This document shows positions 1-64,000 of a stretch of DNA of 64,000 bases, piece by piece (the first letter of the stretch is position 1; every line of letters begins with the position of its first letter). Below the pieces are notes generated by a model. It was not told where the DNA came from. It saw nothing but the letters and a program-made list of their open reading frames with translations, and did not search any database. The position numbers and the translations under genes are program-made. Origin of the DNA: a virus; the IMG/VR virus record IMGVR_UViG_3300028388_004772, positions 32,001 through 96,000 of that record; one strand, 5' to 3'.

Positions 1-348
1 GGCTGTTGCACTGAATGTAATAGGATCACCGTCAGAATCAGTTGCGGTTATAGTAATTGTAGTAACGGCTCCAGCTGTGTCAAGTGTAAATGGTGTTACT
101 CCACCGTTACTATCTTCGACTGATAATATTGCTGGTGATCTATTAACTAACGCAACATTGTACCATCCAGATCCTTCCCAGATATACAGTCTATCATTTG
201 ATTTGACAAATGCTCTATCACCAGCACTATTACCTATATACGGCAATGAACTGACGTCATCATACAGCGGGACAGCACCAGGAGTTGTTCCAGCAACAGA
301 CTGTGTATCGGCTATTACTGTACTTTTATAACTTGAAAAAGTTGTCAT
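1..348 (-). CDS. Virion accessory protein, N-terminal part (runs off the window); paralog of 364..2073
   Basis: Not in the ORF track. Manual translation from ATG at 348 gives MTTFSSYKSTVIADTQSVAGTTPGAVPLYDDVSSLP...AFVKSNDRLYIWEGSGWYNVALVNRSP, which aligns with the N-terminus of the 569-aa neighbour. Confidence 0.8.
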   Translation of the reverse strand, partial: MTTFSSYKSTVIADTQSVAGTTPGAVPLYDDVSSLPYIGNSAGDRAFVKSNDRLYIWEGSGWYNVALVNRSPAILSVEDSNGGVTPFTLDTAGAVTTITITATDSDGDPITFSATA

Positions 349-363
349 TTTATTGAATAACTC

Positions 364-2073
364 CTATGATACTGCGGTATTATTAAGTATATATGTTGAA
401 CCAGCATTGGAACCTTCATCATCCTCATCTGGAGCTCCTACTACGACAGTATCTCCATCAACTGAAACTGAGTATCCAAATACATCATTTGCTTGTAAAT
501 CATCTGGGGAGAACGCGGTCTCTTCCGTTACATATATTGTGTTACCATCAAACTCATAAGTAAACACATAGATTTTACCACCGTAAATACCATCCTCTGT
601 ATGATAAGGGGCTCCTACTACAAATCTGTTATTCGCTGTGTCTAGTTCAACCCAATGGCCAAAACGAGCGCTAGCTGTGTAATCTGATGCGACAACGCGG
701 GCCCTAAAAGAAAAGGCGCCACCTGACCCATCCCATATATAAACAGCCCCACAATCAAACACACCAGATTCATCGTCTCTAGGAGCCCCGGCTATTATCA
801 ACCATCTATTAGCATCAGGCCGTTTATCTAAATCAACAGAGTATCCTAACCAAGCGGAAGTTGACGGAGTACTTGATGTAAGTTTTACTCGCTCGGTAAA
901 GGTACTACCTGATCGAGTATAAACATAGACTGCACCTGCGTCAACAGTTGATCCAGCTTCATCTTTGTAAGCTCCCACAGCCGCATATCCAGTTCCATGA
1001 TGTCCAACAGCATGGCCAAACTCTGTGATGGATTTGTTAATTCTGTCCTGTTCGCTCCAGTTGGTTACAGACCGTTTATAAACATAAGCTGAGTTATTAC
1101 CTGCCGCTCCCACAATTAACCATTCACCATTTAAATCTATACTTGCGCGCCCTGCCGTTGTGCCGCCAAAACTTATACCAGTGCTCGGGCTTCCCTCTGA
1201 AGGTACAACTTTTGCCTGTTGAGACCAGGTAGATCCGGATCTATAAAAAATGTAAGCGGCGCCAGCCGTACCATGGCCAGGTGCACTGACTGCTATGTAA
1301 TCACCATCAATTCCGACACCGGTTCCAAAATAATCGTCACTTACAATATCATTTGGAAGTAGTTTAGTCTGCTGAGACCAGTTTCCATTACCATCTCTGG
1401 CAAAAACATAAGCTGCACCAGATCTGTTTCCGTTTTCGTCCCGCTCGGGGGCCCCAATAACCATATAGTCCCCTGATACTGAGACAGAACGTCCAAATAC
1501 ATCACCGGCTAGAATATCACTTCCTTGAATCTTATCTGTTTGAAGCCATCCAAATGATAAAGTAAACGTTTGAGCTGCAGATGACGCGATATTAATACCG
1601 TCAGTTGCTGTGAATGTAATTGTTCCTGATGTAGTAGTTGCTGAGTCCACGCCAAACGGTGTAATAGTAAATACAGACGAATCCTGACTAAGCGAAGCAA
1701 GACTATTGAAGTTACTGTCTGGTGTTGCTGAATATGTAATTAGTCTATCATCAGAATCAGCTGCAGTAATAGTAATCGTTGTAAGATTTCCTTCCGTTGA
1801 CAGCTCAAAAGGAGAAGTACCTCCGGCACTATCTTGTACTGATGTTATCGTCGGAGATCTGTTGATCATCACAACACTGAACCATCCACTTCCATCATAA
1901 ATGTAATATCGATTATTCGAATTTACAAATGCTTCTTGACCATTAGAAACACCTACTCGAGGCAGTTCACCTATCGAATCATATATTGGTACTTGGGCCT
2001 CAGGTGTTGTCCCAGCATTTGCCTGAGAAACAGTAATGATATTATTTTTAAAATTCGAAAAATTACCCATCAA
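364..2073 (-). CDS. FG-GAP repeat (beta-propeller) virion protein with N-terminal adaptor and cadherin/Ig-like domain
   Basis: Repeated FG.SV...GD..V.GAP..D...GAAYVF blades; N-terminal YDS..ELP...GSGWF motif shared with other genes in the window. Confidence 0.8.
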   Translation of the reverse strand: MMGNFSNFKNNIITVSQANAGTTPEAQVPIYDSIGELPRVGVSNGQEAFVNSNNRYYIYDGSGWFSVVMINRSPTITSVQDSAGGTSPFELSTEGNLTTITITAADSDDRLITYSATPDSNFNSLASLSQDSSVFTITPFGVDSATTTSGTITFTATDGINIASSAAQTFTLSFGWLQTDKIQGSDILAGDVFGRSVSVSGDYMVIGAPERDENGNRSGAAYVFARDGNGNWSQQTKLLPNDIVSDDYFGTGVGIDGDYIAVSAPGHGTAGAAYIFYRSGSTWSQQAKVVPSEGSPSTGISFGGTTAGRASIDLNGEWLIVGAAGNNSAYVYKRSVTNWSEQDRINKSITEFGHAVGHHGTGYAAVGAYKDEAGSTVDAGAVYVYTRSGSTFTERVKLTSSTPSTSAWLGYSVDLDKRPDANRWLIIAGAPRDDESGVFDCGAVYIWDGSGGAFSFRARVVASDYTASARFGHWVELDTANNRFVVGAPYHTEDGIYGGKIYVFTYEFDGNTIYVTEETAFSPDDLQANDVFGYSVSVDGDTVVVGAPDEDDEGSNAGSTYILNNTAVS

Positions 2074-5000
2074 CTATTACCAGTCACAATCCAACCTTCT
2101 GAAGCATTGTAATATACTAAATCAACAAATGCTCGATTGACATCAAGAATAAAGTCTGAATCCGATCCAAGAATCTTATCACTACTTGTAATTGTAATAT
2201 TGTTTGTCTCTGCATCTCCTGTTCCATCACCAACCTTAACCTCATCACCAAAAGATGGAGAAGATGGTAGTGTAATAGTAACAGCTGTCGTAGTATCAAC
2301 GATATATTTCTTATTGACAACTGCTGTAATATCAGTAGTTGCCTCTTGATACATTCCTGTTAGGAAGTTTGTGATGAAAGTCTCAGTACTACCAGTCGCG
2401 ACTGAAACACTGACATAGTCACCAGATACACACGCATCTTCCAACGTAACTGACAATCCATTTGTTGCTGTGTAGTCAGCCGAATCAATTAACAGAATAC
2501 CGTTTCTGAATACCTGTATTCTACCTTGGGTATATGATAGTGTTTGACTGCTCAGATCAGCTCCATCGAATGTTACTTGATCTGAATCAGCAAGGTAATT
2601 GTATGTAATTATATTCGACGATGGTGTAGCTGCTAAATTAGTAGTCGTATTGACAGACATAATGCTAAGAATATCATCTGTCTGTGCAGCTTCTGTTAGA
2701 ACAACTGATGTTCCGGTTGTTGCAGTATAGTCAGCTGAGTCTGCCAAGAATAGACCATTAAGATAAACAGCAATATTTCCTGGATTATAGGTCAGTGTTG
2801 CTCCTCGATTATCCCCACCAGAGAATACAGTTTGTCCATTTGCTGCTGTAAAGTCAAACGTATTAACAACACCATTCTGATTATCAAGGATACCAAGAAC
2901 ACCGGCTGAATCCAGTCCGCCACCAGCACCACCGCCACCACTAATTGTAATAGTCTTAGTAGCCCCTGTACCTGACGCTGTTACCCCATCGCCAACAAAG
3001 TTCAGAGTTGTTCCAGCTGTTGCAAGCGGAGTACCTTCATCCTGAATTGTGACACCGCTACCAGCAGTCGTTTGCCTTGCCTGTACGTATGCTGAGTCAA
3101 CTGTTGCATTAATAATAGTTACAACTGTTGCTGAATCAGTACCACCTGATCCTCCACTAACTGTAGACTGTCTGGCTTGAATGTAATCTGAATCGATCAA
3201 CGAAATCACTTCGCCAGAGTTTAGATACCCCTGTGTTGCAATCAAACTAATCGCTTCGCCAGAGTCTAACGCGTCTGTTAGATACCCTTGTGTTGCAATC
3301 AAGCTAATTACTTCAGCTGAATCGAGGAATGAGGTGTCGCTTAATAATACAATATTTCCAACCATTCCAGCATGAATAGTACACTGATACACTAGTGTTT
3401 CAGGTGCATTCATTGGAACATTGAAGATCAACTCTCCATTGTTTTGAGCATTATTAGTAACGCCTGTGCTATATGCTGATCCGCCGTCACTAACTCTAAT
3501 CTCAAACGGATGCGATACAGCATCAATGTTAAACTTATAGGTGAGACCTCTTTGAAGATAGAGAGTTGGATTATCAGCTGAGTCAAATCCATCACCAGTA
3601 AATCTATATGCAGATGCTCCGCTATTAACTACATTGAATACTGCCTCAGGTGGTCTACGCGCCTCAATATAGTCAGAATCAATAAGTGATATTGTATTGG
3701 CTGAATCGAATGTCGTATATCCAGCATCGTTAGTTAAATCACTAACTGACTTATTGTTGAAGTCGGAGTCAAATCCAACGTACGTACCTTCGAAGGCACC
3801 TGCTTGGACTATAGCAAGTTCAAACGATGCATCAGCAGTATTGATTGTTCCTTCTATTTCAGGATCATATTTGTTAAAGAACTTAAACTTCTGGTCAGTT
3901 GCATCTCTGAATACACCAGCGTGAGTGTATGGTGCATTAGGAAGATTGTAATTACCAACAAATCCAAGATCGACATTTACAGGAGCCGCATCACCGGTCC
4001 AACGATCACCGCTATCATGACCCGTAACAGCCTCAAAATCAAATGTGATGTTGTACCGAAGTGGAATATTTGTATTTCCGTCAGTACCAAGTTGCCATGT
4101 TGTCTGACCGCCCGCCGAATCAAATCCTAAACCAGCTGAATCAGTGCCCAGATACCATTTAATTGTATCTCCACCAGCACCTTCTGAATCTGTTGCAACA
4201 ATCTCGACATTGTATGTGAGGTTGCTGTCACCTTCATAATAATCTTTAAATAAACCATCATCAAGGCCTGTTCCAACATGGCTAGTAATAATTGTATCAC
4301 CGGCACCAAGATATACAAAGTTGTCAGTAACACGAAGATTAGCAACTTGAGTTACTGTTTCAGCACCGAGAAGGTTAAAGTTTCCTTCGACAGTTAAATC
4401 ACCACCAATTCTAGCTTCGCCAGTAGTTCGAATTACCTCAAAAACATGATCAATAATATTAATGAAAACCGTGCCCTCGGCTGAATCAATAACCAGAGCA
4501 TAGCCTAAATCTACAGCAAAGTTAGGATATGTCGGAGCAGTTTTCTGGAATGTACCTGCAACTGTTCCTACATGAAATCTTTCACCAGAAGTAAGACCAG
4601 TCGTATTGATACCATTGACAACTCCCTTTGTTGTTACATATCCTATTTCATTATTACCTATTTCATGAGTAGCAAGGCCTATTGCGTGAACCTTTGGCTC
4701 ATCTGTAGCATCAGCAAGATCAATTGTAGGAATACCATTGTCCTGTCCTGTTATGTAAACAGGAGCTCCATTTGCAATAGCTGTACCTGTATTATTCTTT
4801 ACTCTTAGCCATTCTTCTTGGCCGACCTGTAGAGTAACATCTTGCTCATTATTGTAAACAGCAAGTGCCCCATTGGCTGAATCATAGAATATTCTGCCTT
4901 CGCGATGATCTGGCTCAGAACCAGTAAAGTCAATAAAGTTGTGGTTTTTTGTTTCTCTTAATTGAACATATGCTGAGTCAATAAAATCAATTACATTGGC

Positions 5001-6290
5001 TGAATCCAGTACATTAGGTCTTCCAGTAAGTGAACTATATGCAAAATCTTGTCTTGCTTGGACATACGCCGAATTAACTAAACCAATGGTACTTGTAGAA
5101 TCAAAGGTCGTGTATCCATAAGACGTGATAATACTATTGACGTTTGTGGAATCCAGTACGTTAGGAGCACCAGTTAAACTTGAGTATGCAAAGTCCTGAG
5201 CAGTTTGTCTTTGTTGTACATAAGCCGAATCCACAAGTGATGTGACATCGGCTGTAATAATCGACGATACATTAGATGAATCCAGTACATTAGGTGCACC
5301 AGTTAAACTTGAGTAGGCAAAGTCCTGAGCTGTTTGTCTTTGTTGTACATATGCTGAGTCTACTAAGTTTACAACACCTGTAGAGTCAATCTTATCCCCT
5401 ATGAAATTAATTAAGGTGGCATAAGCTGAATCATCATCATTTAAGGCAGCAGCAATCTCATTTAAAGTATTCAGAGCATCAGGTGCCCCATCAATGAGAT
5501 TGTTAATTTGAGTTGTTACATATGTTTGTGTAGCATATGAAGTTAAAGCCGAATCAACAATAATAGTAACAGCAGCTGAATCTGCAAACCCCAAAGAAGG
5601 TTTATTGGATAATAGATTATAATCTAATCCAGTAGCATGGAGTTGGACGTAAGCTGAATCAACAACACTCTGGATTCTTGCAGAGTCACCACCGAAAGTA
5701 GTGACAATTAATGTATCCCCAGAGTCTGCTGCTTCAGTAAGAACAACTGTGGATCCATTTGTAGCTGTATAGTCCTCGCCGTTTAAAAGTATAATACCGT
5801 TAAGAGTGACTAATAAAGCACCTGGAACATAGGCAGCCGAAAAGTCAGTTTGACTTGCACTTGCCGTAAAGGATGTTTCGGTAATTCCAACACGACCTAA
5901 TGGGTCAATTAATCCAGCAACGTATCCGGAGTCGACTACTTCATTAATAATCTGAGTTGTTACAGCAGAGTCTGTGGATAAGTTTGCCGTGGAAATTGAT
6001 AATACATCAGCTGAATCAAGGACGTTTGGCGTGTCTGTTAAACTATTGTAACTTAACCCGAAAGCATGCAATTGCACATAATCAGAGTCAATTAATGCTG
6101 TGGTATCGATACCATCAATTAGATTCTGTACTAATGCAGAATCGATAAAAGACTTGACTTGATTCGAGGAATTCTTATAGTAAATTTTACCATCAGCAAA
6201 GTTGATGGCAATTTCACCATATTCTAGATCGCTAGTACTAGGAATCCGTCCAGCAACACTAGACTTCTTTAGTTTAATGTTAGTAGCCAT
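2070..6290 (-). CDS. Long tail fibre / virion structural protein, 1406 aa
   Basis: N-terminal IKLKKSS..G..P...L.YGE.AIN..DGK fibre motif; GAPDALNTLNEIAAAL motif; internal repeats; cupredoxin-like LVYQCTIHAGMVG segment; repeated V..NG..L....DYTAT.G.SVVL domains. Confidence 0.75.
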   Translation of the reverse strand: MATNIKLKKSSVAGRIPSTSDLEYGEIAINFADGKIYYKNSSNQVKSFIDSALVQNLIDGIDTTALIDSDYVQLHAFGLSYNSLTDTPNVLDSADVLSISTANLSTDSAVTTQIINEVVDSGYVAGLIDPLGRVGITETSFTASASQTDFSAAYVPGALLVTLNGIILLNGEDYTATNGSTVVLTEAADSGDTLIVTTFGGDSARIQSVVDSAYVQLHATGLDYNLLSNKPSLGFADSAAVTIIVDSALTSYATQTYVTTQINNLIDGAPDALNTLNEIAAALNDDDSAYATLINFIGDKIDSTGVVNLVDSAYVQQRQTAQDFAYSSLTGAPNVLDSSNVSSIITADVTSLVDSAYVQQRQTAQDFAYSSLTGAPNVLDSTNVNSIITSYGYTTFDSTSTIGLVNSAYVQARQDFAYSSLTGRPNVLDSANVIDFIDSAYVQLRETKNHNFIDFTGSEPDHREGRIFYDSANGALAVYNNEQDVTLQVGQEEWLRVKNNTGTAIANGAPVYITGQDNGIPTIDLADATDEPKVHAIGLATHEIGNNEIGYVTTKGVVNGINTTGLTSGERFHVGTVAGTFQKTAPTYPNFAVDLGYALVIDSAEGTVFINIIDHVFEVIRTTGEARIGGDLTVEGNFNLLGAETVTQVANLRVTDNFVYLGAGDTIITSHVGTGLDDGLFKDYYEGDSNLTYNVEIVATDSEGAGGDTIKWYLGTDSAGLGFDSAGGQTTWQLGTDGNTNIPLRYNITFDFEAVTGHDSGDRWTGDAAPVNVDLGFVGNYNLPNAPYTHAGVFRDATDQKFKFFNKYDPEIEGTINTADASFELAIVQAGAFEGTYVGFDSDFNNKSVSDLTNDAGYTTFDSANTISLIDSDYIEARRPPEAVFNVVNSGASAYRFTGDGFDSADNPTLYLQRGLTYKFNIDAVSHPFEIRVSDGGSAYSTGVTNNAQNNGELIFNVPMNAPETLVYQCTIHAGMVGNIVLLSDTSFLDSAEVISLIATQGYLTDALDSGEAISLIATQGYLNSGEVISLIDSDYIQARQSTVSGGSGGTDSATVVTIINATVDSAYVQARQTTAGSGVTIQDEGTPLATAGTTLNFVGDGVTASGTGATKTITISGGGGAGGGLDSAGVLGILDNQNGVVNTFDFTAANGQTVFSGGDNRGATLTYNPGNIAVYLNGLFLADSADYTATTGTSVVLTEAAQTDDILSIMSVNTTTNLAATPSSNIITYNYLADSDQVTFDGADLSSQTLSYTQGRIQVFRNGILLIDSADYTATNGLSVTLEDACVSGDYVSVSVATGSTETFITNFLTGMYQEATTDITAVVNKKYIVDTTTAVTITLPSSPSFGDEVKVGDGTGDAETNNITITSSDKILGSDSDFILDVNRAFVDLVYYNASEGWIVTGNS
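5001..5365 (-). repeat. Internal tandem repeat, ~129-nt period (VDSAYVQQRQTAQDFAYSSLTGAPNVLDS x2 plus a shorter third copy)
   Basis: Near-identical DNA at ~5149-5234 and ~5278-5363; degenerate copy at ~5001-5075. Confidence 0.85.
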
Positions 6291-6315
6291 TTTAGTCCTT
6301 AATAAGGGAGTTTAG

Positions 6316-6341
6316 AGTCTGGGAGTAAAAACCCCCAGACT
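6316..6341. other. Intergenic inverted repeat (hairpin) between two fibre genes
   Basis: agtctggg...cccagact; no U-tract on the coding (-) strand, so not a clear intrinsic terminator. Confidence 0.5.
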
Positions 6342-6347
6342 TATTAT

Positions 6348-8090
6348 TTAGTAAGTTCCACCATCCACTGTTTCAATGGATACTAATCCACCTGATACAT
6401 TGAAGCTTGCAGAATCAAATGATGCTGTACCACGCTGCGCAGTTGTAGCAGCTACCGCATTAAATGTAATCTGACCATCTGAATCAGCAGTTGTTGTAAT
6501 ACCTGAGGTTGCATTACCAGCAAATGTAATACCTTCACCAACCGACAATGCACTTGCACCAGATCCTGTAGTGATTGTAATATCATTAGCTACAACATCA
6601 CCATTTGTTACAGTGAAGTTAGTAGCATTAAAGCTTGCAATACCTTTGTTTGTATCAGATGCATCCTCACCTGCAATGGTATATGTTCCAGCACTATCAG
6701 TGATGTCAATACCTTCACCAGCAACTAATGCAGCTCCTAAATCTGAATCAAATCCCTGATAATCCCCAACTAGTGTATTACCTTGTAAGTTTGTCGCGTA
6801 GATATTACCGACATTCAGATCTGATAAAGTAAAGCCAGTACCATTTCTGTCAATTACGTTAGTTGGTAAAGAAGAATCAAGGGCTGAATCAATTAGTCCA
6901 TTAAAAAGATAATATTGTGAGTTCGATGCATCCCGGAAGAAACCAGTATGTGCCTTTGTAGCTCCACCATCAGGAGAGTAGTGAGCCACAAAACCAATAT
7001 CCACCACATCGGAAGTTTCATTACTATCGGCAAGATGAAGTAATGGATCCGTTACTGAGTAGGTGATGGTGTTAACAGTAGTAGTTGTACCATTAACAGT
7101 CAAGTCTCCGTCAACAGTAAGGTCTGTACCTACAAGTACAGATCCAGTTGTTGTGATTGAATCAAACGTCACCCCAGCATCTGTTGCGACCGACTGACCG
7201 ATTGCAACTTGACCATCAGTAATTGTAACACCAGTACCATTAGAGAAGTGTGCTCTGACTTCTGCTGGAGAAGGTCCAGTGTAAGTAAATTGTCCACTAG
7301 CAGAATCATATGTAAATGATCCGTCTCCACCAGCATCTACGACACTAAGATTATTACGAGCAAGAGCAATTGTACCATTAGAATCAATCGCTTGGTTAAC
7401 TGCAATAGTAGATACAGCCGTAACAACACCAGTGCTAGTAACTGTAACAACAGGAATTTCAACTGCTGAACCAAATGTACCAACGTTGGTATTGACAGAG
7501 TCAAGTGCATATGAAACAGATGTACCAGATGCAGTTGCTGTTAAACCTACACCCGTAAATGTAAGATCTGAGTTCGCAAGTGATACTGATCCTGATCCAG
7601 CATCACCAGCTGTAAGTAATGTAATTCCAGAACCACCAGTAATTCCGTCAACATAGCCTTTGGTTGCTGCATCTGTTGCTGACTGAGGAGCTCCTAGATT
7701 AACAATTAATGCACTGTTGACGTCAACACTACCAGTACCATTTGGATCAAGTGAAATATCACCATTAGCATTGGTAGAGCTAATTGTATTACCGTCAACT
7801 GTAATATTGTCGACTAGTAACTCGTTTAGCTTCTTACTTCCATCAACAATTAGCGCGCTTGATGCAGTAGTAGTGCCAGGAGTATGATCCAATAGACCAG
7901 TATAATATTCACCACCAATTTGTACAACCGAGGTGGCATTTCCTGACCCATCATCGCCCTTACCAAAATAAAGTCGATCACCGCCATTAGCATCAGTACC
8001 AGCGCCATATGAATAGGCTAGTTCGCCTGATTTAAGCGAACCAGGTGCGCTGGTGCCGGTTGATCGCTTAATTTTTATAATTGACGACAT
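6348..8090 (-). CDS. Tail fibre-like structural protein, 580 aa
   Basis: N-terminal IKIKRS.G..AP..L..GELAYS fibre motif; DAATKGYVD motif; G/T/S/D-rich; C-terminal DGGTY. Confidence 0.7.
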
Positions 8091-8425
8091 TAGTAAAAGC
8101 CTCCGTCAGTCGTTACATTTTGATCATCGTTTGGTGTATCAAGTTGTGTACTTGGTACCCATCTTTGATTGGCAGAATCATATTGCAATAATCCGCCGTT
8201 TGTTAAACCAGTCAAAACAACATCATTTAAATCTGCTAGGTTAGTGGCTCCGCCTCCGCCGCCACCACCCGATACTGTGGTAAAGGTTAAGTTGCCGTTA
8301 CCATCAGTAGTTAAAACCTGTCCATCAGTTCCATCAGTCGTGGGAAACGATAGACCTCCAATTGTCGCTGAGTCAGTAACAACCAGGGCACCTTCAATTT
8401 TAAAGGGTTTCCTCACTGCTGCCAC
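8090..8425 (-). CDS. Small fibre-associated protein
   Basis: [17 protein letters not shown] and LADLNDV fibre motifs, poly-Gly linker, ends DGGFY; GTG start with GAGGAG SD, downstream of a late promoter. Confidence 0.7.
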
Positions 8426-8452
8426 GATAGACTCCTCGACTGTTGTAATGTA

Positions 8453-8460
8453 TATTTATA
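8453..8460 (-). promoter_or_regulatory. T4-type late promoter TATAAATA
   Basis: Exact match in the intergenic gap upstream of 8425. Confidence 0.8.
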
Positions 8461-8469
8461 TAAAAACAT

Positions 8470-9402
8470 TTATATACCGCTTATCAATCTCTTGGCTTTG
8501 ACAGAAACATTAAATGTACTAGGCGTAAATAGTAAACTTACTTGATCATTATCGGTATCGATAACAGCATCAAAAGAACCCAAGTCTTGTCCTGTAAATA
8601 ATTTTGCAAATTCTTGTATATACACTTCTGAGCTGTCATGGATTAATAGGATTTCAGCTGCACCAAATTGGTTACTTGCATTTTGTTCCATTTGGATAAA
8701 ATACTTAGCGGAGCGTTGGGTGGCCGTCGAGAATGTATCAAGAACTTCTTGGGTAATCCCACCAAAATCTTGATCAACAACACTACTAAGATTCTCAGCG
8801 GCCAGACCTCCAGCACCACCAGTGATCGTACCAACTTCTTGTTCCACAATACCAAAGGCATTGACCTGTTGAATACTTAACGAGCCACCCTCATCCTTCA
8901 GTGCCAAACTACCAATGTAAAGGGTGTTTCCTGTTAACCATAGATCTTTCCATCTATTGGTTGGACTACCAAGAGATCTAACAACATCAGCGTCTGGGAT
9001 CAGGTCTGTATCAATTGAATCGAAATTTTGTCGAGTCTTGATATAGTCAGAATCGATAATGTCACTAATTGGAAATTCAGCTGATGTAATAACTCGACCA
9101 AAATCATCTACCTCAATTAGGGGTATAGTAGTCGTACCACCAAAGGTACCGGCTGATCCGAGATTAGGTAAATTGATCGACAGTGTGTTTGTGGCGCTAT
9201 CGTACGTTTCGTTAATCTCACCACCGACAGCTAATCTAGAACTCGTGTACTTTCCTGTATTAGAGTCATATACAAAAATGTCAAGATGCTGTCTATCAGT
9301 GGCATCAAAATCTGTAATCGAAGTGATGCTCTGCTGTGCTCCTGATACACTTCTAACAGGAGTACCGACTACAATTTTTTTAACAATAGTTTTGGCTGTC
9401 AT
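8470..9402 (-). CDS. Virion structural protein (fibre-like)
   Basis: LIPD......LGSPTNRWKDLWL motif and C-terminal LDTF.....RSAKY.IQ domain, both typical of T4-like marine phage virion proteins. Confidence 0.6.
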   Translation of the reverse strand: MTAKTIVKKIVVGTPVRSVSGAQQSITSITDFDATDRQHLDIFVYDSNTGKYTSSRLAVGGEINETYDSATNTLSINLPNLGSAGTFGGTTTIPLIEVDDFGRVITSAEFPISDIIDSDYIKTRQNFDSIDTDLIPDADVVRSLGSPTNRWKDLWLTGNTLYIGSLALKDEGGSLSIQQVNAFGIVEQEVGTITGGAGGLAAENLSSVVDQDFGGITQEVLDTFSTATQRSAKYFIQMEQNASNQFGAAEILLIHDSSEVYIQEFAKLFTGQDLGSFDAVIDTDNDQVSLLFTPSTFNVSVKAKRLISGI

Positions 9403-9405
9403 GTA

Positions 9406-9759
9406 TTACCTCGTGACAGATGGTGTAACTTGAGCACGACCTTCTAGTATACGTTCGATTATTGTATTGTCATCGCTATCAGTGTACGAAAGCTCAACAT
9501 CATACACGTATCTTCCCTTTGTCAGAGCATCCGTTTGGGTATTAGTTAACGAAAGGGTAACAATTCCTAAGGTAGGGGGCGTTGCAATAAGAGTGGTGAA
9601 ATCAGTGGTTTCGTCACTGTCACTATTATAGTTTTTCTTAAGCTTAGCTGCAACTAAGTAATTGGTGAGATCTTTGACGGAGCCATCTACATTGACTAAA
9701 TGCAATTCGATCGCTAGATCAGTTCCCTGATCTATTGTAAATTCTTCGTAGGTGGCCAT
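9406..9759 (-). CDS. Small Ig-like virion protein (IDQG...GRYVYDVE family)
   Basis: IDQGTD...LSLTNTQT..L..GRYVYDVEL...RILEG...VTPSVTR; follows a late promoter. Confidence 0.65.
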   Translation of the reverse strand: MATYEEFTIDQGTDLAIELHLVNVDGSVKDLTNYLVAAKLKKNYNSDSDETTDFTTLIATPPTLGIVTLSLTNTQTDALTKGRYVYDVELSYTDSDDNTIIERILEGRAQVTPSVTR

Positions 9760-9810
9760 GAATACCTCAGTAATTCTTTGTCGGACGTTATTGCCCCTGC
9801 CTTTAGTATT

Positions 9811-9818
9811 TATTTATA
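9811..9818 (-). promoter_or_regulatory. T4-type late promoter TATAAATA
   Basis: Exact match upstream of 9759, right after the last gene of the enzyme cluster. Confidence 0.8.
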
Positions 9819-9829
9819 AAAAAAAGAAT

Positions 9830-10390
9830 TTACATTTGAAGAAAAATGTCAACAGGAATAGCTAATCTTAATTGAGATGTATATTGTTTGACATAGTGAT
9901 ATACATAACCAGGAAAAATTAAAACATCTCCCGTCTGAGGTTTATGTTCTATGGAAGCAAAATCATTTATGAATGGCGGCATAAATCCTCTGTTAGCGTT
10001 GAAGCGAGGGTCTTGCATAACAATTTCTCCGCCTGAGTCTTGTTCTTCGGCCATTATATAAAATACAGAAACAAATTGAGATCCACTATGGTTATGAGTC
10101 GCCATATTGTATCCATTTGTAGTTCCTGTTAACCATGCTTTGAGCGAAAAGTCAATAGTGTCTAAATCAAAGTTATAAACGTCTTTGAAAAAGTCACTAT
10201 ACTTTTCAGTAGCTACTTCTTTCAATAATGGTGCAGTTTCTATTAGATTAGACGTCCAATCACCCTGAGGTTTAGTGACATCTTCAGTTGATAATACAGA
10301 AGTTGCAATTTGGTCACAAACTTGGTAATCGATAGATGTCTTATAGATTGGTGTAGACCAGGCTTTATTTAAGCCCGCATTCAGCTTCAT
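9830..10390 (-). CDS. 2OG-Fe(II) oxygenase-like protein (HxH type)
   Basis: HNHSGSQFVSVFY...GGEIV..DPR...GDVLIFPGYVYHYV...RLAI. Confidence 0.8.
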   Translation of the reverse strand: MKLNAGLNKAWSTPIYKTSIDYQVCDQIATSVLSTEDVTKPQGDWTSNLIETAPLLKEVATEKYSDFFKDVYNFDLDTIDFSLKAWLTGTTNGYNMATHNHSGSQFVSVFYIMAEEQDSGGEIVMQDPRFNANRGFMPPFINDFASIEHKPQTGDVLIFPGYVYHYVKQYTSQLRLAIPVDIFLQM

Positions 10391-10766
10391 AGTATTTCCT
10401 TACATCTGGTACCATTCCTTTTGTTGGTATAATTGGTACTTGATCTAAAATAGCATCATATGTTTCAGGATCTAAGTCATAAGGTACGAAGTATGGATCG
10501 TTTCCGTAAAGAAGTTCGGGATCATTCAGTAACTGATAAAAGTCTTCTCCATAATCTTCACAAATCCATGTAGCATAACAAATAGCAACAAAATATGATT
10601 TAGCAGGGTAAATCCATTCTGAGACATTTTCATAAAAATGTTTTACTGCATCCCCTACAATATCTTGTGAGTTAATTATATTAACTTTATTAAGATCATC
10701 ATTATAGTCTTTGTTTAGACGATGATATATCTCTTGTTTGATTTTCCATAACTTCATACCATTCAA
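10365..10766 (-). CDS. Hypothetical protein in the radical SAM cluster
   Basis: Overlaps both neighbours; no motif recognised; start may be Met4. Confidence 0.7.
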   Translation of the reverse strand: MNGMKLWKIKQEIYHRLNKDYNDDLNKVNIINSQDIVGDAVKHFYENVSEWIYPAKSYFVAICYATWICEDYGEDFYQLLNDPELLYGNDPYFVPYDLDPETYDAILDQVPIIPTKGMVPDVRKYYEAECGLK

Positions 10767-11655
10767 TTAGCCCCTTGTAACCATTACAGCTATTTTCCAA
10801 ATCACGAACATATCTATAATGTTCTGTTAAACATCTTCCTTTGTATCGACAGCTCTGACATATAGGACTAAGGTTGTTTTTTTCCTTTTGTGTCCATTCA
10901 ATATATTCATCAAAACTTTTTAGCTCTAAAAAATATTCCTTATCATTAATATCAAACTCAAGAACACCAAAGTTTCCATCCGGCGTGATATAAACATGGT
11001 CATCTGAAAACGCGTTATATTGACCATCAATACTTTCAATAATTTTAGATTCATTGACAAAGTTAAACTTTTTGTCAACTCCAGATTGAATCCATTTTTT
11101 AACAAATTCTTCAAAGTCTCTGTGTGTTATATTATAGGAGTTGGCTTGATTAATACTATATGGTTTGATTTCAACTGATTCAATTGACCCGCATACATTT
11201 AACTGGCTAATCATGCTGTCAACATTCATCTGCAATACAGCAGGGGATGCTAAGACTAATACAGCAATAGGTTTAGGTGAGAACATCATGTTTTGAAAAA
11301 CAAGCTCGTTTTTTTCTCGTGCATTAAAGTCATAAGATACTGAAAGATATACATCTTCATCAAAAAAATAATTATGAATCATAGACATATTCGTAATAAT
11401 ATTAATCTCACCATCATAATACTTTCTAATTACATTTTTATAATTGTAAAACACTTCTGGCTTAAGTAGACCTATCTCCCCACCATACATATCCAAATAT
11501 TTTATTTCTGGTACTTCTGATAACCTTTGATCTAATTTTTCAAAAGATAAGCGCCGGCGATCAGACAGCTGTTCTTCAGTCAAGTAACAAAAAGAACATC
11601 TAAAGTTACAATGATAACTAGGATTTAGTGATAATGTGACTGCTTTCGTCGACAT
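10702..11655 (-). CDS. Radical SAM protein with Cys-rich (SPASM/twitch-like) C-terminus
   Basis: CNFRCSFC (CX3CX2C), YGGE, C-terminal CQSCRYKGRC...C. Confidence 0.9.
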   Translation of the reverse strand: MSTKAVTLSLNPSYHCNFRCSFCYLTEEQLSDRRRLSFEKLDQRLSEVPEIKYLDMYGGEIGLLKPEVFYNYKNVIRKYYDGEINIITNMSMIHNYFFDEDVYLSVSYDFNAREKNELVFQNMMFSPKPIAVLVLASPAVLQMNVDSMISQLNVCGSIESVEIKPYSINQANSYNITHRDFEEFVKKWIQSGVDKKFNFVNESKIIESIDGQYNAFSDDHVYITPDGNFGVLEFDINDKEYFLELKSFDEYIEWTQKEKNNLSPICQSCRYKGRCLTEHYRYVRDLENSCNGYKGLIEWYEVMENQTRDISSSKQRL

Positions 11656-12667
11656 ATGGGGTCACCTCAAGGTTCAGTCCATTGGCTTCTATAATAGATG
11701 GGGCAATAGATTTCATAAGTTTACAATGGTCTTCTACCATATTATGTAGCTTCTGATCCTTAATTGTCTTCTTACAACCATTACAGATCTGAAACATAGG
11801 ACAGGAATAACATGCTTGCTTCATTGAATTAAGATACAAGTCATCTCGCAGAGGATGAAACATCTCCCCATTCATCTCTTGTTCAAAGTTAATGGCTTTC
11901 TCTCTATCATCTCCAAACGCCCCGCATGAATAGTAATCACCTTCTGGCTGTAGGGTTCGAATACCTGAATCACAATCCCTATTCTGAGGACAGACGGTCT
12001 GTTCGCCTCTGAGTCTCCTGACCATCTGTTGAGTATTATGTTCCCAATCTGTCAGACCAGCCTTCCAGATCTCAACATACTTTTCATAAATCTTTGCAAG
12101 CATATAAGGTTCTGATTGAACACCAGAGGCCATTGCATAGTTGACCTTACACACCACACCCATCTTTTTAGCGAGCTCGACAGTTTTTAACACGGTGTCT
12201 TCATTGTCCTCTGTAATCACTGCGATGAATGAAGGACGATAACCAACCTTGTCCAACATCATATCAGAAACAGCCCAGAAGTCATCTTCTGTGAATACGG
12301 TATAGTCACCTTTGAGTCTTCCGTCTCCATATTGAAAAGATGTAGCGATTCCGACACGTGGATGTCTGAATAAATCTAACCACTTGCTCGGTTTCTTATA
12401 GAATGGCCACAGATTAGTAGTCAGTGAAATAGAGGTATCATAGCCTCTTTCATCTAAAAAATCAATGATTTTCCAATAATAACTTGGATCGATCATTAGC
12501 GGATCGCCACCATTGACGATGATGGTGTTTGTATTTGGATACCGATCAAGAAATCTGTACACGTGCTCTAGATCAAGCTCAGCTGCTTTATCTTCAACGA
12601 TATCTGTCGAGGAACAGAATGTGCATTTAAAATTACACAGCTCAGTTGGTTTAATAATTAAGTCCAT
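11618..12667 (-). CDS. Radical SAM/SPASM protein
   Basis: IIKPTELCNFKCTFC, NGGDPL, CPQNRDC...YSC...CYSCPMFQICNGC...HC. Confidence 0.92.
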   Translation of the reverse strand: MDLIIKPTELCNFKCTFCSSTDIVEDKAAELDLEHVYRFLDRYPNTNTIIVNGGDPLMIDPSYYWKIIDFLDERGYDTSISLTTNLWPFYKKPSKWLDLFRHPRVGIATSFQYGDGRLKGDYTVFTEDDFWAVSDMMLDKVGYRPSFIAVITEDNEDTVLKTVELAKKMGVVCKVNYAMASGVQSEPYMLAKIYEKYVEIWKAGLTDWEHNTQQMVRRLRGEQTVCPQNRDCDSGIRTLQPEGDYYSCGAFGDDREKAINFEQEMNGEMFHPLRDDLYLNSMKQACYSCPMFQICNGCKKTIKDQKLHNMVEDHCKLMKSIAPSIIEANGLNLEVTPYVDESSHIITKS

Positions 12668-13118
12668 CTACCTTATACGCCAAATTAATAGCAACCCTTA
12701 CTTGATCTGTAGGATTTACTCTGTGTTTAACATGCGATGCTTGGCTAAGCATAACTAGTAAATGTTTTTTAGGCTGAACACACCCGACGACGCTATCATT
12801 ACACTGTATCATCAACTCTCCACCGTGGTCAACAGTAGTGAGATAATACAGAAAAAACGTGTTGTATCCCTCAACTAGATCATTATGCCATTCCATAGTC
12901 GAATGTTCTGATCCTACAAACATAGAGTATGTGTAGTCAGAATAACCTGGGAAATACGGAGCAATATAAGAGCTACCGACATAGCTACTCATATCGTTAA
13001 GATTAACATCAATCATACTAAATGAATTAGACTGCGGCATGTCGTATTGAGGTATCATTTTCTCAATACTTCTGTCTTCAAATGTCACAAATCCATGAGT
13101 AAAAAAGTTATCAATCAT
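12651..13118 (-). CDS. 2OG-Fe(II) oxygenase
   Basis: WHND...YYL...GGEL...HRV...RVAI (HxD...H...R). Confidence 0.8.
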   Translation of the reverse strand: MIDNFFTHGFVTFEDRSIEKMIPQYDMPQSNSFSMIDVNLNDMSSYVGSSYIAPYFPGYSDYTYSMFVGSEHSTMEWHNDLVEGYNTFFLYYLTTVDHGGELMIQCNDSVVGCVQPKKHLLVMLSQASHVKHRVNPTDQVRVAINLAYKVDGLNY

Positions 13119-13133
13119 ATAGTAAAGTAATTT

Positions 13134-13664
13134 TTATCTACCTAAACCAGGAATAAAAAATTCAAAAGTTAACATACGGCGTTCTCCACCTTTATGAGTT
13201 GCTTTATGTTTAAACGCGTGTGTTTGATTTACCCATACGAATTGGTTTGGTTTGTGCGAAATACTAAATTCTTCAAAACCATTAGAAAAATCGATTGTAT
13301 TTCCGTATGGGTCTCCATCGTCTAAATAAATTAAAAAATTAGTATTCAAAGGTCTTTTGACTTCTTCGTAATCGCTATGCCACAGTGAAGACTTGTAGTC
13401 AACGCCAGACCACATACCATTAGTTATAAATTCAAATTCATTCGACACTTGCTTAATGTATTTTTCTGCAACGACTTCTGTAATTTTATCTAATAGTTCT
13501 TGAGATTCTGGAGCATAGACCATTTCTTCTTTCAAGTCTCGCTCTTTGTCTTCGCTTACACAAGTTGGAAACTCGTGTCCTTCGAATAAAGATACAACAT
13601 CCATACAAAATTGATCAGAATAGTATCCTTTTACAAAAAAATCTGTTAATTCTTGCTTTTCCAT
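13134..13664 (-). CDS. 2OG-Fe(II) oxygenase
   Basis: WHSD...LIYLDD...HKATH..GERRML. Confidence 0.75.
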   Translation of the reverse strand: MEKQELTDFFVKGYYSDQFCMDVVSLFEGHEFPTCVSEDKERDLKEEMVYAPESQELLDKITEVVAEKYIKQVSNEFEFITNGMWSGVDYKSSLWHSDYEEVKRPLNTNFLIYLDDGDPYGNTIDFSNGFEEFSISHKPNQFVWVNQTHAFKHKATHKGGERRMLTFEFFIPGLGR

Positions 13665-13690
13665 TATTGATTATCCTGCTGTAATCTATG

Positions 13691-13698
13691 TGTTTATA
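13691..13698 (-). promoter_or_regulatory. Possible variant late promoter TATAAACA inside the enzyme cluster
   Basis: One mismatch to TATAAATA, in the largest intergenic gap of the cluster, followed by AGGA SD and ATG at 13664. Confidence 0.5.
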
Positions 13699-13705
13699 TA
13701 TGCTA

Positions 13706-14194
13706 TTAAGACCAACCAACACTCAATGTCTTTCTTGGTACTGATCCAAAGTATGGACATATCTTGTGTAAAAGAGACGCGTCAAAAGTCACAATTGTTC
13801 CTTTCTCAGGTTGAATTCTAATTTTGTTATTGGGAAAATTAAATAAGTTGTGATTAAAATATATGTCAAGTTCTCCACCAACCCATTTACTAGTATCATA
13901 GTCGAGAAATAATAAAGTTATCCACTCAGCCTCGTTTTTGTCGTCATGTAACTCCCACAATATACAATCTCGCGAATTTTTATCATAAGTTGGAACACTA
14001 ATAGTATGCGCAAGCACTGGATCCATTAATTTATGAGTTAACCCATATACTTCAGCTTGCAACAATTTTAAAATATAGTGATCACTGAGCTTTTGTAAAA
14101 CGTTATGCCCTTCTCCTTCTTTGAAAGGAAGACATAGTATATCGTCGAGCATCTGCTGAGGTATTGCTTTATGTGATATATTATATTTTTGCAT
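13706..14194 (-). CDS. 2OG-Fe(II) oxygenase (prolyl-hydroxylase-like)
   Basis: LHDD...WVGGELD...GTIVTFD..LLHKI...RKTLSVGW. Confidence 0.8.
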   Translation of the reverse strand: MQKYNISHKAIPQQMLDDILCLPFKEGEGHNVLQKLSDHYILKLLQAEVYGLTHKLMDPVLAHTISVPTYDKNSRDCILWELHDDKNEAEWITLLFLDYDTSKWVGGELDIYFNHNLFNFPNNKIRIQPEKGTIVTFDASLLHKICPYFGSVPRKTLSVGWS

Positions 14195-15749
14195 CGATAT
14201 AATTCTCTAGAATGTCTCGGTTTTCATTCAATATCTTTTGTCCTCTATATTGAATATTGTCACCATTAGGTAAAGTATCCATACTAAATCGATTCTGAGA
14301 TAATAGCGAAGATTTAAGAATAGTGCATAGTGCTATAAATTCTGGAAGTTGATTAAGCCCATTCCATAATGCTTTAATATATGGCGATATTTTTTTAAAA
14401 GACATATACTTGGCCATCCATGTTTTGTCTAATCCTTTACATATCTTATTCATTAGAGTCATTTCAATATAATCGTCTATTGAATACGAATAACATTCGA
14501 CTATTGTTTCATATTCAAGTTTAAGATCTTTATAGATCGTATTATCTAAATCGTCTTGGTGGCCAAAGTTAGGATCCATCTCGTTTGTAACAACGATGGT
14601 CTTGATACCATACTTGTTTTTATACTCTGGGTCTGCCGCTTCTGTAGCTGGCAATATCATATACGGATATCTATTATCGTCCCAATAATTTAGATGATGA
14701 TAAAGATCATATTCTTCGTAAAAATCGCTAATAGTTGAGCCAGGCATTCCCATAATTAACTCAAGATCTATGTAGAAATCTGATGGATCTGTCGCTTCAT
14801 TTTGTATCTCCCGAGCTCTATCTAAGACGTAATATATCTGATCTTTTTTAATATCAATTCGTTTAGCCACTTCTCTGGCTTCGTCTGATATAGACTGAAT
14901 ACTAATCGATATTTGTCTTTTAGACATACCCAATTGAACCATACGTCTTAGTATGTCCAACTTTCTCTCAATATCGAGTGTTTTTAATATTGACAATGAA
15001 TCTCCAACACTCAAATTATATTTTGCAAACAAAGATATTACTTCAAAATCTCTTTCTTTAAACATCCCAGTGTTTGCGTCAGTAAGATCTACGTACATTA
15101 ATTCAAACTGACTTAAGTACCGAAGCTCATCTTCAAATATATTTAAAGGCTTTTTAATTACCTTTATTCCTGTACCACCACCCCATTCGCAATAAGTGCA
15201 CTTAAAAGGGCATCCTCTAGTAGTCTCACCTGAAATTATGATCCGTTCAAAGATGTCAAGGTTTTCTTTAAAATAATAAAAGACTTTTCGAAAATAAGAG
15301 TCGCATCTTTTATATACATTTGTATAGCCGTAAACAAAATTAGTTTTTTTTGGAAGCGAAGGATCAATATAGCGATCAATATAGTTTGTTATAAACAACT
15401 CCCCATATGTTAATGGGTCTGCAGCTACAGTATAGTTTTTAACTATGTCAGAATTGAGATGAGGTCCACCGACTACTGTGATCACATTAGGATCAAGTTG
15501 AGATCTAATATTTTCATTAATTGAATAGTTCCACACATAGTTGCAGAACAACACAATATCGCAGTCTCTTAGATTATCAAGAATCATGTCATAAGTCATA
15601 TGATCCCATTGGTATACTGGTTCGACCCATTCAACTCTATCGTTAAATGCACCATGATCTTCATAGTATGTTTTAAACAACATCCAACTATAATTGAACT
15701 CACTTCGAGAAGCATTACTTGCTGGATTTATGTAGCCGATTTTTAGCAT
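14181..15749 (-). CDS. Cobalamin-binding-type radical SAM protein (class B methyltransferase-like)
   Basis: N-terminal FCNYVWN...VVGGPH domain, ETTRGCPFKCTYCEWG, DAN.G, ELIMGMPG.T. Confidence 0.85.
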   Translation of the reverse strand: MLKIGYINPASNASRSEFNYSWMLFKTYYEDHGAFNDRVEWVEPVYQWDHMTYDMILDNLRDCDIVLFCNYVWNYSINENIRSQLDPNVITVVGGPHLNSDIVKNYTVAADPLTYGELFITNYIDRYIDPSLPKKTNFVYGYTNVYKRCDSYFRKVFYYFKENLDIFERIIISGETTRGCPFKCTYCEWGGGTGIKVIKKPLNIFEDELRYLSQFELMYVDLTDANTGMFKERDFEVISLFAKYNLSVGDSLSILKTLDIERKLDILRRMVQLGMSKRQISISIQSISDEAREVAKRIDIKKDQIYYVLDRAREIQNEATDPSDFYIDLELIMGMPGSTISDFYEEYDLYHHLNYWDDNRYPYMILPATEAADPEYKNKYGIKTIVVTNEMDPNFGHQDDLDNTIYKDLKLEYETIVECYSYSIDDYIEMTLMNKICKGLDKTWMAKYMSFKKISPYIKALWNGLNQLPEFIALCTILKSSLLSQNRFSMDTLPNGDNIQYRGQKILNENRDILENYIDAKI

Positions 15750-16261
15750 TTTATTCTAAACACTCTACCGTTCTCAACAACCTTAGGCCCATCATATACC
15801 GAAGACGCGTAGGGGGATTCCATAATATTTGTATTTAATTCTTTAGCTCTTTCTCGCATTGTTTCTACAGTTGGAATCAAATCACCTTTTTTACAAAATG
15901 TGTCAATGAGTAGTTTATACATTACTTTTTGCTCTTTGCGGCTAAAGTAATGTATAAAATTGCCATTGATTTGAATGTTGTTAACTATATTGCCTTCAAA
16001 ACTAATCCACATAATCTCAAGTTCGTCAAGATGTGTTTTTGGCAAACCATTAAATTTTTCAGTTTTTTCTTCAATCGCATTTGTAATATTCTTGTCGCTG
16101 AAAAAACGATCATGAATTGGGAGAGAACAGATGTAAATTTTATTAATTGGTGTTTTAAAATATATGCATGGCGGCACGCCCTGTGGTATATAATCAAAAC
16201 ACACTTCTGTGACTGTGTACGGAAACTTTATTCCGTTTTCAATATCTGTTTGTGAAAACAT
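15743..16261 (-). CDS. Hypothetical protein in the radical SAM cluster
   Basis: Tightly coupled to both neighbours; no motif recognised. Confidence 0.65.
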   Translation of the reverse strand: MFSQTDIENGIKFPYTVTEVCFDYIPQGVPPCIYFKTPINKIYICSLPIHDRFFSDKNITNAIEEKTEKFNGLPKTHLDELEIMWISFEGNIVNNIQINGNFIHYFSRKEQKVMYKLLIDTFCKKGDLIPTVETMRERAKELNTNIMESPYASSVYDGPKVVENGRVFRIKC

Positions 16262-16262
16262 A

Positions 16263-17279
16263 TTATGCTCGAGCTATAATGCCACTTGCTGCATCAATGT
16301 ATCTGAATGTTTCTTTATAGACGCACTCTTCCATTTCTTGTCTATATCTATAATCGTGTTGCATAAAGCAGCCTAGTGTGCACCGATTAAAATATTCACA
16401 CGTAAGACATCCATACTTTTCCATGAAACTTTCTTCGATGGGTGAGTTATCCATTGGTTGTATGTCATGATCATACATCACTTTGTCTTCAGGCGATTGT
16501 ACAAGGTTACCACACATACACATTGTATTATCTTCTAATATAAGCTTACTGCTTCTGCAACTAATGTAGTTCGTTTGCCTTTCAATCCACTCAGCAATAG
16601 GGCTAAGTTTAGGGTAGTTGTTTATAAAGTATTTGAATACAGCATATAGCTCATGATCAGTTGGTGCTTGGTGGTGTGCTGTTTTGTCTGGCATGTAGTA
16701 GTCAGCGTACAGATAGAATCCATCTCTATAGAATTGATCTAAGTTTTTATCTCCTTTAAGAAATGCTTTGATGTTCTGTTTAGTCAACAAAAGACCAATA
16801 CCATCCAAATGCTCTTGAAAGTAGTATAAGTTTTTCTTGAACAATGCTAAGTCTTTTTTATTGAATCTACCAGAGGGATCGTAGCTAGTAAAAAGAGTAG
16901 AAGGAATTGCTTTTAATAGAGTTTCTATTAGGTCAATTTTAGTTGTGACGAGATTTGTTACCCAATTGACAGACGTATTAATGTTATATTTCTCACCAAG
17001 GTCAAAAATCCCTTGAGCAAGTTTTATATAATCTTGGTTGAGCTTTTCATTATAGATTGAGTCAGCGAATATTTCTCCACCCATAATATTAAAAACTACA
17101 GATGATTTTTTCTCTTCTAGAAGAAACTGCTCAATTGGCTCAAGCTTTTCAAGAACCGTATCGATCCCTGTCAGATTACCATGATCTTGCCAACAAAACG
17201 AGCAAGAGAGATTACAAAACTCAAAAAGATGAATGGTGTACTCTTGTTGGTGATCTCTCTTTGCATCTAATAAAATCAT
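16263..17279 (-). CDS. Radical SAM/SPASM protein
   Basis: CNLSCSFC, MGGE, C-terminal C...CMC...CLTCEYFNRCTLGC...EC. Confidence 0.9.
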   Translation of the reverse strand: MILLDAKRDHQQEYTIHLFEFCNLSCSFCWQDHGNLTGIDTVLEKLEPIEQFLLEEKKSSVVFNIMGGEIFADSIYNEKLNQDYIKLAQGIFDLGEKYNINTSVNWVTNLVTTKIDLIETLLKAIPSTLFTSYDPSGRFNKKDLALFKKNLYYFQEHLDGIGLLLTKQNIKAFLKGDKNLDQFYRDGFYLYADYYMPDKTAHHQAPTDHELYAVFKYFINNYPKLSPIAEWIERQTNYISCRSSKLILEDNTMCMCGNLVQSPEDKVMYDHDIQPMDNSPIEESFMEKYGCLTCEYFNRCTLGCFMQHDYRYRQEMEECVYKETFRYIDAASGIIARA

Positions 17280-18337
17280 CTCAAACTATAATTTTTCAGC
17301 TTCTCAGGATTTGTTCTATATAAAGTTCTGCAGTACGAAATAAAGATTGTATTGATCTTACCCATTCTACCTATATCGGTAGAACTAACATGAGTAGCAT
17401 CGGTCTTACATTCTAAAAACTCTTTGATCACCTTGTTCAGTTGAGTGTCGGTAAGCTCACCTTTCATGATTGAATTCAAATATGGAATCTCATCGTCAAG
17501 TGTTTTAAACATCGCGATTGAAGATTGTGCTGATCCAGTGTTTTCTAATTTTGAACAAACATCGATTGCTGCGTTTACTATTTTCTTCGCTTGAGTGTAG
17601 GTAAGCCCTTCTAGTGTAAACTTGCCGGCCGAGCCCGCTATGTAAGGACTCTTATTAACGTCCTCAAAGCTTTTATACGTGGATGATTCAAATATTTCTT
17701 TAAAGAAATTTAAAGACGAATAATTAGAAACATCTAATAATTCGCCTGTGTTGCCAAGAATCTTCTGTAGCTCATCATCTAGAATGTTTAACTCCATGTG
17801 TTGCATCAAACACATCAATCCGTCATCAATTTCTCTACGCATGAACGTAGCAAATGTTTTCTTAAGATTAGATTTGTATCGTGTGTCACCATTTACTTGA
17901 CTAGCAACCATAAATTCTAGCGAAGGAGTATATTGGTAACTTGACAGGTCCAGCTCCGGAGCTTCATCCCAATAATTAATAAGAAAATCTTTCATGCCTT
18001 CACATGATTCATTATACAATTCTCGGTGCTTTACGATACACTCAGCATATATCACCCAATCGTCAGCACTCATATTCGTAGCTGATTTATACCACGTGGC
18101 AGCGATCTTCGCAAATGATTCTATATCAGCATGAATAGCTCTCTTATCATTAGCCAACAGCATATGTAAAAATAAATTTTCTGCATCTTCAAAATCAAAT
18201 GATGGAGCAATGAATTGCTCCTCAGGTTTCAAATCTTCTTTAATAGTATCTGACCAATCAAAATATGCACCGCCAATCTTAGTGTTGTACAACACATCAG
18301 GTGTGTCTAAATAAATTCTATTAAACAGGTGTAGCAT
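17276..18337 (-). CDS. Hypothetical helical protein in the radical SAM cluster (start refined to MLHLFN)
   Basis: ATG at 18337 overlaps the upstream TGA (TGATG coupling). Confidence 0.7.
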   Translation of the reverse strand: MLHLFNRIYLDTPDVLYNTKIGGAYFDWSDTIKEDLKPEEQFIAPSFDFEDAENLFLHMLLANDKRAIHADIESFAKIAATWYKSATNMSADDWVIYAECIVKHRELYNESCEGMKDFLINYWDEAPELDLSSYQYTPSLEFMVASQVNGDTRYKSNLKKTFATFMRREIDDGLMCLMQHMELNILDDELQKILGNTGELLDVSNYSSLNFFKEIFESSTYKSFEDVNKSPYIAGSAGKFTLEGLTYTQAKKIVNAAIDVCSKLENTGSAQSSIAMFKTLDDEIPYLNSIMKGELTDTQLNKVIKEFLECKTDATHVSSTDIGRMGKINTIFISYCRTLYRTNPEKLKNYSLR

Positions 18338-18969
18338 CAGTTTGCCTCTTGTACTTCTTGAATATTGCCGGATGCAATTGCCCATGTAAGGAGAAACATT
18401 GGGTTATTCTCATTAGCCCAGTAAGAAAATAAATTATTTCCTTTAAACATGTAATCGTTAAAGTAACTTGAAAAATATGTAAGATTATTTGGATTTACTT
18501 TTTTGAACAACAAATAAAAATCTTTATTCTTAACCAAACTTATGAAGTTTATTCCTGTTAAATCTTTTGTATCATCTTCTGGAAATTGTTTAACCCAATT
18601 TTGCATTTCTTCAGAATTAACTGAATATATGTTAAAAAGAGTTAATGAATCGATTTTTCTTTCCCAAGATAACAATTCTTCTTTATTATCTACATCTTCA
18701 CCCATCTTTAATTTGCCTAACATAGCTATGACGACAGTTTCAAGAGACGGAATGTTTACTAACACTTGAGTTTTTAAATAATCCCCAACAAACTCTTGAT
18801 CAAAGTTAATTACATCACATGGAAGATCTAAATTACCTAAGTACGTTAATAATCTATCACCCCGTAACTCAGAATTTTGATAATCAATAATAAAGTATGT
18901 TTCTTTATCTTCAAAATACTTTTTCAAATCATCAATTGCAATTGGTGCAGTTGTATCAATAACATTCAT
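18337..18969 (-). CDS. Hypothetical protein directly downstream of the putative substrate
   Basis: TAATG coupling to the 199-aa gene; no motif recognised. Confidence 0.7.
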   Translation of the reverse strand: MNVIDTTAPIAIDDLKKYFEDKETYFIIDYQNSELRGDRLLTYLGNLDLPCDVINFDQEFVGDYLKTQVLVNIPSLETVVIAMLGKLKMGEDVDNKEELLSWERKIDSLTLFNIYSVNSEEMQNWVKQFPEDDTKDLTGINFISLVKNKDFYLLFKKVNPNNLTYFSSYFNDYMFKGNNLFSYWANENNPMFLLTWAIASGNIQEVQEAN

Positions 18970-19568
18970 TATCTTCTACCTCTTGAAGAGTGACACGAGG
19001 AGTGGCAGCTAGCGTGACAAACATTTCGTGTTAAAGTAATAGTGTTATCTCTTTCGCTGTTATATGCAGCTCTAAAATTACTAAAAAGAGTTTCCAAATT
19101 ATCATCGTCAATTATCTCGCCTGCGGAAACGCTAGCATTATCTGGATCGGTGATAGTTTGTAAATAATCATCTGATAAGTATGCAACTTGGGTTTGGTCA
19201 AACACAATACCAAACGTACCAATAGGTCCTTTGTCCGTATTCGATGTGCCAGATACTCCAGTAACGTTTAATCTAGCTCTAACTTTACGTATGGATGTAT
19301 ACCGATTTGTTTCTGTAACAAGTGCATTGTAAATTGCATTAGCATCTATCAATTCACTTCCGTCAGCTTTAATATCATCCCCATCAATGCTAATTGATTT
19401 TCCGTCTGAATTGCCACCCATAAATGCATCAGTAAGCACAGTAACACCTGAATACGTAGGATTTGTATTTGTAGCCCATACAATCCCACCATTTGCATGA
19501 TCCACTACAAATTCTTTGAATCGATTCACTATATTCTGGGCTGTGACTGGATTAGTTAATGTAGCCAT
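18969..19568 (-). CDS. Putative modified virion protein / RiPP-like precursor with C-terminal (Cys-His-Xaa-Ser)3-RGRR
   Basis: Ends VCHASCHSSCHSSRGRR; all three Cys of the protein lie in this tail; body is T/N/D/G-rich like virion proteins; sits among radical SAM genes. Confidence 0.75.
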   Translation of the reverse strand: MATLTNPVTAQNIVNRFKEFVVDHANGGIVWATNTNPTYSGVTVLTDAFMGGNSDGKSISIDGDDIKADGSELIDANAIYNALVTETNRYTSIRKVRARLNVTGVSGTSNTDKGPIGTFGIVFDQTQVAYLSDDYLQTITDPDNASVSAGEIIDDDNLETLFSNFRAAYNSERDNTITLTRNVCHASCHSSCHSSRGRR

Positions 19569-20571
19569 TTATTTCTTCATCCATCTTTATCATTAATAAC
19601 TTTGGAGCCGGACATACATCATCTTCCCATTCAAGCTGATGGCAGTCTCCTTTACAGTATTTATACATGTTACAGGTGTAACACCTTGGATCTCTTGTTA
19701 GCTCTTGGGCAATGATTTCACACCGTTTTGGCTTATTAAGCACATTTAACCCATCGTCAATATGTCCATACACTTCTTCAGGAGCAGCGTTTGGGCAACC
19801 TGATATAGACCCATCGGCATTAATTGTAAATAATTTCTGTTCACAATCACGACAAAAAGTACCAGCTGAGTTAAAATTGTCTTCGAACTTTGTATATATG
19901 TTTTCTAAAAAGTCATTTCTAAACCAAGCTCTTGCATCATAGCGTTTAGTTTGTTCATACATTTTTAAAAACCAGCGCTGGAGCTCCAGATTAGTAGGAA
20001 AAATTATTGGATTTTTTCTTGCTGATCCGTTTAAGGTTAATCTTTCGAGTGCTAATTCCTGCACTCCTAGTTTTTTTACAAATTTAAGAAGATCTATTGG
20101 TTCCATATCTATAACTGATCTACTAAGAGAAACAAACAATTTAATTGTATAACCGCGGTCAAGCAGCAATTTGATATTGTGTTCCCACAGATCGATTTGT
20201 TTTTTATTCTCAAATCGAATGTCTGAATCCCACGACGTTCCAATACGTTTATTTAACGCATTATCCATAAAGTCTAATTTATCATCAGTAAGCTTAAAAA
20301 CAAGATTTGTTGTAGCTCCGTAGCTAAATCCATTAGCTTTTGTGCGATGATAAAAATCCCACATGCTTTCTATAGAGGCGAGAAATGGTTCACCTCCATG
20401 AAACTCAAAATGGCCTGTCCTTCCACTTGTTAACAAATTGCACCAATCTGCAGTTTTTTTAGAATCAAAAAATATCTTTCTACCATTCTTTCCAGAAGTA
20501 AAGCAGTGACTACAATTAAGATTACACGTCTCAGTAGTTTTAATGTAAAACATCAGGTCATTTTTAATCAT
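19552..20571 (-). CDS. Radical SAM/SPASM protein
   Basis: YIKTTETCNLNCSHC, FHGGEP, CRDC...INADGSISGCP...CYTCNMYKYCKGDC...CP. Confidence 0.92.
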   Translation of the reverse strand: MIKNDLMFYIKTTETCNLNCSHCFTSGKNGRKIFFDSKKTADWCNLLTSGRTGHFEFHGGEPFLASIESMWDFYHRTKANGFSYGATTNLVFKLTDDKLDFMDNALNKRIGTSWDSDIRFENKKQIDLWEHNIKLLLDRGYTIKLFVSLSRSVIDMEPIDLLKFVKKLGVQELALERLTLNGSARKNPIIFPTNLELQRWFLKMYEQTKRYDARAWFRNDFLENIYTKFEDNFNSAGTFCRDCEQKLFTINADGSISGCPNAAPEEVYGHIDDGLNVLNKPKRCEIIAQELTRDPRCYTCNMYKYCKGDCHQLEWEDDVCPAPKLLMIKMDEEINGYIN

Positions 20572-20948
20572 TCGTCACCGATCGACAACATTACAGAATC
20601 ATACTTATTGATTGCTTCATGAGGTGTATTGGCTGGTATAAGTAGAGTGTCTGTAATCTCTAACTCTTTACCATTTATTATCATTGTCTTCGTCCCCGAT
20701 AGCACTTTTAATTGTACATCATATGGGTCAATATGACAACGAAAACTTACAGCATTTTTTGGGGAAATGTATAGGTGGACAGTCTTGGGACAGTACTCTG
20801 TATAGTACGACTCTAATCCCTCAACCTTTATTGTCTTTTTATTTTCAGCAATATAATAACCAACCTGATCTAGTGTTATCTCATGATCAAGTTGGTTCTC
20901 ATCAATTATGTAAGCCTTAGTACCATACTTTAAAATTTCAGATAACAT
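20568..20948 (-). CDS. Cupin / minimal JmjC-like protein
   Basis: HLYISP....SF..HIDPYDV....LSGTK...LLIPANTPHEA. Confidence 0.75.
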   Translation of the reverse strand: MLSEILKYGTKAYIIDENQLDHEITLDQVGYYIAENKKTIKVEGLESYYTEYCPKTVHLYISPKNAVSFRCHIDPYDVQLKVLSGTKTMIINGKELEITDTLLIPANTPHEAINKYDSVMLSIGDE

Positions 20949-21829
20949 TCAACTATTTTTACTTCCTCAAAATTATTGCTTTGTAAAGCAATGCCAACCA
21001 TTGGACCAGTACCTGTTACTGATGCGAGACCAGGAGAACAAGCGTATACCACATCTCCTTTCGCTACAGTCCCCTTGATTCTGACAGGTACCCTTCCGAC
21101 AAGGGCTACTGATTGACCCTCAGAAGAAGAATTCATTATATATGCGGGATTTGTTGAAATGACCCCAGTAACCTCTTTACCAGAAGTCCATGGCTCCATT
21201 TCATCATCTTTGTTGGTACCTATTGTCATTACAGTCCCTGGGGGCTGAATGGTCTCCGTTGTATATTTCTCGGCTACGTCAGCATATTGTGCTTGAGTAG
21301 CAGTAGCGGTAATTATATTGGCACTAAAATTGCTCGAATCATCACGAAATACAATTGTATTTGCAGTATTGTCCGCAGTAGCATTTGATGTAACAGTAAA
21401 TGTTCCTCCGTTCGAGCTAACGCTACCAGAAATACCATTACCTGATGTTGCACCTACAGCTACGTAGTTGCCAATTGTAAACTCACCTGTAATTGAATCA
21501 TAATTTAGCCCATTACCCGAGGAAAATAAGCTTCTAGTACTTTGCGCATCTACAGAGCCTGTAAGAGTAAATATACCAGAACCGCTATTGTAAGATAAAG
21601 AAACGCCAGTAGCTTGGTCATCCACGCTAATCGATTGTCTTGATATAGTAGTAAGTTCACCTGAATCATCAAAGGCGCTGACTATATTTCTTACTGTGTT
21701 AATAGCATCAACAACATTACTATCACCTGTCACTAAATTATCGACATTTCCAACATCATTAGAAATAGTATTTGTCTTAGTGACAAATACCGACATAGTG
21801 TCTGACAGGTTAACATTAGTTATAGCCAT
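20930..21829 (-). CDS. Short fibre protein with C-terminal intramolecular-chaperone-like domain
   Basis: N-terminal V..SDT...F..KTN anchor; YADVAEKY...GTV...GVISTNPAYIMN...VALVGRVPV..GD. Confidence 0.7.
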   Translation of the reverse strand: MAITNVNLSDTMSVFVTKTNTISNDVGNVDNLVTGDSNVVDAINTVRNIVSAFDDSGELTTISRQSISVDDQATGVSLSYNSGSGIFTLTGSVDAQSTRSLFSSGNGLNYDSITGEFTIGNYVAVGATSGNGISGSVSSNGGTFTVTSNATADNTANTIVFRDDSSNFSANIITATATQAQYADVAEKYTTETIQPPGTVMTIGTNKDDEMEPWTSGKEVTGVISTNPAYIMNSSSEGQSVALVGRVPVRIKGTVAKGDVVYACSPGLASVTGTGPMVGIALQSNNFEEVKIVECYLKF

Positions 21830-21835
21830 TTTAGA

Positions 21836-22069
21836 TTACCTATTTTTCTCGACTAATTGTACCAATAAATCTTTGATTTCTTTTATCTCGTCTTTAAGAT
21901 CTTCGACCTCATTGGCGAGCGACAGCTGCTGTTCTTTTTGCTGCTTCATTAATTGTTTTCTCTTTCGGGCCGCTTCAATTTCAGCCTTGTTTGTATTGAT
22001 GACAACATTTGTTTCTGTGTCTCTTACAAAACCCGAAAGATTTTCCACTTCCTTATACTGCAAGTGCAA
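21836..22069 (-). CDS. Small coiled-coil protein downstream of the large baseplate protein
   Basis: VRD..T..VINT motif followed by a heptad-rich C-terminus. Confidence 0.65.
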   Translation of the reverse strand: MHLQYKEVENLSGFVRDTETNVVINTNKAEIEAARKRKQLMKQQKEQQLSLANEVEDLKDEIKEIKDLLVQLVEKNR

Positions 22070-25000
22070 TGGCCCTCAAGTCCTTCAATACTGGGATGTA
22101 TGAAGTACTTGTGGATTCCATTACAATCTTAATCTGGAAGGATGTGAATGCTGGCAATTGGCCACCTTCACCACCAATCAAGTACTCATACTCTCTGAAC
22201 ACCAATACCTCATCAGAAGGCACAGTTGTAGTAGCGCTCGCGAGCTGCCAACTAGTATCCCTAATTGTCTCTGCGTCAGTAGATGTTCTGTAGTAAACTT
22301 TAAAGTTACCAGCAGATGGTCTGTACGCTGCAAAGAACAACTTAATACCAACAGCCTCTTCTGCCAACGTTGCAACAGTTGTAATGTGCTTCGAAGCTGA
22401 TGAGCCATTGTATGGATCGGTTTCATCTACAATCGAAATTGGTACATTGAAACCAGATGTGTTGGACGAATCTTGCTTATCAATAGAGTTCTCAATAAAT
22501 GTCATCGAAGCTCTTTGAAGATCAAGAATTGGAGATACTTTAGTATCGCTTGTTGACAAAGTCAACTTAATCGTAGCAGCATCTGCAACCTGGTTCTTCG
22601 AGTTAGGAATTAGCTTAGGAGCCTGTGTTCCATTCACCTCATTAATAATGATTGGGGTGAAAGAAGATGCCACACTATAAGCTGAGTTGGTTGCCTCGTT
22701 ACGATCAGTACCCCAACTTGCTCCACTTGTCAACTTAATACTACCAGAAATACCAGTATTATTAGGTGTTAGGGTTTGTACCGTTGTGAAGTACTCATTG
22801 AACATGAACTGCTGAGTAGACTTAACATTTGTTCCACCCGTGCGAATTGATCCTGTTGCTGCTGAATCAGCTGCAAAAGTATATCCAGTCCAGTCAGTAT
22901 TAATGATTGTTCTATCACCAAGCATCGACGCACCTTTAATTCCAGCATATGTCGATCCTGAATCTAAGCCATACAAAGCCACTGTATCATTCTTAACAAA
23001 TCCATGGCCTTCATGGAACACACGAATAGTCGTAGAACCTGAATCAGTTAGAATTGGATCACTACCGAGCAAATACAATGGTGGTTGTGCATTGGTTAGG
23101 TAAGCATCACCTGAGCTGCTAAATTCAGCACGGTTAATTCTAAACATCAAATCTCTATTCTGATCTGGTGTCCAGGTTGTACCGTTTTGTGATCTATACA
23201 ATGAACCAAGAGTTGGTTGCTTCGATACTCTTGCATCCGTAGATCCAAGAACAAAATCATATGTCTTGGCAACATAGACTGTGTAGTCTGTAGTCTCTGC
23301 TGCAACCACTATTGCATACTCTTGACCAGGGGCCAGGTAAATTGGCTCGTCAAATGTAAATGTTGTTGGAGCTGCTCTTACACTTTCAAGGTCTTCTAAA
23401 TCAGCAGGAATTGATACTTCAGTTGGTGATAGATATTTGACAGCACCTGGTAACGGATATGCTAAAGGTGTGCCGTTCTCTACTCCACGAATTTGAACCT
23501 GTACAGGTTGACCTCCAGTTGGAGCCTTTGTTCTAAAGAATACATCAACACTTGTTACAAAGATACCAGATGGGTTCTCTGTTTGTGATACAAAGAATGA
23601 TTGGGCAACTGGGTCCCAGAAACAGAAAATCGATTTCTTCTTAACAACAATTGTCTGAACATCAATCTCTCGTGTTACTTTAAGTGTTCTTTCTCTTACT
23701 TCCAATACACCAGTTGATGTAAAGATGTCTTGACACAATGATGTTGCGTTGTCATCATTATCAGCTGTGATATCAAGAAGTTTGAGAATCTTTGATCCAG
23801 TTCTGAATTTGATTGCATTAGTAGAAGGAATGAAGAATGATCCTTCAATTTTACCCTCAGCATCTGAGATCAAACGACTCTTACCCTCAGGATGCTCAGT
23901 TGCTCTTTGATAGATATTACCATAATCTTCAGTAGTAGAACTGTATCGTACAAATGATTCTTCTCGAACCCAATCAGCAACACTAACACCATTAAAGAAG
24001 GCAAAATGTTCTGTGTTCGGTTTTAATCCTTGAGCCTTAAAGTATACTTTCTTAGATCTCATGTAAGGAATAAGGAATGTTTCTATTACTCTGTTGCCAA
24101 CCTGCTCAATAATAATATCATCTCTGACTACAGCTTCGTTTGATGCAATTGATACGCTTGGTTGATCATCAATCAATGCATTGACGGCAGCTGCTGTGGC
24201 AGAGCTTGCAGCTGCAAGACTAGCTGCAGTGAGATAATTACCTGCCATTAGCTGACCGAGTGCAGTTGTGGAAAGAGAGAATCCAGTACTTGCAGCTCCA
24301 ACACCAGTAGCAGCTCCTCCTGCAGTTCCTCCACCAAGTAGTCCAAAACCACCCGTTTTTGCTGCTATTACCAAGGCAACTGCTATACCAAACCAGCCAC
24401 CAAAGGTTCTTTGAACAACCGTTCGAGTACCCACATTTCTCTTCTTGACACCACCATCAATTAGAACGTCCGGTAAGAATGCTTGCTCAATCCAGTCGTC
24501 CGATGCTGGGGAAAGCTGAAGAGTACCAGTGTTGATAATAACTTCAAATGGGTTAACATTAATTGCTTCGTTACACAAATCTTGATATGAAAACTGAGTT
24601 TCTGTGTACGGAAGAGTAACAAGATCACCTGTCTTATTAGTTGTCTGACTGACGCCATCTGAATCGAAGAACAGCCGCACATTACCATAGTAAATCGCTG
24701 GCGTAATAACTTTGGCCGATGGATCCAAAGCAGCTCTATAGCTAACATTGTCCACATCAGAAAAAACAAAATCCTTGAAGTTATCAGCAAAGAATCCTGA
24801 CTTAGTTCTTTGCAATCCGTTTGAATCTAGTACAGATAATGTCGATGTATTCAATTCAAGCAAACTCAGAGAGGTAACATCTGCTAACTTGTTTATTCTT
24901 TTTTCAAGTGAACCGATGTCTTTCATCGTATATCTTCTATTATTAATGAAAGATAGGTTTACATCAGAATCACTCAAAGTGTATGGAGGAAGAGTTATAT

Positions 25001-27302
25001 CATAAAGGGGCAATGCACCAGATGGTGTTTCTGGAAGAGAAGCTTCCGTGGATGAAATGCCCGTTGTCACTCTAACTTCACCTACACCCTCATTACCCTC
25101 GGCATCCAAAGACGATACGATTAGCTGATCTCTTCTTGGAAGATAATACTCAGCATCAAGTGTTACAATATCAGTAGATTGAGGAATATTATTAACATTA
25201 GCTTCAGGGTAAGCACCTGAAGAGTTTTGAATTGATCTAAAGTCTAGTACATCTCTTAAGCTAACATCACCAAAGCTCGGTATACTGGTATAATCTACCG
25301 CTCCGTTGTAAGAGTTGATAGCAAATAAATCCCCAGCACCGTGAGTAAAGTAATCGAACTGAACAAGAATGTCTCCAGTTGGAATAGAGGTTCCAGCCTT
25401 TTCAACAAGTCTTCCTAGTCCATAGTAGTTCGCTCTTTGACCATTATCCGCAATAAAGTTATTGGATAGATCGGCTCCATTGGAATCAGCTTGAGTGATA
25501 CTTGTTACTCTGTAAATATCAGCAACACCAAGATCGATATATCTAAGACCATTTCCATCTGAATCAGCTTCTGAAGGCCAAGCCTTTGTTAAACTATTTC
25601 CTGTTGATAAAGATTTTGTACGAATAACAGGTGTATCAACTTGGATATAAGCAATCAATTCGTAATTCGAAGAGACATCGAGACCCGAAATGTCGACTTG
25701 AGAGCCAACAGGAGATCCAGTAAGTGTGAATGTTGCATTCGTGTCACTTACCGCTTCACCTTCTTTAGTGATAATCCAATCCCCCGTGTTAGTGAATGTA
25801 TCACCACCACCAGCTGAAAGTGTATAGGAACTTCCTGTAGTCGGGAAGGCATAACGCTTTCTTGTTGTTAATACAATATCAGATACACCATCAATTACAG
25901 GGCGTGATCTTGGAAGCGGGAACAACATTGTGTTGATAGAGCTTTGCTTGAGATTAGTAATCCCAGCTTCAACTACTGTATTAACATAATCTGTTGTACC
26001 ATTACCAAAACTTCTGACGTTACGGAATGATTGACCCGAATTCATTTGAATATCAAACAGATAGAATCTTAGGTTACCACCATCCTCATCAATTCCTCTG
26101 ACTCTAGCAGTACCAATACTGTCCCCAGTCCATCCTTTAGCACTCATCAAGTCAACTTGCTCAAGAGTGTTAATATTTGGAAGACCCGCACAACTATCCG
26201 GATTTCCTAATACATAATTACCATATTGAACAACGATTGGTTCGTTTTCTACAGTTTCTGTATCTCTTGCCTTTGGAACGGTAATTTTTGTAGGAGCAAT
26301 ATCTAAACGATAACCATCTACATATGCAATACCACTTGAAACATCCAATGTTAAGTTAGAGTCGTTTAGATCGTCAAACTTCGCTCGGAACGCTTTAACA
26401 ACATAATCACCCGACTCTTCTTTTGTTCTTCGAGCAAGAGCCTTATTAATCTGATTATAGTTATCATCTCCACCAATCTCTTTTGTGATCAATCCATTTG
26501 TTACTTTGGCCACAAGTACGAAGTTCTGGTCAGAGTCAACTTCACTTCGCGTTGTAAGAATTAAACGAATACGGTATCTGTCTGCACCTGGGGCTGCAAT
26601 ATTTGGTTCCGATCCTTGATTGTCATACAAACGATTGTCATCATTCGCCGTGACAACTTCTTCAACAATCCTAAAACCAATATCATCGGTGGGTGTGGAA
26701 CTGTATTTGTCTATGAAAGTTGATTGAGGAGCAGCATAGATAAAATGACCTTGTGCAAAGAATTCACCTTCCCCAACAGATGCAAGTGTTCCTCTACCTG
26801 TAGCGCTGGCATTAGCTGCTTTAAGTGATGCCAATCCATCAGACGTGAAGATAGCTCCATTCTGTACTCGAATTGGATCAGCGGTTGCTGTGCCGGCAGT
26901 TGTGTCTGTATATCTAACATATAAAGTTGCTGGATCTGTAGCAGTCGCAGCTTCTACACGAATAATCTTAAACTTAATCGCAGCATTTGGAGCACTTACT
27001 GTATACTCTGCCCCAACAAGAGCTGAAGTATCTGCTGGCAGAGGAAATGTAACCGTATCAAGTTTAATAAATTCAAACCGGTTGTTAACCGTTACTCCAC
27101 CTGGTGTGACTGTAGCACCTTCAGTAAAGATGTTTCTACCAAACCGCGCAATTTCTTCCTGAATAATCGTTTGCATCTGAGTAAGTTCTCTTGCCTGAAG
27201 AGCTCTACCAGAATTAAACAGAATACGATGGAAGTTATCACTGTCGCGATAATCATCCTTGTATGTTGAAGAAAATGTGGTATCTTTAACCGTTGTTGCC
27301 AT
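22053..27302 (-). CDS. Large baseplate/virion structural protein (VrlC/DUF4815-like), 1749 aa
   Basis: Y.DD......FHRILF..GRALQARELTQMQT, APGADR, RYTMKDIG.LEKRI, KSGFFADNF, DPVAQSF, DLRAIALA; directly after gp8. Confidence 0.85.
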   Translation of the reverse strand: MATTVKDTTFSSTYKDDYRDSDNFHRILFNSGRALQARELTQMQTIIQEEIARFGRNIFTEGATVTPGGVTVNNRFEFIKLDTVTFPLPADTSALVGAEYTVSAPNAAIKFKIIRVEAATATDPATLYVRYTDTTAGTATADPIRVQNGAIFTSDGLASLKAANASATGRGTLASVGEGEFFAQGHFIYAAPQSTFIDKYSSTPTDDIGFRIVEEVVTANDDNRLYDNQGSEPNIAAPGADRYRIRLILTTRSEVDSDQNFVLVAKVTNGLITKEIGGDDNYNQINKALARRTKEESGDYVVKAFRAKFDDLNDSNLTLDVSSGIAYVDGYRLDIAPTKITVPKARDTETVENEPIVVQYGNYVLGNPDSCAGLPNINTLEQVDLMSAKGWTGDSIGTARVRGIDEDGGNLRFYLFDIQMNSGQSFRNVRSFGNGTTDYVNTVVEAGITNLKQSSINTMLFPLPRSRPVIDGVSDIVLTTRKRYAFPTTGSSYTLSAGGGDTFTNTGDWIITKEGEAVSDTNATFTLTGSPVGSQVDISGLDVSSNYELIAYIQVDTPVIRTKSLSTGNSLTKAWPSEADSDGNGLRYIDLGVADIYRVTSITQADSNGADLSNNFIADNGQRANYYGLGRLVEKAGTSIPTGDILVQFDYFTHGAGDLFAINSYNGAVDYTSIPSFGDVSLRDVLDFRSIQNSSGAYPEANVNNIPQSTDIVTLDAEYYLPRRDQLIVSSLDAEGNEGVGEVRVTTGISSTEASLPETPSGALPLYDITLPPYTLSDSDVNLSFINNRRYTMKDIGSLEKRINKLADVTSLSLLELNTSTLSVLDSNGLQRTKSGFFADNFKDFVFSDVDNVSYRAALDPSAKVITPAIYYGNVRLFFDSDGVSQTTNKTGDLVTLPYTETQFSYQDLCNEAINVNPFEVIINTGTLQLSPASDDWIEQAFLPDVLIDGGVKKRNVGTRTVVQRTFGGWFGIAVALVIAAKTGGFGLLGGGTAGGAATGVGAASTGFSLSTTALGQLMAGNYLTAASLAAASSATAAAVNALIDDQPSVSIASNEAVVRDDIIIEQVGNRVIETFLIPYMRSKKVYFKAQGLKPNTEHFAFFNGVSVADWVREESFVRYSSTTEDYGNIYQRATEHPEGKSRLISDAEGKIEGSFFIPSTNAIKFRTGSKILKLLDITADNDDNATSLCQDIFTSTGVLEVRERTLKVTREIDVQTIVVKKKSIFCFWDPVAQSFFVSQTENPSGIFVTSVDVFFRTKAPTGGQPVQVQIRGVENGTPLAYPLPGAVKYLSPTEVSIPADLEDLESVRAAPTTFTFDEPIYLAPGQEYAIVVAAETTDYTVYVAKTYDFVLGSTDARVSKQPTLGSLYRSQNGTTWTPDQNRDLMFRINRAEFSSSGDAYLTNAQPPLYLLGSDPILTDSGSTTIRVFHEGHGFVKNDTVALYGLDSGSTYAGIKGASMLGDRTIINTDWTGYTFAADSAATGSIRTGGTNVKSTQQFMFNEYFTTVQTLTPNNTGISGSIKLTSGASWGTDRNEATNSAYSVASSFTPIIINEVNGTQAPKLIPNSKNQVADAATIKLTLSTSDTKVSPILDLQRASMTFIENSIDKQDSSNTSGFNVPISIVDETDPYNGSSASKHITTVATLAEEAVGIKLFFAAYRPSAGNFKVYYRTSTDAETIRDTSWQLASATTTVPSDEVLVFREYEYLIGGEGGQLPAFTSFQIKIVMESTSTSYIPVLKDLRAIALAV

Positions 27303-27312
27303 TTTTAAAACC

Positions 27313-28671
27313 TTAAATTGTAATAACTACTTTGATGTCTTCTGTCTGAAGAGCATCGCGCACAATTCTTGCTCTATTTTCAATATACAATACCTCACCA
27401 GAGAAAGGATTGAAAGAAGTAGAGAGACCTGCACTATCAATTATACCTGATCCAGAACCATCACTTTCTTCAAGTGTCTCACCATTCTGGAACGATTTGA
27501 ATCCTGTATTTTCATTCTGATGATAGTAAATATAATCACTATCTATCTCATCAATAAATGCACCAGCTCCAGATGTAGCCCCTCTGATAAATTTATCAGC
27601 TGTAAAGGAACTCGCTGCAGCGGTCATTCTATGATACTTTAATCCACGAGCTGTGAGAGAGGTCAACAATGTGTCACTATCAGGTAATGTAATATTACGC
27701 ATCACTGTAATTTGTCTAAAATCATTACCCAGAATAAATGCACCAGATTCAGAACCATCAGGCTTTGCGTTTAACATGATTGTTGATGCTTTAAGATCAT
27801 CTCTAATATCGGCACCAATACCATCCAAAGGACCAATAATTGGTCTCGCTGTTGCACCAGTTCCTCCACCACCTGAAATAACAATATCGGCGTGATCATA
27901 ACCCGATCCAAGACCTGCGGACTCATTATTCATTTCAATCTTAACGACAGCACCACCAGAAATTGTTGCTGTAGCTGCAGCATTTGAACCATTTCCATTG
28001 ATTGTTACTGTAGGAGCTGAAGTGTAACCAGAACCACCACTTGTCAGAGTAGCTCCAAGAATCTGGCCAGGAACTGCTGCTTCTTTAACTAATGCTTGGT
28101 CTCTTTCTAAACCAGTGTAAGCCCCTGAAGAGTCATCTAAAAACTGAACAGGAAGATAATTGGCTGATAAGAACGAGTTTGCTCTGGCTGCTGAAATCTG
28201 AAACAGATATTTCCATCTATACCCATCTGAAGTTTCGAATGCTTGTGTCTGACTAACACCGGCTGTTGAGTAACTAGGCAGAACTGTTGATGGAACCGAT
28301 TGTCCTAAGGCATTTTTACCCTGTTGTAAACAAATATAAACGTCATTATTTTCTGTTAACACGTAGTAAGGATTTGTAGGAATTCCTACAACATTATCAT
28401 TATATCCTGTGTAGGTTGTACCAGATGTCCAATTATATCTTGGGACAACAAAACTTGAACTGGCTACTTTTTTAACAGATTGAATATTATCCCTAGCTTC
28501 CCTCTCAGATCGAATTGTTCTCAAAGGTGAAGTTGGAGTATCTGTCTCATTATACTCATCAGACTTTCCAATACCAATGTAGTATTCATTAGTATCAGAA
28601 GAGCTCGAAATTTCAGTTAATAATAGATTCGTTAAAATTCTCTTTAGTGAATCTGTTACAATTGCAGCCAT
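27313..28671 (-). CDS. gp8: Baseplate wedge subunit gp8
   Basis: VVPRYNWTSG..Y, YYVLT...VYICL, DGYRWKYLF, SGEVLYIENR...QTEDIKVVI. Confidence 0.88.
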   Translation of the reverse strand: MAAIVTDSLKRILTNLLLTEISSSSDTNEYYIGIGKSDEYNETDTPTSPLRTIRSEREARDNIQSVKKVASSSFVVPRYNWTSGTTYTGYNDNVVGIPTNPYYVLTENNDVYICLQQGKNALGQSVPSTVLPSYSTAGVSQTQAFETSDGYRWKYLFQISAARANSFLSANYLPVQFLDDSSGAYTGLERDQALVKEAAVPGQILGATLTSGGSGYTSAPTVTINGNGSNAAATATISGGAVVKIEMNNESAGLGSGYDHADIVISGGGGTGATARPIIGPLDGIGADIRDDLKASTIMLNAKPDGSESGAFILGNDFRQITVMRNITLPDSDTLLTSLTARGLKYHRMTAAASSFTADKFIRGATSGAGAFIDEIDSDYIYYHQNENTGFKSFQNGETLEESDGSGSGIIDSAGLSTSFNPFSGEVLYIENRARIVRDALQTEDIKVVITI

Positions 28672-28687
28672 TTGTATTTCCTATTGA

Positions 28688-29494
28688 TTATATGATGATC
28701 AATTCATCACGACCCACGAGATACCATTCGTCTCCATCCCAAATGCATTGAGCACCAGTACTTACCGGTAATGAAAACGATGATCCTTGAGCAAAAGCAG
28801 TCGGTGTTACTACCGCAGTATTTCCACCCTTGTTGGTGAAGAACTTTAATTCACCTACACTTGATCCAGAATCTAATGTCACCAACAACGGAGTTGGCTT
28901 ATTACATATAACATAAGTTGCTGTTGCTGGAACAGAGCCATCGGCATTTAACTCAATTGAACTAAATGAAATTAAGCCAAGTTGAACTGATCCTGATCCT
29001 TTACCAACAAGACTTAGGTTTACATTTGAGTCACCACCAGTTGCACTGATAATAGGTGGATTCCCTGTCGCAGCATTTGTCACTGTGATTTCGTTAACCG
29101 CAGAAGATGTAGTCGTGAATTTAACCAACTCATTTGAATTAGTATCAAGAATCTCATTAGTGATTGTTGGCGATGTAATCGTTGGTGTTGTTAATGTTTT
29201 ATTTGTAAGTGTCTGATTAGCAGTATCGACGACAGCAATACCACCAGAATCCGGTAAAGTGATGGTAATATTTTCAGTGAGAACATCGGATGCGATCAAT
29301 GATGTTGTAAATACTGATCCTGAGAATGAAACCCCACTATCTTGAAACGACATGACATTAGACAAGTTATCGCTGTCACCAAACTTTTGATAGATCTCTA
29401 GTAGAGTTTCATTGATCTTCTGACCCGCCTGACGAAGGGTATCCCCTGTCCCATCATTTGCTGAAGATCCTAAACTGATATTTTGTCTAGCCAT
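28688..29494 (-). CDS. Baseplate protein with gp9/gp10-type N-terminus
   Basis: MARQNISLGSSANDGTGDTLRQAGQKINE motif. Confidence 0.75.
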   Translation of the reverse strand: MARQNISLGSSANDGTGDTLRQAGQKINETLLEIYQKFGDSDNLSNVMSFQDSGVSFSGSVFTTSLIASDVLTENITITLPDSGGIAVVDTANQTLTNKTLTTPTITSPTITNEILDTNSNELVKFTTTSSAVNEITVTNAATGNPPIISATGGDSNVNLSLVGKGSGSVQLGLISFSSIELNADGSVPATATYVICNKPTPLLVTLDSGSSVGELKFFTNKGGNTAVVTPTAFAQGSSFSLPVSTGAQCIWDGDEWYLVGRDELIII

Positions 29495-29521
29495 TCTTTT
29501 ACCCGTAAAAGACTTTAGTTT

Positions 29522-29529
29522 TATTTATA
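29522..29529 (-). promoter_or_regulatory. T4-type late promoter TATAAATA
   Basis: Exact match upstream of 29494; nearest exact late promoter I found upstream of the radical SAM cluster. Confidence 0.8.
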
Positions 29530-30489
29530 TCAAATTGCCGAGTCACTTAGGTATCTTGTGAACATTGTGTTGTCCATTGTCTCGGTACTCAATGACATAT
29601 CTGGTCTGATTGTAACATCACTATCATCAAACTTGAAGCTGTTTGGTGATAACAATTCACTAATATCCTGATAGAAACTATCCAGTTGTGTAGAAGAGAT
29701 ATCTTCGTACGTACTGAGGATTTGAGATAGATCGATTCGCACATCGTCTCCTTGTGAGTCGTACAATCCTGTAAGCTGAGTGAATCCAGTGATAGGCGTA
29801 GCCGCTGGTGCAATATCTGCTGTAAGAACTCTTGTGTTCTGAGCAGAATCTAAAGGATCTTCTGAATTTGGCATACTATCAAACCCGAGATCAACATTAC
29901 CTTCGAGTTGAGCTTGTCCTGCAAAATAGAATCCGGCCGGATGAACAAACCGTTTGTATAATTCTTCATAATCAGAGACAGAAATACCAGACTTAATCAA
30001 AATAGAAAATGTTTGGTATAATGTGTCACTAATAATGAACTTTAATGATTCAGCTCCAATCTCAGATTGGCCAACAATGAACAATTGATCTTTTGGATAT
30101 TCTACTTCTACTTCACTATTAAAAAATGCTCTGAAAAACCCTTCAACTGATACCACAGACCCCTTGGATCTATAAAAACTTGACAATAGTTTTGTCATCA
30201 ATCTAGGTTGATCAAAGAAAGAGGCGACTTGCAGTCCGTTGCCGATTTCACTAATCAGGGCATCCAGATACTGTTCCTCTGTGACACTTATGTCACGAAC
30301 AGAAAATAGACTGTTAATTTCTGTGCCAAAGGATCCTGTAGTACTACTGTCCAAGTAATCGTAATATTTTTCTAGAAATGTAACAAGTGTGGGATACTCA
30401 CTGAGATAAAACTCAGGAAGAACTTCCCTAACCTTTCTGTTAGCAAAGTTAATATCCCTTCTATTGTTGTCCTCTAGAATATGTGTCAT
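29530..30489 (-). CDS. Baseplate wedge protein (short gp7-like)
   Basis: LPEF...EYP.LV.FLEKYY.YL, FYRSKGS......FFR.FF, VHPAGF; follows gp6. Confidence 0.7.
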   Translation of the reverse strand: MTHILEDNNRRDINFANRKVREVLPEFYLSEYPTLVTFLEKYYDYLDSSTTGSFGTEINSLFSVRDISVTEEQYLDALISEIGNGLQVASFFDQPRLMTKLLSSFYRSKGSVVSVEGFFRAFFNSEVEVEYPKDQLFIVGQSEIGAESLKFIISDTLYQTFSILIKSGISVSDYEELYKRFVHPAGFYFAGQAQLEGNVDLGFDSMPNSEDPLDSAQNTRVLTADIAPAATPITGFTQLTGLYDSQGDDVRIDLSQILSTYEDISSTQLDSFYQDISELLSPNSFKFDDSDVTIRPDMSLSTETMDNTMFTRYLSDSAI

Positions 30490-32315
30490 GTTGTCAACGA
30501 CACCGCTGTATTCTGATAATCAATTACAGACTGGGTGACTGACAGAGCTGGATCAAGTGCCAGAATATAATTTCTTAATGGTTTAATTGTACTTTGATTT
30601 GCTGGAGTTACCGACACTTTGATTGCTGATCCTTCATATGCAGTTGGAAGGAATCCATCAATACTAACTGTACCAGATGTAGCATTAAAGGAACCAACAT
30701 TATCAAGTTGTACTACACCAGCCAAATTGACAATTTGTAATTTAGTTGAACTAAGCTGATTTCTGATAAAACATGATTGATCGTTGTATGTGAACCTTGA
30801 TGATGTAACAATGTAGTTGACATCATCAGCTGCTGCGATCGCAGCTGGGTATGCCAGAGTGTAATCGCTTATAGTCGTTAAGGATGGTGTGATTCTCAAC
30901 TGAAGTTTAATGTTCATCCTCGAGTTGAGAATAGCAGGCGCCAGCCCATCAATCTCTGCAAGTAGATTAGATCTTCTAAATGTTTTACCAAACGAGTTAA
31001 GATTAGTGGCAAAATAAGATTGAACAGTGTCTTGTACATCATTCTCAACTGCCTTTGGTGACAAACCAGTCAAATCAGGATCGAGATTAAATATTGTTTC
31101 AATTTCTAGGAATGTATTGGTAGGATCAGTGAATACGGTATCGATTGACATAATAGCCAAGTTATCAGAAAGATTGATTATAATCTGATCTTTGACAGTT
31201 TGTTGTACACTAGCAGAGATGTTATCTTTGAATTTTAATGAAACATATACTCGACCATATACTGGTGGAACATTATCATTTCCACCCCAGGCAATTACAT
31301 CCTCCAAATACGATGAGTAATTTTCAAGAATGAGAGCTTTGTAATCTTCCGCTGTTACCATTCTTTGTTGGGAGGCAAATGATAGCGGAGCATTACCCTT
31401 GATTGAAGAAATTGACTCTTTAGCATCCCCACCCGAGGATTCTGAAACAACAGTCGTGGTCAAAGTATAATCTGTACCCTCAATTGTTACTGATTCATCC
31501 GCCAAGAATGTGTCAGCTCCATTGGCAGCTGCGCCTGCCGTAGAAAGATAAGTAATTACAATTTTGTTTCCTGCAACAGGAGCCTTGCCAAGAACATTAC
31601 CGTTGGAGAATGTTACTTCATAATAACCGTTCGGAGCTTCTCTCACAATATAAATTGTCGAATCATTATCAATTCTAACAGCTCGGTTGACTTCAATGTA
31701 TGTTTCAAATGAAGAAGAGGTCACTGTGTCGTATACATTAACGACCATCGTGGATGTATCAATTGTTTCATCAGGGATTACATATACCTGATCATCAGCA
31801 GTGTCCCCTACTAAAAATGTTTTAGTTTTCAGTGTCCCTTCTGTCAATTCAATATTTGTCGAACCCCCAATTGTCTCAAATGTAAACAGACCACTTCCGT
31901 TGTTGTATCCAATATATTCTTCAAGTGTCTGAAAACTATAGGATATATTATCAACTTCGGCCGTAAATGTTGTATTGGCTGGTAATGAAATAAATGTTGG
32001 TGATGTCAACGAAGTAGAAACACTTAAATTAACTGTTGCTGATGATCCTGTTCTTGATCTAGAATAATAACCAAGAGTCTCTGCATGAGAAAGAACAGAC
32101 GATCTTAGCTGAGCTGATGATAAGAATGACTCATTGATAGCAAGGTTGGCAATCAGACCATTGAGGTGAGTATTATATGCCAGTACATCCAGAATGTTGG
32201 AAAGACCTGATGTCTCAAAATCATAGTCAGAGAATTCATCCTGCTGCTGCAGATATGTTTTAAGATTTTCTTTGATTAGATCAAAATCGAGATCACTCGA
32301 TCTAATAACCGCCAT
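30486..32315 (-). CDS. gp6: Baseplate wedge subunit gp6
   Basis: LDFD.IK.NLK.YL..Q.EF.DYDFE.SGLS.ILDVLAYNTH; Q.RMVTAEDY; WGG.DN.PP.YG.V. Confidence 0.92.
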   Translation of the reverse strand: MAVIRSSDLDFDLIKENLKTYLQQQDEFSDYDFETSGLSNILDVLAYNTHLNGLIANLAINESFLSSAQLRSSVLSHAETLGYYSRSRTGSSATVNLSVSTSLTSPTFISLPANTTFTAEVDNISYSFQTLEEYIGYNNGSGLFTFETIGGSTNIELTEGTLKTKTFLVGDTADDQVYVIPDETIDTSTMVVNVYDTVTSSSFETYIEVNRAVRIDNDSTIYIVREAPNGYYEVTFSNGNVLGKAPVAGNKIVITYLSTAGAAANGADTFLADESVTIEGTDYTLTTTVVSESSGGDAKESISSIKGNAPLSFASQQRMVTAEDYKALILENYSSYLEDVIAWGGNDNVPPVYGRVYVSLKFKDNISASVQQTVKDQIIINLSDNLAIMSIDTVFTDPTNTFLEIETIFNLDPDLTGLSPKAVENDVQDTVQSYFATNLNSFGKTFRRSNLLAEIDGLAPAILNSRMNIKLQLRITPSLTTISDYTLAYPAAIAAADDVNYIVTSSRFTYNDQSCFIRNQLSSTKLQIVNLAGVVQLDNVGSFNATSGTVSIDGFLPTAYEGSAIKVSVTPANQSTIKPLRNYILALDPALSVTQSVIDYQNTAVSLTT

Positions 32316-32755
32316 TATCTCACCCTCGTTAGTGATACGTCTACTTGTACTTGTTCTTCAGTTGAAACCACTTGACAGATAACTGTCACACCAATTGAAT
32401 TATAATCTGGGGATGGTTTAACGTTGACCAATCTAACCCTTGCCCTTGGTTCATAATTGTTGATAACATCAAAGATTCTCTCTTTAATATCCAACTCATC
32501 AAACTCTTGATCAAGAGAAAATAAGAAATCGTTTAACCCTCCCCCATAATTTGGATCAAAGGGTTTTTCAAATCTGTTAGTTAGAAGAAGATTCTTAATC
32601 GCTTGCTTTACAGCAGCACCTTCTGTTTTCTTATAGATGTCACCAGAGGGTCGATTCTGAAAAGTCAGATCGATATCTTTATACGTAACGGACCTACTAC
32701 TGATGAGAGGAACGTTCGATAAATTTCCATCTTCTATTGAATATCTTCTGGCCAT
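32315..32755 (-). CDS. gp25: Baseplate wedge subunit gp25
   Basis: YKDIDL.F...D....AVKQAIKNLLLTN..EKPF.P..G; I.NYEPR. Confidence 0.9.
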   Translation of the reverse strand: MARRYSIEDGNLSNVPLISSRSVTYKDIDLTFQNRPSGDIYKKTEGAAVKQAIKNLLLTNRFEKPFDPNYGGGLNDFLFSLDQEFDELDIKERIFDVINNYEPRARVRLVNVKPSPDYNSIGVTVICQVVSTEEQVQVDVSLTRVR

Positions 32756-32774
32756 TATAGAATCTCTTTTGTTT

Positions 32775-32782
32775 TATTTATA
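32775..32782 (-). promoter_or_regulatory. T4-type late promoter TATAAATA
   Basis: Exact match upstream of gp25. Confidence 0.8.
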
Positions 32783-32786
32783 TCAT

Positions 32787-35462
32787 TTATTGTGCCGAAT
32801 CGGCAGCAAGATAAACATATGCGGACCCTGCATCACTTTCACCATTTATATTATCAAGATATGCTCCAATAACAGCCCTGCTATTGCTTAAACCAACACT
32901 CCAACCAAAAATATCATTTGCTTCAGGATTAGGATTCAAAATTTCTGCTGCTTGCGACCAACTATCATTAGACCTAGTGAACACATACGCTGCACCACCG
33001 ACATTACGTGAATATCCTCCGGTAATAATTGTGTCACCTTCTATATCAAGACTACCCCCAAGATTTAAAAAACCTGGATAAGCTCCATCTTGTATTAATT
33101 TGGTTTGTTGTGTCCATGTAGAGCCAGATCGAGTAAAAACATAAACCGCTCCGTTGTTTGAACCATTTGCATCATCATTAGGTGCACCAATTGCAATCGT
33201 ATTACTATTACTGTCAACCGCAACACTAGAACCAAATCGATCGTTGCTTTGTCTGTCTCCGGCCGGAGCAGTAAGAACTGTATTTAAAGACCAACTACCA
33301 TTACTTCTTGTAAATACATGAGCATTACCGCTAGCGTATACACCATTTGCGTCTTTATAAGGAGATCCGACGACAATTGTGTCACCGGATATATCAACTC
33401 CATTTACATTTTCACCGAAACGCTCTTGGGCCTGCGGACTGGTTGGGGTCAGTTTTTGTTGTTGTGTCCAAGTACTTCCCGATCTCGTAAACACATATGC
33501 TGCACCTACGTTATTGGATCCACTAATATCATGTAGAGGGGCACTGACAACAATCGTGTCACTGTCTATTGCTACAGATGTTCCAAAATAATCCGAAATT
33601 CTGCCACCTGAGGCTTCTATAGACTGCTGTTTAGTCCAAGTACTTCCTACCCTTGTATATATGTGAGCGTTACCTGTTCCAGAAATACTATTACTGACAT
33701 CTATACTATCTCCTAGTCTTGAACCAGCAACAATTGTATCTCCATCTATAGCAACAGATGATCCCAGTCGATCGGCAGATCCACTAAAACCTTCTGTAAT
33801 TTTTTGTTCTAATTCAAAAGGAGGGAAATCGCCAGTAGAATCTAGTATAAAGTTATAAAAATTTGATAACGAAATTATTCCAGATGTAGGGGCCGGAGAT
33901 AAAATTGATGAACCAATGAGTGCACTATTAAGACGATATACAAAAATAGCTCCTTCGGACGAATAAACATCATCTTCGCGGGGAGCTCCAACCGCAATTG
34001 TATCACTGTCTATTGCTACACTATAACCATAATAATCTGCATATTCCGGTGTTGGATGTGTCAAAGTACCTTCTAGATGAACCAAATTCCAATCAGCAAT
34101 AGGAAAACCAGATTCACTGACACTATCAGAGTAATATTCCGACAATGATATCGGATTAGTTCCTCCTAGGTAATCTTGTACCTCGGACAAACTGATCGGC
34201 GGTTGATACCATCCAAGGGTATTCCATATATCTCCAGCAAAGGAATCGACAATATGTGAGAAGCTACCATTACTATTATAAAAACTCAATCCATAGCTAT
34301 TATTGGTGGTTACTATGAGTCCATTTTCTGCAGCCGCAATGTTGTCTCCAAAAGGAGCAGAATACCCGGACCTTGGGTTTGTAACATTAGGACTATTAAT
34401 AATTATCTCATTAGACCCGTCAGAATCATAAATGTATATACCCCCGATCTCATCCGGGTATCCTTTATACGGAGCTCCCACTATTAACTTGTTATTTTCG
34501 TAGATGATTTCTTGGCCAAAATCATCCCAATCACCCGGATAGCTATTATCACTTGGAAAAATTGGACTAATAGAATCCAGGTGGTCACCAGTAGCTTTAT
34601 CAAATATGAATACAGCACCAGCTCCCTGATTTGCAAATGTCCGAGCAGCCCCAGCATATACCTTGCTTGAATTCATGGCCACCAATCGAACGTGGCCATC
34701 CCCAGTATTAGTCTGTCCGGATCCTCCAAAAATTACAGCACTTCCCATATCAGGAGTAGTAGGTCTAGAGATTGTCCGGGGGTTAGTCAATCCAGAATCT
34801 AGCAGTCGTATTCGACGAAGCTCATTAACTGGATCATTTTCTGAGACAGCAATTGTATTACCTGAGACATATACATTATGACCAAGTTCATCTCCAGAAT
34901 CTCCTTCGTATACGTATTGATAATCTCGTTTATTATTTGGATTTGCTGCTATATTAGCAAGACTGTATTGATATACCCTTCCTTTAGGAACTATACCTGC
35001 ATATCCCGTACCACTGCCTGGTGCACCTACTACTAATACGTCACCAGACACAGATACCGCATGACCGAATCTTGCATTAGGTGAATATTGACCGCCGTCA
35101 TAATACGAATTCGGGTATGTCGCTAAATGAGCATCTGTCATTTCTCTACGGGCTATTAGTTCAAAATTGATAGTATCATATATCCAAACAGCACCAGCAA
35201 AATAGTCATTGCCGAAACCACCTCGATCGGATAAGTCGAAAAACAGCGGATGACCAACGACAATATAATCATCATTAAAATCTACTGATACACCATAACG
35301 ATTATCGATATCCAAGTAATCCTCATCATAACCAGTGGGTACTGTCAGCAGAGCTATTCTTTCCCCTGTTTCAGAATTTACAACAGTTACTTCACCGTTA
35401 CTGTTTACGGTATTATTTCTTGCGTTGCCACCAATAATAAATCTAAATTTAGGAAGAGCCAT
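32787..35462 (-). CDS. FG-GAP repeat protein with two propeller regions (putative adhesin), 891 aa
   Basis: Many FG.SVAI.GDTIV.GAP...GAAYVFTRSG..W blades; internal ISLSEV...GGTNPISLSEYY motif. Confidence 0.8.
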   Translation of the reverse strand: MALPKFRFIIGGNARNNTVNSNGEVTVVNSETGERIALLTVPTGYDEDYLDIDNRYGVSVDFNDDYIVVGHPLFFDLSDRGGFGNDYFAGAVWIYDTINFELIARREMTDAHLATYPNSYYDGGQYSPNARFGHAVSVSGDVLVVGAPGSGTGYAGIVPKGRVYQYSLANIAANPNNKRDYQYVYEGDSGDELGHNVYVSGNTIAVSENDPVNELRRIRLLDSGLTNPRTISRPTTPDMGSAVIFGGSGQTNTGDGHVRLVAMNSSKVYAGAARTFANQGAGAVFIFDKATGDHLDSISPIFPSDNSYPGDWDDFGQEIIYENNKLIVGAPYKGYPDEIGGIYIYDSDGSNEIIINSPNVTNPRSGYSAPFGDNIAAAENGLIVTTNNSYGLSFYNSNGSFSHIVDSFAGDIWNTLGWYQPPISLSEVQDYLGGTNPISLSEYYSDSVSESGFPIADWNLVHLEGTLTHPTPEYADYYGYSVAIDSDTIAVGAPREDDVYSSEGAIFVYRLNSALIGSSILSPAPTSGIISLSNFYNFILDSTGDFPPFELEQKITEGFSGSADRLGSSVAIDGDTIVAGSRLGDSIDVSNSISGTGNAHIYTRVGSTWTKQQSIEASGGRISDYFGTSVAIDSDTIVVSAPLHDISGSNNVGAAYVFTRSGSTWTQQQKLTPTSPQAQERFGENVNGVDISGDTIVVGSPYKDANGVYASGNAHVFTRSNGSWSLNTVLTAPAGDRQSNDRFGSSVAVDSNSNTIAIGAPNDDANGSNNGAVYVFTRSGSTWTQQTKLIQDGAYPGFLNLGGSLDIEGDTIITGGYSRNVGGAAYVFTRSNDSWSQAAEILNPNPEANDIFGWSVGLSNSRAVIGAYLDNINGESDAGSAYVYLAADSAQ

Positions 35463-36733
35463 TACGGAGATCCAAATGCTGTAACATCATTAACAGCAAC
35501 AATTTCACCAATAGAATCAATTGAAACCTTAGCTATATCATTGTAAGAGAATGTTAATTTATTACTCACCACTGATATTTTCCAATCGCCAATAGTTAAT
35601 GAGGTAGCATCCCCAAATGCACTATCAATCAATGCACCCGCACGCGCTGGGGTATAATAAAGATTATTGCCTTCGGATAAATCTGTAGTTGACTTCTGAC
35701 TTAGGTCTAAGTTTGCTCCTGTCTGCAGATTCACACGAGCATCAGCTCTATCATTTGTATAGTATAGTCTACTACCCTCAGTTATATCAGAGGTTGTAGA
35801 GGGGATTGTTGGTGCACCTGTTAACGAGCTGTATGCAAAATCTTGAGGAGTTTCTCGAGCTCTCACGTATGTGTTATTAACAACAGCAGAAATAAGATCA
35901 ATTACGGCATTCGAGTCGGTACCCACAACACCTAAGGACGTAACATAATCAGCACCTATAATCGATTGAACATCATTAGAATCTAGTAAGTACGGTTTAC
36001 CCGAAATAGAGTTCCAAGAAAAGTTTGGAGCTGTGGATGGACTACCGATATAGAATCCACTAAACCGTGCGCCAGACCTGATAAAAGTTGATGTGTCGCC
36101 TGACACATCATATTCAATTTGAATAGAATCATTAGCTTCAAAATATTCTACTCCCGCGATAGTGTGGGTAGTGAACCCTCCTCCCTGACCGTCCTCTAAG
36201 GTTCTGTAGCTGAAATTAGCATTACCACCAATAAGCTGTTGGTTAACCTTTAGTCGTATCTCAGACCACGCTGCTCCCTCGATATTATCGGAAGTGACCA
36301 TACTATTAAGTTGATAGTATCCACTAACGGGTATAACGTATGAGAACCCTGCTGAATCCCAACCTTGACCCACGTCAAAGATTACATTATCAAACGGAAT
36401 TATTACCGCATTCGTATAATCAGCACTAGACATATTTGTCTCGAGTTGCACACTAAACGCAACAGTTGCTTCTTGTACTATACTATCCGCTATCCACTCG
36501 TTGCCGTTGTATTTTAAGAACATGCCAACGCCAGCAGAATCCACTGAATCTGAAACATTAGATAAAGCACCAAGAGTTGATCCAACAACACCATCCCCAA
36601 ACCTAAGATTGCCGTTCTCATCAATAACGATAACCTGATTTTCAGTACCAGTCTCTGTAGGAAGAGTATACAGAGTATTCCCATTGTCATCAATGTAGAT
36701 TACTGTACTTCCAGACTGTCTTAAATCTGCCAT
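35462..36733 (-). CDS. Fibre protein with C1q/TNF-like domain
   Basis: VAFSV...IPFDNV.FD.G.G.D....YVIPVSGYYQ...FSGFYI; TTSDITEGSRLYYT repeats; ends NDVTAFGSP. Confidence 0.7.
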   Translation of the reverse strand: MADLRQSGSTVIYIDDNGNTLYTLPTETGTENQVIVIDENGNLRFGDGVVGSTLGALSNVSDSVDSAGVGMFLKYNGNEWIADSIVQEATVAFSVQLETNMSSADYTNAVIIPFDNVIFDVGQGWDSAGFSYVIPVSGYYQLNSMVTSDNIEGAAWSEIRLKVNQQLIGGNANFSYRTLEDGQGGGFTTHTIAGVEYFEANDSIQIEYDVSGDTSTFIRSGARFSGFYIGSPSTAPNFSWNSISGKPYLLDSNDVQSIIGADYVTSLGVVGTDSNAVIDLISAVVNNTYVRARETPQDFAYSSLTGAPTIPSTTSDITEGSRLYYTNDRADARVNLQTGANLDLSQKSTTDLSEGNNLYYTPARAGALIDSAFGDATSLTIGDWKISVVSNKLTFSYNDIAKVSIDSIGEIVAVNDVTAFGSP

Positions 36734-36735
36734 AC

Positions 36736-37506
36736 CTATGCCTTATTCGGTTTCGCTGTTGTATTTGTAGAAGCTGCCAAGCCAGGACCATCAGTGTGCT
36801 GATGAGTATGATTAACTAATGATACCCCATCAACTACTACATCTCCATTTGTTCCTGTTACATTAACAGTATCACTTGTTACTGTAGTAGTCGTGGATGT
36901 TACGTTCACATTTGTAGCCTTGATATTAGCATTTTCACCAGCATCAATATATACACTTGTTGACTTGATTACTATTTGACCATCAGGATGAAATTCAATG
37001 TATGATCCAGATTTATGAAAGATGTTGATTCTTTCTTTACCATCTGTGTCATCAATTTCAATCACATGACCAGACTTTGTTTGTGTAACCTTATTGTCAG
37101 GATACACTGCACCATATGTATCTGTTGGAGCTCCTGACACTGATACAGATCTGTCAAGGGTATCTGTACCTGTCGTTAAAGGATTAACATCTCCGTCCTT
37201 TGGCATCGAACCCACAACCAATGGAAGCTGAGAGTGTGTTCCATCAAGAAAGATACCAAAGACATTCGAACCAACCTGAACTCCAAGATTGTTTCCAAGA
37301 CCATCGGTTCCACCTTCTGTAATAGGTGTAACAACCTGAGCCCAAGGTAAGTCACTGTCCGGGATGTCAATTGTATTTTCACTATGTACACCAAAGATCC
37401 TGACCTTTATCCGCCCAAGATAGAGAGGGTCGGAGACACTAACAACGCGGCCAATAAACCACCTTGTCTGATCTCCATAAAAGTCAATGTACGGTTTTGG
37501 AATCAT
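36736..37506 (-). CDS. gp5: Baseplate hub spike gp5-like (OB fold plus short beta-helix, no lysozyme domain)
   Basis: WFIGRV....DP..LGRIKVRIFG.H...LPWA; YP.NKV..TKSGH.IE.DDT...ERI...H.SG; ends NHTHQH. Confidence 0.88.
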   Translation of the reverse strand: MIPKPYIDFYGDQTRWFIGRVVSVSDPLYLGRIKVRIFGVHSENTIDIPDSDLPWAQVVTPITEGGTDGLGNNLGVQVGSNVFGIFLDGTHSQLPLVVGSMPKDGDVNPLTTGTDTLDRSVSVSGAPTDTYGAVYPDNKVTQTKSGHVIEIDDTDGKERINIFHKSGSYIEFHPDGQIVIKSTSVYIDAGENANIKATNVNVTSTTTTVTSDTVNVTGTNGDVVVDGVSLVNHTHQHTDGPGLAASTNTTAKPNKA

Positions 37507-38852
37507 ATAATATCCGTATAGTTAGCGAGTTTAGATCCCGTCATCTTTATATAATGTTTAAATGTATCAGTATCTTTTTTGAATGTGTGTTGGGCAGCAA
37601 AGATCAAATAGTCACCTGACTTTTTCTGATCAAGTAACTGATCTGAGAGAGTGGGATCAGGATTGGGAAACGTAAAATGAATTCTCAAGTTGTTTCCGAC
37701 AGTCGTATGTTCTTCACCACCAATAAAATCTAGACCCTTGACAGCAAATGTAATTGGTGCATTAGCAAGAAGCTCTTTCATTGCCTGACTTGTTACATTA
37801 TTCTTATAATCAGATAGCAACTCACTCTCTTTGTAACTATTGAACGATGTTTCATCAACGTATGCTGAGCTTCCACCTATCCGAGTAATCCTTCTACTAC
37901 CAAGTTCATTGTATGGTTTTTCGTTTAACTTGTACCTTGGACCATACATGATATTATTTTGATTTTTTGGTAACACACTATTCTTAACAAGAGGATCTAA
38001 CAGATCTTTCGTTACATCAAATTGAAATGTATTTCTTCTGTTCTTGACTGTATCAATGTATTCGTATTGAGCACCGATCAATCCTCTTTGAATATATCGG
38101 TATAGATTATTAACCTCATTCTGATCAAAGCCAAGTAGGATTCTTCGCTTTGCTGTTTCATCATCCGAAAAAAATGGTGTACTAGAATACCGGTAAGGGC
38201 CATCGGGGTTTATTACTGGAGTGTTAACCAATGTACCCAAATCGACATAATTTAAAGTATCAGTTATCAATGTGGAAAATAGATAAAACGGATACCCATT
38301 GATGGTTGTTGCCCTGTCCCGGATCCACATCATTGCTTCAATAGGACTCAGGTTAGGAACAATCAGCTTTATACTTTGTGTATCCTTTCCAAATTTCGTA
38401 ACTTGTTTGCCTAAGAAATTTGATGCTATTTTTTCAATGATTGTTCCACACTTGCCATTGTATGACTTATTCAAATTTTGAAGATTTGACTCAAATCCAA
38501 TATCTTCAATTAAATTAAAAATATGACCTTCCGAGGTGTCATTAACTTTGGCTGTAGAAAGAATCTCACTGATATAGAATGTTTTACTAAACGGTTTTGC
38601 ATCTTTACTACTACAGGTAATTTTGATAAATATTGTTTCCCCGCCGATGACATCTGCATTAGTAAGAAATCCTGAATCATCGACGAGCATGATTCTTCCA
38701 GTGAGATAGGGAAAGTTCAAGTCTTCAAAGATCTCGAGATCAGTGACATTATTTTTTAGTTCGATAGGACGATCTAAAAACGGTGATGTAAACAATACCG
38801 TATCAAATATAAAATCAGAGACTGTCTCTGGTGCACCCGTAACGACACTCAA
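37503..38852 (-). CDS. Probable baseplate hub protein (gp27-like)
   Basis: Lies between gp53 and gp5; IFED...PYLTG.I...D and SGDYLI....H.F motifs. Confidence 0.5.
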   Translation of the reverse strand: MSVVTGAPETVSDFIFDTVLFTSPFLDRPIELKNNVTDLEIFEDLNFPYLTGRIMLVDDSGFLTNADVIGGETIFIKITCSSKDAKPFSKTFYISEILSTAKVNDTSEGHIFNLIEDIGFESNLQNLNKSYNGKCGTIIEKIASNFLGKQVTKFGKDTQSIKLIVPNLSPIEAMMWIRDRATTINGYPFYLFSTLITDTLNYVDLGTLVNTPVINPDGPYRYSSTPFFSDDETAKRRILLGFDQNEVNNLYRYIQRGLIGAQYEYIDTVKNRRNTFQFDVTKDLLDPLVKNSVLPKNQNNIMYGPRYKLNEKPYNELGSRRITRIGGSSAYVDETSFNSYKESELLSDYKNNVTSQAMKELLANAPITFAVKGLDFIGGEEHTTVGNNLRIHFTFPNPDPTLSDQLLDQKKSGDYLIFAAQHTFKKDTDTFKHYIKMTGSKLANYTDII

Positions 38853-39577
38853 CTTCCAACTGCCTCTCTAAATGATGCTACGACAGTAGGCATAGCCGAA
38901 GGTTTGATAATTCTGATTTGCTTTAGATCTTCATTTTGAGTAACCATTCTATCAAGATAGGTTATTTCAGTAAGGAGAGCTCCAGGTCCAACTTCAGGAT
39001 CAATATCAACAACCTCCCCGGAAGCATTCTCATAGTGATGGGCAGACAAATATTCAAGACCTGAACTAACTAACGTAATAGATTCCAACTCTTCATCTAA
39101 ATTTGTTGATGTAATCGTTTCACCCGCAATGAACTGATTCGTCAACTGACCAACGACAAGCTGACCAAGGTCTAGGTGTCTGTGATTAATAACAGCAGTA
39201 GCACCAGACGTTGTTCCTTGAATTGTTTGACCAACCTTAAACTTATCGGTTAGTCTTGTCCTTGTAGTAAGAGTTGTCAGACTATAATCCTTTTGTGCTT
39301 TTGCAATCAACTCCTGATTAGTGATGGGCCATCCACGACCTCTAATTTTGTCATTAATTAAATAAAACGTCCAATGCAATGTAGGGGTGTCATATAAGAA
39401 ATATGATAGACGATCGGGTCTTTCGCCTTCCTGAATATAATAATCTTGATAGAACGCAACATTGTTTTTAATTTCATCAAAGATACTGGAATATACTGAG
39501 ATGTTTTGAAATACATCAGGTGTAGTCTCGTCCCCAAAGTAATATTCCACGTACGGAAAGTATCTAAAAAATGACAT
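38849..39577 (-). CDS. gp53: Baseplate wedge subunit gp53
   Basis: MSFFRYFP.V.Y; Y.I.EGERPD.LSY.LY....LHW.F...N; HHYE; NE..KQIRIIKP. Confidence 0.88.
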   Translation of the reverse strand: MSFFRYFPYVEYYFGDETTPDVFQNISVYSSIFDEIKNNVAFYQDYYIQEGERPDRLSYFLYDTPTLHWTFYLINDKIRGRGWPITNQELIAKAQKDYSLTTLTTRTRLTDKFKVGQTIQGTTSGATAVINHRHLDLGQLVVGQLTNQFIAGETITSTNLDEELESITLVSSGLEYLSAHHYENASGEVVDIDPEVGPGALLTEITYLDRMVTQNEDLKQIRIIKPSAMPTVVASFREAVGS

Positions 39578-39579
39578 AA

Positions 39580-40629
39580 TTAAATCTCCAGTGGGTCATC
39601 ATTATCAGACTGATTAACAACATCAGAGAACGCTTTCTCCTGACCCCGTTGGGTAGCAGGATCAGGATAATCTTTCCACTGATCCTCAATATCACTTCTT
39701 GCCAATGGTCTGTGCTCCATAAAGTTTAAAGTCAGATCAGTTTCAATAGGCTCACCATCATAATGATATACACCTGCTGTTCCATTGGTTGTTACTGAAA
39801 TCGAGTTTAGAAAGCAGTCTAGTAATTTAGTACCAATAGGTGTATATCTTAAATTTCCGTTCTCGAACGTCCGAGAGAACAATTTAATTCTAAACATGTC
39901 AGGATACTTATATGCAATTGGAATAGCTCCACCGATAGGTAATTCCTCTGGATATGCATGGAACCTGAAATAATTAACTATCTGCTTGACGAGTACAGCC
40001 TCATCACGAGACCTTGGAATAAATTTAAACTGAAAAGAAAATTGTCTTATACCGACATTAGAAAACGTTGTTCTCAGATTAGGGTGAATACTAGCCTGAG
40101 CAACTAATCCAACAGCATCCCTCACTCCTTGAGGAATAGGAGCAAATGACGCTGCTCTCACAGCAGCTGCTTGGGACAAAGCTTGACCACCAAAAGCTTT
40201 TAAAACATCATCTACACCTTTGACAAATCCTTCTCTCATCGCAGTGGATGCAGCTTGAGCAACTGATCCACCTTGCTGCATTGTATTGAGAAAACCAGCT
40301 CCCGCGATACCTAATGAGGCTGCGTTGTTATAACTAAACACATCTGTCACCGTATGCGCCTGAGGAACATATAGATCAACTTTTTTTCCAGTTGCACTGA
40401 CACTATACCCAGAAGCCTTGAGTGGCTTGCTTTCTGGTCGATCTACTCGGTTTCCTGATGCATCTATATCGACATCCCCATCTCTCTTCCATTTCAACAG
40501 GGACTTGAAGTCTCCACGAATTGTGGGAGGATTAGTTTTAATAATCTCAAATTGGATCTTAGCATTGTACCTGTCTCTGTCGTCAACTGGATACTCAAAT
40601 CGACCAGGCTTATAATCTTCAACGGCCAT
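39580..40629 (-). CDS. gp48: Baseplate tail-tube cap gp48
   Basis: LYVP; F..V..RQFSFQFKFIPRS..EA..V..I...FR...YP; YPD.F.I; L.L.F.E. Confidence 0.82.
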   Translation of the reverse strand: MAVEDYKPGRFEYPVDDRDRYNAKIQFEIIKTNPPTIRGDFKSLLKWKRDGDVDIDASGNRVDRPESKPLKASGYSVSATGKKVDLYVPQAHTVTDVFSYNNAASLGIAGAGFLNTMQQGGSVAQAASTAMREGFVKGVDDVLKAFGGQALSQAAAVRAASFAPIPQGVRDAVGLVAQASIHPNLRTTFSNVGIRQFSFQFKFIPRSRDEAVLVKQIVNYFRFHAYPEELPIGGAIPIAYKYPDMFRIKLFSRTFENGNLRYTPIGTKLLDCFLNSISVTTNGTAGVYHYDGEPIETDLTLNFMEHRPLARSDIEDQWKDYPDPATQRGQEKAFSDVVNQSDNDDPLEI

Positions 40630-40662
40630 GTAGAAAACCTATAGATAGAATTAGTTTAGTTT

Positions 40663-40670
40663 TATTTATA
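40663..40670 (-). promoter_or_regulatory. T4-type late promoter TATAAATA
   Basis: Exact match upstream of gp48 in the divergent gap. Confidence 0.8.
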
Positions 40671-40677
40671 ATCAAAT

Positions 40678-41181
40678 ATGGCATATTCAGGTAAATACCA
40701 AGTTATCAATCGCGACAAGTATAAAGGCGATCCAGACATGATCGTCTACAGGTCCCTATGGGAAAAATATTGTTTCGTTTGGTGTGACACAAATCCCAAG
40801 GTTAAGGCTTGGAGCTCTGAAGAAATTATTATTCCATACTACTATGATGTAGACAAAAAATATCATCGGTATTTTCCTGATCTGAAAATTGTGACAGAAG
40901 AGAAAACACTTCTTGTTGAAATTAAGCCAGATAAGGAAACAAAACCTCCAACAGGGGAGAGACGGACAAAGCGATACATCAACGAAGGATTGACATACAT
41001 TAAAAATATGAACAAGTGGGAAGCCGCCGAAGAATATTGTAAAGACCGCAGTTGGGAATTTCAGATTTGGACTGAGGATACGTTGATTGAGATGGGATTG
41101 TTGCCAAAAAAGATGCCTGGCAAAATTAAAAAGCCTCTGAAAAGAATGCAGCCATACCGTAAGAAAAAATCTAAAAAATAA
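40678..41181 (+). CDS. gp4: Head completion nuclease gp4
   Basis: MAYSGKY...N..KY.GD...IVYRSLWE; WSSEE..IPY; HRYFPD; EIKP; N..KW.AA. Confidence 0.92.
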   Translation: MAYSGKYQVINRDKYKGDPDMIVYRSLWEKYCFVWCDTNPKVKAWSSEEIIIPYYYDVDKKYHRYFPDLKIVTEEKTLLVEIKPDKETKPPTGERRTKRYINEGLTYIKNMNKWEAAEEYCKDRSWEFQIWTEDTLIEMGLLPKKMPGKIKKPLKRMQPYRKKKSKK

Positions 41182-41182
41182 C

Positions 41183-41190
41183 TATAAATA
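41183..41190 (+). promoter_or_regulatory. T4-type late promoter TATAAATA
   Basis: Exact match just upstream of the gp2 ATG. Confidence 0.75.
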
Positions 41191-41195
41191 CTTTT

Positions 41196-41747
41196 ATGAG
41201 CAACCTATTTCAAAAACTAGAGATTGAAGCGTTCCGCGCTGGTATTCAACCTCGTACAAAAGAATCTATGGATTGGTTTCGGAGGAAAGCAACACAGCTC
41301 GGCCGTGTCGGTAAATCCGTTATGAATGACGAAGCTGTTAAGCTTCAAAGCAGTATGAGGGATCCGGTTGGAAATATGTACATGTTCTTCTATGATCCTA
41401 AGCATAAGAAGACATTACCCTACTATGATAAGTTTCCACTGATCCTTATGATTGGTCCTGCAGATGGTGGATTCTATGGTTTGAATCTTCATTATCTTCC
41501 ACCAGTGCTTAGGGCAAAGGTCCTTGATGCTGTCTTAGCAGAAGATAACAAAGAAGTTGCCATCAAAAGAATTCCAAAGAAATATATTTCACCAATGATC
41601 AAACATTACTTAAATGATCATGTAAAAAGTAGATTTGCGTTGGTTGATAAACCAGAGTGGGAGATTGCAACGTTTTTGCCAACAGCCCAGTTCGAGAAAC
41701 TAACAGCATCTCAAGTGTACACCAGATCAAAGAGAATGATAAAGTAA
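41196..41747 (+). CDS. gp2: DNA end protector protein gp2
   Basis: G.MY.F.YDPKHK.TLPYYD.FPL; GLNLHYL; K.YL..HVKS. Confidence 0.92.
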   Translation: MSNLFQKLEIEAFRAGIQPRTKESMDWFRRKATQLGRVGKSVMNDEAVKLQSSMRDPVGNMYMFFYDPKHKKTLPYYDKFPLILMIGPADGGFYGLNLHYLPPVLRAKVLDAVLAEDNKEVAIKRIPKKYISPMIKHYLNDHVKSRFALVDKPEWEIATFLPTAQFEKLTASQVYTRSKRMIK

Positions 41748-41748
41748 T

Positions 41749-42396
41749 ATGGCAAACATAAGCGAACTCAAATCACTTGCTTCCGTTACATTTGGTTTTG
41801 CCAGAAGCAATAACTTTCTCGTTGAACTTCCGTCAATCGGAGGTGCTGGAGGATCAAGTTCTAGTCAAAAAAGAGAACTCAATCTTCTTTGTAAAAATGC
41901 GTCCCTCCCTGGCAAGCAAATTTTAACCGTCGATCGTGTTATTGGTATGCAAGCAGAAAAAATTGCATACGGATACGCCGTTCCTCCTATTAATTTGTCA
42001 TTCTATGCTATGAACGATTATTTCATTCGCAAATATTTTGACAGATGGCTAGACTTAATGATGAATGAGGACAATGGGTTGGTGGGATATAAGAAGCCAT
42101 CTGGATACGGTGGATACAGAAGTACAGGTTATGCTGCAGCAATAAAAATTCATCAATTAAGAAAACCTCAGATTGGTATCAATGCTAATGTTGGACCAAT
42201 TCAGATTAACGTTGGGGCAGGTGGAGGTTCAGTATACAGTATTGAGCTCGAAGATGCATTTCCTACTCAAATCAGCGCAGTAGAATTTTCAAATGACTTG
42301 GACGGTCTTGTTGAAGTGAATGTTGAATTTTCATATACGAAGTGGAAGGCAATTCAACCTTCACAAAACTTTATCAATGTAAACGTGGGTGTATAA
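41749..42396 (+). CDS. gp54: Baseplate tail-tube initiator (gp54 / tail tube family)
   Basis: GFARSN.F.V; LC..ASLPG; L.DAFP..I; V.FSY..W. Confidence 0.75.
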   Translation: MANISELKSLASVTFGFARSNNFLVELPSIGGAGGSSSSQKRELNLLCKNASLPGKQILTVDRVIGMQAEKIAYGYAVPPINLSFYAMNDYFIRKYFDRWLDLMMNEDNGLVGYKKPSGYGGYRSTGYAAAIKIHQLRKPQIGINANVGPIQINVGAGGGSVYSIELEDAFPTQISAVEFSNDLDGLVEVNVEFSYTKWKAIQPSQNFINVNVGV

Positions 42397-42406
42397 TGGA
42401 GAAATT

Positions 42407-43117
42407 ATGGCTATACCATCACTAAATTCGTCACCAAAGTATACGGTACAAATTCCGTCAACAGGTGATACGGTAAGGTTCCGACCTTTCCTTGTTAAAG
42501 AACAAAAGGTCTTGTTGTTGGCTTATGAGTCACAAGACAAGAAACAAATTATTGGTGCAATCCTCGATACAATCAAATCGTGTGTTGAGGAAGACATTGA
42601 TGTCTATCAATTGGCTACCTTTGATGTGGATTATTTGTTTACTCAGATCAGAGCAAAGTCGGTTGGTGAGAAAGTAGATATTGGATTGAAGTGTAGTCAT
42701 TGTGAGACTCAAAACAACCTTGATATCAATCTTGAGGATGTCAAAATTGAGGGTAAGAAAGAGTCTAGTGTGATCAAGCTTACTGACGATATTTCAATTA
42801 AAATGAAATATCCTAACTATGAAAAGTTCATGAAGAACAATGATATCTTTGAATCGAAGACATCGACTGATATCATTATGAACATCATCATAGCAAGCAT
42901 CGAATCGATTATGACAGAAGAAGAAAATGTACTTGCTGCAGATGAGAGTGCTGAAGACCTAATGAACTTTGTTGAGTCAATGACCGCAGCTCAGTTCCAA
43001 AAGGTATCAGACTTTATGGAAGATATGCCAACAATGAAGTTGGATGTGGACTTTAAGTGTGTAAACTGTGGGGAAGATAACACAGTAACATTACAGGGGA
43101 TTGACGATTTTTTTTAA
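42407..43117 (+). CDS. gp26: Baseplate hub assembly protein gp26 (start refined to MAIPSL)
   Basis: P.Y...IPSTG..V.FRPFLVKEQK.LL.A; FD.DYLF..IRAKSVGE; two CxxC; ends G.DDFF; GGAG SD before ATG 42407. Confidence 0.88.
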   Translation: MAIPSLNSSPKYTVQIPSTGDTVRFRPFLVKEQKVLLLAYESQDKKQIIGAILDTIKSCVEEDIDVYQLATFDVDYLFTQIRAKSVGEKVDIGLKCSHCETQNNLDINLEDVKIEGKKESSVIKLTDDISIKMKYPNYEKFMKNNDIFESKTSTDIIMNIIIASIESIMTEEENVLAADESAEDLMNFVESMTAAQFQKVSDFMEDMPTMKLDVDFKCVNCGEDNTVTLQGIDDFF

Positions 43118-43299
43118 TAAGTCTCTCTCATGAATCGCTGGAAAACTATTTTAAGACAAACTTCCAGCTGTTGCAGAATTTTCATTATTCTCTACATGAG
43201 ATCGAAGATATGATCCCTTGGGAGAGAGAAATTTACTTAACGATGTTGATTACTGACATCCAAGAAAAGAACGAAAGGGCACAACAGGGAATGCAATAA
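43108..43299 (+). CDS. gp51: gp51-like reading frame without its own start; probably expressed as a -1 frameshift extension of gp26
   Basis: Manual translation FFLISLSHESLENYFKTNFQLLQNFHYSLHEIEDMIPWEREIYLTMLITDIQEKNERAQQGMQ*; frame opens after TGA at 43102; first ATG only at 43210. Confidence 0.8.
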   Translation, partial: FFLISLSHESLENYFKTNFQLLQNFHYSLHEIEDMIPWEREIYLTMLITDIQEKNERAQQGMQ

Positions 43300-45032
43300 T
43301 GGCAATAACTCTTGCTGATGTAAAAGAACAATTAGTCAAGCAGAACGAGCTCCAGGAAGAACAGAACAATCTTTCTGCAGCTCAGGCTGGGGCTATTGCT
43401 GGGATGGCCAGTGATCTATCTTCTCTAATTAATACCTTTAAGTCTGATCAAATGGATCAGCTTGAGGCTGATCGGGAAAAACGAGCAGAAGAACGTAGGG
43501 CAGTGAAAAGCACTACACCCAAGGCAGACAGCAACAAAGGACTTTTTGACTTTTTGCCACAAGGTGGTCTATTTGGTTTAGGTGCAGCATTAGCTTCACA
43601 ATTACCTAAATTTCTTTTAGGGCGGGCCCTCCCAGCAATTCTTGCAAAAATGTTTGCAGATGAAATTGCTGACTATGTTGAGTCAGCCACAGGCAGTAAA
43701 GCTTTAGGAGATGCTATCTTCAGGGGCCTCAATCTTGGTGCCCTAGGATTGCTTCTTGGCAAAAAGTTCGGAGCAATTGGTTTCATTGCCGGTGTATTGT
43801 TAGATGCAGGTAACAGAGCTAAACTTGATCAGCTCGGTGATACGTTGGCCTCGTTTGGCGATAATTTAGCCAAGATGTTTGGATTAGATGGATTGCCAAC
43901 CTTTAATGAGGCCTTTAAATTTGTCACAGATACGTTTGGTAAGGCAATAGACTTCTTAATATCTGGTACCACATATTTAAGCAATCTAATGAAGAACGAC
44001 AAGACTTCAGAAGATCTCGAAAAAATGAATGAGGACTTGGATATCTTAGGTGAAAATTGGGATGACTTTGGAATCGCGATTGCTGGTCTTGCTGTAATGT
44101 TTAGACCGTTAGGTACAGTAAGCTTGATATTGAAAACAATAGCAGCTCCATTTAAGATGGCATATAATGGACTTAAAGGATTAGCTGGTCTGGTTCTTGG
44201 TGGTACGGCCATTAAAGAGTTTGGTAAAACCCAGATGGGTGAAATGACCAAAGGTCAATTGCAAAGAATGAATACCGAGCAGATCAAAGGGATGTCTGCA
44301 GCCGATATTAAAAAATTAGAAGGTGAAGGGTATAACGTCAATCAAAAGACCGGCGCTGTTACAAATCTCAAAGGACAAACCGTATCAGCTGATCAGGTTC
44401 GTGGCTCTATGTCCCGACTGGGTATGGAGAATCCATTAAACCAAGCTGCAGCTAAAAAATATAGCAGATTCGGAAAACTCCTTAAAGTTGGTAAAAGTAT
44501 ACCATTCCTCGGGAGCTTATTATCAGCTGGATATCTTGGGGCAATCCTACTGAGTGATGCCTCCGACGAAGAAAAAATAAAAACAATCGGCGGACTATTT
44601 GGTGGTGTTGCCGGTTCATTGGCCCTTGCTACAATTGGTGCGGGCGCAGGTCCATTCGGCGCAATTGCTGGAGCAATCGGTGGTGGATTGGGAGGGGATC
44701 TATTGGGTCAGTGGTTTGCTGGATGGTTAATGAATAATAACAGCAAACAAGCTGGTAGTGAAAGTGTTGGGGATTATGGTGAATTTGGTAATTTAGGTAA
44801 CGACCTGAGTGCACCAACTTCCCAAGCATCCGCTCCATATGCACCTATGTCAGGAACAATACTAAGAGATGTTGCAGATCAAAGTGTTGCAATGCAGAAT
44901 ACATCAGGTGGTGTTAATATGCTCGACACTAGTGATAAGAGCGTTACTGTGAATAACAGTAGCGGGGTAACCTTGGCAGGACCAATGGGTACCCCTTTTG
45001 ATACTTACAACAAGTATGTACTGTACGCTTAG
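43299..45032 (+). CDS. Probable tape measure / baseplate hub protein (gp29-like), 577 aa
   Basis: Follows gp26/gp51; coiled-coil N-terminus and Gly/Ala-rich hydrophobic helices. Confidence 0.6.
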   Translation: MAITLADVKEQLVKQNELQEEQNNLSAAQAGAIAGMASDLSSLINTFKSDQMDQLEADREKRAEERRAVKSTTPKADSNKGLFDFLPQGGLFGLGAALASQLPKFLLGRALPAILAKMFADEIADYVESATGSKALGDAIFRGLNLGALGLLLGKKFGAIGFIAGVLLDAGNRAKLDQLGDTLASFGDNLAKMFGLDGLPTFNEAFKFVTDTFGKAIDFLISGTTYLSNLMKNDKTSEDLEKMNEDLDILGENWDDFGIAIAGLAVMFRPLGTVSLILKTIAAPFKMAYNGLKGLAGLVLGGTAIKEFGKTQMGEMTKGQLQRMNTEQIKGMSAADIKKLEGEGYNVNQKTGAVTNLKGQTVSADQVRGSMSRLGMENPLNQAAAKKYSRFGKLLKVGKSIPFLGSLLSAGYLGAILLSDASDEEKIKTIGGLFGGVAGSLALATIGAGAGPFGAIAGAIGGGLGGDLLGQWFAGWLMNNNSKQAGSESVGDYGEFGNLGNDLSAPTSQASAPYAPMSGTILRDVADQSVAMQNTSGGVNMLDTSDKSVTVNNSSGVTLAGPMGTPFDTYNKYVLYA

Positions 45033-45919
45033 TCGTCGTTAGCCAATTTGGCGAAGTATGACATAGTGTCGTCTTCGTCCGTGTCAAACGGAATCTCGTC
45101 CGCTGTGACAGGTTCTAACTTAGGCGCTGCAGGTTCATTCATTTGAGCCTCTTGCTTCAGAGTAGGAGCCCCAGCTTCTGCCTCTTCACCAAGAACCTTC
45201 ATCAACTTAGCTTTCAACTCATCATAAGTCTTGTAGTTAGTTGGATCGTTGAACTCTTGTAGAGGATTCAATTGACTGTAGATTACTTCAAGCTCTTCAT
45301 CAGACGCAAGCTGTGAAGGTGACTCAAACTCAGACTTATCGTAGTTACGATAGCCTTCAACATTACGAATCTTCAACTTGAAGTTTGCTCCATTCCAAAA
45401 GTCGAATGGATTGATTGGATCTTCGTCTTGGAATGATGGCTGCATTACGTCCATAATCATGTCAAAGATTTTCTTACCGAATTGATAGAGGAAGATCTTA
45501 CCTTCGTTCTGAGGATTGGATGGGTCGCTAATCACCTGGATGTTAGTTACATAATGTAGACGGCGCTTCTGATCGCGAGCCTTCTCTTTATTAGCCTCGA
45601 TACCTGAGTTCCACAGACGAGAGTTTAACTCGCCAACAGGATCAGGTTGACCGACAGAAGTCAGAGACTTCTCGATATACCACATACCAGTAGGTCCTTT
45701 GAACCCATGATCCCAGTAACGTACCCATGGAAGGTCTTCGCCTTCTGCTGCTGGTAAGAAACGTAGGACTGCATACCCATTACCAGCCTTATCGACTGTA
45801 GGTTTCCAGAATCGGTCATCACCGTAGGATTTCTTTTCTTGGGTTCCACCGACTGCATCGGCCGCTTGAACAAGCTTAGAGATTTGATCGCGATTACGCT
45901 TTAGATTTTCGAATGACAT
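45029..45919 (-). CDS. gp32: Single-stranded DNA-binding protein gp32
   Basis: DDRFWKP..DKAGNGYAVLRFLP; GKKIFD; NPFDFW.GANFKLKIR.VEGYRNYDKSEF; acidic tail SYFAKLA. Confidence 0.97.
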   Translation of the reverse strand: MSFENLKRNRDQISKLVQAADAVGGTQEKKSYGDDRFWKPTVDKAGNGYAVLRFLPAAEGEDLPWVRYWDHGFKGPTGMWYIEKSLTSVGQPDPVGELNSRLWNSGIEANKEKARDQKRRLHYVTNIQVISDPSNPQNEGKIFLYQFGKKIFDMIMDVMQPSFQDEDPINPFDFWNGANFKLKIRNVEGYRNYDKSEFESPSQLASDEELEVIYSQLNPLQEFNDPTNYKTYDELKAKLMKVLGEEAEAGAPTLKQEAQMNEPAAPKLEPVTADEIPFDTDEDDTMSYFAKLANDD

Positions 45920-45997
45920 CGTATTGTCCTTGTATTGCTGAAATATGTTGCTGTATTATACACTATATTTGTACCGATGGGTACACTATTATATAGA

Positions 45998-46231
45998 CTA
46001 ATCAAACGTGAGTTCATTAGTCCTTGGCAAAAAATTTAGTCTTCTTGCCTCCGCTTCAAGTTTATCTTTAATAATAGGATTAATAAACTTTTTGCAGTCT
46101 TCAATCTCAATGGAGTTCTGTTCACATAACCATACTATTGCATCCATATATGAGAGTTGTTTTTCAATCACCGTTCTTTCGACCAGCTTTGAAAATTTTG
46201 CTCTGGTTAAGAAGTTTTCTTCTACACTCAT
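45998..46231 (-). CDS. gp33: Late transcription coactivator gp33
   Basis: FS..VE..V....LSYMDAI...CE.N.IE.E.....I...IK.KLEAEA..LNFL. Confidence 0.88.
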   Translation of the reverse strand: MSVEENFLTRAKFSKLVERTVIEKQLSYMDAIVWLCEQNSIEIEDCKKFINPIIKDKLEAEARRLNFLPRTNELTFD

Positions 46232-46953
46232 TTTGTTCTTTTCTTCCTCATCGCTTTTTGATTATCCTTAAATTGCTCAAGGTCTGCGATCATTTTATTG
46301 ACACACTTGATTCTCCGAGATAATTCTCTCTTACCAAGGTGTCCGTAAGCAGCCTTTGCATCCTTGCATACACCACTGTGAGCGTCTTGATATTCAGGTA
46401 AGAGACGCTTGAGATACTCTATCACAGGTCCAACAGCCATACCCTTCAACTCGTGGATACGGAAAGCAGCAACAATGTCAAGGCATGTGTCCTCATTGTT
46501 AAACCATTCTTCCTCAAGTTGATCAATATCATACATCACAGTGTTATTGATCTTCATCGCAAGACGTTGTTGTGGTGTATAGACCTTTTTATCTCTTTCC
46601 TCAGTTAGAGCAGCTTTGGCACGTTGGATACCCTTGCCTTTTGATATCAACGTATCAATATATTCTTTGACCTTTTCACCCAGGTCATTATATTTTTCTG
46701 GGAACTCGTATCCTTTATCCATCCAATAACATGCAGCAACAATACTTCCATAAGCAGAGAAATTCCACTCGGCATTTGCAGTAGCGGCACTGTAGTCTTC
46801 TTTTGAGTAATTGTTCTTAATGTAATTTTTGAGAAGTTTTGATCTATCCTTCTCATCTAAGCTGTAGTGAAAATAATAATCAACTTTATTCCAATCACCA
46901 TCAGTGGGAATATTACGGATACCTGTTTTCAATACACCTTTGTTAGTAGCCAT
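46228..46953 (-). CDS. Hypothetical protein
   Basis: 241-aa ORF coupled to gp33. Confidence 0.7.
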   Translation of the reverse strand: MATNKGVLKTGIRNIPTDGDWNKVDYYFHYSLDEKDRSKLLKNYIKNNYSKEDYSAATANAEWNFSAYGSIVAACYWMDKGYEFPEKYNDLGEKVKEYIDTLISKGKGIQRAKAALTEERDKKVYTPQQRLAMKINNTVMYDIDQLEEEWFNNEDTCLDIVAAFRIHELKGMAVGPVIEYLKRLLPEYQDAHSGVCKDAKAAYGHLGKRELSRRIKCVNKMIADLEQFKDNQKAMRKKRTK

Positions 46954-47282
46954 CAGTTACGTCTCATCGTTGCATAATCTACTGGATTGTCGTCCTTTCC
47001 TACTGGGACGATGTTGCTTTTGTGGAGGGTGGCGAGACCAGTGACGTAGTCTCCTGTGTATTCTTTTCTTTCTCTTTTTGCTGCGGTCTGGTGGAAGAGT
47101 TGGTATTGGGTGAGTGATGGAACGGGCTCAGGTACGCGTACATATTTCCTGCTCGGAACATATTCTTTGAATTCCTCGATCTTTGAAGTTGGAGCCTCGA
47201 ACTTCTTAGCTCGCTTTAGCTCGCTACTATACATGCGTAACGCATTTTCGCGAGCTAACTTTTTCCGTCTGCTTACTGCCAT
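46953..47282 (-). CDS. Hypothetical basic protein
   Basis: C-terminal YTGD.V.G.AT.HKSN.VPV motif; coupled ORF. Confidence 0.7.
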   Translation of the reverse strand: MAVSRRKKLARENALRMYSSELKRAKKFEAPTSKIEEFKEYVPSRKYVRVPEPVPSLTQYQLFHQTAAKRERKEYTGDYVTGLATLHKSNIVPVGKDDNPVDYATMRRN

Positions 47283-47464
47283 TCATCATATCCTTTCATT
47301 GCTTGGTAGGTATCTATAACACCTGAACCTTCCAAAGCATTATACACTTCTTTTTCATCTATGTAAACAGAATTTTCATTAGCAAGACGAGCAGCTACTT
47401 TACGCTCACGGTCAACCTTCTTAGCAACCCTCTTGATTAGCTGGAGCCTTTGTGATTTTGTCAT
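47273..47464 (-). CDS. Hypothetical protein (start refined to MTKSQR)
   Basis: GAGG SD upstream of ATG 47464. Confidence 0.55.
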   Translation of the reverse strand: MTKSQRLQLIKRVAKKVDRERKVAARLANENSVYIDEKEVYNALEGSGVIDTYQAMKGYDEWQ

Positions 47465-47612
47465 AATGTAATTTCCTCTCAAATTCATATCTAAGCATTC
47501 TGAGGTTTTCGATCTTCTCTTCCACCTCAGAAGTTTTGTTACCGACCTCTTCTAGGAATCCAAGGTCCTCATCAATTTCATTTAATTTTTGAATGATCTC
47601 TTCATGCGTCAT
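47421..47612 (-). CDS. Small coiled-coil hypothetical protein
   Basis: ATGA coupling with the upstream ORF. Confidence 0.55.
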   Translation of the reverse strand: MTHEEIIQKLNEIDEDLGFLEEVGNKTSEVEEKIENLRMLRYEFERKLHYDKITKAPANQEGC

Positions 47613-47875
47613 ATTACCAAACCAGAAACAGCCTGAACATAAGCCTTCTGGAATTCCTCGTTTGTTGGTGTGATAAACACATAGTTACTGATTGTGATCT
47701 TTCGAGTCTGTAATTGACCAGATACACAAACACCCTTTGCAAAACCTAGCCCTTGCTCGTTCTGCATTAATACTCGTGGATCCTCAAGTGAAATTTCACC
47801 ATCCTTTCCATTAATGTATTTACCTACAATCTCTCCTGCTAGAGAAAAAACTGTTACGATATCACCTTTTTGCAT
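47609..47875 (-). CDS. Small beta-barrel (Sm-like) hypothetical protein
   Basis: GDIVTV....GEIVGK...L..PR; AAGGA SD; fold is a guess. Confidence 0.6.
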   Translation of the reverse strand: MQKGDIVTVFSLAGEIVGKYINGKDGEISLEDPRVLMQNEQGLGFAKGVCVSGQLQTRKITISNYVFITPTNEEFQKAYVQAVSGLVI

Positions 47876-47902
47876 TACTTATTCCTTCTTACTAAAATAA
47901 AA

Positions 47903-48156
47903 GGCGGAACGGGGGGATTCGGGTAACCCCCAAGGAGGTACTATCTGATGTACCTTTCCGAATGGACCTCCTACGACCTGACGTTCCCGCTAAGGACATG
48001 GGCGCTACCCCTTCGGTCTACCTTACCCCCCATCAGCGAGAGGTATTCGGTCACGTTCCTATCGGGGCAGCGGTCTACCAGACTGACCTATACTCCGTAA
48101 ACTGTGGCGCCTTTTGTTCGTTGCAAAAGGTTTCCAGTGACGCCCAACTGGAGACT
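47903..48156 (-). ncRNA. GC-rich structured non-coding block downstream of the tRNAs (one to three small RNAs)
   Basis: Multiple hairpins; GGAACG(48059-48054)/CGTTCC(47911-47906) closing stem; tRNA-like 5' half at 48097-48064. Confidence 0.6.
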
Positions 48157-48231
48157 TGGAGTGGACGACAGGATTCGAACCTGCCTAAAACTGATTTGCA
48201 GTCAGTCGCCTAACCTATCAGCCACGTCCAC
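48157..48231 (-). tRNA. tRNA-Cys(GCA)
   Basis: GTGGACG acceptor stem, ACTGA-CTGCAAA-TCAGT anticodon arm, GGTTCGAATCC T-arm, U discriminator, encoded CCA. Confidence 0.95.
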
Positions 48232-48236
48232 AAAAT

Positions 48237-48313
48237 TGGCCTGCTCGGCAGGATTCGAACCTGCGACCCTCTGCTTAGAAGGCAGATGTTCTATCCAACT
48301 GAACTACGAGCAG
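48237..48313 (-). tRNA. tRNA-Arg(TCT)
   Basis: CTGCTCG acceptor stem, TCTGC-CTTCTAA-GCAGA anticodon arm, GGTTCGAATCC, encoded CCA. Confidence 0.95.
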
Positions 48314-48499
48314 ATTCTTTAAATTGTCTAACATATCAGCATCTTGTAAAATATACATCGCCACAAGACCTAAAATAATATGCATCCCATATTTTGATAT
48401 GAATGATACGATTGCTGAAAATAGACCAATTAGGACTGCTACCACTACCACGAGAGAGGAGAGAGATAATAGCAGTGATAACAGTTCTGATTGATCCAT
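48275..48499 (-). CDS. Small membrane protein; 3' end overlaps tRNA-Arg
   Basis: Two hydrophobic segments; TAATG coupling to the upstream ORF. Confidence 0.6.
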   Translation of the reverse strand: MDQSELLSLLLSLSSLVVVVAVLIGLFSAIVSFISKYGMHIILGLVAMYILQDADMLDNLKNLLVVQLDRTSAF

Positions 48500-48693
48500 T
48501 ATGCAGGCTCTGTATTCAAATACGTATCAACAATTTCTTTGAACTCTTCGAGTGAGATTTCTCCGTACATATCTAGATCAATCTGTTCACCCGAATCTCG
48601 AAAGCGCATCTGGCGCTTTACGATCTGTCCTGTATTGTTTGACACAACCTCGTATGTCAAACCCTTGTAAGCGTATATAGGATTGCCTTTCAT
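48499..48693 (-). CDS. Hypothetical protein
   Basis: 64-aa ORF in the early-gene run. Confidence 0.55.
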   Translation of the reverse strand: MKGNPIYAYKGLTYEVVSNNTGQIVKRQMRFRDSGEQIDLDMYGEISLEEFKEIVDTYLNTEPA

Positions 48694-48754
48694 AGCGCTG
48701 ATACCACTACGTATTCAACAACGGCAACCACAATCATCAAACCTAAAAATTCCA

Positions 48755-49159
48755 TTACACTTCCTCCAAGTATACATATTCTTCATAAGGGAGAGGCTCA
48801 CAATCGAGCTGAAGACCCTGAGCAGCAATCCGCTCTTCCTCAGCCTTCTCGGCCTCCCACTCCTGCTCCATCTCGAACTGAGCATTCAGAGCACGACAAA
48901 TGTCATCGTACTTCTCCTGCAACTCTTCGATAGAGTAGTTATCCCACTCAAGACGCAGACGACAACCATAAAGGTCCTTCGACGCGTCACTGATCCCATT
49001 GATCAGATTGTGACGGATGAAATCCGCAGCGGTGTAAACACCCATCTCAGCCCAATGCGTGAGATCGAGAGTCCACTCAGATGCCCATCCATCATTCTCC
49101 TCAGCCCACTTACGAGCTTGAGCGTTAAGCGAATTCAAGTGATCTAATAATGTGTACAT
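48755..49159 (-). CDS. Acidic early protein (start refined to MYTLLD)
   Basis: GAGGAG SD and sigma70-like promoter directly upstream. Confidence 0.7.
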   Translation of the reverse strand: MYTLLDHLNSLNAQARKWAEENDGWASEWTLDLTHWAEMGVYTAADFIRHNLINGISDASKDLYGCRLRLEWDNYSIEELQEKYDDICRALNAQFEMEQEWEAEKAEEERIAAQGLQLDCEPLPYEEYVYLEEV

Positions 49160-49163
49160 AATG

Positions 49164-49214
49164 TCTCTCCTCATTTGATGTAACCATTATCTTACCTCTT
49201 GAAGAAAATGTCTA
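49164..49214 (-). promoter_or_regulatory. Sigma70-like early promoter and leader, copy 1
   Basis: TAGACA-17 bp-GATAAT, then GGTTACATCAAATGAGGAGAGA. Confidence 0.65.
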
Positions 49215-49221
49215 CAACTTT

Positions 49222-49680
49222 TTAATCTTTTTTGTTGAAAACTTTTTTCTTAGATTTCAACGATTTATATTCATCTCGTAGAATACTTTCAAGTCCGTAA
49301 GCTTCTTTTTCCCATGGAAGATTCATGTACTCATCAAGAGTTGTGTACATGGCAATATATTCTTCACCTTTCCATTTTTTCAAGGCAAGCGAACTTGTAT
49401 CTTTGAGTTCATTTCTAGCATGCTGTTTAACATGAACCATTTCATGACAAAGTGTCTCAATCATTTCGTCAATAGTTTCTTTGGCATCAATCTCAATAAC
49501 AAATTCTCTGTTCGTAACTGAAAGACAGAAACCACTATGGAATTCAAGATCATTCGACAATTGAATACAAATGTCTAATGTTTTCATCCGAGGCATCAAT
49601 CGTTTGACACAAAAATTAACTACATCTTCTGCTAGTGCACGTTTCTTTTTTGTAGAACCCCATGCCATTATTTGATTCAT
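49222..49680 (-). CDS. HExxH zinc metallopeptidase-like protein (start refined to MNQIMA)
   Basis: TLCHEMVHVKQ...Y...PWEKEAY. Confidence 0.75.
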   Translation of the reverse strand: MNQIMAWGSTKKKRALAEDVVNFCVKRLMPRMKTLDICIQLSNDLEFHSGFCLSVTNREFVIEIDAKETIDEMIETLCHEMVHVKQHARNELKDTSSLALKKWKGEEYIAMYTTLDEYMNLPWEKEAYGLESILRDEYKSLKSKKKVFNKKD

Positions 49681-49865
49681 ATCACATCTCCTTTTTGAGG
49701 AGTATAAACGATTGTATCCTGAATTACAACACGTTTGTATTTTTTTAATGTCTTTTTGATAGCATCTTCTGGTTCTGTGTTCATCCATTTCATATGATGC
49801 CAGTGATCACTTCCAGGGACTGTGTAGAATACTTTGCAAACTGTATTCATGCCAATCTCTCCCAA
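49677..49865 (-). CDS. Small hypothetical protein
   Basis: Coupled ORF; start probably at 49850. Confidence 0.5.
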   Translation of the reverse strand: MGEIGMNTVCKVFYTVPGSDHWHHMKWMNTEPEDAIKKTLKKYKRVVIQDTIVYTPQKGDVI

Positions 49866-50341
49866 TATGCTTCTTGCTTCTGATTAATGATAGGATTAAC
49901 TAGATCAGAACGAAGATATCGATAGATAGTTCTGAAGCACTCTCCGTGGCCACGATCCTTATCCTGCTTTCTCTTCATATACTCAGGGAACCAGTTGTAG
50001 TATGTGAACTGAATAAAATGTGACACCTCATGAGCTACAAGACAAAGGAGGATGTCTCGGTTGTCTGTAACAGTGATTCGACCAATCACAGGATCCATAT
50101 TGAAACGACTGTACTCACTCCATTCTGAGTTACCGAACTGCCAACACAACACATTGATCTTGATCATGTTATGTCCAGCCCATGAGCGGCCATTACGGCG
50201 CGCATAGACCTTCAAACACTTTACAGCATTATCAACAGCAGACTTAGGAAGGTTGAGCTCATACTTCTTCTTACGAAGATGACGGACACAAAGCTTGACC
50301 ATGTCTTCGACAATCTTTTCTTTCTCGCGAGGAATATTCAT
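49847..50341 (-). CDS. SprT-like HExxH protein
   Basis: LVAHEVSH...GHG..F. Confidence 0.65.
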   Translation of the reverse strand: MNIPREKEKIVEDMVKLCVRHLRKKKYELNLPKSAVDNAVKCLKVYARRNGRSWAGHNMIKINVLCWQFGNSEWSEYSRFNMDPVIGRITVTDNRDILLCLVAHEVSHFIQFTYYNWFPEYMKRKQDKDRGHGECFRTIYRYLRSDLVNPIINQKQEAYWERLA

Positions 50342-50535
50342 ACGCAGATACCTGGTGTGAAAGTTTCTTCCCGAACAAGACGTGCTGTCGCTCTTAAATA
50401 GCCAGATACGCTGTCACACTTACGTGCAAGCTCCATACCCTTTTTCAGCGCGTTAAGTTTACAATCAGCTGAAATAATAAAAGACTCGTGGTAGCTGCAG
50501 TTGTAACCAGAAACCGTAACATCAAACTTACTCAT
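50338..50535 (-). CDS. Small early protein (start refined to MSKFDV)
   Basis: AAGGAG SD and promoter copy 2 upstream. Confidence 0.6.
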   Translation of the reverse strand: MSKFDVTVSGYNCSYHESFIISADCKLNALKKGMELARKCDSVSGYLRATARLVREETFTPGICV

Positions 50536-50538
50536 ATA

Positions 50539-50590
50539 TCTCTCCTTCATTTGATGTAGCCATTATCCTACATTATGAGAAAAAGAAAAC
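50539..50590 (-). promoter_or_regulatory. Early promoter and leader, copy 2
   Basis: GATAATGGCTACATCAAATGAAGGAGAGA, nearly identical to 49164-49191; -35 box weak. Confidence 0.6.
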
Positions 50591-50629
50591 ATGTTTTTAT
50601 AAAAAAGAAATCATAAAGAAATTAAGTAG

Positions 50630-51250
50630 TTACGAAGCTTTTTTACCTTTACTATGAAGTTCTACCCTAACATTGTCGGAAACAGGGAACTTAATATTGT
50701 TGTGATTATGATGCAAAACGAATTCAACGTTATTAAATTCTTTGAACATATTTGTCCAGATTGGTCTCCAGTTGTTAGCCAACCGATTTGTATTCATATC
50801 ATCGCGAGGAGATGGAAGATAAAAATCTGTGCATGATCTTAGATTAAAATCAAACATCGAATCGAATCCCCACATATGAACAACATCTGGTTTAAACTTT
50901 GTACAACCAAAGTGAGTGCACATATGTCCACAATTGAAATCAGTATAGTTTGCAACATACTTAGGAAGTGTTAGATAGAATTCTTTGATCCTAGGGGCAA
51001 CCTTCATATAGAACCCTGGATTCTTTTCCATCCAAATCTTTGGTCTCATCCCAAGAATCCAGTTACCAGGAGCTTCAATCTCTCCTTCTGTGATTGCCTT
51101 CATCATTTTGAAGTCAACAATTACAGTTCCATATGCATTCTCTACAGGAAATGGTGGAATGTTACATGTGAGGTTTAGTCCTTTGCGAGGAGCCTCGTTA
51201 TAGAAATGAGCATTGTCACCATTGCCAACAATGTGTACAACCCTAGGCAT
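50630..51250 (-). CDS. Putative glycosyltransferase-like protein (Maf/sialyltransferase-like Rossmann motifs)
   Basis: HIVGNG near the N-terminus and VHMWGFD motif; last gene of the glycan cluster. Confidence 0.5.
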   Translation of the reverse strand: MPRVVHIVGNGDNAHFYNEAPRKGLNLTCNIPPFPVENAYGTVIVDFKMMKAITEGEIEAPGNWILGMRPKIWMEKNPGFYMKVAPRIKEFYLTLPKYVANYTDFNCGHMCTHFGCTKFKPDVVHMWGFDSMFDFNLRSCTDFYLPSPRDDMNTNRLANNWRPIWTNMFKEFNNVEFVLHHNHNNIKFPVSDNVRVELHSKGKKAS

Positions 51251-51884
51251 TCATTTGTCTCCTAATTTCATCCTTGCCTTTTTGACCTGTCCAGTGAGTT
51301 ACTAGCTCACCTTTTGGTCTGCGGCCATCAATAATATCTAATCTCAGCACATTGTACTTGTGTGGAAGGTCTTTTATATATGACATTTTTGTAATCGGAT
51401 TTAACATTGAGTGGAGAACTTCCTGGTCACCCCGAACAGATGTTTCTTCCACTTGCTGGGTCCACAGTTTAAGAATCTGTGGCTTACCTTGAAAGGCAAC
51501 AATTCCTGAATTGTGCCAAATCTCTTGTCTGCGTTTTGTCCAGGGATGGTCAATAACCATAGACAATTTCTCTGGTTCAACCTCTTTGAAGATACCACTG
51601 ATATCTCCGTGGACTTGACAATCTGTATCAATCCAACATGTTTTATCTGATGGACAATGAACCATTGATTTTGGTTTAAGAAACCACCCCTTTCCTTTAA
51701 ACTTTGACAAGTCTAAAACACCGACAGCTTTTGTTTGAATGTATTTTAACATATCGGAGGAGATACCAAAGTTTGCGAAGACCAATGGAGTATTATTATG
51801 TTTTTCATAGTTCTCCACAAACCAAGGTAACATCCATTCTGTATTCTCATCACATCCTGTTAAAAATGCTTCAGAGTATCTCAT
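51243..51884 (-). CDS. GT-A fold glycosyltransferase (GT8-like; start refined to MRYSEA)
   Basis: WIDTD, NSG, GDQE, YN, HWTG. Confidence 0.75.
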   Translation of the reverse strand: MRYSEAFLTGCDENTEWMLPWFVENYEKHNNTPLVFANFGISSDMLKYIQTKAVGVLDLSKFKGKGWFLKPKSMVHCPSDKTCWIDTDCQVHGDISGIFKEVEPEKLSMVIDHPWTKRRQEIWHNSGIVAFQGKPQILKLWTQQVEETSVRGDQEVLHSMLNPITKMSYIKDLPHKYNVLRLDIIDGRRPKGELVTHWTGQKGKDEIRRQMNA

Positions 51885-52512
51885 ATTTTTCACCATAATT
51901 ATGTTTTGCCTGACAGCCAACCTCATTCTGAATAGTCGTGAATGTGTCACGAGCTTCTACTGGCCACGGATAAAATTCTTTTAAGTTGGGAAAGTTATCA
52001 AGATTGATAAACACGTCTGTCGGTCCAGCACTTCTCAGTGCCTTATCAATTAGTTGTCGGGCTCCTGCAGGCTCAATATAATATCCATGAGCTCCAGGAA
52101 AGTATCTCTTGGAAACAAGAGGACCTTCTCCTAATACTTGAGGAGTATTGAACCGTCCATAAGAAGGCTTACCAAGATTAACAATTGAGCTCTGGAACAG
52201 AGATGGCAACGAGTTAACGAAAATTGCATCATGTTCAAGAATGACGAATGGTTCTTTACTCTCAGCACATTTTTCCCATAACGTAAAATGAGAAAGAAAT
52301 GCAGCCAAGCAATTATTAAATCGCGAATACTTTTCTTCGAAGTTGTCGATTGGTATTTGTTTTTCTGATGAAATCTTTACAGGACTATCACTTGGTGTAA
52401 ATGCCTTATGTTTGATTACATCAATACCAAACATCTTTCCAGACTGAATGCAGCGTTCAGCCGACTTTACTGATTTATCATTATCAAAGATTGTAATTAC
52501 ATATGCTTTCAT
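51871..52512 (-). CDS. Glycosyltransferase family 25-like
   Basis: KAYVI; FLSH..LW.KC; ILEHDA; GAHGY.I.P.GA..L. Confidence 0.8.
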   Translation of the reverse strand: MKAYVITIFDNDKSVKSAERCIQSGKMFGIDVIKHKAFTPSDSPVKISSEKQIPIDNFEEKYSRFNNCLAAFLSHFTLWEKCAESKEPFVILEHDAIFVNSLPSLFQSSIVNLGKPSYGRFNTPQVLGEGPLVSKRYFPGAHGYYIEPAGARQLIDKALRSAGPTDVFINLDNFPNLKEFYPWPVEARDTFTTIQNEVGCQAKHNYGEKYEIL

Positions 52513-53189
52513 GATGTTGTTGAGGGGGTTCCCTGTACCTTCGTATAAAATGTTTTTGTCACACCAAGCATGCTACCAACAAGTTGTCTACACATCAGTG
52601 CATCGTTTGGCCACGCTCCATACTCATCAACGAGCTCGAGCATTTTCCTAGCACCCTTTGGTTTAATTATGTAGGCTGAGTTTCCAGCGAGACCCTGAGG
52701 AACCGTAACCTCATCAATTGTCGGAACCTGTTGAATAAAGTCATTATTTTTTTGAATAAGTTCATAATATTGCTGAGATCTTCTCGTTGCACCAAGAGGA
52801 TTATTGATTCCAACAATTTGATACTTGTTATCCAATATTCTAAGAATATCAAGGTCTCTGACAAAAATAGCATCATGCTCAAGAATCATATACGGATCCT
52901 TACCTTGAGAACATTCCTTCCAAAGAATATAATGACTAAGAAAGCATGCAATCCGAGCCTTTGGGTTGGGTGTTTGGTATGGATTGAGTTTCAACCCTGA
53001 AGCAAAGTCAACTTTAGGGCTGTCCCAAGGATATGTCCATTTGATTCCATATTCTTCCATCAGACCATCAACCTGATCTGGAGTGATAGCATCAAATGTT
53101 TCAATGAAGATCTTTGTGGACTTCATGCATTTCTCAGCAGCCGCTTCAGAAACTTTATTATCTTTAATTACGATAATACTTGATTTCAC
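52509..53189 (-). CDS. Glycosyltransferase family 25-like
   Basis: FDAI; ACFLSHY.LW; ILEHDA; GNSAYIIKP.GA. Confidence 0.8.
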   Translation of the reverse strand: MKSSIIVIKDNKVSEAAAEKCMKSTKIFIETFDAITPDQVDGLMEEYGIKWTYPWDSPKVDFASGLKLNPYQTPNPKARIACFLSHYILWKECSQGKDPYMILEHDAIFVRDLDILRILDNKYQIVGINNPLGATRRSQQYYELIQKNNDFIQQVPTIDEVTVPQGLAGNSAYIIKPKGARKMLELVDEYGAWPNDALMCRQLVGSMLGVTKTFYTKVQGTPSTTS

Positions 53190-53785
53190 TTTGTACCTTC
53201 GACAACAATCGATTCATGCTCACGCAAGCCATCAACTAGATCCACACCGTTCAACTCTTTGTGTTCACTTTCTGCATATGTACATTCTTTAACATCCTGG
53301 AAGCCAGCCTTCTTATGTTGATCGATCAACATCTCTAGGGTGGGTACCCAATAGTGACCTTGTTCCCCTAAACTTCTCTGTGCAATCTGATTGGCAGCTC
53401 CGAGAAATGTTTCTCGGTTGAGAATCCTGCGGCAATAATTTACTGTAAATTCAGAATGATCGTCGCGGTGTGTTTCATAGAATGTTCTACTAGGAGCAAC
53501 TGTACGAACAACACCTCCAGGCTTCAATACTCTTAAACATTCTTGTAAACAATGTAAACCATCTTTTTCATAGACGTGTTCAATCATATGCTCACTGAAG
53601 ATATAATCAATTGATTCGTCTTCAAACGGAAATTTCTCCGTCACATCAAGAAAGATAATTGTATATCCTTCCTTTCGTTTTTCCTCAAACCACGACAATG
53701 TCTTTTGTTTGGTAAATCCTTTCTGGTCAGTGTTAATCCACCCCAGCTTAGGTTCTCTACCACAACCCAGAACAACCTTTTTCAT
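53186..53785 (-). CDS. Class I SAM-dependent methyltransferase
   Basis: VLGCG...GWIN.D; FPF.D.SIDYIFSEH.IEH; RVLKPGG. Confidence 0.85.
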   Translation of the reverse strand: MKKVVLGCGREPKLGWINTDQKGFTKQKTLSWFEEKRKEGYTIIFLDVTEKFPFEDESIDYIFSEHMIEHVYEKDGLHCLQECLRVLKPGGVVRTVAPSRTFYETHRDDHSEFTVNYCRRILNRETFLGAANQIAQRSLGEQGHYWVPTLEMLIDQHKKAGFQDVKECTYAESEHKELNGVDLVDGLREHESIVVEGTK

Positions 53786-54439
53786 TTAAACTCCAAATTC
53801 TCTATCATACGATTGTACATCATTATTGTAAATTTGTCTACATCTACCAGCAACATGGACAACAGGAGCATGCTTTGAGTATTTTGTTTCTCTTAGAAAG
53901 CAACAATCGGATCTATCGATTTTGCGATATTTACCGAATGCCTGCTCAACCATTAGGTTCAATGCATATTGATCCCGTCCAGGTTTTGTATTCTTATATG
54001 TTTCCCTGTACTTCCTCGGATTCAATTCTCTTAACTTGTTAATTGAGTGTCTAGTAAATACAATAATTCCACTATTAAAATATTGGTTTCCCCATTTTAC
54101 AAACTCAGGTCGGGATTTAGGATGAGGATCATCAACCTCTTTACATGCGGAGAATTCATTATATTTTTCGAAGACATTTACATCTGTGTCACGAATAAAA
54201 ACATCAGCATCAACAAAGACGATTCTGTCATACTCTTCAAACTCATCTGATTCAAGGATTCGGAATACTTCCCATACAGGACTAAATCCTTTAAAGTAGT
54301 TATCAGATTTCAGTTGATAGTCCCACCCAATATTATCAGCATATCTTTTTACTGATCCCACTGCCTTAGTATACAACGATTGTTTGACTTCAGCTAGATC
54401 TGGTTCGACAGAAAAATGTTGTAAAATTAAATTCTTCAT
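53786..54439 (-). CDS. GT-A fold glycosyltransferase
   Basis: YDRIVFVDAD, YFNSG, DQ..LN, H.AG. Confidence 0.75.
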   Translation of the reverse strand: MKNLILQHFSVEPDLAEVKQSLYTKAVGSVKRYADNIGWDYQLKSDNYFKGFSPVWEVFRILESDEFEEYDRIVFVDADVFIRDTDVNVFEKYNEFSACKEVDDPHPKSRPEFVKWGNQYFNSGIIVFTRHSINKLRELNPRKYRETYKNTKPGRDQYALNLMVEQAFGKYRKIDRSDCCFLRETKYSKHAPVVHVAGRCRQIYNNDVQSYDREFGV

Positions 54440-54440
54440 G

Positions 54441-55586
54441 TTACCACTTTGGTGAGTTTGTTACATTCTCAAACAGCATGTAGTCTTTACATTGTTCGGC
54501 AATGAACTTAACATCATCAATTAATCCTTCATTTAACGTAATTGGTTCAAAACCAAGAGACTTCAAACCTTCATTGACCACACTAAGGTCGTTGACAGGA
54601 GCTTCCTTACGAGGGTTGTCCATGTATTGAATTGCTGCTCCATACCTCGTTGCAATCATATCAGCCAACTCATTGACCTCTTGAACTTCAGAAACCTGGT
54701 TAAAGATTCTCACTCTTGAAGTATCTTCAGGTGGTGTCTGACAAGCTAACATTACACAGTTTGCTGTATCTTCAATATGGATAAACGCTCTCTTCTGGCC
54801 GCCTACACCATAAACTGTCAATGGATGATCTGCTGCAGCTTGAGAAATAAATCTATTCAGTACTGTTCCGTAAAGACCATCGTAATCAAATCTGTTAACA
54901 AGTAATGGATCGAGACGCGTCTCTTCTGTCTGTGTTCCCCAGACAATTCCTTGATGAAGATCCGTGATTTTCAATTTCCAGTTTTTGTTATAGAACTGAA
55001 AAAGAATCTGGTCGAGAGACTTCGTCATGTGATAGACACTACCAGGATTTGTTGGATATAGAATGTCCACCTGTTCATTAGTCTGGTTGACAGTGATATC
55101 CAAATATCCTTCCGGAATATCCCCAAACTCCTTTGAATAACCATAGACACCCATTGTTCCTAAATGGACAAGGTGAATATCTTGATCAACATCGACAATA
55201 GCATTTAATACATTATGTGTCGCCACCACATTATTATCAACTGTATATCGTCTCTCTTTGTTTGAAATCATTGAGTAAGGAGCAGCTCGTTGTTCCGCAA
55301 AATGAACAATTGTATCTGGTCTATGCTTCTTTACATGACCAACAAACTTCTCGTAGTCTGTAATGTCGACATTAATAAATTCAATATCAGCTTCGAGTAT
55401 TTGATTTGCTGTCTCGACGCGAGTAGTGATAGGAGAGATATTTGTTAACGAATTGCTTTTCGTTTCCACATCAATCTGTCGACGTGATAAGTTATCGAGA
55501 ATGAATACCTTATGACCATTCTTGGCTAGCTTTAACGCGGTTGGCCAACCACAGAATCCATCTCCTCCAAGTACAAATATTTTCAT
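54441..55586 (-). CDS. sqdB: UDP-sulfoquinovose synthase
   Basis: GGDGFCGWPTAL, HFAEQRAAPYSM, HLVHLGTMGVYG, PGSVYHMTK, TDLHQGIVWG, RFDYDG.YGTVLNRF: hallmark SqdB/SQD1 motifs. Confidence 0.95.
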   Translation of the reverse strand: MKIFVLGGDGFCGWPTALKLAKNGHKVFILDNLSRRQIDVETKSNSLTNISPITTRVETANQILEADIEFINVDITDYEKFVGHVKKHRPDTIVHFAEQRAAPYSMISNKERRYTVDNNVVATHNVLNAIVDVDQDIHLVHLGTMGVYGYSKEFGDIPEGYLDITVNQTNEQVDILYPTNPGSVYHMTKSLDQILFQFYNKNWKLKITDLHQGIVWGTQTEETRLDPLLVNRFDYDGLYGTVLNRFISQAAADHPLTVYGVGGQKRAFIHIEDTANCVMLACQTPPEDTSRVRIFNQVSEVQEVNELADMIATRYGAAIQYMDNPRKEAPVNDLSVVNEGLKSLGFEPITLNEGLIDDVKFIAEQCKDYMLFENVTNSPKW

Positions 55587-55599
55587 GCATTATTTCCTT

Positions 55600-56325
55600 T
55601 CATAAAAATGATCCGACCACAGACTTATCCGGATTTGCCCATCCAGAAAAACACCTATGGTCATTACCTCCACTGAGTACCTGCCACCAACCATACTCAG
55701 CAGCAATTAATTTCTTTTCTTCGTGCAGCTTATATACCCGATCAATATCCAACAGTTCATTAGGATGAACAATCAATTGATCAAATAGAAAATGATCATG
55801 ATAGTTATTATCTCGCTGCTCTCGTATCTTTGTGAATCCTGAATCACTAATTGAAAGACAGGCAAACCCTATTGCTCTTTTGTTTTGATAACTATCCTCG
55901 ACATATTGTTCAAACTTAGCATGTCGATATGTAAGTGTATCGTATCTACACCTGACTATTATATCATACTTTTGTGGTAAAGTGCTAACTAATTTACAAT
56001 GTGCAAGTATTTGTTTTGTTTGGTGAGAAGAAGTTTCCTTGAATTTTTGATTTGCCTTTGCATGACGTACAGCTTTAGCAAGTTTACCAGATTGCTCAGG
56101 AACCTCAATATCCAGAAACGGATGATAATCGATCTTAGGTTCATCAAAGAATTTCACATCAAAGTCTCGGAAGTACTTTTCAATGACAGTCTCATATCCT
56201 TTCCAGGCCCCATAATAAAAATCTGCATCAGGGAAGTTAATTTTGAGATTATCATAATTTCTTCTTAGGTCTCTGTTGTTTACTCCTGATCTGGGAGCAC
56301 CAGAGACACACACTGCTATATTCAT
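55600..56325 (-). CDS. Putative glycan-synthesis protein (glycosyltransferase-like)
   Basis: IAVC.SG..R and YDIIVR.R.D motifs; cluster context. Confidence 0.55.
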   Translation of the reverse strand: MNIAVCVSGAPRSGVNNRDLRRNYDNLKINFPDADFYYGAWKGYETVIEKYFRDFDVKFFDEPKIDYHPFLDIEVPEQSGKLAKAVRHAKANQKFKETSSHQTKQILAHCKLVSTLPQKYDIIVRCRYDTLTYRHAKFEQYVEDSYQNKRAIGFACLSISDSGFTKIREQRDNNYHDHFLFDQLIVHPNELLDIDRVYKLHEEKKLIAAEYGWWQVLSGGNDHRCFSGWANPDKSVVGSFL

Positions 56326-57095
56326 CGTAAATCTTTAAAGATCTTTGGTATCTGATATCTACTGTCGTTGACATAATGTGCAAAGTTACAAGGATAGTCC
56401 TCATTTCTTGTTGGGAATCTATTCCATTCAATTCCAAGCTCAAGGACATCAAAATTGTGTTTGCTCCACATTGCGTTCATGTATGGCTGATCCAAACAAT
56501 GTGAACTGTGGCCACCAACATTAACCCACTTCTTATCCAACCATGCGTTTCTAAATTCGAACCACTCCTCATGGTCAACAAACAGTTCTCTTGCTTTTAG
56601 CCTAGCCTGCTTTGACCATACCATTACACCTGAGTTGATCATCCTCAAAGGAGCATTTGTACTCTTCGCTGGAATGATCGGGGCTCCAAAATGAGCAAAC
56701 CTTTGTGTTAGTGGTCCTGATGGCTGCCAATTAATCTGAGCCGTGATGTCCGGGTGCCTCCACTCAGGCCAACCAGCAACATCAATTACAGGCAAGTTGA
56801 ACACGTTAACGTCCATGTTTTTCGGCATGACATCTACATCACAATACAATACATTCTCATACTGATCGAAGATAGGATCTTTAAATATTCTTGTCACTTC
56901 AAAGTAATTGGAACGAGACTCAACAAATCTGTCTGTCATGAAGTGATGGTCAGCATCATGTTTCTTAGCATATTCTTTGAAGTATGCAACTGAATATTCG
57001 GCCCACTCAGGCATTCCCTCTGTTGGGTAATGCCTGCTTTGTTTACCTATTCCATTGTAGTTTAGGTAATATTGGAAGATTGCATTCTTAGCCAT
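56322..57095 (-). CDS. GT-A fold glycosyltransferase
   Basis: YENVLYCDVD, INSGV, DQ..MN, WN, HY. Confidence 0.75.
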   Translation of the reverse strand: MAKNAIFQYYLNYNGIGKQSRHYPTEGMPEWAEYSVAYFKEYAKKHDADHHFMTDRFVESRSNYFEVTRIFKDPIFDQYENVLYCDVDVMPKNMDVNVFNLPVIDVAGWPEWRHPDITAQINWQPSGPLTQRFAHFGAPIIPAKSTNAPLRMINSGVMVWSKQARLKARELFVDHEEWFEFRNAWLDKKWVNVGGHSSHCLDQPYMNAMWSKHNFDVLELGIEWNRFPTRNEDYPCNFAHYVNDSRYQIPKIFKDLR

Positions 57096-57732
57096 TCTTT
57101 TTTAACTCTATAATAAAACTATCTGGTTCTCCGGTCTTCGATCTAAAGTCGTGTTCCGCCATTTCCAGATTGTATTCTTTCTTGAGATTATTCAACGAGT
57201 TGATAAACATATCTTGTTGAAATTGATTATACCTTTCAGGATATTTTTGAATCCAAGCATGCTTCATCTCACCCATTGTCATTTTATCTATCGGCCAAAC
57301 ATCTTCGATGACATATGTGCCTCCATCAGCAAGAAACGGAATAAAGTTCTCTAGTGTTTTCTTGTTTGCTTCCGGAAAATGAGCACCATCGTCGATAATA
57401 ATATCAAACTTTATATCACCAAATGATTTCATTGCCGCGGCAACTGATTGACTATCCATAGAATCACATTGAGCAAATGCCACAGGATCATTAGCAGCAA
57501 ATTTACCGCGACACTGTTCAATAGGGACACGTTGAAATAAATCAACCCCGTACAAAGATGCCTCTGGAATGCCCTCTAGGAATGCTTTGGTCGAATCTGC
57601 CTTGAACACACCAATCTCAAGAATATTGATTTGTTGACCACCATACACATCGATCAATGGTTGATAGAATATATCATAGCGATGCTTTTTACTTTTATCG
57701 CAGCCGTACTTATTAAATAATTCTTTAATCAT
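57088..57732 (-). CDS. SAM-dependent (sugar O-)methyltransferase-like protein
   Basis: G.DK...H.Y...Y; ILEIGV; FDIIIDDG.H; GG.YVIED. Confidence 0.8.
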   Translation of the reverse strand: MIKELFNKYGCDKSKKHRYDIFYQPLIDVYGGQQINILEIGVFKADSTKAFLEGIPEASLYGVDLFQRVPIEQCRGKFAANDPVAFAQCDSMDSQSVAAAMKSFGDIKFDIIIDDGAHFPEANKKTLENFIPFLADGGTYVIEDVWPIDKMTMGEMKHAWIQKYPERYNQFQQDMFINSLNNLKKEYNLEMAEHDFRSKTGEPDSFIIELKKNG

Positions 57733-57735
57733 ATT

Positions 57736-58572
57736 TCATTTCCTATCTGTGTGCATTAACATGAACACGTTATCCATCAAGTCTTGGTCAATTAATTTTT
57801 TAATCCACATTGGCTTATATTTAGCAAACGCTTTCTTAAAGAAAACAGGATCAATTCTCGTCTGAGATTCTAAAAAGCTTCCTCTGTCCCCTTGAGGAGC
57901 AAGAGTGCTGTCGACATTAATAATTTCGATTCTACAGTCGTCCTGAGTAATTAGGTAGTAGAAAAATAAAATGAAATCAAATGACTCATATGTTAATTTA
58001 GATCTGACATTCGGATTGTCATAATCAATGTATTCTAAAAAAGCATAGAACCTTTCGCGATCATATACAGGAACATCATTAAACCAAATATAGCTATGAA
58101 AGTTATCTGTTGTCTGTTTAATCTTCTCATAATCTTCTTCAATGAAGAAGTCTCTGGCAGTCCGGTTACCAATCATGTCATTGATTCCTCGGTTAACTAC
58201 CTTGCTCGCTGTATAGACCTTTTCATTGATTTGTTGTTTAAACAGAGCATCATAGTCTTTATTCATAATAAATTTAGAGTCAACATCGATAACAGCGACA
58301 TAGTCAAAGTCGGTGTTATTAAATACCCATCGAGCTCCAAACAACTTCTTCTGGGTAATTGGTTTTGAACCAAGAAGCTTTTCTGTACAGACAATAGACT
58401 GATATCTTAGGTGTTCTGTCTTAGATTCGAACAGATCCTTCTCATCTTTATTAGTGAATACGATAAACAGATCACTATCATCAAAGTGATTATTATATGA
58501 TTGTATAAATTCAATTCCACGATCCATGTGCTTTCCAACATGAATCGGTGCTACAAAACAAGAGTTTTTCAT
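57736..58572 (-). CDS. Putative GT-A glycosyltransferase
   Basis: KK..G...YVAVIDVD motif; cluster context. Confidence 0.5.
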   Translation of the reverse strand: MKNSCFVAPIHVGKHMDRGIEFIQSYNNHFDDSDLFIVFTNKDEKDLFESKTEHLRYQSIVCTEKLLGSKPITQKKLFGARWVFNNTDFDYVAVIDVDSKFIMNKDYDALFKQQINEKVYTASKVVNRGINDMIGNRTARDFFIEEDYEKIKQTTDNFHSYIWFNDVPVYDRERFYAFLEYIDYDNPNVRSKLTYESFDFILFFYYLITQDDCRIEIINVDSTLAPQGDRGSFLESQTRIDPVFFKKAFAKYKPMWIKKLIDQDLMDNVFMLMHTDRK

Positions 58573-59915
58573 GTGTTATGTTTCAAATAAGTTTCTAAAT
58601 CTTCTGGTGTTCCTAGACCCCACATACCTGACGCTGTGTATGTTCGAATCTCTTTGTCATCTTCAATTGCCTGATTGAACACTGGACAAACATAGAATTC
58701 GTTATTGACTCGAATATCTTTTTCGATCATCTGTTCAGCATACTTGACAAAGTCAGAACCGTTTTTCCAATAGTAGTATCCTACCGTAGCATTATCCGAT
58801 ATTGGTTTCTTTTCGGCAACCTCTGTTACGCAACCTTTTTCATTTATTTTTGCAAATGACCATTTAGGATGAGTTGCCTTGAAAGTAACAATACCACCAT
58901 CAGCACTCTTTTCTTGCATATTGTACATAAACTCGATTGGATCCCATTCAACATACTGATCAGAGTTTGCAAAAAATAATGGTTGGTCATTATCAATAAA
59001 CTCTTTTGCAAGTAACGCTGTACATGCAGCCCCTTCAGTAATTCCATCAGTTTCCACTACTTTACAATCAGGGGCTATCAAGTTCAGCATTGTATCAAGC
59101 TGATATTTTTCTCTATGTTCTTTTTGTACAACAAAGATATAATTAGCATCCAAGCCAAGGTTGTCGACCACAACCTGAATCATTGGTTTGCCGTTTACAT
59201 CAATTAGAGGTTTAGGGAATGTGTATCCAGCCTGAGCAAATCTACTTCCAGCTCCTGCCATCGGAATCAAAACATTTAATTTATCATCAGACCATTTCTT
59301 TTGCATTGGTTCACCTTTCAAATGTGGAAATACTTTATCACAATTCACTTCATATGGATTTGCTACTCTGATATACTTAGCTCTTGATCTAGAGGCAGCT
59401 AATAGTCCTGGAGGAGAGTCCTCTATAATCAACGTTTCTTCAGGTAGGACACCCATCATCGACATTGCTTTCCAATAGATCTCAGGGTGTGGTTTTGAAT
59501 TCTTGACGTCATCATTTGATAAAATAATAGAACAATGTTCAATCAAATCAGTCTTGGCCAAAGCCGTCAGAGCAGTACGACGAATAGAATTAGTACAAAC
59601 CCCAATCTTATAATCGTGAAGCTCGAGCTCTTCAAATAAGATCTTGATATCTCGGATTGGCTTAAGTTCACTAAGCTTATCGATTGTCAGCGCTTGTTTC
59701 TTTTCAAAAATTGTTTGATGAAGATCGAGTGGAAGACCTTTTGTATCAGAAAGCATATCAAGCTTCTCACGAGTCTTCCTGCCATCATAAATATTATGAT
59801 GCTCATCATCTGTAATTGCGTACTGAGGTCCAAGAGCCTCATTAAGGGCCTCGTAATGAATTTGTTTGGCATCGATCAGTACACCATCTAAGTCAAACAA
59901 TACTAACTTGATCAC
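58569..59915 (-). CDS. HAD-family phosphatase fused to a sugar nucleotidyltransferase
   Basis: N-terminal FDLDGVL...KPHPEIY...IEDS..G; C-terminal LIPMAGAGSRF..AGY..PKPLI, NSDQ, NNEFYV.P, LGTPEDL. Confidence 0.88.
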   Translation of the reverse strand: MIKLVLFDLDGVLIDAKQIHYEALNEALGPQYAITDDEHHNIYDGRKTREKLDMLSDTKGLPLDLHQTIFEKKQALTIDKLSELKPIRDIKILFEELELHDYKIGVCTNSIRRTALTALAKTDLIEHCSIILSNDDVKNSKPHPEIYWKAMSMMGVLPEETLIIEDSPPGLLAASRSRAKYIRVANPYEVNCDKVFPHLKGEPMQKKWSDDKLNVLIPMAGAGSRFAQAGYTFPKPLIDVNGKPMIQVVVDNLGLDANYIFVVQKEHREKYQLDTMLNLIAPDCKVVETDGITEGAACTALLAKEFIDNDQPLFFANSDQYVEWDPIEFMYNMQEKSADGGIVTFKATHPKWSFAKINEKGCVTEVAEKKPISDNATVGYYYWKNGSDFVKYAEQMIEKDIRVNNEFYVCPVFNQAIEDDKEIRTYTASGMWGLGTPEDLETYLKHNT

Positions 59916-60691
59916 ATCACGTCCTTCATCAGCTGATCAACGTTTTCTCCAGCATTGGGAAGCTTGTCCTTTAAGAAGAAGTGTACAAAATATGCTGAGG
60001 CTGGATCTTTGACTGCTGTGTATAAAGCATTCCATTTCCAGTTCAAATGTTGTTGTTTCATCTTCTCTTTACGTACCCAATAATTCAAAAGTGTTTGGTC
60101 TGTTGACCACTTCCAAGGTCCCTGTCCATCCACAAAGTCTTTGAACTCAGGTCTTGTGATAAAGTCCTTTGCCGGCTGGTTGATATACTTATAGATCGAT
60201 TTATTCATCACCATCAGACCCATGTTATAGAATTCAAATCCGTGCTTACCAGGATTGAAGTCAACTTTACCGTGAAGGGATTGGTATTGCATTCTTGAAT
60301 AGTTATCAATCTTTTGAGCATACCAAGGTTGGATTGGCATGTCACGCTCAATGACGCCAGCAAAGTCTACACTGGGATCAACGCTATCAAAAATATTAGG
60401 AGAACCAGGTCGAATCCAAATATCAGCGTCCACAATAGCAATTTGGTCGTATCGGTCAAAGTAATCGAACGCATTTTCTTTTTCGTAGATTGGTAGGAAC
60501 CCACCATGCTTTTCGTAGGACTCTTTAGATCGGTTGGTGGCAAATACATCTGGTTTGATCTTTAAGATCGGAGTACGTTGAACGATATGGTCGATCCCAT
60601 GACGCTCGCAGTACTCCGATACAGAATTAACACAACGGTCATATAATTTAGAAGGCTTACCAACGTAAACCTGGTATATCATTTGTTTCAT
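59912..60691 (-). CDS. GT-A fold glycosyltransferase
   Basis: YDQIAIVDAD, YNMG, DQTLLN, WN, VHF. Confidence 0.78.
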   Translation of the reverse strand: MKQMIYQVYVGKPSKLYDRCVNSVSEYCERHGIDHIVQRTPILKIKPDVFATNRSKESYEKHGGFLPIYEKENAFDYFDRYDQIAIVDADIWIRPGSPNIFDSVDPSVDFAGVIERDMPIQPWYAQKIDNYSRMQYQSLHGKVDFNPGKHGFEFYNMGLMVMNKSIYKYINQPAKDFITRPEFKDFVDGQGPWKWSTDQTLLNYWVRKEKMKQQHLNWKWNALYTAVKDPASAYFVHFFLKDKLPNAGENVDQLMKDVM

Positions 60692-60701
60692 AATTACCTA
60701 A

Positions 60702-60866
60702 TTATCTATTTTTCCATTCAACGCATGTGTATGTATAGTTGCCGTCAAGCTCGCTTATCATAGCCTTACCAACTGATCTACACTGAGACCAATTAGTAAA
60801 GTGTCCTTGATCGTAAGCTACGACCTCACCTTTCGCGGTCAATAGCATTACGAGAAGTACCCACAT
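60702..60866 (-). CDS. Small protein with hydrophobic N-terminus (54 aa, not in the ORF track)
   Basis: Manual translation MWVLLVMLLTAKGEVVAYDQGHFTNWSQCRSVGKAMISELDGNYTYTCVEWKNR*; fills the gap exactly. Confidence 0.55.
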   Translation of the reverse strand: MWVLLVMLLTAKGEVVAYDQGHFTNWSQCRSVGKAMISELDGNYTYTCVEWKNR

Positions 60867-61199
60867 TTATTTTTTCTTAGCTAACGCATCCGCTCCAAAG
60901 AATGCAGATACTAAAACTGCAATTGAAGCAAAGTAAGTTGGTGCAATATCAGCGATTAGCTGAGCTGCTGTATCTAAACCAAATGCGGAAGTCATAAAGA
61001 TTCCGATTGGGTAAAGTAAAAGTCCAAATAGTGCGAACCATGCCATTTTGCGAATAGCATCCCGCTGTGCATCTTGGTCTTCCATTTCTTTACGCTTGAA
61101 CTCAAGATACATCTCGTGTTCTTCATCAGTAACAATTCCATCACCATTACTATCGGCTGGATGAAAACCAGCCTTTTCAATTTCTTCTGCCATATCCAT
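60867..61199 (-). CDS. Two-TM membrane protein with EF-hand-like loop (holin-like candidate)
   Basis: DSNGDGIVTDEE, two hydrophobic helices, basic C-terminus; after a late promoter. Confidence 0.55.
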   Translation of the reverse strand: MDMAEEIEKAGFHPADSNGDGIVTDEEHEMYLEFKRKEMEDQDAQRDAIRKMAWFALFGLLLYPIGIFMTSAFGLDTAAQLIADIAPTYFASIAVLVSAFFGADALAKKK

Positions 61200-61221
61200 C
61201 TCCTCTCATAGTGGATATAGT

Positions 61222-61229
61222 TATTTATA
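61222..61229 (-). promoter_or_regulatory. T4-type late promoter TATAAATA upstream of the glycan cluster
   Basis: Exact match; downstream genes run with short gaps to 50630. Confidence 0.8.
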
Positions 61230-61230
61230 C

Positions 61231-62265
61231 TTATTCGTTAAACGTATATGTGAATACTCTGTTTCCAGTAGTAGCCCCAGCAACCGTACTATTATGAAAA
61301 TCAAAGGTGTTCACACCAGTTGTTCCAAATGGTGGATCGTATTCCAGATTCGGACTTGTTATGTTGTCCCCTCCGCCACCACCACTTGGTGTAACAGTTC
61401 CATTTATTACTGTGACGATAGGGTCTGCTGTATACGAGTGATATAGCCAAAGGAAATCAAGATACGCAACAGATGTATTCGAGAATGTGTATCTTTGATC
61501 ACCACTACTATTATAGGTTGTGGTACCAGGCATTTGTATCGAGCAGACAGTAGTTCCTGATGAATTTTTCATTAATATTGATCTAAAAGTAATGCTTGAT
61601 GGAAAGCTTGATTCGAGACCAGACAGGTCACTGTTTGGATTATCGGGCTCAAAACTTATTCTTACCTGAGATGCATATTGACCAAGTGCTAGGGTTGTTA
61701 CTCTAAATATATTAGTAACTGATGTGTGGTATACATCATCTCCTAAGGTAAATGTTTGTGTTGATGATGATGTTGTAGCTATTCCATCACTTGCTTGAAG
61801 TGCAAATGTTCGCGATTGTGCTGAAACACTTGCTGTTCTTGTAAATGAAAACGTGTCGCCCGATTGACCCGTCAATGTGAAGAGATCAGAAGAACCAGTT
61901 CCCAATATATAATCATATGATTGAATTCGAAGGCCATCAGGATCTGTAGCATTTACCACTGCCCTTAATGTATTAGCCGAACCAACCATTGGATGTGTAA
62001 ATTCTGTACCATCAGGAAATGTTACCGAAGAAATTGTTGGTGCAGTATTTGATGAGCTCAATCTAGCCCAACCATTACCAACTGAGACATACGGATTAGT
62101 AGTTGATGTAGTGTATGCAATTGTTCCAGCCGGCGATACAGGCAATAAACCTACACTATCGTACACATCAGTCGTTAGTGTTGCATCTGGTATGTTTTCA
62201 GCACCAAGAACTCCAGTACTATCTGCACCACCGAGGCCTCTTGCTAAATCTCTATTACGAGTCAT
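61231..62265 (-). CDS. Virion accessory protein with shared N-terminal adaptor
   Basis: MTRNRDLA; YDS...LP....GTIAY...GNGW...N.AP.I; cadherin-like ATDPDG...ASDG. Confidence 0.7.
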   Translation of the reverse strand: MTRNRDLARGLGGADSTGVLGAENIPDATLTTDVYDSVGLLPVSPAGTIAYTTSTTNPYVSVGNGWARLSSSNTAPTISSVTFPDGTEFTHPMVGSANTLRAVVNATDPDGLRIQSYDYILGTGSSDLFTLTGQSGDTFSFTRTASVSAQSRTFALQASDGIATTSSSTQTFTLGDDVYHTSVTNIFRVTTLALGQYASQVRISFEPDNPNSDLSGLESSFPSSITFRSILMKNSSGTTVCSIQMPGTTTYNSSGDQRYTFSNTSVAYLDFLWLYHSYTADPIVTVINGTVTPSGGGGGDNITSPNLEYDPPFGTTGVNTFDFHNSTVAGATTGNRVFTYTFNE

Positions 62266-63629
62266 TAACGCTCTCTTAAAGTTGGTGTAAACGATGTTGT
62301 ATCTGACCAGTTGTCACCATACAATGGCTCTGTATATCTCACAGCAATTCCAGCAAATTTCATTGGTTCAAAAGGCGCAGCACCTGCATATGCATTATCC
62401 CCTCCGAATGTAAATCTTCTTGCATCCGCATTAAAGGTTCCCCTATTCAAGACAGCGGTATCTTCTTCATGAGTTCCGGATGCACCAATTTGTCCGAGAG
62501 AGGTAGTCATAAGTGTTCCATTGATAAAGTAATTAAATTCAATGCTATCAGCAGCACCATACATGTTAATTAAACAATGGTTCCAGGAATCATAATTAGG
62601 ATGATTCATATCCGGACCTCTATCGGCTCCACCACCACTACCATTACCATTGTATGAATAGCCATCACCATCACGTAAGAAAAACAGAGCGTCCGTCAGC
62701 CCGTCTCCATTACCAAACCACTTAGTTCTGATATTTTCCTGGCCATCGAATTTAAACCAAAACTCTAGAGACATTTGTTCATCATAATCATTACCAGACT
62801 GCATTCGTGCGGAGTCTGTCAAATATGCTGATCCGGATAATCTACCACCGATTGCAAATGCATTGTCTGTATTACCAGTATGCAGAACAGTTGTACCTGG
62901 GTAAGATGTGCCTCCACCAGTCAACTGAACAGTCTCTTTGGATACTGTATATGAACCAGCGTCATGAAGCCAAATATCCAAAGTATTAGACTCATCCGTA
63001 AATCCATTACTAATAGTAGCAGATTTAGTTCCAGCGGTTAACGCTGGCCCGTTCAATGCATACACATTGCGCATTGCAATCGGTCTTTGCTTTGACATTC
63101 TAATGGAGGGGGATCCAAATGTTGCAATATTGACACCATCTGAGACTCTGATAGTTAAATCCGTAACATTTACTTCAGCGGAATCATCCAATGTGACAGA
63201 AATACGGTTTCCGTCAATAGTATTTGATGTATATGAGTCAAATACCGAATTGGCTACAAGAGAATATGTCAAAGGTGTGCTATCAGCATCAGTAGCATTA
63301 ACAGTAATAATTGATGGGGATATGGCCGAGTCGAAAAAATAAATACTATCCTCAATATTCCAGCCATCTCCAAACGTCAATCCACTAATCGTAGGAGTAC
63401 TATTTACAGTACTCACCTTGAACCAACCCGAACCGTTTGTCATGTAAAGAGTATTGTTTGCTTCTGAGTATGCAATCTGGCCAGTTGTCAACCCTGTAAG
63501 AGGAAATGCACCCGCACTATCATATGATACTGGTGTACCAACTCCAGCATCTGGTGAAATAGCATTGGAGGTAAATTGACCATCAGGTGTGACTGATTTA
63601 GCTAGTTTGGATATCCGTCTGTTAGACAT
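62265..63629 (-). CDS. Virion accessory protein with shared adaptor and LamG/ConA-like C-terminus
   Basis: YDS...FP....GQIAY...NGSGWFKV; ATDADS...VSDG; SLEFWFK...WNH...YFING. Confidence 0.7.
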   Translation of the reverse strand: MSNRRISKLAKSVTPDGQFTSNAISPDAGVGTPVSYDSAGAFPLTGLTTGQIAYSEANNTLYMTNGSGWFKVSTVNSTPTISGLTFGDGWNIEDSIYFFDSAISPSIITVNATDADSTPLTYSLVANSVFDSYTSNTIDGNRISVTLDDSAEVNVTDLTIRVSDGVNIATFGSPSIRMSKQRPIAMRNVYALNGPALTAGTKSATISNGFTDESNTLDIWLHDAGSYTVSKETVQLTGGGTSYPGTTVLHTGNTDNAFAIGGRLSGSAYLTDSARMQSGNDYDEQMSLEFWFKFDGQENIRTKWFGNGDGLTDALFFLRDGDGYSYNGNGSGGGADRGPDMNHPNYDSWNHCLINMYGAADSIEFNYFINGTLMTTSLGQIGASGTHEEDTAVLNRGTFNADARRFTFGGDNAYAGAAPFEPMKFAGIAVRYTEPLYGDNWSDTTSFTPTLRER

Positions 63630-63656
63630 AGCAACTCTCTAGTGAAGTGATATTAT

Positions 63657-64000
63657 CTATTTATACACTTCTTCAAGTCTTGCGAATAAATATTCTTCCA
63701 AGTCATCTTCATTTGCTTGATAGCGAATACCAATACCACCTGCATCATTCCAACGCTTGATGTTATCTGGCTTATCGTCAATCAGAATGTTCGGAAGACC
63801 CGTAATACTTGAAGTTGCATACTTGTGTTTGTTGCCAGTAAAAATGCATTTTGAAACAGCAGGCATGTATCCATTCTTTTCTAACCAGCAACGCTTGTGG
63901 TAAGTTGAGTTTGCAAAATCATTACGGATCGGTGATGAACAAATACCCCAGTCTCCGTTAGACAACTCTCGTACAAAATTGATCAATTGATCAGACGTTT
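63657..64000 (-). CDS. HAD-family 5'(3')-deoxyribonucleotidase-like protein, C-terminal part
   Basis: ICSSP...K..WL...K.KYA...NILIDD...NI..W..AGG.GI; 5' end lies outside the window. Confidence 0.75.
   Translation of the reverse strand, partial: TSDQLINFVRELSNGDWGICSSPIRNDFANSTYHKRCWLEKNGYMPAVSKCIFTGNKHKYATSSITGLPNILIDDKPDNIKRWNDAGGIGIRYQANEDDLEEYLFARLEEVYK
63658..63665 (-). promoter_or_regulatory. T4-type late promoter TATAAATA
   Basis: Exact match overlapping the end of the upstream gene, ahead of 63629. Confidence 0.75.

Follow-up and report, generated by a model that had tools for sequence, protein, structure and literature searches.

An Asp-Ser motif on the distal tail of a marine T4-like phage may tag serines for sugar coating and is in part a conserved structural repeat

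The window analysed here is a stretch of 64,000 nucleotides (positions 32,001 to 96,000 of the IMG/VR virus record IMGVR_UViG_3300028388_004772), and it raises a simple question: why do its fibre and outer baseplate proteins contain so many Asp-Ser (DS) dipeptides? An earlier note on this DNA had proposed that the serines are acceptor sites for the phage's own glycosyltransferase (GT) cluster. We consider below whether DS is truly in excess, which part of the excess belongs to a structural repeat, and how the motif is distributed with respect to the sugar genes. The features are collected in Table 1.

Table 1. DS-carrying proteins and sugar genes of the window (nucleotide positions in the window, or residues of the 1406-aa fibre; DS given as found versus expected)
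Feature	Position	Strand	Remarks
1406-aa tail fibre	2070-6290	-	DS 40 vs 10.5
1406-aa fibre, N-terminal anchor	aa 1-47
1406-aa fibre, DS-rich shaft 1	aa 48-460		DS 19 vs 4.7
1406-aa fibre, central globular domain	aa 461-840		DS 7 vs 0.8
1406-aa fibre, shaft 2 and gp10-like domain	aa 841-1135		DS 10 vs 2.4
1406-aa fibre, C-terminal part			DS 4 vs 2.4
580-aa fibre protein	6348-8090	-	DS 11 vs 5.4
310-aa fibre/baseplate-connector-like protein	8470-9402	-	DS 5 vs 2.7; one shaft-type motif IIDSDYIKTRQ
1749-aa DUF4815 (VrlC-like) baseplate protein	22053-27302	-	DS 14 vs 11 overall
gp8-like baseplate wedge protein	27313-28671	-	DS 5 vs 3.1
gp9/gp10-like connector, 268 aa	28688-29494	-	DS 5 vs 1.9
319-aa gp7-like wedge protein	29530-30489	-	DS 7 vs 3.4
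891-aa FG-GAP repeat protein	32787-35462	-	DS 13 vs 7.8
423-aa fibre-like protein (weak C1q-like match)	35462-36733	-	DS 9 vs 3.9
GT cluster overall	50630-60691	-	Pfam scans and neighbours
Conserved syntenic core, candidate reader enzymes	50630-53189	-
206-aa protein without assigned role (core)	50630-51250	-
235-aa GT-A-like (GT8-like) protein (core)	51243-51950	-
GT25a (core)	51871-52512	-
GT25b (core)	52509-53189	-
Variable sugar cassette, incl. methyltransferases	53186-59915	-	gene content differs among relatives
GT8-like protein (cassette)	53786-54439	-
NAD epimerase/dehydratase (cassette)	54441-55586	-
HAD and nucleotidyltransferase (cassette)	58569-59915	-
259-aa protein	59912-60691	-	GT8-like by language-model neighbours; no Pfam match
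T4-type late-promoter-like TATAAATA	61222-61229	-	heads co-directional block
454-aa structural-like protein adjoining GT block	62265-63629	-	DS 9 vs 3.6

The excess of Asp-Ser and its sequence context

The expected number of DS was obtained for each protein from 2000 shuffles. DS is the top dipeptide of the 1406-aa fibre (40 found, 10.5 expected, z 10.2), and neither SD (12, z 0.5) nor DT (7) is in excess there. Taken singly only this fibre is overwhelming, the remaining outer proteins reaching z 2-3 each. When the 13 outer proteins are pooled with the 1406-aa fibre left out, DS stands at 92 against 53.2 expected (z 5.5) and ranks 1st of the 400 dipeptides, while SD (z 0.3) and DT (36 versus 51 expected) are not in excess and DG and DA are flat. 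The hand counts of the earlier note proved exact in every protein that was recomputed (the 1406-, 580-, 423- and 319-aa proteins, gp8, the gp9-like protein, gp5, gp6, gp32, 'SqdB' and gp48), and its proposal that DS exceeds what composition predicts holds. There is one DS each in gp6 and the gp5-like protein and none in gp32, the epimerase ('SqdB') and gp48, and no ORF of the window was assigned to gp54.

The signal is a protein-level one, because Ser codons within DS match the overall use (TCN 73% versus 70% over all Ser) and GANTC is not depleted; a nucleotide-level cause, i.e. GANTC arising from GAY-TCN or a Ser codon bias, is thereby dismissed. Recent DNA tandem repeats were also discarded as a cause, as TRF finds none in 2070-9402. 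The enrichment is confined to distal tail proteins, namely fibres, gp7/8/9-like wedge proteins, FG-GAP proteins and the VrlC-like protein. The non-structural proteins hold 33 DS versus 52 expected, which is ordinary background since CRP-6 and HTVC105P also show an observed/expected ratio (O/E) of ~0.7 over all ORFs. An inner-baseplate subset looked low (2 versus 15 here; 0.40 versus 0.68 pooled), as if the sequon were avoided elsewhere in the proteome, but we do not claim avoidance, because a wider test on 36 core families gave no genome-wide difference (O/E 0.80-1.12 in GT25-bearing versus 0.66-1.05 in GT25-less genomes). Three further DS-rich fibre-like proteins are located directly upstream of the window (genome 26537-30687).

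The sequence context of DS is equally specific. In the non-shaft proteins the residue at -1 is hydrophobic in 62% of the sites (background 39%, p 5e-6) and the residue at +1 is small in 73% (background 53%, p 6e-5), so that the hydrophobic-D-S-small context pointed out earlier holds statistically; no such context is found around SD, DT, DG or DA in the same proteins. G occupies +2 in 24% of the DS sites. In the 1406-aa fibre +1 is A in 24/40 sites, with D, G, N and S also frequent, and DSD is the second commonest DS tripeptide, even though the sites are isolated and form no long Ser-Asp tracts. Hydrophobic-Asp-Ser-(Ala/Asp/Gly/Asn) is a clade-specific motif that, in our preferred reading, selection keeps on the distal tail.

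At first sight the motif resembles the general protein O-glycosylation of Bacteroidota, a periplasmic system with the sequon D-(S/T)-(A/I/L/V/M/T) that accepts both Ser and Thr (PMC8729774), and one could imagine a Bacteroidota host whose enzyme acts on the fibres. The two have in common the Asp directly before the candidate Ser, Ala as the commonest +1 residue and many sites per protein, and the DSA tripeptide of the fibre fits the published sequon (PMC8729774). However, Thr is unused here, and +1 is often D, G, N or S. Exported substrates are a requirement of the Bacteroidota system, in which an O-oligosaccharyltransferase transfers the glycan en bloc in the periplasm, whereas no hydrophobic core resembling a signal peptide is seen at the N-terminus of the fibre, virion assembly takes place in the cytoplasm, and soluble GT-A proteins are the enzymes proposed here. 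Moreover, GGAG/GAGG/AGGA is found 4-16 nt upstream of 20/60 genes, i.e. one third, against a 5% background, in agreement with the GGAG use seen earlier, and the nearest cultured relatives live on Proteobacteria (the hosts of the closest ones are SAR11, OM43, rhizobia and cyanobacteria). We therefore regard a borrowed host system as extremely improbable, and the Bacteroidota parallel drawn in the earlier note is a sequence analogy only, because that system is periplasmic and takes Ser or Thr.

The shaft repeat and the scattered sites

The DS sites fall into two layers. The first is a fibre-shaft repeat with a period of ~43 aa and the consensus LIDSAYVQxRQ / PNVLDSAxV (LIDSAYVQLRQ in the family), which is not in Pfam and is common to hundreds of environmental fibres. 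About half to three quarters of the DS sites of the 1406-aa fibre lie within its conserved 10-11-residue unit. Within the unit D is conserved at 99% and S at 91%, together with Y, V, Q and R. Where the Ser position varies it is occupied by Ala (6.6%) rather than Thr (0.9%), and this looks like a size constraint. In the 1406-aa fibre 34/40 sites fit hydrophobic-DS-small and 19/40 the strict helix-cap pattern, -1 being I/L/V/F/A in 30/40 and +4 V/I in 22/40.

The helix N-capping box and the hydrophobic staple were reportedly described by Aurora and Rose (1998) and by Munoz, Blanco and Serrano (1995). The shaft unit, with the 19/40 sites, shares with them a hydrophobic N', Asp at the N-cap, small residues at N1/N2 and a hydrophobic N4 (Val), and the shaft DS, the first residues of the short repeat, probably N-caps a small helix with a hydrophobic staple. 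In an AF2 model of fibre aa 1-460, whose mean pLDDT is only 47, 8/19 DS lie within -1 to +2 of a helix start versus a 14% baseline (p 0.003). The AlphaFold model of the gp7-like protein (pLDDT 38) was unusable or weak, and a PDB sequence search with the fibre matched only a coiled-coil segment (6v8i gp68).

These features would be explained if DS were structural only, i.e. the N-cap/N1 of a staple helix in the repeated shaft module and a strand-end turn elsewhere, with unmodified serines. The DS excess would then reflect reuse or exchange of modules among the fibrous proteins of one lineage, and the GTs would act elsewhere. This fits the fact that all 120 best homologues of the 1406-aa fibre are DS-rich (6625 versus 1857 expected), that several baseplate DS columns keep their position across 40-95% identity, and that genome-wide DS avoidance is absent. 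On the other hand, the model is of low confidence, and generic N-caps accept S, T, N or D at the N-cap and many residues at N1, whereas here both D and S hardly vary and DS also accumulates outside helical repeats.

It is the second layer that the structural reading leaves unexplained. Hydrophobic-D-S-small sites are scattered over non-homologous outer proteins, where isolated DS would have arisen by point substitution. In the globular domain of the fibre (aa 456-845) Ser is preceded by Asp in 8/12 cases with 1.0 expected, whereas the homologous domain of roseophage CRP-6 (37% identity) has 35 Ser, no DS, and unrelated residues at those positions. Orthologous VrlC, gp8 and gp7-like proteins contain 17 DS columns that at least 3 GT25-bearing lineages share and no GT25-less lineage has. 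In the same column test DS is the commonest dipeptide (DT 3, DA 3), and the inner proteins give DS 2. The VrlC-like protein has at least 7 DS columns common to the GT25-bearing clade and absent in C48C1 and the outgroups. Positions 331 and 412 of the gp8-like protein are DS in 17/22 orthologues and position 40 of the gp9-like protein in 16/16, while the gp7-like orthologue of C48C1 has 1 DS versus 7 here. The structural reading also accounts neither for the missing context in GT25-less relatives nor for the matched distribution with two sugar genes (see below), and we consider it somewhat unlikely as a full explanation.

Sugar genes and their distribution among relatives

A GT cluster had been claimed for this phage, and it is present. 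Pfam recognises GT25 twice (E 5e-11, 4e-16) and a GT8-like protein (E 2e-4), and two more GT-A-like proteins were recognised by their atlas neighbours. The Pfam scans of the window sugar genes gave only GT25, GT8, epimerase, nucleotidyltransferase and methyltransferases, and no GT4. The GT core has the same gene order, at 45-65% identity, in at least 50 IMG/VR contigs. GT25 is a family that includes protein glycosyltransferases; the best PDB matches of the GT25 proteins are to procollagen galactosyltransferase 1, at a weak E of 0.01, and in cyanophages GT25 is found fused to a 2OG oxygenase. The 259-aa protein, which had no match in a PDB sequence search, is 57-74% identical across the clade; every DS-rich genome encodes it, and C48C1, Melnitz and HTVC008M do not. 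The genes form a tightly packed, co-directional and terminator-free block behind the late-promoter-like site, running from the gene at 60867 through a 53-aa ORF and the 59912 gene to the 50630 gene; in the GT region, scans for sigma-70 sites and terminators stayed at chance level.

The earlier proposal that DS enrichment should track the GT genes is borne out by the relatives. DS-shaft fibres occur in 10/10 GT25-bearing relatives with a visible fibre module and in 0/3 GT25-less cultured relatives. One of the latter, C48C1, is nested inside the DS/GT25 clade (SH-aLRT 100%) and has neither DS-rich fibres nor the GT core: its whole fibre set is replaced by other fibre types, and the two shaft-type motifs left in the genome have DA and DD in place of DS. 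Its DA-rich 1266-aa fibre was considered as an S-to-A version of the shaft and rejected, because it is a coiled coil rich in Ala and of a different type. Among 142 own ORFs, screened for presence in all three near-complete DS-rich genomes and absence from C48C1, Melnitz and HTVC008M, only GT25a, the 59912-60691 gene and one fibre gene follow the DS-rich distribution. In large ORFs the hydrophobic-DS-small context reaches 54% versus 19% expected in GT25-bearing genomes and 24% versus 17% in GT25-less relatives; it is thus not generic to DS in phage proteins. A generic property of phage fibres was likewise rejected, since the fibres of C48C1, CRP-6, HTVC105P, CRP-2, DSL-LC02, Melnitz, HTVC008M and S-8S55 are not DS-rich. 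No small GT-less phages with DS-shaft fibres were found, and all carrier contigs are fragments of large T4-like genomes. A radical-SAM/2OG cluster that adjoins the fibres (9830-20948) was excluded as the reader of the motif because the DS-rich genomes G020, G005 and G008 are without it; G020 is 94% identical, and the cluster is present in G040.

We tentatively prefer, at somewhat less than an even chance, the reading that the DS serine is a modification tag, probably for glycosylation, at what are candidate sites only, since this reading covers both DS layers as well as the gene distribution. Late in infection the conserved GT-A core of the clade (GT25a, GT25b and the GT8-like 235-aa and 259-aa proteins) would recognise the tag in the cytoplasm and build a short O-linked glycan on the DS serines, and the variable cassette with its methyltransferases, epimerase and nucleotidyltransferase would diversify the outer sugars. 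We infer the modification of the serine, its nature as a sugar and the enzyme that would start it from sequence. The original acceptor proposal is therefore supported in part: enrichment, context and GT co-occurrence speak for it, while the flat DT, the structural shaft repeat and the kind of GTs speak against it. Also counted against the tag are the conservation of the whole 10-11-residue shaft unit, the Ser-to-Ala replacements, the lack of genome-wide avoidance, and the fact that no initiating protein O-GT was recognised among the window sugar genes. Furthermore, G030 and G031 keep GT25 and their VrlC is not DS-enriched, and the tree reduces the joint occurrence of DS and GT genes to roughly a single gain and a single loss.

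GT25 and GT8 are the classic pair of LOS extension (Lic2A/LgtB with LgtC type; GT8 LgtC/RfaJ), which also weighs against the tag; both family domains of LOS/LPS outer-core extension, whose acceptor is a lipid-linked core oligosaccharide, are present here. The motif might then be a non-glycan surface feature (a Ca/Mg site stiffening the fibres in seawater, another modification, or a glycan-binding surface), and the GT core would modify host LOS/LPS, core and fibres co-varying as one host-recognition package. The motif is indeed clade-specific and surface-like, with its frequent G at +2 and DS gained in loops, and C48C1 swapped its whole fibre set, as expected after a host change; on such occasions a phage could exchange its fibres together with its host-surface genes. 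The published view is that such phage GTs modify the host O-chain (PMC7029224). Nevertheless, a metal-binding signature such as DxDxDG was not seen, and the LPS genes described in these phages are hypervariable, which a conserved syntenic core of 4-5 genes is not, so we hold this reading to be unlikely.

Comparison with known systems and significance

Other systems resemble the proposed Ser tag in one respect or another. Firstly, SdgA and SdgB, which belong to GT4 (GT-B fold), O-GlcNAcylate staphylococcal Ser-Asp repeat adhesins, and their substrates are long uninterrupted (SD)n tracts. Asp-flanked Ser in fibrous proteins, a cytoplasmic location (as we propose here) and the frequent DSD are in common, whereas SD is not enriched in the phage, DS occurs at isolated sites, and the candidate enzymes are GT25/GT8-like with no GT4. 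Secondly, the substrates of mycobacteriophage glycosylation are siphovirus capsid and tail-tube C-terminal regions, for which no D-S sequon is known. Our candidates, in contrast, belong to the fibres and outer baseplate of a T4-like myovirus, and the GT families differ. The virions of mycobacteriophages are reported to be glycosylated by transferases that the phages themselves encode (Freeman et al. 2023, Cell Host Microbe, as cited in PMC12801897), and the likeness is that a phage's GTs would act in the cytoplasm on structural proteins of its own virion; here it is the GT genes that are seen.

Thirdly, pelagimyophages and cyanomyophages are also marine and T4-like, with a hypervariable region from VrlC to the fibres and GT8-rich sugar genes. 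Zaragoza-Solas et al. 2020 assigned their GTs to modification of the host O-chain, an assignment that counts against our preferred reading, and described no DS motif (PMC7029224). Unlike in that account, the window has a conserved syntenic GT core outside the fibre region that co-varies with DS-rich fibres. A literature search for the DS motif in phage fibres found no report.

With slightly more doubt than we attach to the tag itself, we speculate that these phages are an uncultured but widespread marine T4-like clade with its own sequon-directed cytoplasmic protein O-glycosylation, in which 4-5 small GT-A transferases would produce a glycan-coated distal tail with outer sugars varied by the cassette. 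If DS proves to be structural only, the repeat still defines a large fibre-shaft family missing from Pfam and helps to annotate metagenomic fibres. Glycosylated serines would make this, to our knowledge, the first sequon-defined virion glycosylation in T4-like phages, and that in an abundant marine group. The motif would then be a readable code from which sugar-coated tail surfaces could be predicted, the 'LPS-type' glycosyltransferases of marine phages, now assumed to be host-directed, would gain a new role, and the surface chemistry of a fibre might be changed without any change of its sequence.

Asp-Ser enrichment in the outer tail proteins

The window spans bases 32001-96000 of a 141-kb IMG/VR contig (CheckV completeness 84%) and carries a T4-like module of baseplate and tail genes (homologues of gp5, 6, 8, 9/10, 25, 48 and 53) as well as gp32 and a 1749-aa DUF4815/VrlC-like protein. 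No nucleotide-level match was found in the phage collection searched; the closest cultured phage is Phage C48C1 (gp6 identity 47%), followed by Methylophilales phage Melnitz, Pelagibacter phage HTVC008M and cyanomyoviruses.

Asp-Ser (DS) dipeptides were counted in 60 translated ORFs and compared with 2000 shuffles of each. The 1406-aa fibre contains 40 DS vs 10.5 expected (z 10.2). DS ranks first among its 400 dipeptides, and there is no excess of SD (12) or DT (7). DS also ranks first of 400 in the pool of 13 other fibre and outer-baseplate proteins (92 vs 53.2, z 5.5), where DT is slightly below expectation (36 vs 51). Three more DS-rich fibre-like proteins lie directly upstream of the window. 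All recomputed hand counts of the earlier note were exact: the 1406-, 580- and 423-aa fibres have 40, 11 and 9, the gp7-like protein has 7, gp8 and the gp9-like protein both have 5, the gp5-like protein and gp6 have one each, and gp32, the epimerase and gp48 have none; no ORF of the translated set was assigned to gp54. The deficit in the non-structural proteins of the window (33 vs 52 expected) is ordinary, as the Roseobacter phage CRP-6 and HTVC105P are similar (observed/expected ~0.7 over all ORFs). Ser codons within DS track overall Ser codon usage and GANTC shows no avoidance, which places the signal at the protein level. The counts thus confirm the DS observation, and a repeat artefact does not fully account for it.

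A shaft repeat and scattered sites

The DS sites of the fibre read hydrophobic-D-S-A/D-x-V/I, strictly so in 19 of 40, and 34 of 40 are hydrophobic-DS-small. Fibre residues 1-460 matched at least 694 environmental proteins, and the best 120 of these are all DS-rich (6625 DS vs 1857 expected, median z 11). Their consensus is a ~43-residue repeat, LIDSAYVQLRQ-DYAYSSLTGxPNVLDSAxV-...-GLDSAxV, with no Pfam coverage and no tandem repeat behind it at the DNA level. When sites were anchored solely on the downstream residues x-x-A-Y-V/I-Q (864 instances), the two positions upstream were DS in 90%, with D 99% invariant and Ser (91%), Ala (6.6%) or Thr (0.9%) at the second position; the pair after P-N-hydrophobic-hydrophobic was DS in 278 of 278. 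The exchange of Ser for Ala instead of Thr suggests a size constraint. Hydrophobic residues stand at -1 and +4 relative to Asp, the spacing that characterises a hydrophobic-staple helix N-cap, and in an AlphaFold model of residues 1-460 (low confidence, pLDDT 47) a helix starts at -1 to +2 of the Asp at 8 of 19 sites vs a 14% baseline (p 0.003). Most simply, the shaft layer is a structural repeat. The conserved repeat, with its near-invariant Asp and Ser alternating with Ala, also favours the view that DS is a purely structural motif altogether, which we consider somewhat unlikely.

The hydrophobic-D-S-small context of the earlier remark also holds in the 13 other outer proteins. In those 13 proteins, DS has a hydrophobic residue at -1 in 62% (background 39%, p 5e-6), a small residue at +1 in 73% (background 53%, p 6e-5) and frequently Gly at +2; SD, DT, DG and DA have no comparable context there. 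The context is clade-specific: seven related genomes have both features at 54% of the DS sites in their large ORFs vs 19% expected, and four relatives lacking the motif at 24% vs 17%. The clearest scattered example is the fibre's central globular domain: residues 461-840 contain 7 DS vs 0.8 expected, and Asp precedes 8 of 12 serines in residues 456-845. The homologous CRP-6 domain (37% identity; 35 Ser, 30 Asp) has no DS and unrelated residues at the aligned positions. With this domain (residues 459-839, related to the CRP-6 tail fibre) and a gp10-like segment (aa ~790-985) matching cyanophage baseplate-fibre connectors, the fibre is a mosaic that crosses both phage morphotypes and hosts.

A few DS columns are conserved among orthologues, e.g. 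gp8 positions 331 and 412 (17/22) and position 40 of the gp9-like protein (16/16); many other DS columns in gp8, gp7-like and gp9-like proteins turn over, often to or from DT, DN, DA, NS or ES. In VrlC, gp8 and gp7-like proteins, DS tops the dipeptides common to at least three clade lineages yet missing from each of the four genomes of outgroup type, with 17 columns (DT 3, DA 3), and ten inner or other families have 2 such DS columns. Two large FG-GAP repeat proteins lie amid the tail genes, the second being DS-enriched (13 vs 7.8; 20 vs 7.9 in the relative G020).

Features of the window discussed in the text
Feature	Position	Remarks
FG-GAP repeat proteins	364-2073; 32787-35462	Pfam E 3e-66; 1e-84
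1406-aa fibre	2070-6290 (-)	
Six radical-SAM enzymes, three 2OG-Fe(II) oxygenases, JmjC/cupin protein	9830-20948	between fibre genes
Inner-baseplate/tail-end proteins	30486-43117	gp6, gp25, gp5-like, gp53, gp48, neighbours
gp32	45029-45919	
Sugar genes	50630-60691	two GT25, GT8-like, methyltransferases, NAD epimerase/dehydratase, HAD-nucleotidyltransferase
Pfam-silent proteins	51243-51950; 59912-60691 (-)	the second 259 aa
GT25a; GT25b	51871-52512; 52509-53189	
53-aa ORF (MWVLLVMLL...)	60692-60866 (-)	start overlaps preceding stop (TAAATG)
Late-promoter-like TATAAATA	61222-61229	heads tightly packed co-directional block with GT genes
Gene-preceding TATAAATA sites	8453, 9811, 29522, 32775, 40663, 41183, 61222, 63658	

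Glycosyltransferase genes and their co-occurrence with DS

The glycosyltransferase (GT) cluster to which the DS sites had been attributed does exist as the sugar genes, but the fibre-adjacent radical-SAM/2OG block is not a GT cluster. A link of that block to DS was ruled out, since it is missing from the DS-rich relatives G020 (94% identical in the baseplate), G005 and G008; the complete 220-kb genome G040 has it in the same position (~179-188 kb), with identities of 28-70% overall and 43-70% for 7 of 11 genes. Comparison with relatives reveals a conserved syntenic core (the genes at 50630 and 51243, GT25a, GT25b and, at the far end, 59912) flanking a variable cassette, and this core occurs in ~50 IMG/VR contigs. 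The two Pfam-silent proteins have language-model neighbours with GT8 or Nucleotid_trans domains (10-13% of members); their GT8-like identity is a lead only.

The first gene after the TATAAATA heading the GT block encodes a small membrane protein, and no terminator-like site was found on the strand of the block. Of the 9 sites in the window (5.7 expected; the count itself is not significant), 8 lie in short gaps just before genes, nearly all structural, a placement consistent with T4-type late promoters. The 53-aa ORF fills an apparent 175-bp gap between the genes of a 110-aa membrane protein and of the 259-aa GT8-like protein.

Protein glycosyltransferases occur within GT25, and GT25 plus GT8 is a LOS-extension pairing as well. 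In the pelagimyophage literature, the role given to such genes is modification of the host O-chain (Zaragoza-Solas et al. 2020, PMC7029224); that these GTs act on the host while DS serves another surface function is, in our opinion, unlikely. The best PDB match of the GT25 proteins is procollagen galactosyltransferase 1 (weak, E 0.01). Synechococcus phage S-8S55 (L222, record 29319-31184) has a 621-aa protein joining an N-terminal GT25 (E 6.5e-27) to a 2OG-Fe(II) oxygenase, the layout of PHROG 61. This fusion recalls collagen modification by a hydroxylase plus a glycosyltransferase, a hint that GT25 enzymes of phages may have protein substrates. S-8S55 has no DS excess.

The check proposed in the earlier note, whether DS enrichment tracks the GT genes, came out positive: DS-rich shaft fibres occur in 10/10 genomes where the GT25 region is visible together with the fibre module (G000, G005, G008, G020, G025, G030, G031, G040, G046 and G047, two pairs being near-duplicate) and are absent from C48C1, Melnitz and HTVC008M, the three GT25-less genomes with DS computed. 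HMM searches found no GT25 in these three or in S-PM2. Contigs with DS-shaft fibres all appear to be pieces of large T4-like genomes. Only three of the 142 ORFs in this genome (GT25a, the 259-aa protein and one fibre gene) recur in each of the three near-complete DS-rich genomes while missing from C48C1, Melnitz and HTVC008M alike. A tree built on six concatenated core proteins places C48C1 inside the DS/GT25 clade (100% SH-aLRT), sister to (G024,(G000,G020)), and C48C1 thus counts as one joint absence. Its clade-conserved DS columns hold other residues, and its two leftover shaft-type motifs are DA and DD. The correlation has weaknesses: it comes down to a single gain and a single loss, C48C1 has exchanged its fibre set wholesale, and G030 and G031 keep GT25 with no DS excess in their VrlC. 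C48C1 also has an NDP-sugar epimerase and a UDP-glucose dehydrogenase adjoining DNA polymerase and a Dam-type methylase (L224 10147-17226, record 30-37 kb), and a 266-aa protein with no Pfam hit that weakly resembles the GT25b N-terminus.

Comparison with known glycosylation systems

SdgA/SdgB-type modification requires (SD)n tracts and GT4 enzymes, both absent from the window. To our knowledge, mycobacteriophage virion glycosylation involves different substrates and no DS-like motif. In mycobacteriophages, phage-encoded virion glycosylation is established, according to PMC12801897 where it cites Freeman et al. 2023. The tripeptide resembles the Bacteroidota sequon D-(S/T)-(A/I/L/V/M/T) invoked in the earlier note; however, that system acts in the periplasm and takes Thr as well (PMC8729774). 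The phage proteins therefore do not belong to it, and with DT unenriched here (7 in the fibre, 36 vs 51 pooled) this reading is highly improbable.

Some results speak against serines marked by the phage GT core. DT is enriched nowhere, and DS is not avoided in 36 core families (observed/expected 0.80-1.12 in GT25-bearing vs 0.66-1.05 in GT25-less genomes). The LOS-extension pairing of GT25 with GT8 and the published host O-chain role also count against it. The inner-baseplate and tail-end proteins with gp32 have 2 DS vs 15 expected; ES is raised in the clade, and the depletion is not reproduced across the 36 core families. Of the readings considered, we tentatively rank first, though as less likely than not, that DS is a Ser-modification tag read by the GT core of the clade.

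Follow-up and report, generated by a model that had tools for sequence, protein, structure and literature searches.

A widespread phage gene cassette that probably finishes a virus-particle protein chemically

In an uncultured T4-like phage, 15 genes set among tail-fibre genes form a copy of a cassette that is widespread and has no name. With a probability that we put at about 0.6, its enzymes act chemically on the tail of a late virion protein linked to the fibres, for which g13 is the candidate substrate. The set turns up again in hundreds of phages, and predatory bacteria have it as well; it therefore probably serves the chemical finishing of a virus-particle protein, in a way found in no paper searched. 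The observations obtained by computation are the gene content, the invariance of the tail, the two-way synteny, the late-promoter motif, the presence of one homologue in virions and the predicted fold. The original prediction, a late RiPP-like assembly line acting on a virion protein, is supported in part: the enzyme families, the synteny, the late motif and the virion homologue agree with it, and the label "RiPP" fits only loosely. It had known of no characterised phage example, and the papers searched contained none, nor any that characterises the cassette.

The 15 co-oriented ORFs occupy positions 9830-20948 on the minus strand of the window (the whole 64,000-nucleotide stretch analysed), and the majority overlap or abut in the window ORF calls. 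They encode five radical SAM enzymes, four 2OG oxygenases, one JmjC-like cupin, the tail protein g13 and four unknowns of 133 (g02), 172 (g09), 369/353 (g11) and 210 aa (g12), respectively. The block is flanked by the 299-aa fibre gene g16 on one side and by further fibre and baseplate genes on the other:

g16, 20930..21829, minus strand: short fibre protein whose C-terminus is a self-cleaving intramolecular chaperone; head of the module
g15, 20568..20948, minus strand: small JmjC-like cupin, 126 aa; candidate protein hydroxylase
g14, 19552..20571, minus strand: radical SAM/SPASM; directly upstream of g13, overlapping its start
Late-promoter motif TATAAATA, T4-type, 19658..19665, minus strand: within g14, 97 nt ahead of the g13 start codon
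g13, 18969..19568, minus strand: 199 aa, presumed substrate; tail at 18972-19019; phrog_35144
g12, 18337..18969, minus strand: 210-aa unknown, obligate downstream neighbour of g13; phrog_20767
g11, 17276..18337, minus strand: unknown, about 353 aa (369 aa with the start at 18385); accessory
g10, 16263..17279, minus strand: radical SAM with Cys-rich C-terminus; core member
g09, 15743..16261, minus strand: 172-aa ORF, no relatives found
g08, 14181..15749, minus strand: B12-dependent radical SAM methyltransferase type; accessory
g07, 13706..14194, minus strand: 2OG-Fe(II) oxygenase (PF13640, 29.1 bits vs cut-off 27)
g06, 13134..13664, minus strand: diverged 2OG-type oxygenase, g05 paralogue
g05, 12651..13118, minus strand: 2OG-Fe(II) oxygenase, borderline (PF13640, 26.7 bits vs cut-off 27)
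g04, 11618..12667, minus strand: radical SAM/SPASM; core member (PF04055, 39 bits)
g03, 10702..11655, minus strand: radical SAM with CxxCx5C C-terminus; core member
g02, 10365..10766, minus strand: 133-aa unknown, frequent cassette member; phrog_20737 (E 2e-45)
g01, 9830..10390, minus strand: 2OG-Fe(II) oxygenase, PF13759/TIGR02466 type (PF13759, 44.4 bits)
g00, 9406..9759, minus strand: 117 aa, tail-fibre-assembly-like; closes the block, just outside the 15-gene cluster

Residues 171-236 of g16 match PF11962 (Peptidase_G2, IMC), and its PHROG matches are to tail fibre and minor tail families. Together with the ORF map, the PF11962 match bears out the predicted run of 15 co-oriented, mostly overlapping or abutting genes beside a chaperone-bearing fibre gene. 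At the other end, g00 matches phrog_1084 (E 9e-22) and phrog_3304, "L-shaped tail fiber protein assembly" (E 1e-17), and carries its own TATAAATA at 9811-9818. In Pfam and NCBIfam profile searches, the cluster gave no match to transporter, protease or nucleotide-pathway families, as had been predicted, and no kinase, glycosylase, transferase or nucleotide enzyme was found in the cassette.

For the tail protein g13, the C-terminus reads CHASCHSSCHSSRGRR, that is, three Cys-His-x-Ser units followed by R-G-R-R, and the predicted repetitive Cys/His/Ser tail was confirmed, as were the four unknowns. The DNA pattern of the tail occurs once in the window and in 0 of 100 shuffles. In 50 homologues, C184, H185, S187, C188, H189, S191, C192, H193, R196, R198 and R199 are unchanged, and the 16-residue tail, (Cys-His-x-Ser)x3-Arg-x-Arg-Arg, is unchanged across 147 ORFs of 124-309 aa on at least 119 viral contigs. 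Cys/His tails are able simply to bind metals, which counts against modification. In the homologue bodies, the mean column identity is 0.25-0.68, and 40 of the 50 proteins have no Cys there.

No Pfam or NCBIfam model matches g13. Its AF2 model (pLDDT 88) has a confident body and a weak, flexible tail; the predicted fold is a globular alpha/beta domain of about 180 residues, not a fibre, for which the structure search found no solved relative. The original prediction named a receptor-binding tip as the likely target, a role that is only hypothetical for g13 with this fold, and the globular body also counts against a fibre-linked virion protein. The same fold is seen in BFVD for a 296-aa protein of phage Atu_ph07. 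Late expression, which had been predicted, is supported by the late-promoter motif of g13 itself: of 150 distinct g13 homologue genes, 90 have a T4 late-promoter motif in the 200 nt before them, where 0.017 per 200 nt would be expected.

The tail is also present in the cultured jumbo phages RSF1, pPa_SNUABM_DT01, Atu_ph07 and Phosso, and in 27 genome loci, of which 15 or more belong to Bdellovibrionota (predatory bacteria). The gene order is kept as g16-g15-g14-g13-g12-(g11)-g10-...-g04-g03-g02. When loci were picked by g12 homology alone, a CHxS-tailed ORF was found directly upstream in 80 of 80, with -3 to +18 nt between its end and the g12 start in all of them. Related loci that reach 3.5 kb or more upstream number 61, and homologues of g16 (co-oriented), g15 and g14 precede the tail protein in 42, 42 and 43 of them, respectively. 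In the 26 loci that extend 7 kb or more downstream, the core consists of g10 (22), g04 (19) and g03 (19), and the other genes are g02 (13), g01 (11), g11 (7), g08 (7) and, after the cassette, g00 (7). The CHxS-tailed gene that the original prediction expected in homologous clusters is present in every one examined.

The proposal that the target is a virion protein is supported by Atu_ph07, in which the homologue is virion-associated and the neighbouring enzymes are not in the proteome. In the published virion proteome, gp170 (31.89 kDa) is listed on the strength of 8 peptides that cover 35% of it, and its abundance is highest in gel fragment 1, the top slice (PMC6102473, Table S5). The computed mass of the 296-aa CHxS protein is likewise 31.89 kDa, and computed neighbours at 66.07 and 21.66 kDa match gp176 and gp177 in the same way. 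The virion proteome list contains neither the Atu_ph07 radical SAM protein nor the cupin, nor the two genes that come next downstream (PMC6102473, Table S5). The virion detection is of this one distant g13 homologue; the particles were PEG-purified, and some replication proteins were present too (PMC6102473). In the RSF1 and FLC6 annotations, the g13 homologue is not entered as structural.

The flexible end of g13, with its three Cys and three His, could also be a metal or iron-sulfur site, with g13 acting as a helper of the enzymes (scaffold, electron donor or carrier) and the target being the g16 fibre, the giant upstream fibre protein or a small molecule; radical SAM enzymes do require a reductant, and g16 is also kept beside the cassette. 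We consider this explanation unlikely, because conservation of the Ser positions and the R-x-R-R end, of which a metal site has no need, is no weaker than that of Cys and His, and because the hypervariable body is unlike that of a housekeeping redox partner. In addition, the homologue is in virions whereas the enzymes are not, and g13 has a late-promoter motif of its own.

The enzymes themselves point to modification of a peptide or protein. CX3CX2C is present in all five predicted radical SAM genes (g03, g04, g08, g10, and g14), and the PF04055 scores of the five are 39.0, 36.7, 29.5, 29.5, and 25.0 bits against a cut-off of 29.5, g03 standing exactly at the cut-off and g10 below it at 25.0. 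A genome-wide search, which also recovers g10, found no radical SAM genes in the 141-kb record beyond these five. Four SPASM-type C-termini, a domain with seven Cys for two auxiliary clusters, had been predicted. One, in g14, passes the SPASM model TIGR04085 (31.7 bits, cut-off 27), g04 falls just below (25.9), and g03 and g10 have Cys-rich C-termini with no SPASM HMM match. Full-length matches of g14 to DynA, QhpD, PapB, and anSME are weak and all far under the family cut-offs. For g04, the DynA-like match has E 3e-14 and the anSME match E 9e-12, and the best solved-structure match of its SPASM region is anSME 4k36 (E 1e-4).

The predicted B12-type radical SAM enzyme is g08, residues 62-359 of which align to CysS 64-367 (E 3e-17) and also to TokK, the closest solved structures. 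This alignment covers the N-terminal domain, and g08 belongs to the class B (B12-dependent) radical SAM methyltransferases, which are marked by an N-terminal cobalamin-binding domain ahead of the radical SAM core. A partial match to NF033712 (KedN5-like; E 5e-26) was obtained, and TIGR04013 covers residues 79-188; membership of the KedN5 family was rejected (91 vs 700 bits).

As for the oxygenases, of which four had been predicted, g01 and g07 score above their cut-offs, g05 is borderline but related to g07 and g01 by hhalign, and g06, which has no Pfam match, was placed only through its hhalign relation to the g05 family (probability 100%, E 1e-41, 151 columns). The predicted cupin, g15, exceeds the PF08007 (JmjC_2) cut-off of 22 with 28.7 bits, and Cupin_2 is weaker. 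The JmjC_2 ribosomal oxygenases YcfD, NO66, and MINA53 act on proteins by hydroxylating Arg or His, two residues that abound in the tail; however, g15 has just 126 aa, with about 45 model residues matched.

Among the unknowns, the AF2 model of g12 has a pLDDT of 92.5, and the structure search found no solved relative. No family match was obtained for g11 in profile searches (its Atlas record begins at residue 17). For g09, there was no Pfam, NCBIfam, or PHROG match and no homologue in related loci.

Of the systems known, the bacterial HXS antiphage system, HxsA/B/C/D (TIGR03976-03979; Li et al., Nat Commun 2026, PMC13128918), comes closest, being alike in logic and not in family membership. 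It offers a precedent for radical SAM maturation of a HxS-repeat protein: a full-size His-x-Ser-repeat protein is matured by paired radical SAM enzymes together with a small partner that belongs to no recognised family, neither the His nor the Ser of the repeat is dispensable, and a shift of +8 Da was located in a single repeat (PMC13128918). In both systems, a full-size protein with a short repeat stands beside radical SAM enzymes and a partner. In the cassette, however, a Cys precedes each His, the units number exactly three and lie at the extreme C-terminus before R-x-R-R, and the SPASM-type enzymes, four to six in number, are joined by oxygenases. Moreover, the cassette belongs to phage fibre modules, with a product that is seen in virions; HxsA, in contrast, works in the periplasm as a defence effector. 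HXS membership was rejected, with g14 scoring 27.4 bits against HxsB (TIGR03978, equivalog cut-off 370) and g04 scoring 28.5 against HxsC (TIGR03977, 267.9); g13, g12, g11, and g02 gave no match to the HXS models, which include HxsA (TIGR03979) and HxsD (TIGR03976).

QhpD/QhpC, acting on the quinohemoprotein amine dehydrogenase gamma subunit, and PapB resemble the cassette as Cys cross-linking radical SAM/SPASM systems; the QhpD polypeptide stays in a complex, and g14 aligns full length with both models. The g14 score is nevertheless 38 bits against cut-offs of 340-453, the acceptors there are Asp/Glu, which are missing from the tail, and the cluster has no amine dehydrogenase genes.

The sulfatase motif C/S-x-P/A-x-R is the target of anSME, the anaerobic sulfatase-maturing enzyme. 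The anSME model TIGR03942 matches g04 and g14, 4k36 is the best match noted above, and the last tail unit, C-H-x-S-R, has the Cys-to-Arg spacing of the sulfatase motif, the sole motif feature shared. Tail position 3 is Ser/Gly/Ala/Asn rather than Pro/Ala, and no sulfatase domain is present. Membership was rejected (scores of 44.8 and 36.6 bits vs 349), and the cluster has no sulfatase.

The sactipeptide, ranthipeptide, darobactin-dynobactin, and CXXX-repeat RiPPs share with the cassette the enzyme class and a short Cys-bearing repeat beside a maturase, and the cluster enzymes match DynA, DarE, and TIGR04115 weakly. The CXXX-repeat system was rejected for g14 (19.8 bits vs 350 for the TIGR04115 maturase). 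A RiPP class is marked by a leader protease and a small released or exported product; neither the cassette nor the conserved set has a protease or transporter family. "RiPP" fits only loosely because the product, of 125-309 aa, seems to stay a folded protein, apparently in the virion, and because its invariant core and variable body are the opposite of what most RiPPs show.

A true RiPP or protein-derived cofactor, in which the body would be a long leader and the 16-residue tail, once modified, would be severed and either set free at lysis or put to use inside the infected cell as a small bioactive molecule or cofactor, is quite unlikely. The invariant core and many tailoring enzymes do recall the cofactor-type RiPPs PQQ and mycofactocin, the enzymes resemble RiPP maturases, and long leaders exist in some RiPP classes. 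However, a protease or exporter was found neither in this nor in related cassettes, the body is a confidently folded 180-residue domain in the AF2 model, the cassette is tied to fibre genes, and the whole homologue was recovered from virions at 35% coverage (PMC6102473).

Auxiliary metabolic or DNA/nucleotide-modifying genes (viperin-like, DNA hypermodification, or host Fe-S metabolism) with an unrelated tail protein are very improbable: phage genome papers guess at DNA repair or a metabolic boost and weak viperin-type matches exist (NCBIfam E down to 4e-9, PADLOC pVip E down to 1e-11), but these cover mostly the first 100 or so residues, a generic radical SAM core, the NCBIfam ones lying far under cut-off, the cassette has none of the kinase, glycosylase, transferase, or nucleotide enzymes, and the tail-protein linkage is strict in both directions. 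Prokaryotic viperins (NF038283, PADLOC pVip) were rejected (best 36 bits vs 180 full-length), only one weaker 24-bit PADLOC match on g03 extending beyond that N-terminal stretch. The enzymes group with peptide- and protein-modifying families rather than cofactor or DNA-modification families, as originally predicted.

Returning to modification of the g13 tail, our inference covers the tail's role as substrate, the chemistry, and where the protein sits in the particle. g13 would be a late phage protein whose body is folded and evolves fast and whose tail is flexible and invariant. The SPASM-type enzymes g14, g10, g04, and g03 may abstract hydrogen atoms from the tail and install cross-links or oxidations on Cys, His, and Ser, the likely chemistry being bridges based on Cys, of the thioether type or another; in addition, C-H-x-S-R, with which the repeat ends, resembles the sulfatase motif that is converted to formylglycine. 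The JmjC-like cupin g15 and the 2OG oxygenases could hydroxylate side chains, g08 could add methyl groups, and g12 and g02 would be non-catalytic helpers. The modified g13 would be neither cleaved nor exported, but built into the virus particle within the g16-headed fibre module, where the invariant tail may serve one constant chemical function, as staple, anchor, or metal site, and the exposed part would be the variable body.

A more specific form of this proposal, which we regard as speculative and rather doubtful, is that the enzymes turn the tail into a reactive or cross-linked group (an aldehyde; thioether or Cys-His bridges) that covalently staples the protein into a large virion assembly, or works as a built-in cofactor at the cell surface. 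If this were true, the 32-kDa Atu_ph07 homologue that peaks in the top gel slice after SDS boiling would be its first trace, and large phages and predatory Bdellovibrio-like bacteria would have in common a chemical device against Gram-negative envelopes.

The window that holds the cassette belongs to a 141-kb IMG/VR virus record from an uncultured T4-like phage, and the cassette is flanked by T4-type baseplate wedge genes and fibre genes. Between positions 9830 and 20948, 15 of 15 ORFs (g01–g15) run on the minus strand, the majority of them overlapping or abutting. The G+C content is 0.33–0.37 in the cassette (window 10001–22000), as against ~0.40 in the flanking structural genes, which fits a module exchanged between phages. 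Gene identities were assigned by Pfam, NCBIfam and solved-structure searches:

19552–20571, minus strand: g14, radical SAM enzyme that passed the SPASM model
18969–19568, minus strand: g13, the tail protein (199 aa), with the C-terminus CHASCHSSCHSSRGRR
14181–15749, minus strand: g08, B12-class radical SAM enzyme, nearest to the methyltransferases CysS and TokK
11618–12667, minus strand: g04, radical SAM enzyme that narrowly missed the SPASM model
Minus strand: g15, JmjC_2-type cupin

The five radical SAM enzymes of the cassette, which include g03 and g10 with Cys-rich ends lacking a SPASM HMM match, have no counterpart elsewhere in the record. The SPASM maturases resemble anSME, QhpD, PapB and DynA at the superfamily level only. 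The searches identified g01, g05 and g07 as 2OG oxygenases, and g06 is a clear paralogue of g05, though missed by Pfam; the oxygenase types are P4H-type 2OG oxygenases and the JmjC_2 cupin. No family match to Pfam, NCBIfam or solved structures was obtained for g02, g09, g11 and g12. Pfam searches at E values up to 10 gave no credible match for g02, g06, g09, g11, g12 and g13, and PDB searches by sequence gave zero matches for g12, g11 and g14. A viperin identity was rejected, as the PADLOC matches were only to the generic viperin core. The gene inventory of the original prediction, namely 15 ORFs with five radical SAM enzymes, 2OG oxygenases, a cupin and the tail protein, was correct in the Pfam, NCBIfam and structure searches.

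The C-terminal 16 residues of g13 read (Cys-His-x-Ser)x3-Arg-x-Arg-Arg, hereafter the CHxS tail. Neither megablast of the cluster nor tblastn of g13 gave a match in the phage collection, from which near relatives may be absent. With g12, the 210-aa protein encoded downstream of g13, as bait, the cultured jumbo phages RSF1 (Ralstonia), pPa_SNUABM_DT01 (Pseudomonas), Phosso (Sinorhizobium) and Atu_ph07 (Agrobacterium) were recovered, which share the order cupin, radical SAM, 178–306-aa protein, g12 homologue and further radical SAM genes. In all four, the C-terminal 16 residues of the 178–306-aa protein are identical to the g13 tail except at the x positions. A DNA pattern consisting of the tail and a stop codon matched at least 119 viral contigs, and among the matches listed were 147 ORFs of 124–309 aa, every one with the CHxS tail at its end. 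In a 50-member alignment, C184, H185, S187, C188, H189, S191, C192, H193, R196, R198 and R199 do not vary; compared with the tail, the body is much less conserved, and it is Cys-free in 40 of the 50 proteins. Judged by sequence, this tail is the hallmark of a large family. In two variants, L122:7817-8515 and L144 (a Dysosmobacter segnis contig), the usual ARGRR end is preceded by multiplied, interrupted CHxS units (…CHSSCHSNVVCHSSCHDSCHS…); one of the two is from a gut Firmicutes genome.

Comparison of the window proteins with the ORFs of tail-selected loci by phmmer revealed a recurring order: g16 fibre, g15 cupin, g14, g13, g12, (g11), g10, (g08), (g07), g04, (g05), g03, g02, (g01), (g00). 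Here g16 is a short fibre protein with a C-terminal self-cleaving intramolecular chaperone (IMC). The genes g16, g15 and g14 were present in 42–43 of the 61 loci with at least 3.5 kb upstream, and g10, g12, g04 and g03 in 19–22 of the 26 loci with at least 7 kb downstream. Because these loci had been chosen by the tail, a reverse test was run on 80 loci selected by g12 homology alone: a tail-bearing ORF ends −3 to +18 nt from the g12 start in 80/80, which upholds the proposal that homologous clusters carry a CHxS-tailed gene. In one subfamily, twin tail proteins of 125–140 aa directly follow a giant fibre gene with a g16-like C-terminus. In three loci of this subfamily (L138, L143 and L154), the g16-like region forms the C-terminal end of ORFs as large as the 1749-aa ORF that lies directly upstream of g16 in the window (22053–27302). 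In the RSF1 cassette, the tail protein and the g12 homologue are separated by an additional 356-aa gene (L006:7571-8641, ORF072; weak FkbH_N match, E 0.002), and two dihydrofolate-reductase-like genes are also present.

In species-representative genomes, the tail pattern was found at 27 loci, at least 15 of which are from Bdellovibrionota, with the same enzyme set on contigs that reach 1.29 Mb. In the Bdellovibrio locus L133, a gene with a Peptidase_S74 chaperone domain, i.e. an IMC-type fibre gene, lies just upstream of the radical SAM gene preceding the tail protein. Within the 8 kb fetched for each Bdellovibrionota locus, L133 was the sole case of such a gene beside the cassette, and a general fibre link in this phylum is not claimed. 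The other genome matches, mostly metagenome bins, may be phage contigs. Among these, L155 (Methanobacteriota MAG SP339), L131, L132, L138, L143, L150 and L154, with bin labels of an archaeon, Rhodobacteraceae, Rickettsiales and Flavobacteriaceae, resemble contigs of phages that were binned with cells and not cellular copies.

The window contains nine copies of the T4 late-promoter motif, TATAAATA, most of them immediately 5′ of genes. One of these is located inside g14, 97 nt upstream of the g13 start. The majority of the other eight (8453–8460, 9811–9818, 29522–29529, 32775–32782, 40663–40670, 41183–41190, 61222–61229 and 63658–63665) are on the coding strand, a short distance 5′ of start codons, and the motifs probably mark the late promoters of this T4-like phage. 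The motif was found within 200 nt upstream in 90 of 150 distinct g13-homologous genes, against a background of 0.017 per 200 nt, and upstream of 63/81 homologues in the 150–215-aa class. The copy upstream of g13 and this enrichment argue that the tail protein is under its own late promoter.

The 296-aa tail protein of Atu_ph07 has a computed mass of 31.89 kDa, as listed for gp170 in the virion proteome of this phage, in which gp170 is represented by 8 unique peptides with 35% coverage (PMC6102473, Table S5). The computed masses of the nearby 607-aa and 198-aa proteins, 66.07 and 21.66 kDa, are those of gp176 and gp177. Table S5 does not contain the neighbouring cupin, the radical SAM enzyme, the g12 homologue or the radical SAM enzyme downstream of the latter. 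CDS 170 is placed at the start of a virion gene cluster by the Atu_ph07 paper (PMC6102473). The gp170 protein was detected in gel fragments 1–9 with its peak abundance in fragment 1 (PMC6102473, Table S5), which otherwise holds proteins of 87–127 kDa, while 31–34 kDa proteins peak in fragment 7 (PMC6102473). Such a peak at the top of the gel, for a 32-kDa protein that had been heated to 95 °C in SDS, points to an assembly that is very stable or covalent, though this is only a lead, from one gel of PEG-purified phage.

AlphaFold2 models were built from 50-sequence alignments. The g13 model (pLDDT 88, pTM 0.82) has an alpha/beta body, and its confidence drops to 74 and then 53 in the last 20 residues; the g12 model reached a pLDDT of 92.5 and a pTM of 0.86. 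No convincing solved relative was found for g13 (Foldseek against PDB, best E 1.4; VIA wide, best Z 4.0) or for g12 (Foldseek, best E 0.18; VIA, best Z 4.8 over the first 59 residues only). In the ESM Atlas, g12 and g11 gave no usable match, the Atlas models being poor (pLDDT 0.34 and 0.38), and the best match of g12 by shape was to an unnamed viral cluster (TM 0.44). In BFVD, the g13 fold was found only in uncharacterised phage proteins, among them a 296-aa Atu_ph07 protein. Three 504–660-aa proteins of one uncultured virus, Myoviridae sp. ctijX18 (A0A8S5USJ7, A0A8S5USJ8 and A0A8S5USV2), contain the body fold (E 8e-5 to 2e-3), which means that the domain is also present as a fusion within larger proteins. 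A single complex prediction for g13 and g12, with a score of 0.00 against a mark of 0.32, counts neither for nor against a complex.

Of the systems described so far, the bacterial defence system HXS is the nearest: there, the HxS-repeat protein HxsA is matured by HxsB and HxsC together with HxsD, and one of its repeats carries a +8 Da change (PMC13128918). The phage cassette follows the same logic; however, none of the four HXS family models was matched by cassette proteins, and the tail motif, the enzyme number and the context all differ. Since the invariant residues of g12 (Tyr, Asn, Gly, Phe and Leu) are unlike a metal or nucleophile site, g12 is read as a putative helper in the manner of HxsD.

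The tail is the only conserved candidate substrate. The enzymes would modify the tail of the late protein, and the modified protein would be built into the particle within the fibre module, a reading to which we give a probability of roughly 0.6. Candidate chemistries are hydroxylation, methylation, cross-links based on Cys, and a conversion of the last Cys within its C-x-x-S-R context. It is unlikely that the tail protein is instead a metal-binding helper and that the enzymes act on a different target: Ser and Arg in the tail are no less invariant than Cys and His, which argues for enzyme recognition and chemistry over plain metal binding. A released RiPP or cofactor is quite improbable. The original prediction of a RiPP-like line maturing a late virion protein is supported in part, by the motif upstream of g13 and by gp170. 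In most RiPPs, the core varies and the rest is conserved; here the pattern is reversed, which suggests a constant chemical role for the modified tail. The cassette enzymes fall into classes in which the characterised members have peptide or protein side chains as their substrates; a metabolic or DNA-modifying role, although DNA repair or a metabolic boost is proposed in some of the phage genome papers that report cassette genes without function, is very remote.

In the literature searched, neither the tail motif nor the modification of a virion protein by radical SAM enzymes was the subject of a paper, and only genome papers naming the genes were found, in agreement with the original prediction, in which no characterised phage example was known. 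Radical SAM maturation of a ribosomal protein is a kind already known; the setting and the motif are new. Phage particles are regarded as almost wholly unmodified protein, with proteolysis and a few isopeptide bonds as the exceptions. Here, an 11-kb cassette with up to ten redox enzymes appears to be devoted to one virion protein, and its conservation spans marine T4-like phages, jumbo phages of 490 kb and predatory bacteria. For enzymology, it is a source of several new radical SAM subfamilies, a new substrate motif and two putative helper proteins without a known fold. Because cultured phages (Atu_ph07, RSF1, RSL2, FLC6 and pPa_SNUABM_DT01) carry the cassette, the question is directly testable. 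If the modification is true, radical chemistry would be a regular step of virion assembly, and this would explain the numerous radical SAM genes in phage genomes that have been ascribed to metabolism or DNA repair.

Follow-up and report, generated by a model that had tools for sequence, protein, structure and literature searches.

The locus considered here raises the question of why a small phage protein ending in three Cys-His repeats is encoded amongst genes for radical SAM (rSAM) enzymes, and whether this ending is what the enzymes modify. The gene lies on the minus strand at 18969..19568 of the window, by which we mean the whole 64-kb stretch of DNA from a marine T4-like phage that was analysed, and its ORF encodes a protein of 199 aa predicted to have a folded alpha+beta body and a flexible C-terminal tail. 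The N-terminus is MATLTNP (opening MATLTNPVTAQN) and the C-terminus is NVCHASCHSSCHSSRGRR. The tail, CHAS-CHSS-CHSS-RGRR (18972..19019, minus strand), is located at the exact C-terminus and is the candidate modification site; its three Cys are the only ones in the whole protein, and of four His only one lies outside it. The three repeats are written in different codons (TGT CAC GCT AGC, TGC CAC TCC TCG and TGT CAC TCT TCA), the gene shares 17 nt with that of the upstream enzyme rSAM-A (19552-20571), and at its other end the TAA stop and the ATG of the next gene have 1 nt in common (TAATG). The ORF, the tail, the codon differences and the overlap with an rSAM/SPASM gene had all been described in the initial annotation, and every element was correct on re-reading the sequence. 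The protein was assigned to phrog_35144, of unknown function, and had no match in NCBIfam or Pfam. No signal-like N-terminal segment was found; MATLTNP is conserved and lies within the fold.

Homologues are numerous, with 273 found in a word-indexed search, none of which carried a functional name, while an exhaustive profile search extended the family to 640 clusters (50% identity), of which 278 reached E <= 1e-10. Across 73 distinct DNA versions of the tail, the residues C1, H2, S4, C5, H6, C9, H10, R13, R15 and R16 were unchanged, while TGT and TGC as well as CAT and CAC were all used and Ser4 was encoded by six codons drawn from both Ser codon families. Since synonymous codons are mixed while the tail residues are fixed, selection acts on the peptide and not on the DNA. 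The pattern CH..CH..CH..R.RR was present at the exact C-terminus of 136 of the 148 cluster representatives (50% identity or less), the remaining representatives being near variants of the motif or truncated calls. Together with a hand estimate of ~1e-8 for the occurrence of (C-H-x-S)x3 by chance in the six frames of 64 kb, this recurrence excludes a chance origin. The residue three past each Cys in the representatives was far more commonly Ser than Asn, and the tail proteins always terminate immediately after RR.

Amongst 33 diverse members with a mean identity of 52%, C184, H185, C188, H189, C192, H193, R196, R198 and R199 were invariant. The bodies, in contrast, range from 137-296 aa in the stand-alone proteins to 451-461 aa where the whole module is fused behind a Gly_rich_2 domain, and they diverge to the point of having no BLAST similarity, as seen for the body of RSF1 against the 199-aa protein outside the tail. 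The Atu_ph07 body resembles the 199-aa protein in parts only, and RSF1 and Atu_ph07 carry the identical tail type on unrelated bodies. The check proposed in the initial annotation, whether the tail is invariant while the body varies, thus came out in favour, both by the near-invariance of the tail and by the existence of bodies without detectable similarity.

The tail gene is part of a cassette of ~11 kb, roughly 8% of the 141-kb genome, which is surrounded by genes for a VrlC-like giant protein, fibres and baseplate components, and all the cassette genes described below are on the minus strand. The usual first gene encodes a JmjC-like cupin of 126 aa (20568..20948; PF08007 JmjC_2, E 1e-6), found in most loci and also in RSF1 and Atu_ph07. 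Upstream of the cassette, in most loci as in this one, is a gene for a fibre protein with a C-terminal intramolecular-chaperone domain (299 aa, 20930..21829, minus strand; PF11962 Peptidase_G2 and tail-fibre PHROGs). The rSAM/SPASM enzyme rSAM-A (339 aa, 19552..20571), which matched PF04055 and the TIGR04085 SPASM model at cut-off, is always encoded directly upstream of the tail gene. On the other side the tail gene is translationally coupled through the TAATG to that of a conserved partner of 210 aa, unk210 (18337..18969), whose gene comes next in 76 of 80 loci; in the four others the sequence ends within ~100 nt of the tail gene. A second unknown protein, unk369 (369-aa ORF, 17276..18385), has an N-terminus similar to those in RSF1 ORF072 and locus L168, and translation probably begins at the internal Met of MLHLFNRIYL; owing to its divergence it was recognised in some of the loci only.

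Further along are the core member rSAM-B (338 aa, 16263..17279), with a CNLSCSFC motif, a weak PF04055 match, assignment to phrog_1802 and orthologues in RSF1 and Atu_ph07, and a B12-type radical SAM protein of 522 aa (14181..15749; NF033712 KedN5-like, E 5e-26, below cut-off), an optional accessory whose gene occurs in only part of the loci. Three small oxygenase-like genes (12651..14194) are likewise variable accessories, differing in number and order among loci; the 162-aa and 155-aa products matched PF13640 of the 2OG-Fe(II) family and the 176-aa middle protein of the trio had no Pfam family match. The most conserved enzyme of the cassette is the rSAM/SPASM protein rSAM-C (also rSAM349; 349 aa, 11618..12667; PF04055, E 1e-9), which has a mean column identity of 64%, E values of ~1e-145 to RSF1 and Atu_ph07, and 338 relatives in IMG/VR. 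The core is completed by rSAM-D (317 aa, 10702..11655), with a CNFRCSFC motif, a PF04055 match and orthologues in RSF1 and Atu_ph07, and by unk133 (133 aa, 10365..10766), which follows rSAM-D in most loci and in RSF1 and had no family match in Pfam/NCBIfam profile searches. A 2OG-Fe(II) oxygenase of 186 aa (9830..10390; PF13759, E 2e-11), common in the loci, is usually the last gene.

This arrangement is not peculiar to the window. Wherever the contig reaches, 80 IMG/VR loci had one fixed gene order, namely the cupin, rSAM-A, the tail protein, unk210, rSAM-B, rSAM-C, rSAM-D and unk133, with further genes interspersed: a fibre gene before the cupin, unk369 after unk210, the B12-type radical SAM and oxygenase genes after rSAM-B, oxygenases after rSAM-C and an oxygenase in last position. 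In all, rSAM genes were present in 88 of 88 loci with a tail gene. In the reciprocal test, 79 new loci were anchored on rSAM-C, and 64 of them had a tail gene 2.8-8.2 kb upstream, the upstream sequence being too short to judge in a further 13. L155 and L163 were considered as rSAM-C loci without a tail gene and rejected, as one contig stops inside unk210 and the other has a tail gene ~1 kb past the locus edge. Given adequate locus length, the linkage between tail gene and enzymes is complete in both directions. Even a short-bodied variant (L087), in which two tandem tail proteins are flanked by a 2859-aa fibre on one side and on the other by a CxxxCxxC protein whose gene overlaps, conforms, such that homologues had radical SAM neighbours in all loci checked and the routine rSAM-free homologues that would have spoken against a functional link were not found. 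Furthermore, of the non-enzymes that accompany the cassette enzymes in unrelated phage lineages, none but the tail protein has a repeat motif. A search of 185,579 species genomes returned only five matches, all on MAG contigs; one of these (Bdellovibrionaceae) is flanked by FabH and an acyl-CoA-ligase-type gene, and since it has such neighbours this copy may be cellular.

The AF2 model of the 199-aa protein (pLDDT 85) has a compact alpha+beta body in which the final strand ends at Cys184, with the remainder of the tail poorly ordered and the last residues of low confidence. Comparison of the body with known folds gave nothing with E < 0.98 by Foldseek against the PDB, a best Z of 4.1 VIA-wide, TM <= 0.34 in the ESM Atlas and only family members in BFVD. 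A fibre-like fold for the body was considered and rejected, the AF2 body being compact alpha+beta and no known fold being assignable from these searches. The unk210 model was of higher confidence (pLDDT 91), and fold and atlas searches with it gave no PDB match and a best Z of 4.8. Modelling of rSAM-A together with the tail protein had been proposed as a check on their pairing, and it gave a median ipSAE of 0.46 against 0.00 for the best control, with one of the three runs at 0.03. Of 80 solved complexes 58 reach the ipSAE mark, as do 2 of 110 mismatches; with values of 0.60 or less it is reached by only 7 of these 80 and by both mismatches. Contact agreement between the runs was at least 8% and partner pLDDT at least 74. 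The predicted complex thus lends weak support to a pairing of rSAM-A with the tail protein.

Neither tblastn with the 199-aa protein nor megablast with 10 kb of the region found a match amongst cultured phage records, and homologues in cultured phages were reached only via the neighbouring unk210 and rSAM genes. Queries with unk210 and with rSAM-A matched 15 records each, those with unk210 homologues being jumbo-phage records. The carriers include the Ralstonia phages RSF1, RSL2, FLC4-x and RsoM3USA, the Burkholderia phages FLC6, FLC8 and SURPRISE13, Agrobacterium phage Atu_ph07, Sinorhizobium phage Phosso and Pseudomonas phage pPa_SNUABM_DT01. The core cassette recurs in RSF1, RSL2 and Atu_ph07; rSAM-A is 42-48% identical across the jumbo-phage lineages, and RSF1 and Atu_ph07 have orthologues of all four rSAM enzymes. 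The tail protein of RSF1 is ORF071 (186 aa, C-terminus VCHSSCHSSCHGSRGRR) and that of Atu_ph07 is gp170 (296 aa, C-terminus FCHSSCHASCHNSRSRR); the RSL2 counterpart is ORF068. The RSF1 and RSL2 homologues are annotated as hypothetical and not as virion structural proteins.

For Atu_ph07 a virion proteome has been published, in which gp170 is listed at 31.89 kDa with 8 unique peptides and 35% coverage, spread over gel fragments 1-9 with its peak in fragment 1; gp165, gp168, gp169, gp171 and gp172, comprising enzymes and the unk210 homologue, are absent from the list (PMC6102473 Table S5). The mass computed for the Atu_ph07 tail homologue is also 31.89 kDa, equal to that of the listed gp170. The term virion-like used in the initial annotation therefore agrees with virion proteomics, through one proteome and a distant homologue. 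The peak in fragment 1 was considered as proof of covalent cross-linking and rejected, since the buffer was without reductant and other proteins of ~32-36 kDa peak there too; this unusual migration is no more than a hint that a stable species of high mass exists.

A T4-type late promoter consensus, TATAAATA, is found at 19658..19665 (minus strand) inside the rSAM-A gene, 97 nt upstream of the tail gene. There are nine such sites in the 64-kb window, eight of them just upstream of genes and the ninth being this one inside rSAM-A. Amongst unique tail genes, 80 of 101 had TATAAATA within 200 nt upstream, as against 0.03 expected per 200-nt window. It follows from this enrichment that the tail protein has its own late promoter, like structural genes, and together the late promoter and the Gly_rich_2 fusions agree with a structural role for the tail protein.

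What the enzymes might do to such a tail can be approached through their relatives. PF04055 was matched at or above cut-off by rSAM-A, rSAM-C, rSAM-D and the B12-type protein, with rSAM-B at 25 bits against 29.5, and the SPASM model TIGR04085 gave 31.7 for rSAM-A and 25.9 for rSAM-C against a cut-off of 27. In rSAM-A the cluster motif CxxxCxxC (C16/C20/C23) and eight further Cys are invariant. Judged by these profiles and motifs, the cassette enzymes are members of the radical SAM/SPASM superfamily. Against the DynA, DarE, PapB, anSME, HxsB/C, AmcB, YhhB and GrrM models, all cassette enzymes scored far below cut-off, and no cassette protein had a Pfam match to a PqqD/RRE-like domain. The best PDB profile matches, all weak, were 8vpo, anSME and ChlB (9gm3, E 9e-5), and a single-sequence PDB search with rSAM-A returned nothing.

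The initial annotation had related the tail to the HxsA/HxsB/HxsC systems. In the HXS antiphage system, HxsA is matured by the rSAM enzymes HxsB and HxsC with HxsD, and neither the His nor the Ser of a modified unit is dispensable (Li et al., Nat Commun 2026, PMC13128918). The likeness lies in a substrate of ~200 aa, in His-x-Ser units enriched in basic residues and in the presence of more than one radical SAM enzyme with a small partner; HxsA, however, is an effector of bacterial defence in which Cys-free HxS units of period 3 are combined with a signal peptide and a peptidoglycan-binding domain (PMC13128918), whereas the phage tail has period 4, invariant Cys, a free C-terminus, four SPASM enzymes and a phage protein as carrier. 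Since, in addition, HxsB (TIGR03978) scored 27.4 bits against 370 and HxsC (TIGR03977) 28.5 against 267.9, the cassette does not belong to the HXS family.

A likeness to triceptides lies in the substrate, as the tail contains an aromatic-x-x triad (H-x-S/N) in three tandem, near-invariant copies beside SPASM enzymes, with position i+3 occupied by a residue of the beta-carbon donor type. The motif part of the suggested triceptide chemistry therefore stands, but the enzymes fall in no known 3-CyFE family (YhhB 18.7 bits against 445, GrrM/OscB 15.4 against 310, AmcB 21-25 against 425), and in departure from triceptides the substrate is a folded protein and not a short peptide, with an invariant Cys ahead of every His. 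The proposed kinship with sacti- and ranthipeptides (PapB, CteB/SCIFF) fared similarly: evenly spaced Cys beside SPASM enzymes are indeed present, but PapB (NF047865) scored 37.9 bits against a cut-off of 340, and neither an acceptor pattern nor an RRE domain was detected. The solved structures nearest in sequence to rSAM-A and to rSAM-C include the anaerobic sulfatase-maturating type, anSME (PDB 4K36-4K39), with 8vpo ranking higher for rSAM-A; anSME acts on Cys in a folded protein. The sulfatase motif is C-x-P/A-x-R, and the last unit of the tail, C-H-[G/S/N]-S-R, has the same Cys-Arg spacing, although the +2 position is rarely Ala and never Pro. The anSME model TIGR03942, with a cut-off of 349 bits, gave scores of only 36.6 and 44.8, and the present system differs in having three Cys, four enzymes and no sulfatase domain. 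By analogy, the triceptide triad (His-x-Ser/Asn), thioether donors (the spaced Cys) and the sulfatase-like C-H-x-S-R are all candidate chemistries. Hydroxylation and methylation, also named in the initial annotation, would be further candidates; its ideas of a body that serves at the same time as leader, of a tip that binds metal and of mimicry of a receptor ligand are speculative.

We consider it probable, with some reservation, that the tail protein is virion-associated and that its exposed tail is the substrate of the rSAM cassette. Since in hundreds of phages the near-invariant tail is invariably accompanied by one set of four radical SAM enzymes, it is most likely modified chemically before entry into the virion. 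In the model that we propose, the 199-aa product would be made late and associate with the virion, with the flexible 16-residue (C-H-x-S)x3-R-x-R-R-COOH projecting from the folded body. Before or during assembly, the tail would be covalently modified by a set comprising the four rSAM/SPASM enzymes, the JmjC-like cupin, 2OG oxygenases, sometimes the B12-type radical SAM, and two or three partner proteins. The chemistry may be radical cross-linking or oxidation, giving His-to-Ser/Asn C-C cyclophanes, Cys thioethers, or Cys-to-formylglycine conversion at C-H-x-S-R. The modified protein would then join the host-recognition apparatus encoded nearby and presumably act at the host surface.

A tail of this composition could instead bind Zn, Fe, Cu or an Fe-S cluster without being modified, and so hold together an oligomer or a virion joint, with the rSAM enzymes acting on the fibre or the partner proteins. 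Three Cys and three His within 12 residues are classical ligands, so that such a site would be conserved too, and as the 31.9-kDa gp170 peaks in the top gel fragment in the absence of reductant, complexes held by metal or disulfides are possible. This alternative nevertheless fails to explain the Ser/Asn at i+3, the invariant R-x-R-R and the fixed spacing to the free C-terminus, nor does it account for the tail protein being the sole repeat-motif non-enzyme that accompanies the enzymes across lineages, and we regard it as unlikely. Less likely again is that the protein is a RiPP precursor whose body serves as a long leader and whose modified 16-mer is cleaved off as a free peptide, be it a signal, toxin, metallophore or cofactor. 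A C-terminal core behind an upstream leader is the usual RiPP layout and the SPASM enzymes are of the peptide-modifying type, but the cassette lacks a conserved protease or exporter, and the well-folded, conserved body, the homologue in virions, the Gly-rich structural fusions and the late promoter of structural type all point away from a discarded leader.

Marine T4-like phages have been reported with Fe-S assembly genes alongside many rSAM genes (PMC5332604). Such genes, together with the requirement of rSAM enzymes for cluster delivery and a reductant, would fit a tail protein that is an enzyme accessory (an Fe-S cluster carrier, electron donor or scaffold) and not a substrate. We think this very improbable, as the homologue is in virions and the enzymes are not, the body is highly variable against conserved enzymes, and the tail is predicted to be disordered and not a cluster-binding fold. 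It is most economical to regard the tail as substrate of the cassette and the protein as a virion component of the host-recognition region, the rival explanations being less likely.

Radical SAM peptide chemistry belongs to bacterial natural products and, lately, to one bacterial defence effector; to our knowledge it has not been known as a maturation step of virus particles. The HXS defence effector of bacteria is the closest precedent. A literature search turned up no account of the tail motif or of rSAM RiPPs encoded by phages, and where pelagimyophages, marine viral genomes or jumbo phages have been described, the rSAM genes are only listed. The cassette crosses lineages, being found in T4-like marine phages, phiKZ-like phages and Atu_ph07-like giants, and in marine myoviruses it is located within the host-recognition region. 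Should the tail prove to be modified, phages would be tailoring a structural protein with RiPP-type enzymes, a new class of post-translational modification of virions, and the cassette would define a new SPASM enzyme family with a defined, invariant 16-residue substrate. It is conceivable, though we would not bet on it, that the cassette turns the free C-terminus of a host-contact protein into a rigid 'warhead', a cross-linked Cys/His macrocycle that binds or attacks some part of the prey cell envelope, and that the module is shared by large phages of many lineages and Bdellovibrio-like predators; enzymatic cross-linking of the RiPP type would then be seen for the first time in a receptor-binding element of a virion.

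Since several cultured phages carry the cassette, the proposed modification is directly testable. In RSF1 and RSL2, genes for DHFR sit within the cassette. A role of the rSAM genes in DNA modification, which the DHFR genes had brought to mind, was not adopted as the main explanation, since elsewhere the cassette has no DHFR gene and its constant companion is the tail protein.

A T4-type late promoter consensus, TATAAATA, lies on the minus strand at 19658-19665, inside the 3' end of the coding sequence of rSAM-A (the radical SAM/SPASM gene at 19552-20571 (-)), and precedes the gene for the 199-aa tail protein, the candidate substrate (18969-19568 (-)). Since this embedded promoter is kept ahead of 80 of the 101 related tail genes, it suggests that the candidate substrate is transcribed more strongly than the enzyme genes upstream.

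The tail protein has also been found in two variant forms. At one locus (L087, 9195-10030), two short tail proteins of 137 and 140 aa with a different body stand in tandem; they come immediately after a 2859-aa fibre whose C-terminus is of the chaperone type, and a divergent CxxxCxxC protein of 400 aa follows them. In the fused forms of 451-461 aa, represented by the metagenomic proteins P0124-P0131, an N-terminal Gly_rich_2 domain (PF21722) is followed by the entire tail-protein module. Confident models were obtained for the body of the tail protein (pLDDT 85) and for its 210-aa partner protein, unk210 (18337-18969 (-); pLDDT 91), and comparison with solved structures gave no match for either. 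The 369-aa ORF of the cassette (17276-18385 (-)) probably starts at the internal Met of MLHLFNRIYL... Since this type of N-terminus is found again in RSF1 ORF072 and at locus L168, the family is wider than phmmer suggested.

A short way upstream of the cassette (22053-27302 (-) and 27313-32315 (-)), the window encodes a VrlC-like giant protein of 1749 aa, a gp8-like protein and a gp6-like baseplate wedge. The region next to the cassette matches the "host recognition cluster" described in pelagimyophages. The closest cultured relative by gp6 (47%), phage C48C1, is without the cassette.

On a 77.9 kb contig of a Bdellovibrionaceae MAG, the cassette contains an additional rSAM-A-like gene and has FabH and an AMP-binding ligase on its flanks; as this context looks cellular, predatory bacteria may also have the system. 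In many loci (L090-L092, L096-L098 and others) the match to rSAM-C (11618-12667 (-)) is ~1280 nt rather than the usual ~1040 nt, and these ~240 additional bases point to an insertion within the gene, which may be an extra domain, an intein or an intron-like element. Between rSAM-B and rSAM-C, the RSF1 and RSL2 cassettes contain dihydrofolate reductase genes, and that of RSF1 also an HNH endonuclease gene (12602-13718 of L081 and 12027-12563 of L088 for these insertions together).

Follow-up and report, generated by a model that had tools for sequence, protein, structure and literature searches.

A probable −1 recoding site joins gp26 to a start-less gp51-like reading frame in a T4-like virus

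How can a gp51-like domain be translated when its reading frame offers no usable start? The 141-kb viral record, from an uncultured marine T4-like phage, that includes the 64,000-nucleotide stretch analysed here (the window) holds a single gp26 gene and a single gp51-like domain, and a separate gene for the long form was not found in this record. In T4, gp26 and gp51 are listed as hub assembly chaperones (Leiman et al., 2010; PMC3004832), and cyanophage gp51 has been noted, without explanation, to be devoid of its first ~200 residues (Sullivan et al., 2010; PMC3037559). The reading that we favor, with a probability of roughly 0.75, is that gene 26 encodes a tail (baseplate-hub) assembly chaperone and undergoes recoding, with two proteins arising from one start. 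The features of the locus are as follows.

41749 to 42396, + strand: gene for a tail-tube-like protein of 215 aa, immediately before gp26; matches phrog_45 'tail tube' (6.3e-35)
42407 to 43117, + strand: gp26 homologue, 236 aa; ends by normal termination at TAA
43095 to 43100, + strand: purine tract AGGGGA, Shine-Dalgarno-like, 7 nt before the T run
43105 to 43299, + strand: gp51-like −1 frame, 64 codons, with no usable start
43108 to 43114, + strand: slippery heptamer T TTT TTT, fitting X XXY YYZ in the gp26 frame; proposed −1 slip site
43115 to 43117, + strand: zero-frame stop TAA abutting the heptamer; its first letter supplies the eighth T
43114 to 43299, + strand: gp51-like extension, 61 codons from TTA 43114 to the stop at 43297-43299, reached through the proposed slip into the −1 frame
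43123 to 43133, + strand: conserved CTCTCTCATGA, 8 nt after the heptamer, under nucleotide-level constraint
43299 to 45032, + strand: next gene, 577 aa, occupying the place of gp29; its start codon and the extension's stop codon overlap (TAATG)

The short form can be assigned from several lines of evidence. Its start is ATG 42407, with GGAG 7 nt upstream, and homologues begin with MALP. The protein belongs to the T4_baseplate family (PF12322; 5.1e-62, profile positions 2-218 of 219), matches phrog_150 (8.9e-68), and aligns with T4 gp26 over 227 residues (BLASTP, 2e-14). The best 120 of 2388 homologues are all 221-238 aa in length and end at the same stop position. The protein also carries a four-Cys ribbon. 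When an AF2 model of gp26 (pLDDT 83) was compared with 48,161 chains using VIA-align, the top three matches, all to model residues 1-96, were 3fgx_B (Z 6.7, 87 residues aligned), 3klu_A (Z 5.8) and 2ob9_B (Z 5.8), values that fall short of the tool's caution level of 7-8. The last of these is the HK97 tail assembly chaperone, and the other two, 3fgx and 3klu (YqbN), we take to be the tail assembly chaperones of Pell et al. 2013. Foldseek returned no match for the gp26 model in the PDB at E ≤ 0.001, and a gp26 profile likewise found no match among PDB sequences. The N-terminal part of gp26 is predicted from its model to fold like solved tail assembly chaperones, with modest Z.

Read directly from the sequence, the 3′ end of gp26 is GGG ATT GAC GAT TTT TTT TAA, with the run of eight T at 43108-43115. 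The stop codon at 43115-43117 is followed by another TAA at 43118-43120. As the preliminary description had stated, the −1 frame is shut by a TGA at 43102-43104, two codons upstream of the T run; its earliest canonical starts, TTG 43171 and ATG 43210, both lie within the conserved domain, and its stop at 43297-43299 shares one base with the ATG of the gene that follows, forming a TAATG overlap. The translation of this frame is R F F L I S L S H E S L E N Y F K T N F ... M I P W E R E I Y ... Q. The 3′ end of gp26 is in this way linked through a heptamer to a −1 reading frame that has no start of its own, the pattern expected for a tail-chaperone frameshift.

The −1 reading frame carries the C-terminal domain of the gp51 family, as judged from matches to phrog_634 (gp51, baseplate hub assembly catalyst; 2e-23, profile positions 56-114 of 121) and to residues 200-249 of T4 gp51 (BLASTP, 2e-5). 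It additionally matches the C-terminal 50 positions of phrog_150, the gp26 family profile (2.4e-7), and the extension has 608 relatives in the database. What precedes this domain in T4 is itself related to gp26: residues 15-190 of T4 gp51 align with T4 gp26 (BLASTP, 2e-6) and with the gp26 of the window (6e-5), and hhalign of T4 gp51 against gp26 gives a probability of 82% (E 1e-5). The same architecture occurs in P0205, a natural in-frame gp26-51 protein of 270 aa with its junction at the matching place. In its predicted fold, the extension part consists of three helices (220-233, 239-242 and 246-269) that follow a lower-confidence linker. A search among viral contigs for the DNA encoding P0205 returned just two ordinary split loci. 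As a negative control, the Phe-Phe of T4 gp26 is encoded by TTC TTT after GAG, with no T run and no gp51 frame downstream.

In the mechanism that we propose, the majority of ribosomes would read GAT TTT TTT and then terminate at TAA to produce gp26 (236 aa), and some would slip back by one base with tRNA-Phe on U UUU UUU. Such a slip could occur with both tRNAs re-pairing on UUU UUU, or with the P-site tRNA-Phe alone re-pairing while the A site is occupied by the stop codon. Reading would then continue through UUA AUA AGU and onward, adding 61 residues, and the resulting 297-aa gp26-51 would overlap the tape-measure-like gene downstream by one base. The predicted junction peptide of this product is ...GIDDFFLISLSHESLENYFK. 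From the sequence we infer the occurrence of the slip and its ribosomal nature, as well as roles for the purine tract before the heptamer and the stop codon after it; a gp26-like body on the same polypeptide as the extension would be supplied solely via the slip. The TAA adjoining the heptamer may represent a 'shifty stop' context.

The proposal in the preliminary description of a −1 junction at the T run is supported by a junction alignment, in which the −1 phase and a T run at the same codon are present in all 85 loci of the clade (46 distinct junctions). The run is T8 in 81 of these loci and T6C in the other four. Eight further phages or contigs share the −1 phase and a T run at that codon, with the heptamers T TTT TTC (P-SSM2, KVP40 and S-RSM4), T TTT TTT (phiM7 and pf16) and T TTT TTG (RHph_I1_9) among them, together with two more contigs. 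Homology of the gp51-like frame starts precisely at the shared Phe-Phe, and the −1 frame is shut 0-1 codons upstream of this dipeptide in 54 of 85 loci. The zero-frame stop, which may be TAA, TAG or TGA, adjoins the T run in 76 of the 85.

An artefact, in which a homopolymer sequencing or assembly error has split one in-frame gene, or in which the gene is a decaying pseudogene, might be considered given that homopolymer runs are prone to error and that three database proteins (P0162, P0184 and P0237) are in-frame or garbled near the junction. However, at least 120 viral contigs, each assembled independently, carry T8 between the same flanks, and neither the nine-T version that would indicate an in-frame fusion nor a T7 variant was found among viral contigs, which excludes an assembly error. 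Two loci from two other assemblies (L005 and L006) match the window from Asp-Asp through the T run and downstream, again with T8. The single stop position shared by the 120 listed gp26 homologues and the clear conservation of both frames at the protein level also argue against an artefact, to which we assign a negligible probability.

A second alternative holds that two separate proteins are made, such that gp26 terminates and a free gp51 of ~60 aa starts at a non-canonical or re-initiation codon, with no fusion. Databases do annotate gp51 as a separate small gene. Moreover, KVP40, RHph_I1_9, phiM7 and P-SSM2 have an ATG 3-5 codons past the site, some with TAATG or TGATG overlaps, so a free small gp51 made by coupled re-initiation is possible in these distant relatives, and in some lineages the −1 frame contains an ATG 13 codons upstream. 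In the window, though, the −1 frame after the TGA offers only TTA, ATA, AGT and so on until the TTG at codon 23, inside the conserved domain. A conserved independent gp51 start, which would have spoken against the frameshift, is absent: just 2 of the 85 loci possess a canonical start upstream, and the first one downstream varies in position between codons 2 and 34. The 'MW' start seen upstream arises when conserved x-Cys-Gly codons are read in the −1 frame, and the 13 residues that follow it are unconserved. Two separate proteins would also leave the fixed −1 phase, the preceding wobble T and the choice of TTT unexplained, and T4 gp51 and P0205 indicate that the extension domain works joined to a gp26 body. 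For these reasons, we consider separate translation of gp51 to be improbable.

The last two features just named come from codon usage around the putative slip site. The wobble base before Phe-Phe is T in 40 of 40 junctions, whereas the neighboring Asp column is divided between GAC (15) and GAT (10); similarly, the first Phe codon is TTT in 40 of 40, compared with 65% TTT across the genes of the window. As far as codon choice can tell, this pattern shows selection on nucleotides at the slip site. Nevertheless, protein-level conservation of Phe-Phe and x-Gly accounts in part for both the T run and the purine tract. For the AGGGGA tract, an anti-SD duplex of −6.5 kcal/mol is predicted, which ranks in the top 1.5% of sequence windows within the gene; across 47 relatives, the median rank is the top 1.0%, with the tract located 5-12 nt upstream. 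This tract may stimulate the slip from upstream, although its overlap with the conserved x-Gly codons means that it does not constitute independent evidence.

Downstream of the heptamer, the Leu codon of CTCTCTCATGA is CTC in 38 of 40 junctions, a codon that accounts for 7% of Leu codons in the genes of the window, and its Ser codon is TCT in 31 of 38. No helix accounting for this element was found. RNAalifold yielded 0 pairs of conserved downstream structure on the 40 junctions, and RNA from the window alone folds no better than shuffled sequences (z −1.4 and −1.1). Two specific helices were also evaluated. Pairing between the purine tract and CTCTCT was rejected, as it performed no better than slid controls. 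A 5-bp hairpin located 9 nt after the heptamer, which is paired in 74.5% of cases versus 37-57% for slid controls, shows no covariation and is imperfect in the window, and is regarded as unsupported. No promoter or terminator was found at the junction, the nearest late-promoter-like TATAAATA on the same strand being at 41183. Likewise, no phage tRNA-Phe or tRNA-Leu able to tune the slip was found in the window, which encodes just tRNA-Cys and tRNA-Arg. The combination of T8 plus stop with a conserved pyrimidine element could represent a simple, structure-free candidate recoding site. Less likely is a further step, namely that the marine clade uses a distinct variant of the recoding signal in which U8 abuts a stop and is accompanied by a strictly conserved CUCUCUCAYGA 8 nt downstream, with the latter serving as a new linear 3′ stimulator or marking a switch to RNA-polymerase slippage. 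This we regard as an unlikely, speculative extension.

Transcriptional slippage could by itself account for the long form, if RNA polymerase were to add one U on T8 and the resulting U9 mRNAs were translated to an identical gp26-51. Because the products of ribosomal and transcriptional slippage are the same, sequence cannot separate the two. We know of no tail chaperone gene that uses RNA-polymerase slippage. The clade retains eight T, one more than the heptamer needs, even in five loci where TCA or TCC rather than a stop follows, and no conserved RNA stimulator of a ribosomal slip was found; both observations are consistent with slippage by the polymerase. Where a stop does abut T TTT TTT, however, the eighth T is automatic, since every stop codon starts with T. 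In many relatives the run consists of six T followed by C or G, and six T is too short for efficient polymerase slippage yet makes a proper X XXY YYZ site. The SD-like tract upstream of the run, whose spacing resembles that in dnaX, also points to the ribosome. Runs of T8 or A8 elsewhere in the window are not strictly avoided (3 found versus 6.6 ± 2.5 expected), a result that is not decisive. On balance, transcriptional slippage appears to us a doubtful source of the long form, and ribosomal slippage remains the reading that we prefer.

The genes on either side of gp26 provide the setting for this reading. The tail-tube-like gene upstream also has a weak match to PF23849 (Phage_TTP_2), and its place before gp26 is the one that the tube gene takes relative to the chaperone gene in other long-tailed phages. 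The downstream gene had been described as tape-measure-like, a label that stands with respect to position, size (577 aa, compared with 590 aa for T4 gp29) and weak matches, namely those to PHROG families of tail lysins and tape measure proteins (1e-9 to 2e-6) and an atlas lead to the T4_Tape_measure cluster (score 0.90). It does not extend to homology with gp29 itself: PF25671 (T4 tape measure gp29) has no match at E ≤ 1 in the whole 141-kb record, and BLASTP against T4 gp29 reveals no similarity (E 0.03). The gene is probably a tape-measure/hub protein gene.

It had also been anticipated that annotation pipelines would miss the fusion, and this proved to be so in the records examined, which list gp51 as a truncated gene of 34-59 residues or omit it. 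None of them contains a joined gp26-51 CDS; P2 E+E′ has one. As cited in PMC10885494 and PMC12846349, Vladimirov, Gautam and Davidson (Virology 2022) recognized these genes as T4-like tail assembly chaperones. Since the frameshift idea was published in 2022, the locus counts as a further, well-supported example rather than as a discovery. Within marine T4-like phages, a frameshift at this site would supply the 'missing' first 200 residues of gp51, and T4-like phages would then fit the rule for long-tailed phages, by which a short and a long tail chaperone derive from one region.

A tail-assembly frameshift is reportedly conserved in long-tailed phages (Levin et al. 1993; Xu, Hendrix and Duda 2004). 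In lambda G/GT, two overlapping-frame forms lie between the tube and tape measure genes and a −1 slip takes place on an X XXY YYZ site, the lambda heptamer being G GGA AAG; the locus would share this layout, with its tail-tube-like gene upstream, the tape-measure-like gene downstream and the proposed −1 slip. Unlike the lambda proteins, gp26 is larger (236 aa) and bears the four-Cys ribbon, and the T4-like chaperones act on the baseplate hub. E. coli dnaX, which produces gamma and tau, uses a −1 slip on a homopolymer-type heptamer with an SD-like tract ~10 nt upstream, and the locus shares with it both a heptamer of this type and a purine tract within the 5-12 nt range upstream. In dnaX, however, a strong stem-loop lies downstream and slipping yields a shorter protein, whereas the gp26 junction has no stem-loop that is conserved and the slip would lengthen the protein.

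A closer precedent is P2 E/E+E′ (NC_001895), from a phage with a contractile tail, in which a −1 slip on T TTT TTG is annotated close to where the short gene ends. The end of the P2 long form overlaps the tape measure gene T, just as gp26-51 would overlap the tape-measure-like next gene, and the gp26 heptamer of RHph_I1_9 is identical to that of P2. P2 E, at 91 aa and without the zinc-ribbon or middle domain, differs from gp26, and the two are likened here by layout; in addition, the P2 slip site lies ~20 nt before the E stop, whereas the stop in the window abuts the heptamer. With T4 gp26 (208 aa) and gp51 (249 aa), the gp26 and −1 reading frame of the window share their families, a proposed scheme of a short form plus a long form in which the short body is repeated with a C-terminal helical tail, and a neighborhood of tube, hub and probable tape-measure genes. 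The two forms of T4 are encoded by separate, divergently transcribed genes; the window, by contrast, has one gene and a −1 reading frame, from which both forms must come. The earlier suggestion that gp26 and gp26-51 are the equivalents of G and GT draws support from the architecture of T4 gp51, the chaperone-like N-terminal domain and the precedent of P2 E/E+E′. By this comparison, gp26 and gp26-51 would correspond to G and GT of lambda, to E and E+E′ of P2, and to gp26 and gp51 of T4.

By direct reading, gp26 ends GGG ATT GAC GAT TTT TTT TAA, which places a run of eight T at positions 43108-43115, and each element of the junction proposed in the preliminary description is present there. The -1 frame is closed by a TGA (43102-43104) two codons ahead of the T run, opens only past that TGA, and stays open over 64 codons (R F F L I S L S H E S L E N Y F K ...). 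Its stop at 43297-43299 shares one base with the start codon of the following gene (43299-45032). The frame lacks an early start: its first canonical starts, TTG at 43171 and ATG at 43210, both lie deep within the region conserved at the protein level.

Features of the gp26-51 locus and its surroundings
40663-40670, minus strand: late-promoter-like TATAAATA, just upstream of the gp48-like gene
41183-41190, plus strand: late-promoter-like TATAAATA, just upstream of the gp2-like gene
Directly before gp26, plus strand: tail-tube-like gene (phrog_45, 6e-35)
42407-43117, plus strand: gp26, with an ATG start, GGAG 7 nt upstream of it, and the stop codon TAA at 43115-43117
43095-43100, plus strand: purine tract AGGGGA, candidate slip stimulator through anti-SD binding
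43123-43133, plus strand: CTCTCTCATGA, 8 nt after the heptamer, conserved in relatives as CTCTCTCAYGA

The gp26 product matches PF12322 (T4_baseplate; 5e-62) and phrog_150 (9e-68), and the -1 ORF matches the gp51 family phrog_634 (2e-23) over profile positions 56-114 of 121 only. The -1 ORF additionally matches phrog_150, the gp26 profile, across its last 50 positions (2.4e-7), a sign that the gp51-like domain may sit in frame in some members of the gp26 family. The 141-kb record containing the window, which is ~84% complete, has a single gp26 gene, a single gp51-like domain and no separate long-form gene.

A tblastn search with the -1 ORF matched 567 phage records, spanning cyanophages, KVP40-like vibriophages, rhizobiophages, Pseudomonas pf16, and Pelagibacter and Methylophilales phages, with matches that nearly always start at query residue 1-2 and extend beneath the annotated end of gp26. 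We examined 85 junction loci, of which 46 differ from one another, drawn from 80 IMG/VR contigs, the window and four phages that are cultured or in GenBank. Every one has the gp51-like frame at -1 and the T run at the same codon; the run is eight T in 81 and TTTTTTC in the other four. A stop codon directly follows it in 76 loci, the gp26 stops overall being TAA (44), TAG (26) or TGA (15), and in 54 loci a stop closes the -1 frame 0-1 codons upstream. Six cultured phages of more distant relationship, together with the additional contigs L095 and L096, share this phase and site, written T TTT TTC (P-SSM2, KVP40, S-RSM4, L096), T TTT TTT (phiM7, pf16, L095) or T TTT TTG (RHph_I1_9). No conserved independent gp51 start with varying phase was found among the 85 loci, where a canonical start precedes the Phe-Phe codons in only two and the first downstream start wanders from codon 2 to codon 34. 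The zero-frame tail past the site is 0-8 codons long and unconserved, and conservation of the -1 peptide starts at residue 1.

Codon usage in 40 distinct junctions, aligned without gaps, indicates that selection at the site acts on nucleotides, not solely on the Phe-Phe residues. The codon preceding Phe-Phe ends in T in 40/40 (GAT 37, AAT 2, CAT 1), with the adjacent Asp column reading GAC in 15 and GAT in 10; TTT encodes the first Phe in 40/40 and the second in 36/40, compared with 65% of Phe codons in the window's genes. An assembly error at the T run was ruled out: at least 120 IMG/VR contigs contain GA-T8-V-N6-CTCTCTCAYGA, and none contains the version with nine T, which would place the two frames in register, or the one with seven T. 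L005 and L006, from two other assemblies, agree with the window over the junction, starting at the Asp-Asp codons and continuing past the eight T, with a few synonymous differences further upstream. All of the best 120 of 2388 gp26 homologues are 221-238 aa long. The sole other coding homopolymer of eight within the window, T8 on the plus strand at 15344-15351, is A8 in the mRNA of a 522-aa minus-strand ORF (14181-15749).

Natural fusions place the two frames in one protein. Searching exhaustively with phmmer from the -1 ORF returned 608 relatives, mostly ORF calls of 50-85 aa. One of them, P0205 (270 aa), carries an entire gp26-51 in a single frame: residues 10-211 match gp26 (9e-29), residues 210-269 match the -1 ORF, and the two parts meet (...S E W F V I C L A H D...) where the prediction puts the junction. 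P0162 and P0181 show the fusion in part. Many 'gp51' ORF calls of 75-83 aa (P0124-P0170, relatives outside the window) begin 'MW' 13 codons upstream of Phe-Phe, and their initial 13 residues are unconserved. This ATG-TGG comes from reading the conserved x-Cys-Gly codons of gp26 in the -1 frame, which makes a gene-caller artefact the probable origin of such starts. As had been anticipated of annotation pipelines, the long form is annotated in none of the database records examined.

Together, the conserved phase and site, the codon selection and the natural fusions support a programmed -1 frameshift joining gp26 to a start-less gp51, as judged from sequence; we put the probability that recoding yields the fusion at about 0.9. 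The site fits the canonical X XXY YYZ heptamer, as previously proposed, and would be decoded wholly by tRNA-Phe. A -1 ribosomal slip and the addition of one U to the transcript on the eight-T tract would yield identical proteins, and sequence cannot separate the two routes; the six-T sites of many relatives favour the ribosome. Transcriptional slippage seems improbable and a ribosomal slip the likely source of gp26-51. Candidate stimulators of such a slip lie on both sides. Within the individual gp26 genes of 47 relatives, the purine tract, 5-12 nt upstream, falls at about the strongest 1% of anti-SD binding sites; it is GGAGG in 17 of the 47 and overlaps conserved x-Gly codons. It is only suggestive as a stimulator, as is the stop codon abutting the heptamer in this clade. 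No conserved RNA structure was found 3′ of the site. The CTCTCTCAYGA element is conserved at synonymous sites, using CTC, the rarest of the phage's Leu codons (7%), in 38/40 and the Ser codon TCT in 31/38, and neither a helix nor an overlapping frame accounts for it.

The plus-strand operon runs gp4-like, gp2-like, tail-tube-like, gp26, -1 ORF and a 577-aa protein, followed by the gp32 gene on the opposite strand. The junction region has no late-promoter-like box nearby and no terminator-like site, and the genes from gp2 to the tape measure appear to share a single late transcript. Upstream, the head completion protein, gp4-like (40678-41181), matches PF08722, a TnsA-like endonuclease N-terminal domain (4.5e-18). 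The label 'tape-measure-like' for the 577-aa protein (43299-45032) is reasonable but weakly founded: its length is near that of T4 gp29 (590 aa), its position fits, weak PHROG matches (1e-9 to 2e-6) connect it with tail lysin and tape measure families, and an Atlas lead of 0.90 points to a T4_Tape_measure cluster, but it shows no BLASTP similarity to T4 gp29, and PF25671, the T4 tape measure family, matches nowhere in the 141-kb record. The tape measure of this lineage would thus be very diverged or from another family. Glycine-zipper-like hydrophobic stretches occur in the 577-aa protein.

A confident AlphaFold2 model of gp26 (45 homologues, pLDDT 83) gave nothing significant by Foldseek against the PDB, with the HK97 chaperone 2ob9 only at rank 20. 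VIA-align against 48,161 representative chains ranked 3fgx_B (Z 6.7, 87 residues), 3klu_A (YqbN; Z 5.8) and 2ob9_B, the HK97 tail assembly chaperone (Z 5.8), highest, all on model residues 1-96; these modest values fall under the tool's own caution level, so the match is supportive of a chaperone-like fold, not conclusive. 3fgx and 3klu reportedly belong to the chaperone family (Pell et al., 2013). The remainder of the modelled protein includes the four invariant cysteines (C96, C99, C218, C221), predicted to bring two distant hairpins together as a zinc-ribbon-like unit; JGI names several homologues 'ribosomal protein L44E', probably a mis-annotation that stems from the ribbon. In the extension of the P0205 model (pLDDT 86), a lower-confidence linker (208-219) precedes helices at 220-233, 239-242 and 246-269.

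In T4, genes 26 and 51 are divergent and no gp51 frame follows gene 26. T4 gene 26 retains Phe-Phe as GAG TTC TTT, which is not slippery and serves as a negative control. Residues 15-190 of T4 gp51 (249 aa) align with gp26 (BLASTP 2e-6 to T4 gp26, 6e-5 to the window's; hhalign with the gp26 profile, 82% probability, E 1e-5) and residues 200-249 with the -1 ORF (2e-5), making it a stand-alone equivalent of the predicted long form. Both proteins have been described as hub assembly chaperones (Leiman et al., 2010; PMC3004832), cyanophage and marine vibriophage gp51 as without the first ~200 residues (Sullivan et al., 2010; PMC3037559), and the KVP40 database record already notes the gp51 C-terminal similarity. 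Vladimirov et al. (2022) are cited in the PRFect paper (PMC10885494) for T4-like phages that pair a short gene with a longer fusion gene, and in a 2025 paper (PMC12846349) for 'polyT-containing sequences' as known -1 signals 'in TAC-N genes of T4-like phages'; by these citing statements, the chaperone identity is already published and the poly-T signal apparently is too. The P2 E/E+E' pair slips on T TTT TTG. Alongside these systems, the present locus represents a clade-specific variant of a known signal, combining eight T, an abutting stop and a conserved pyrimidine element.
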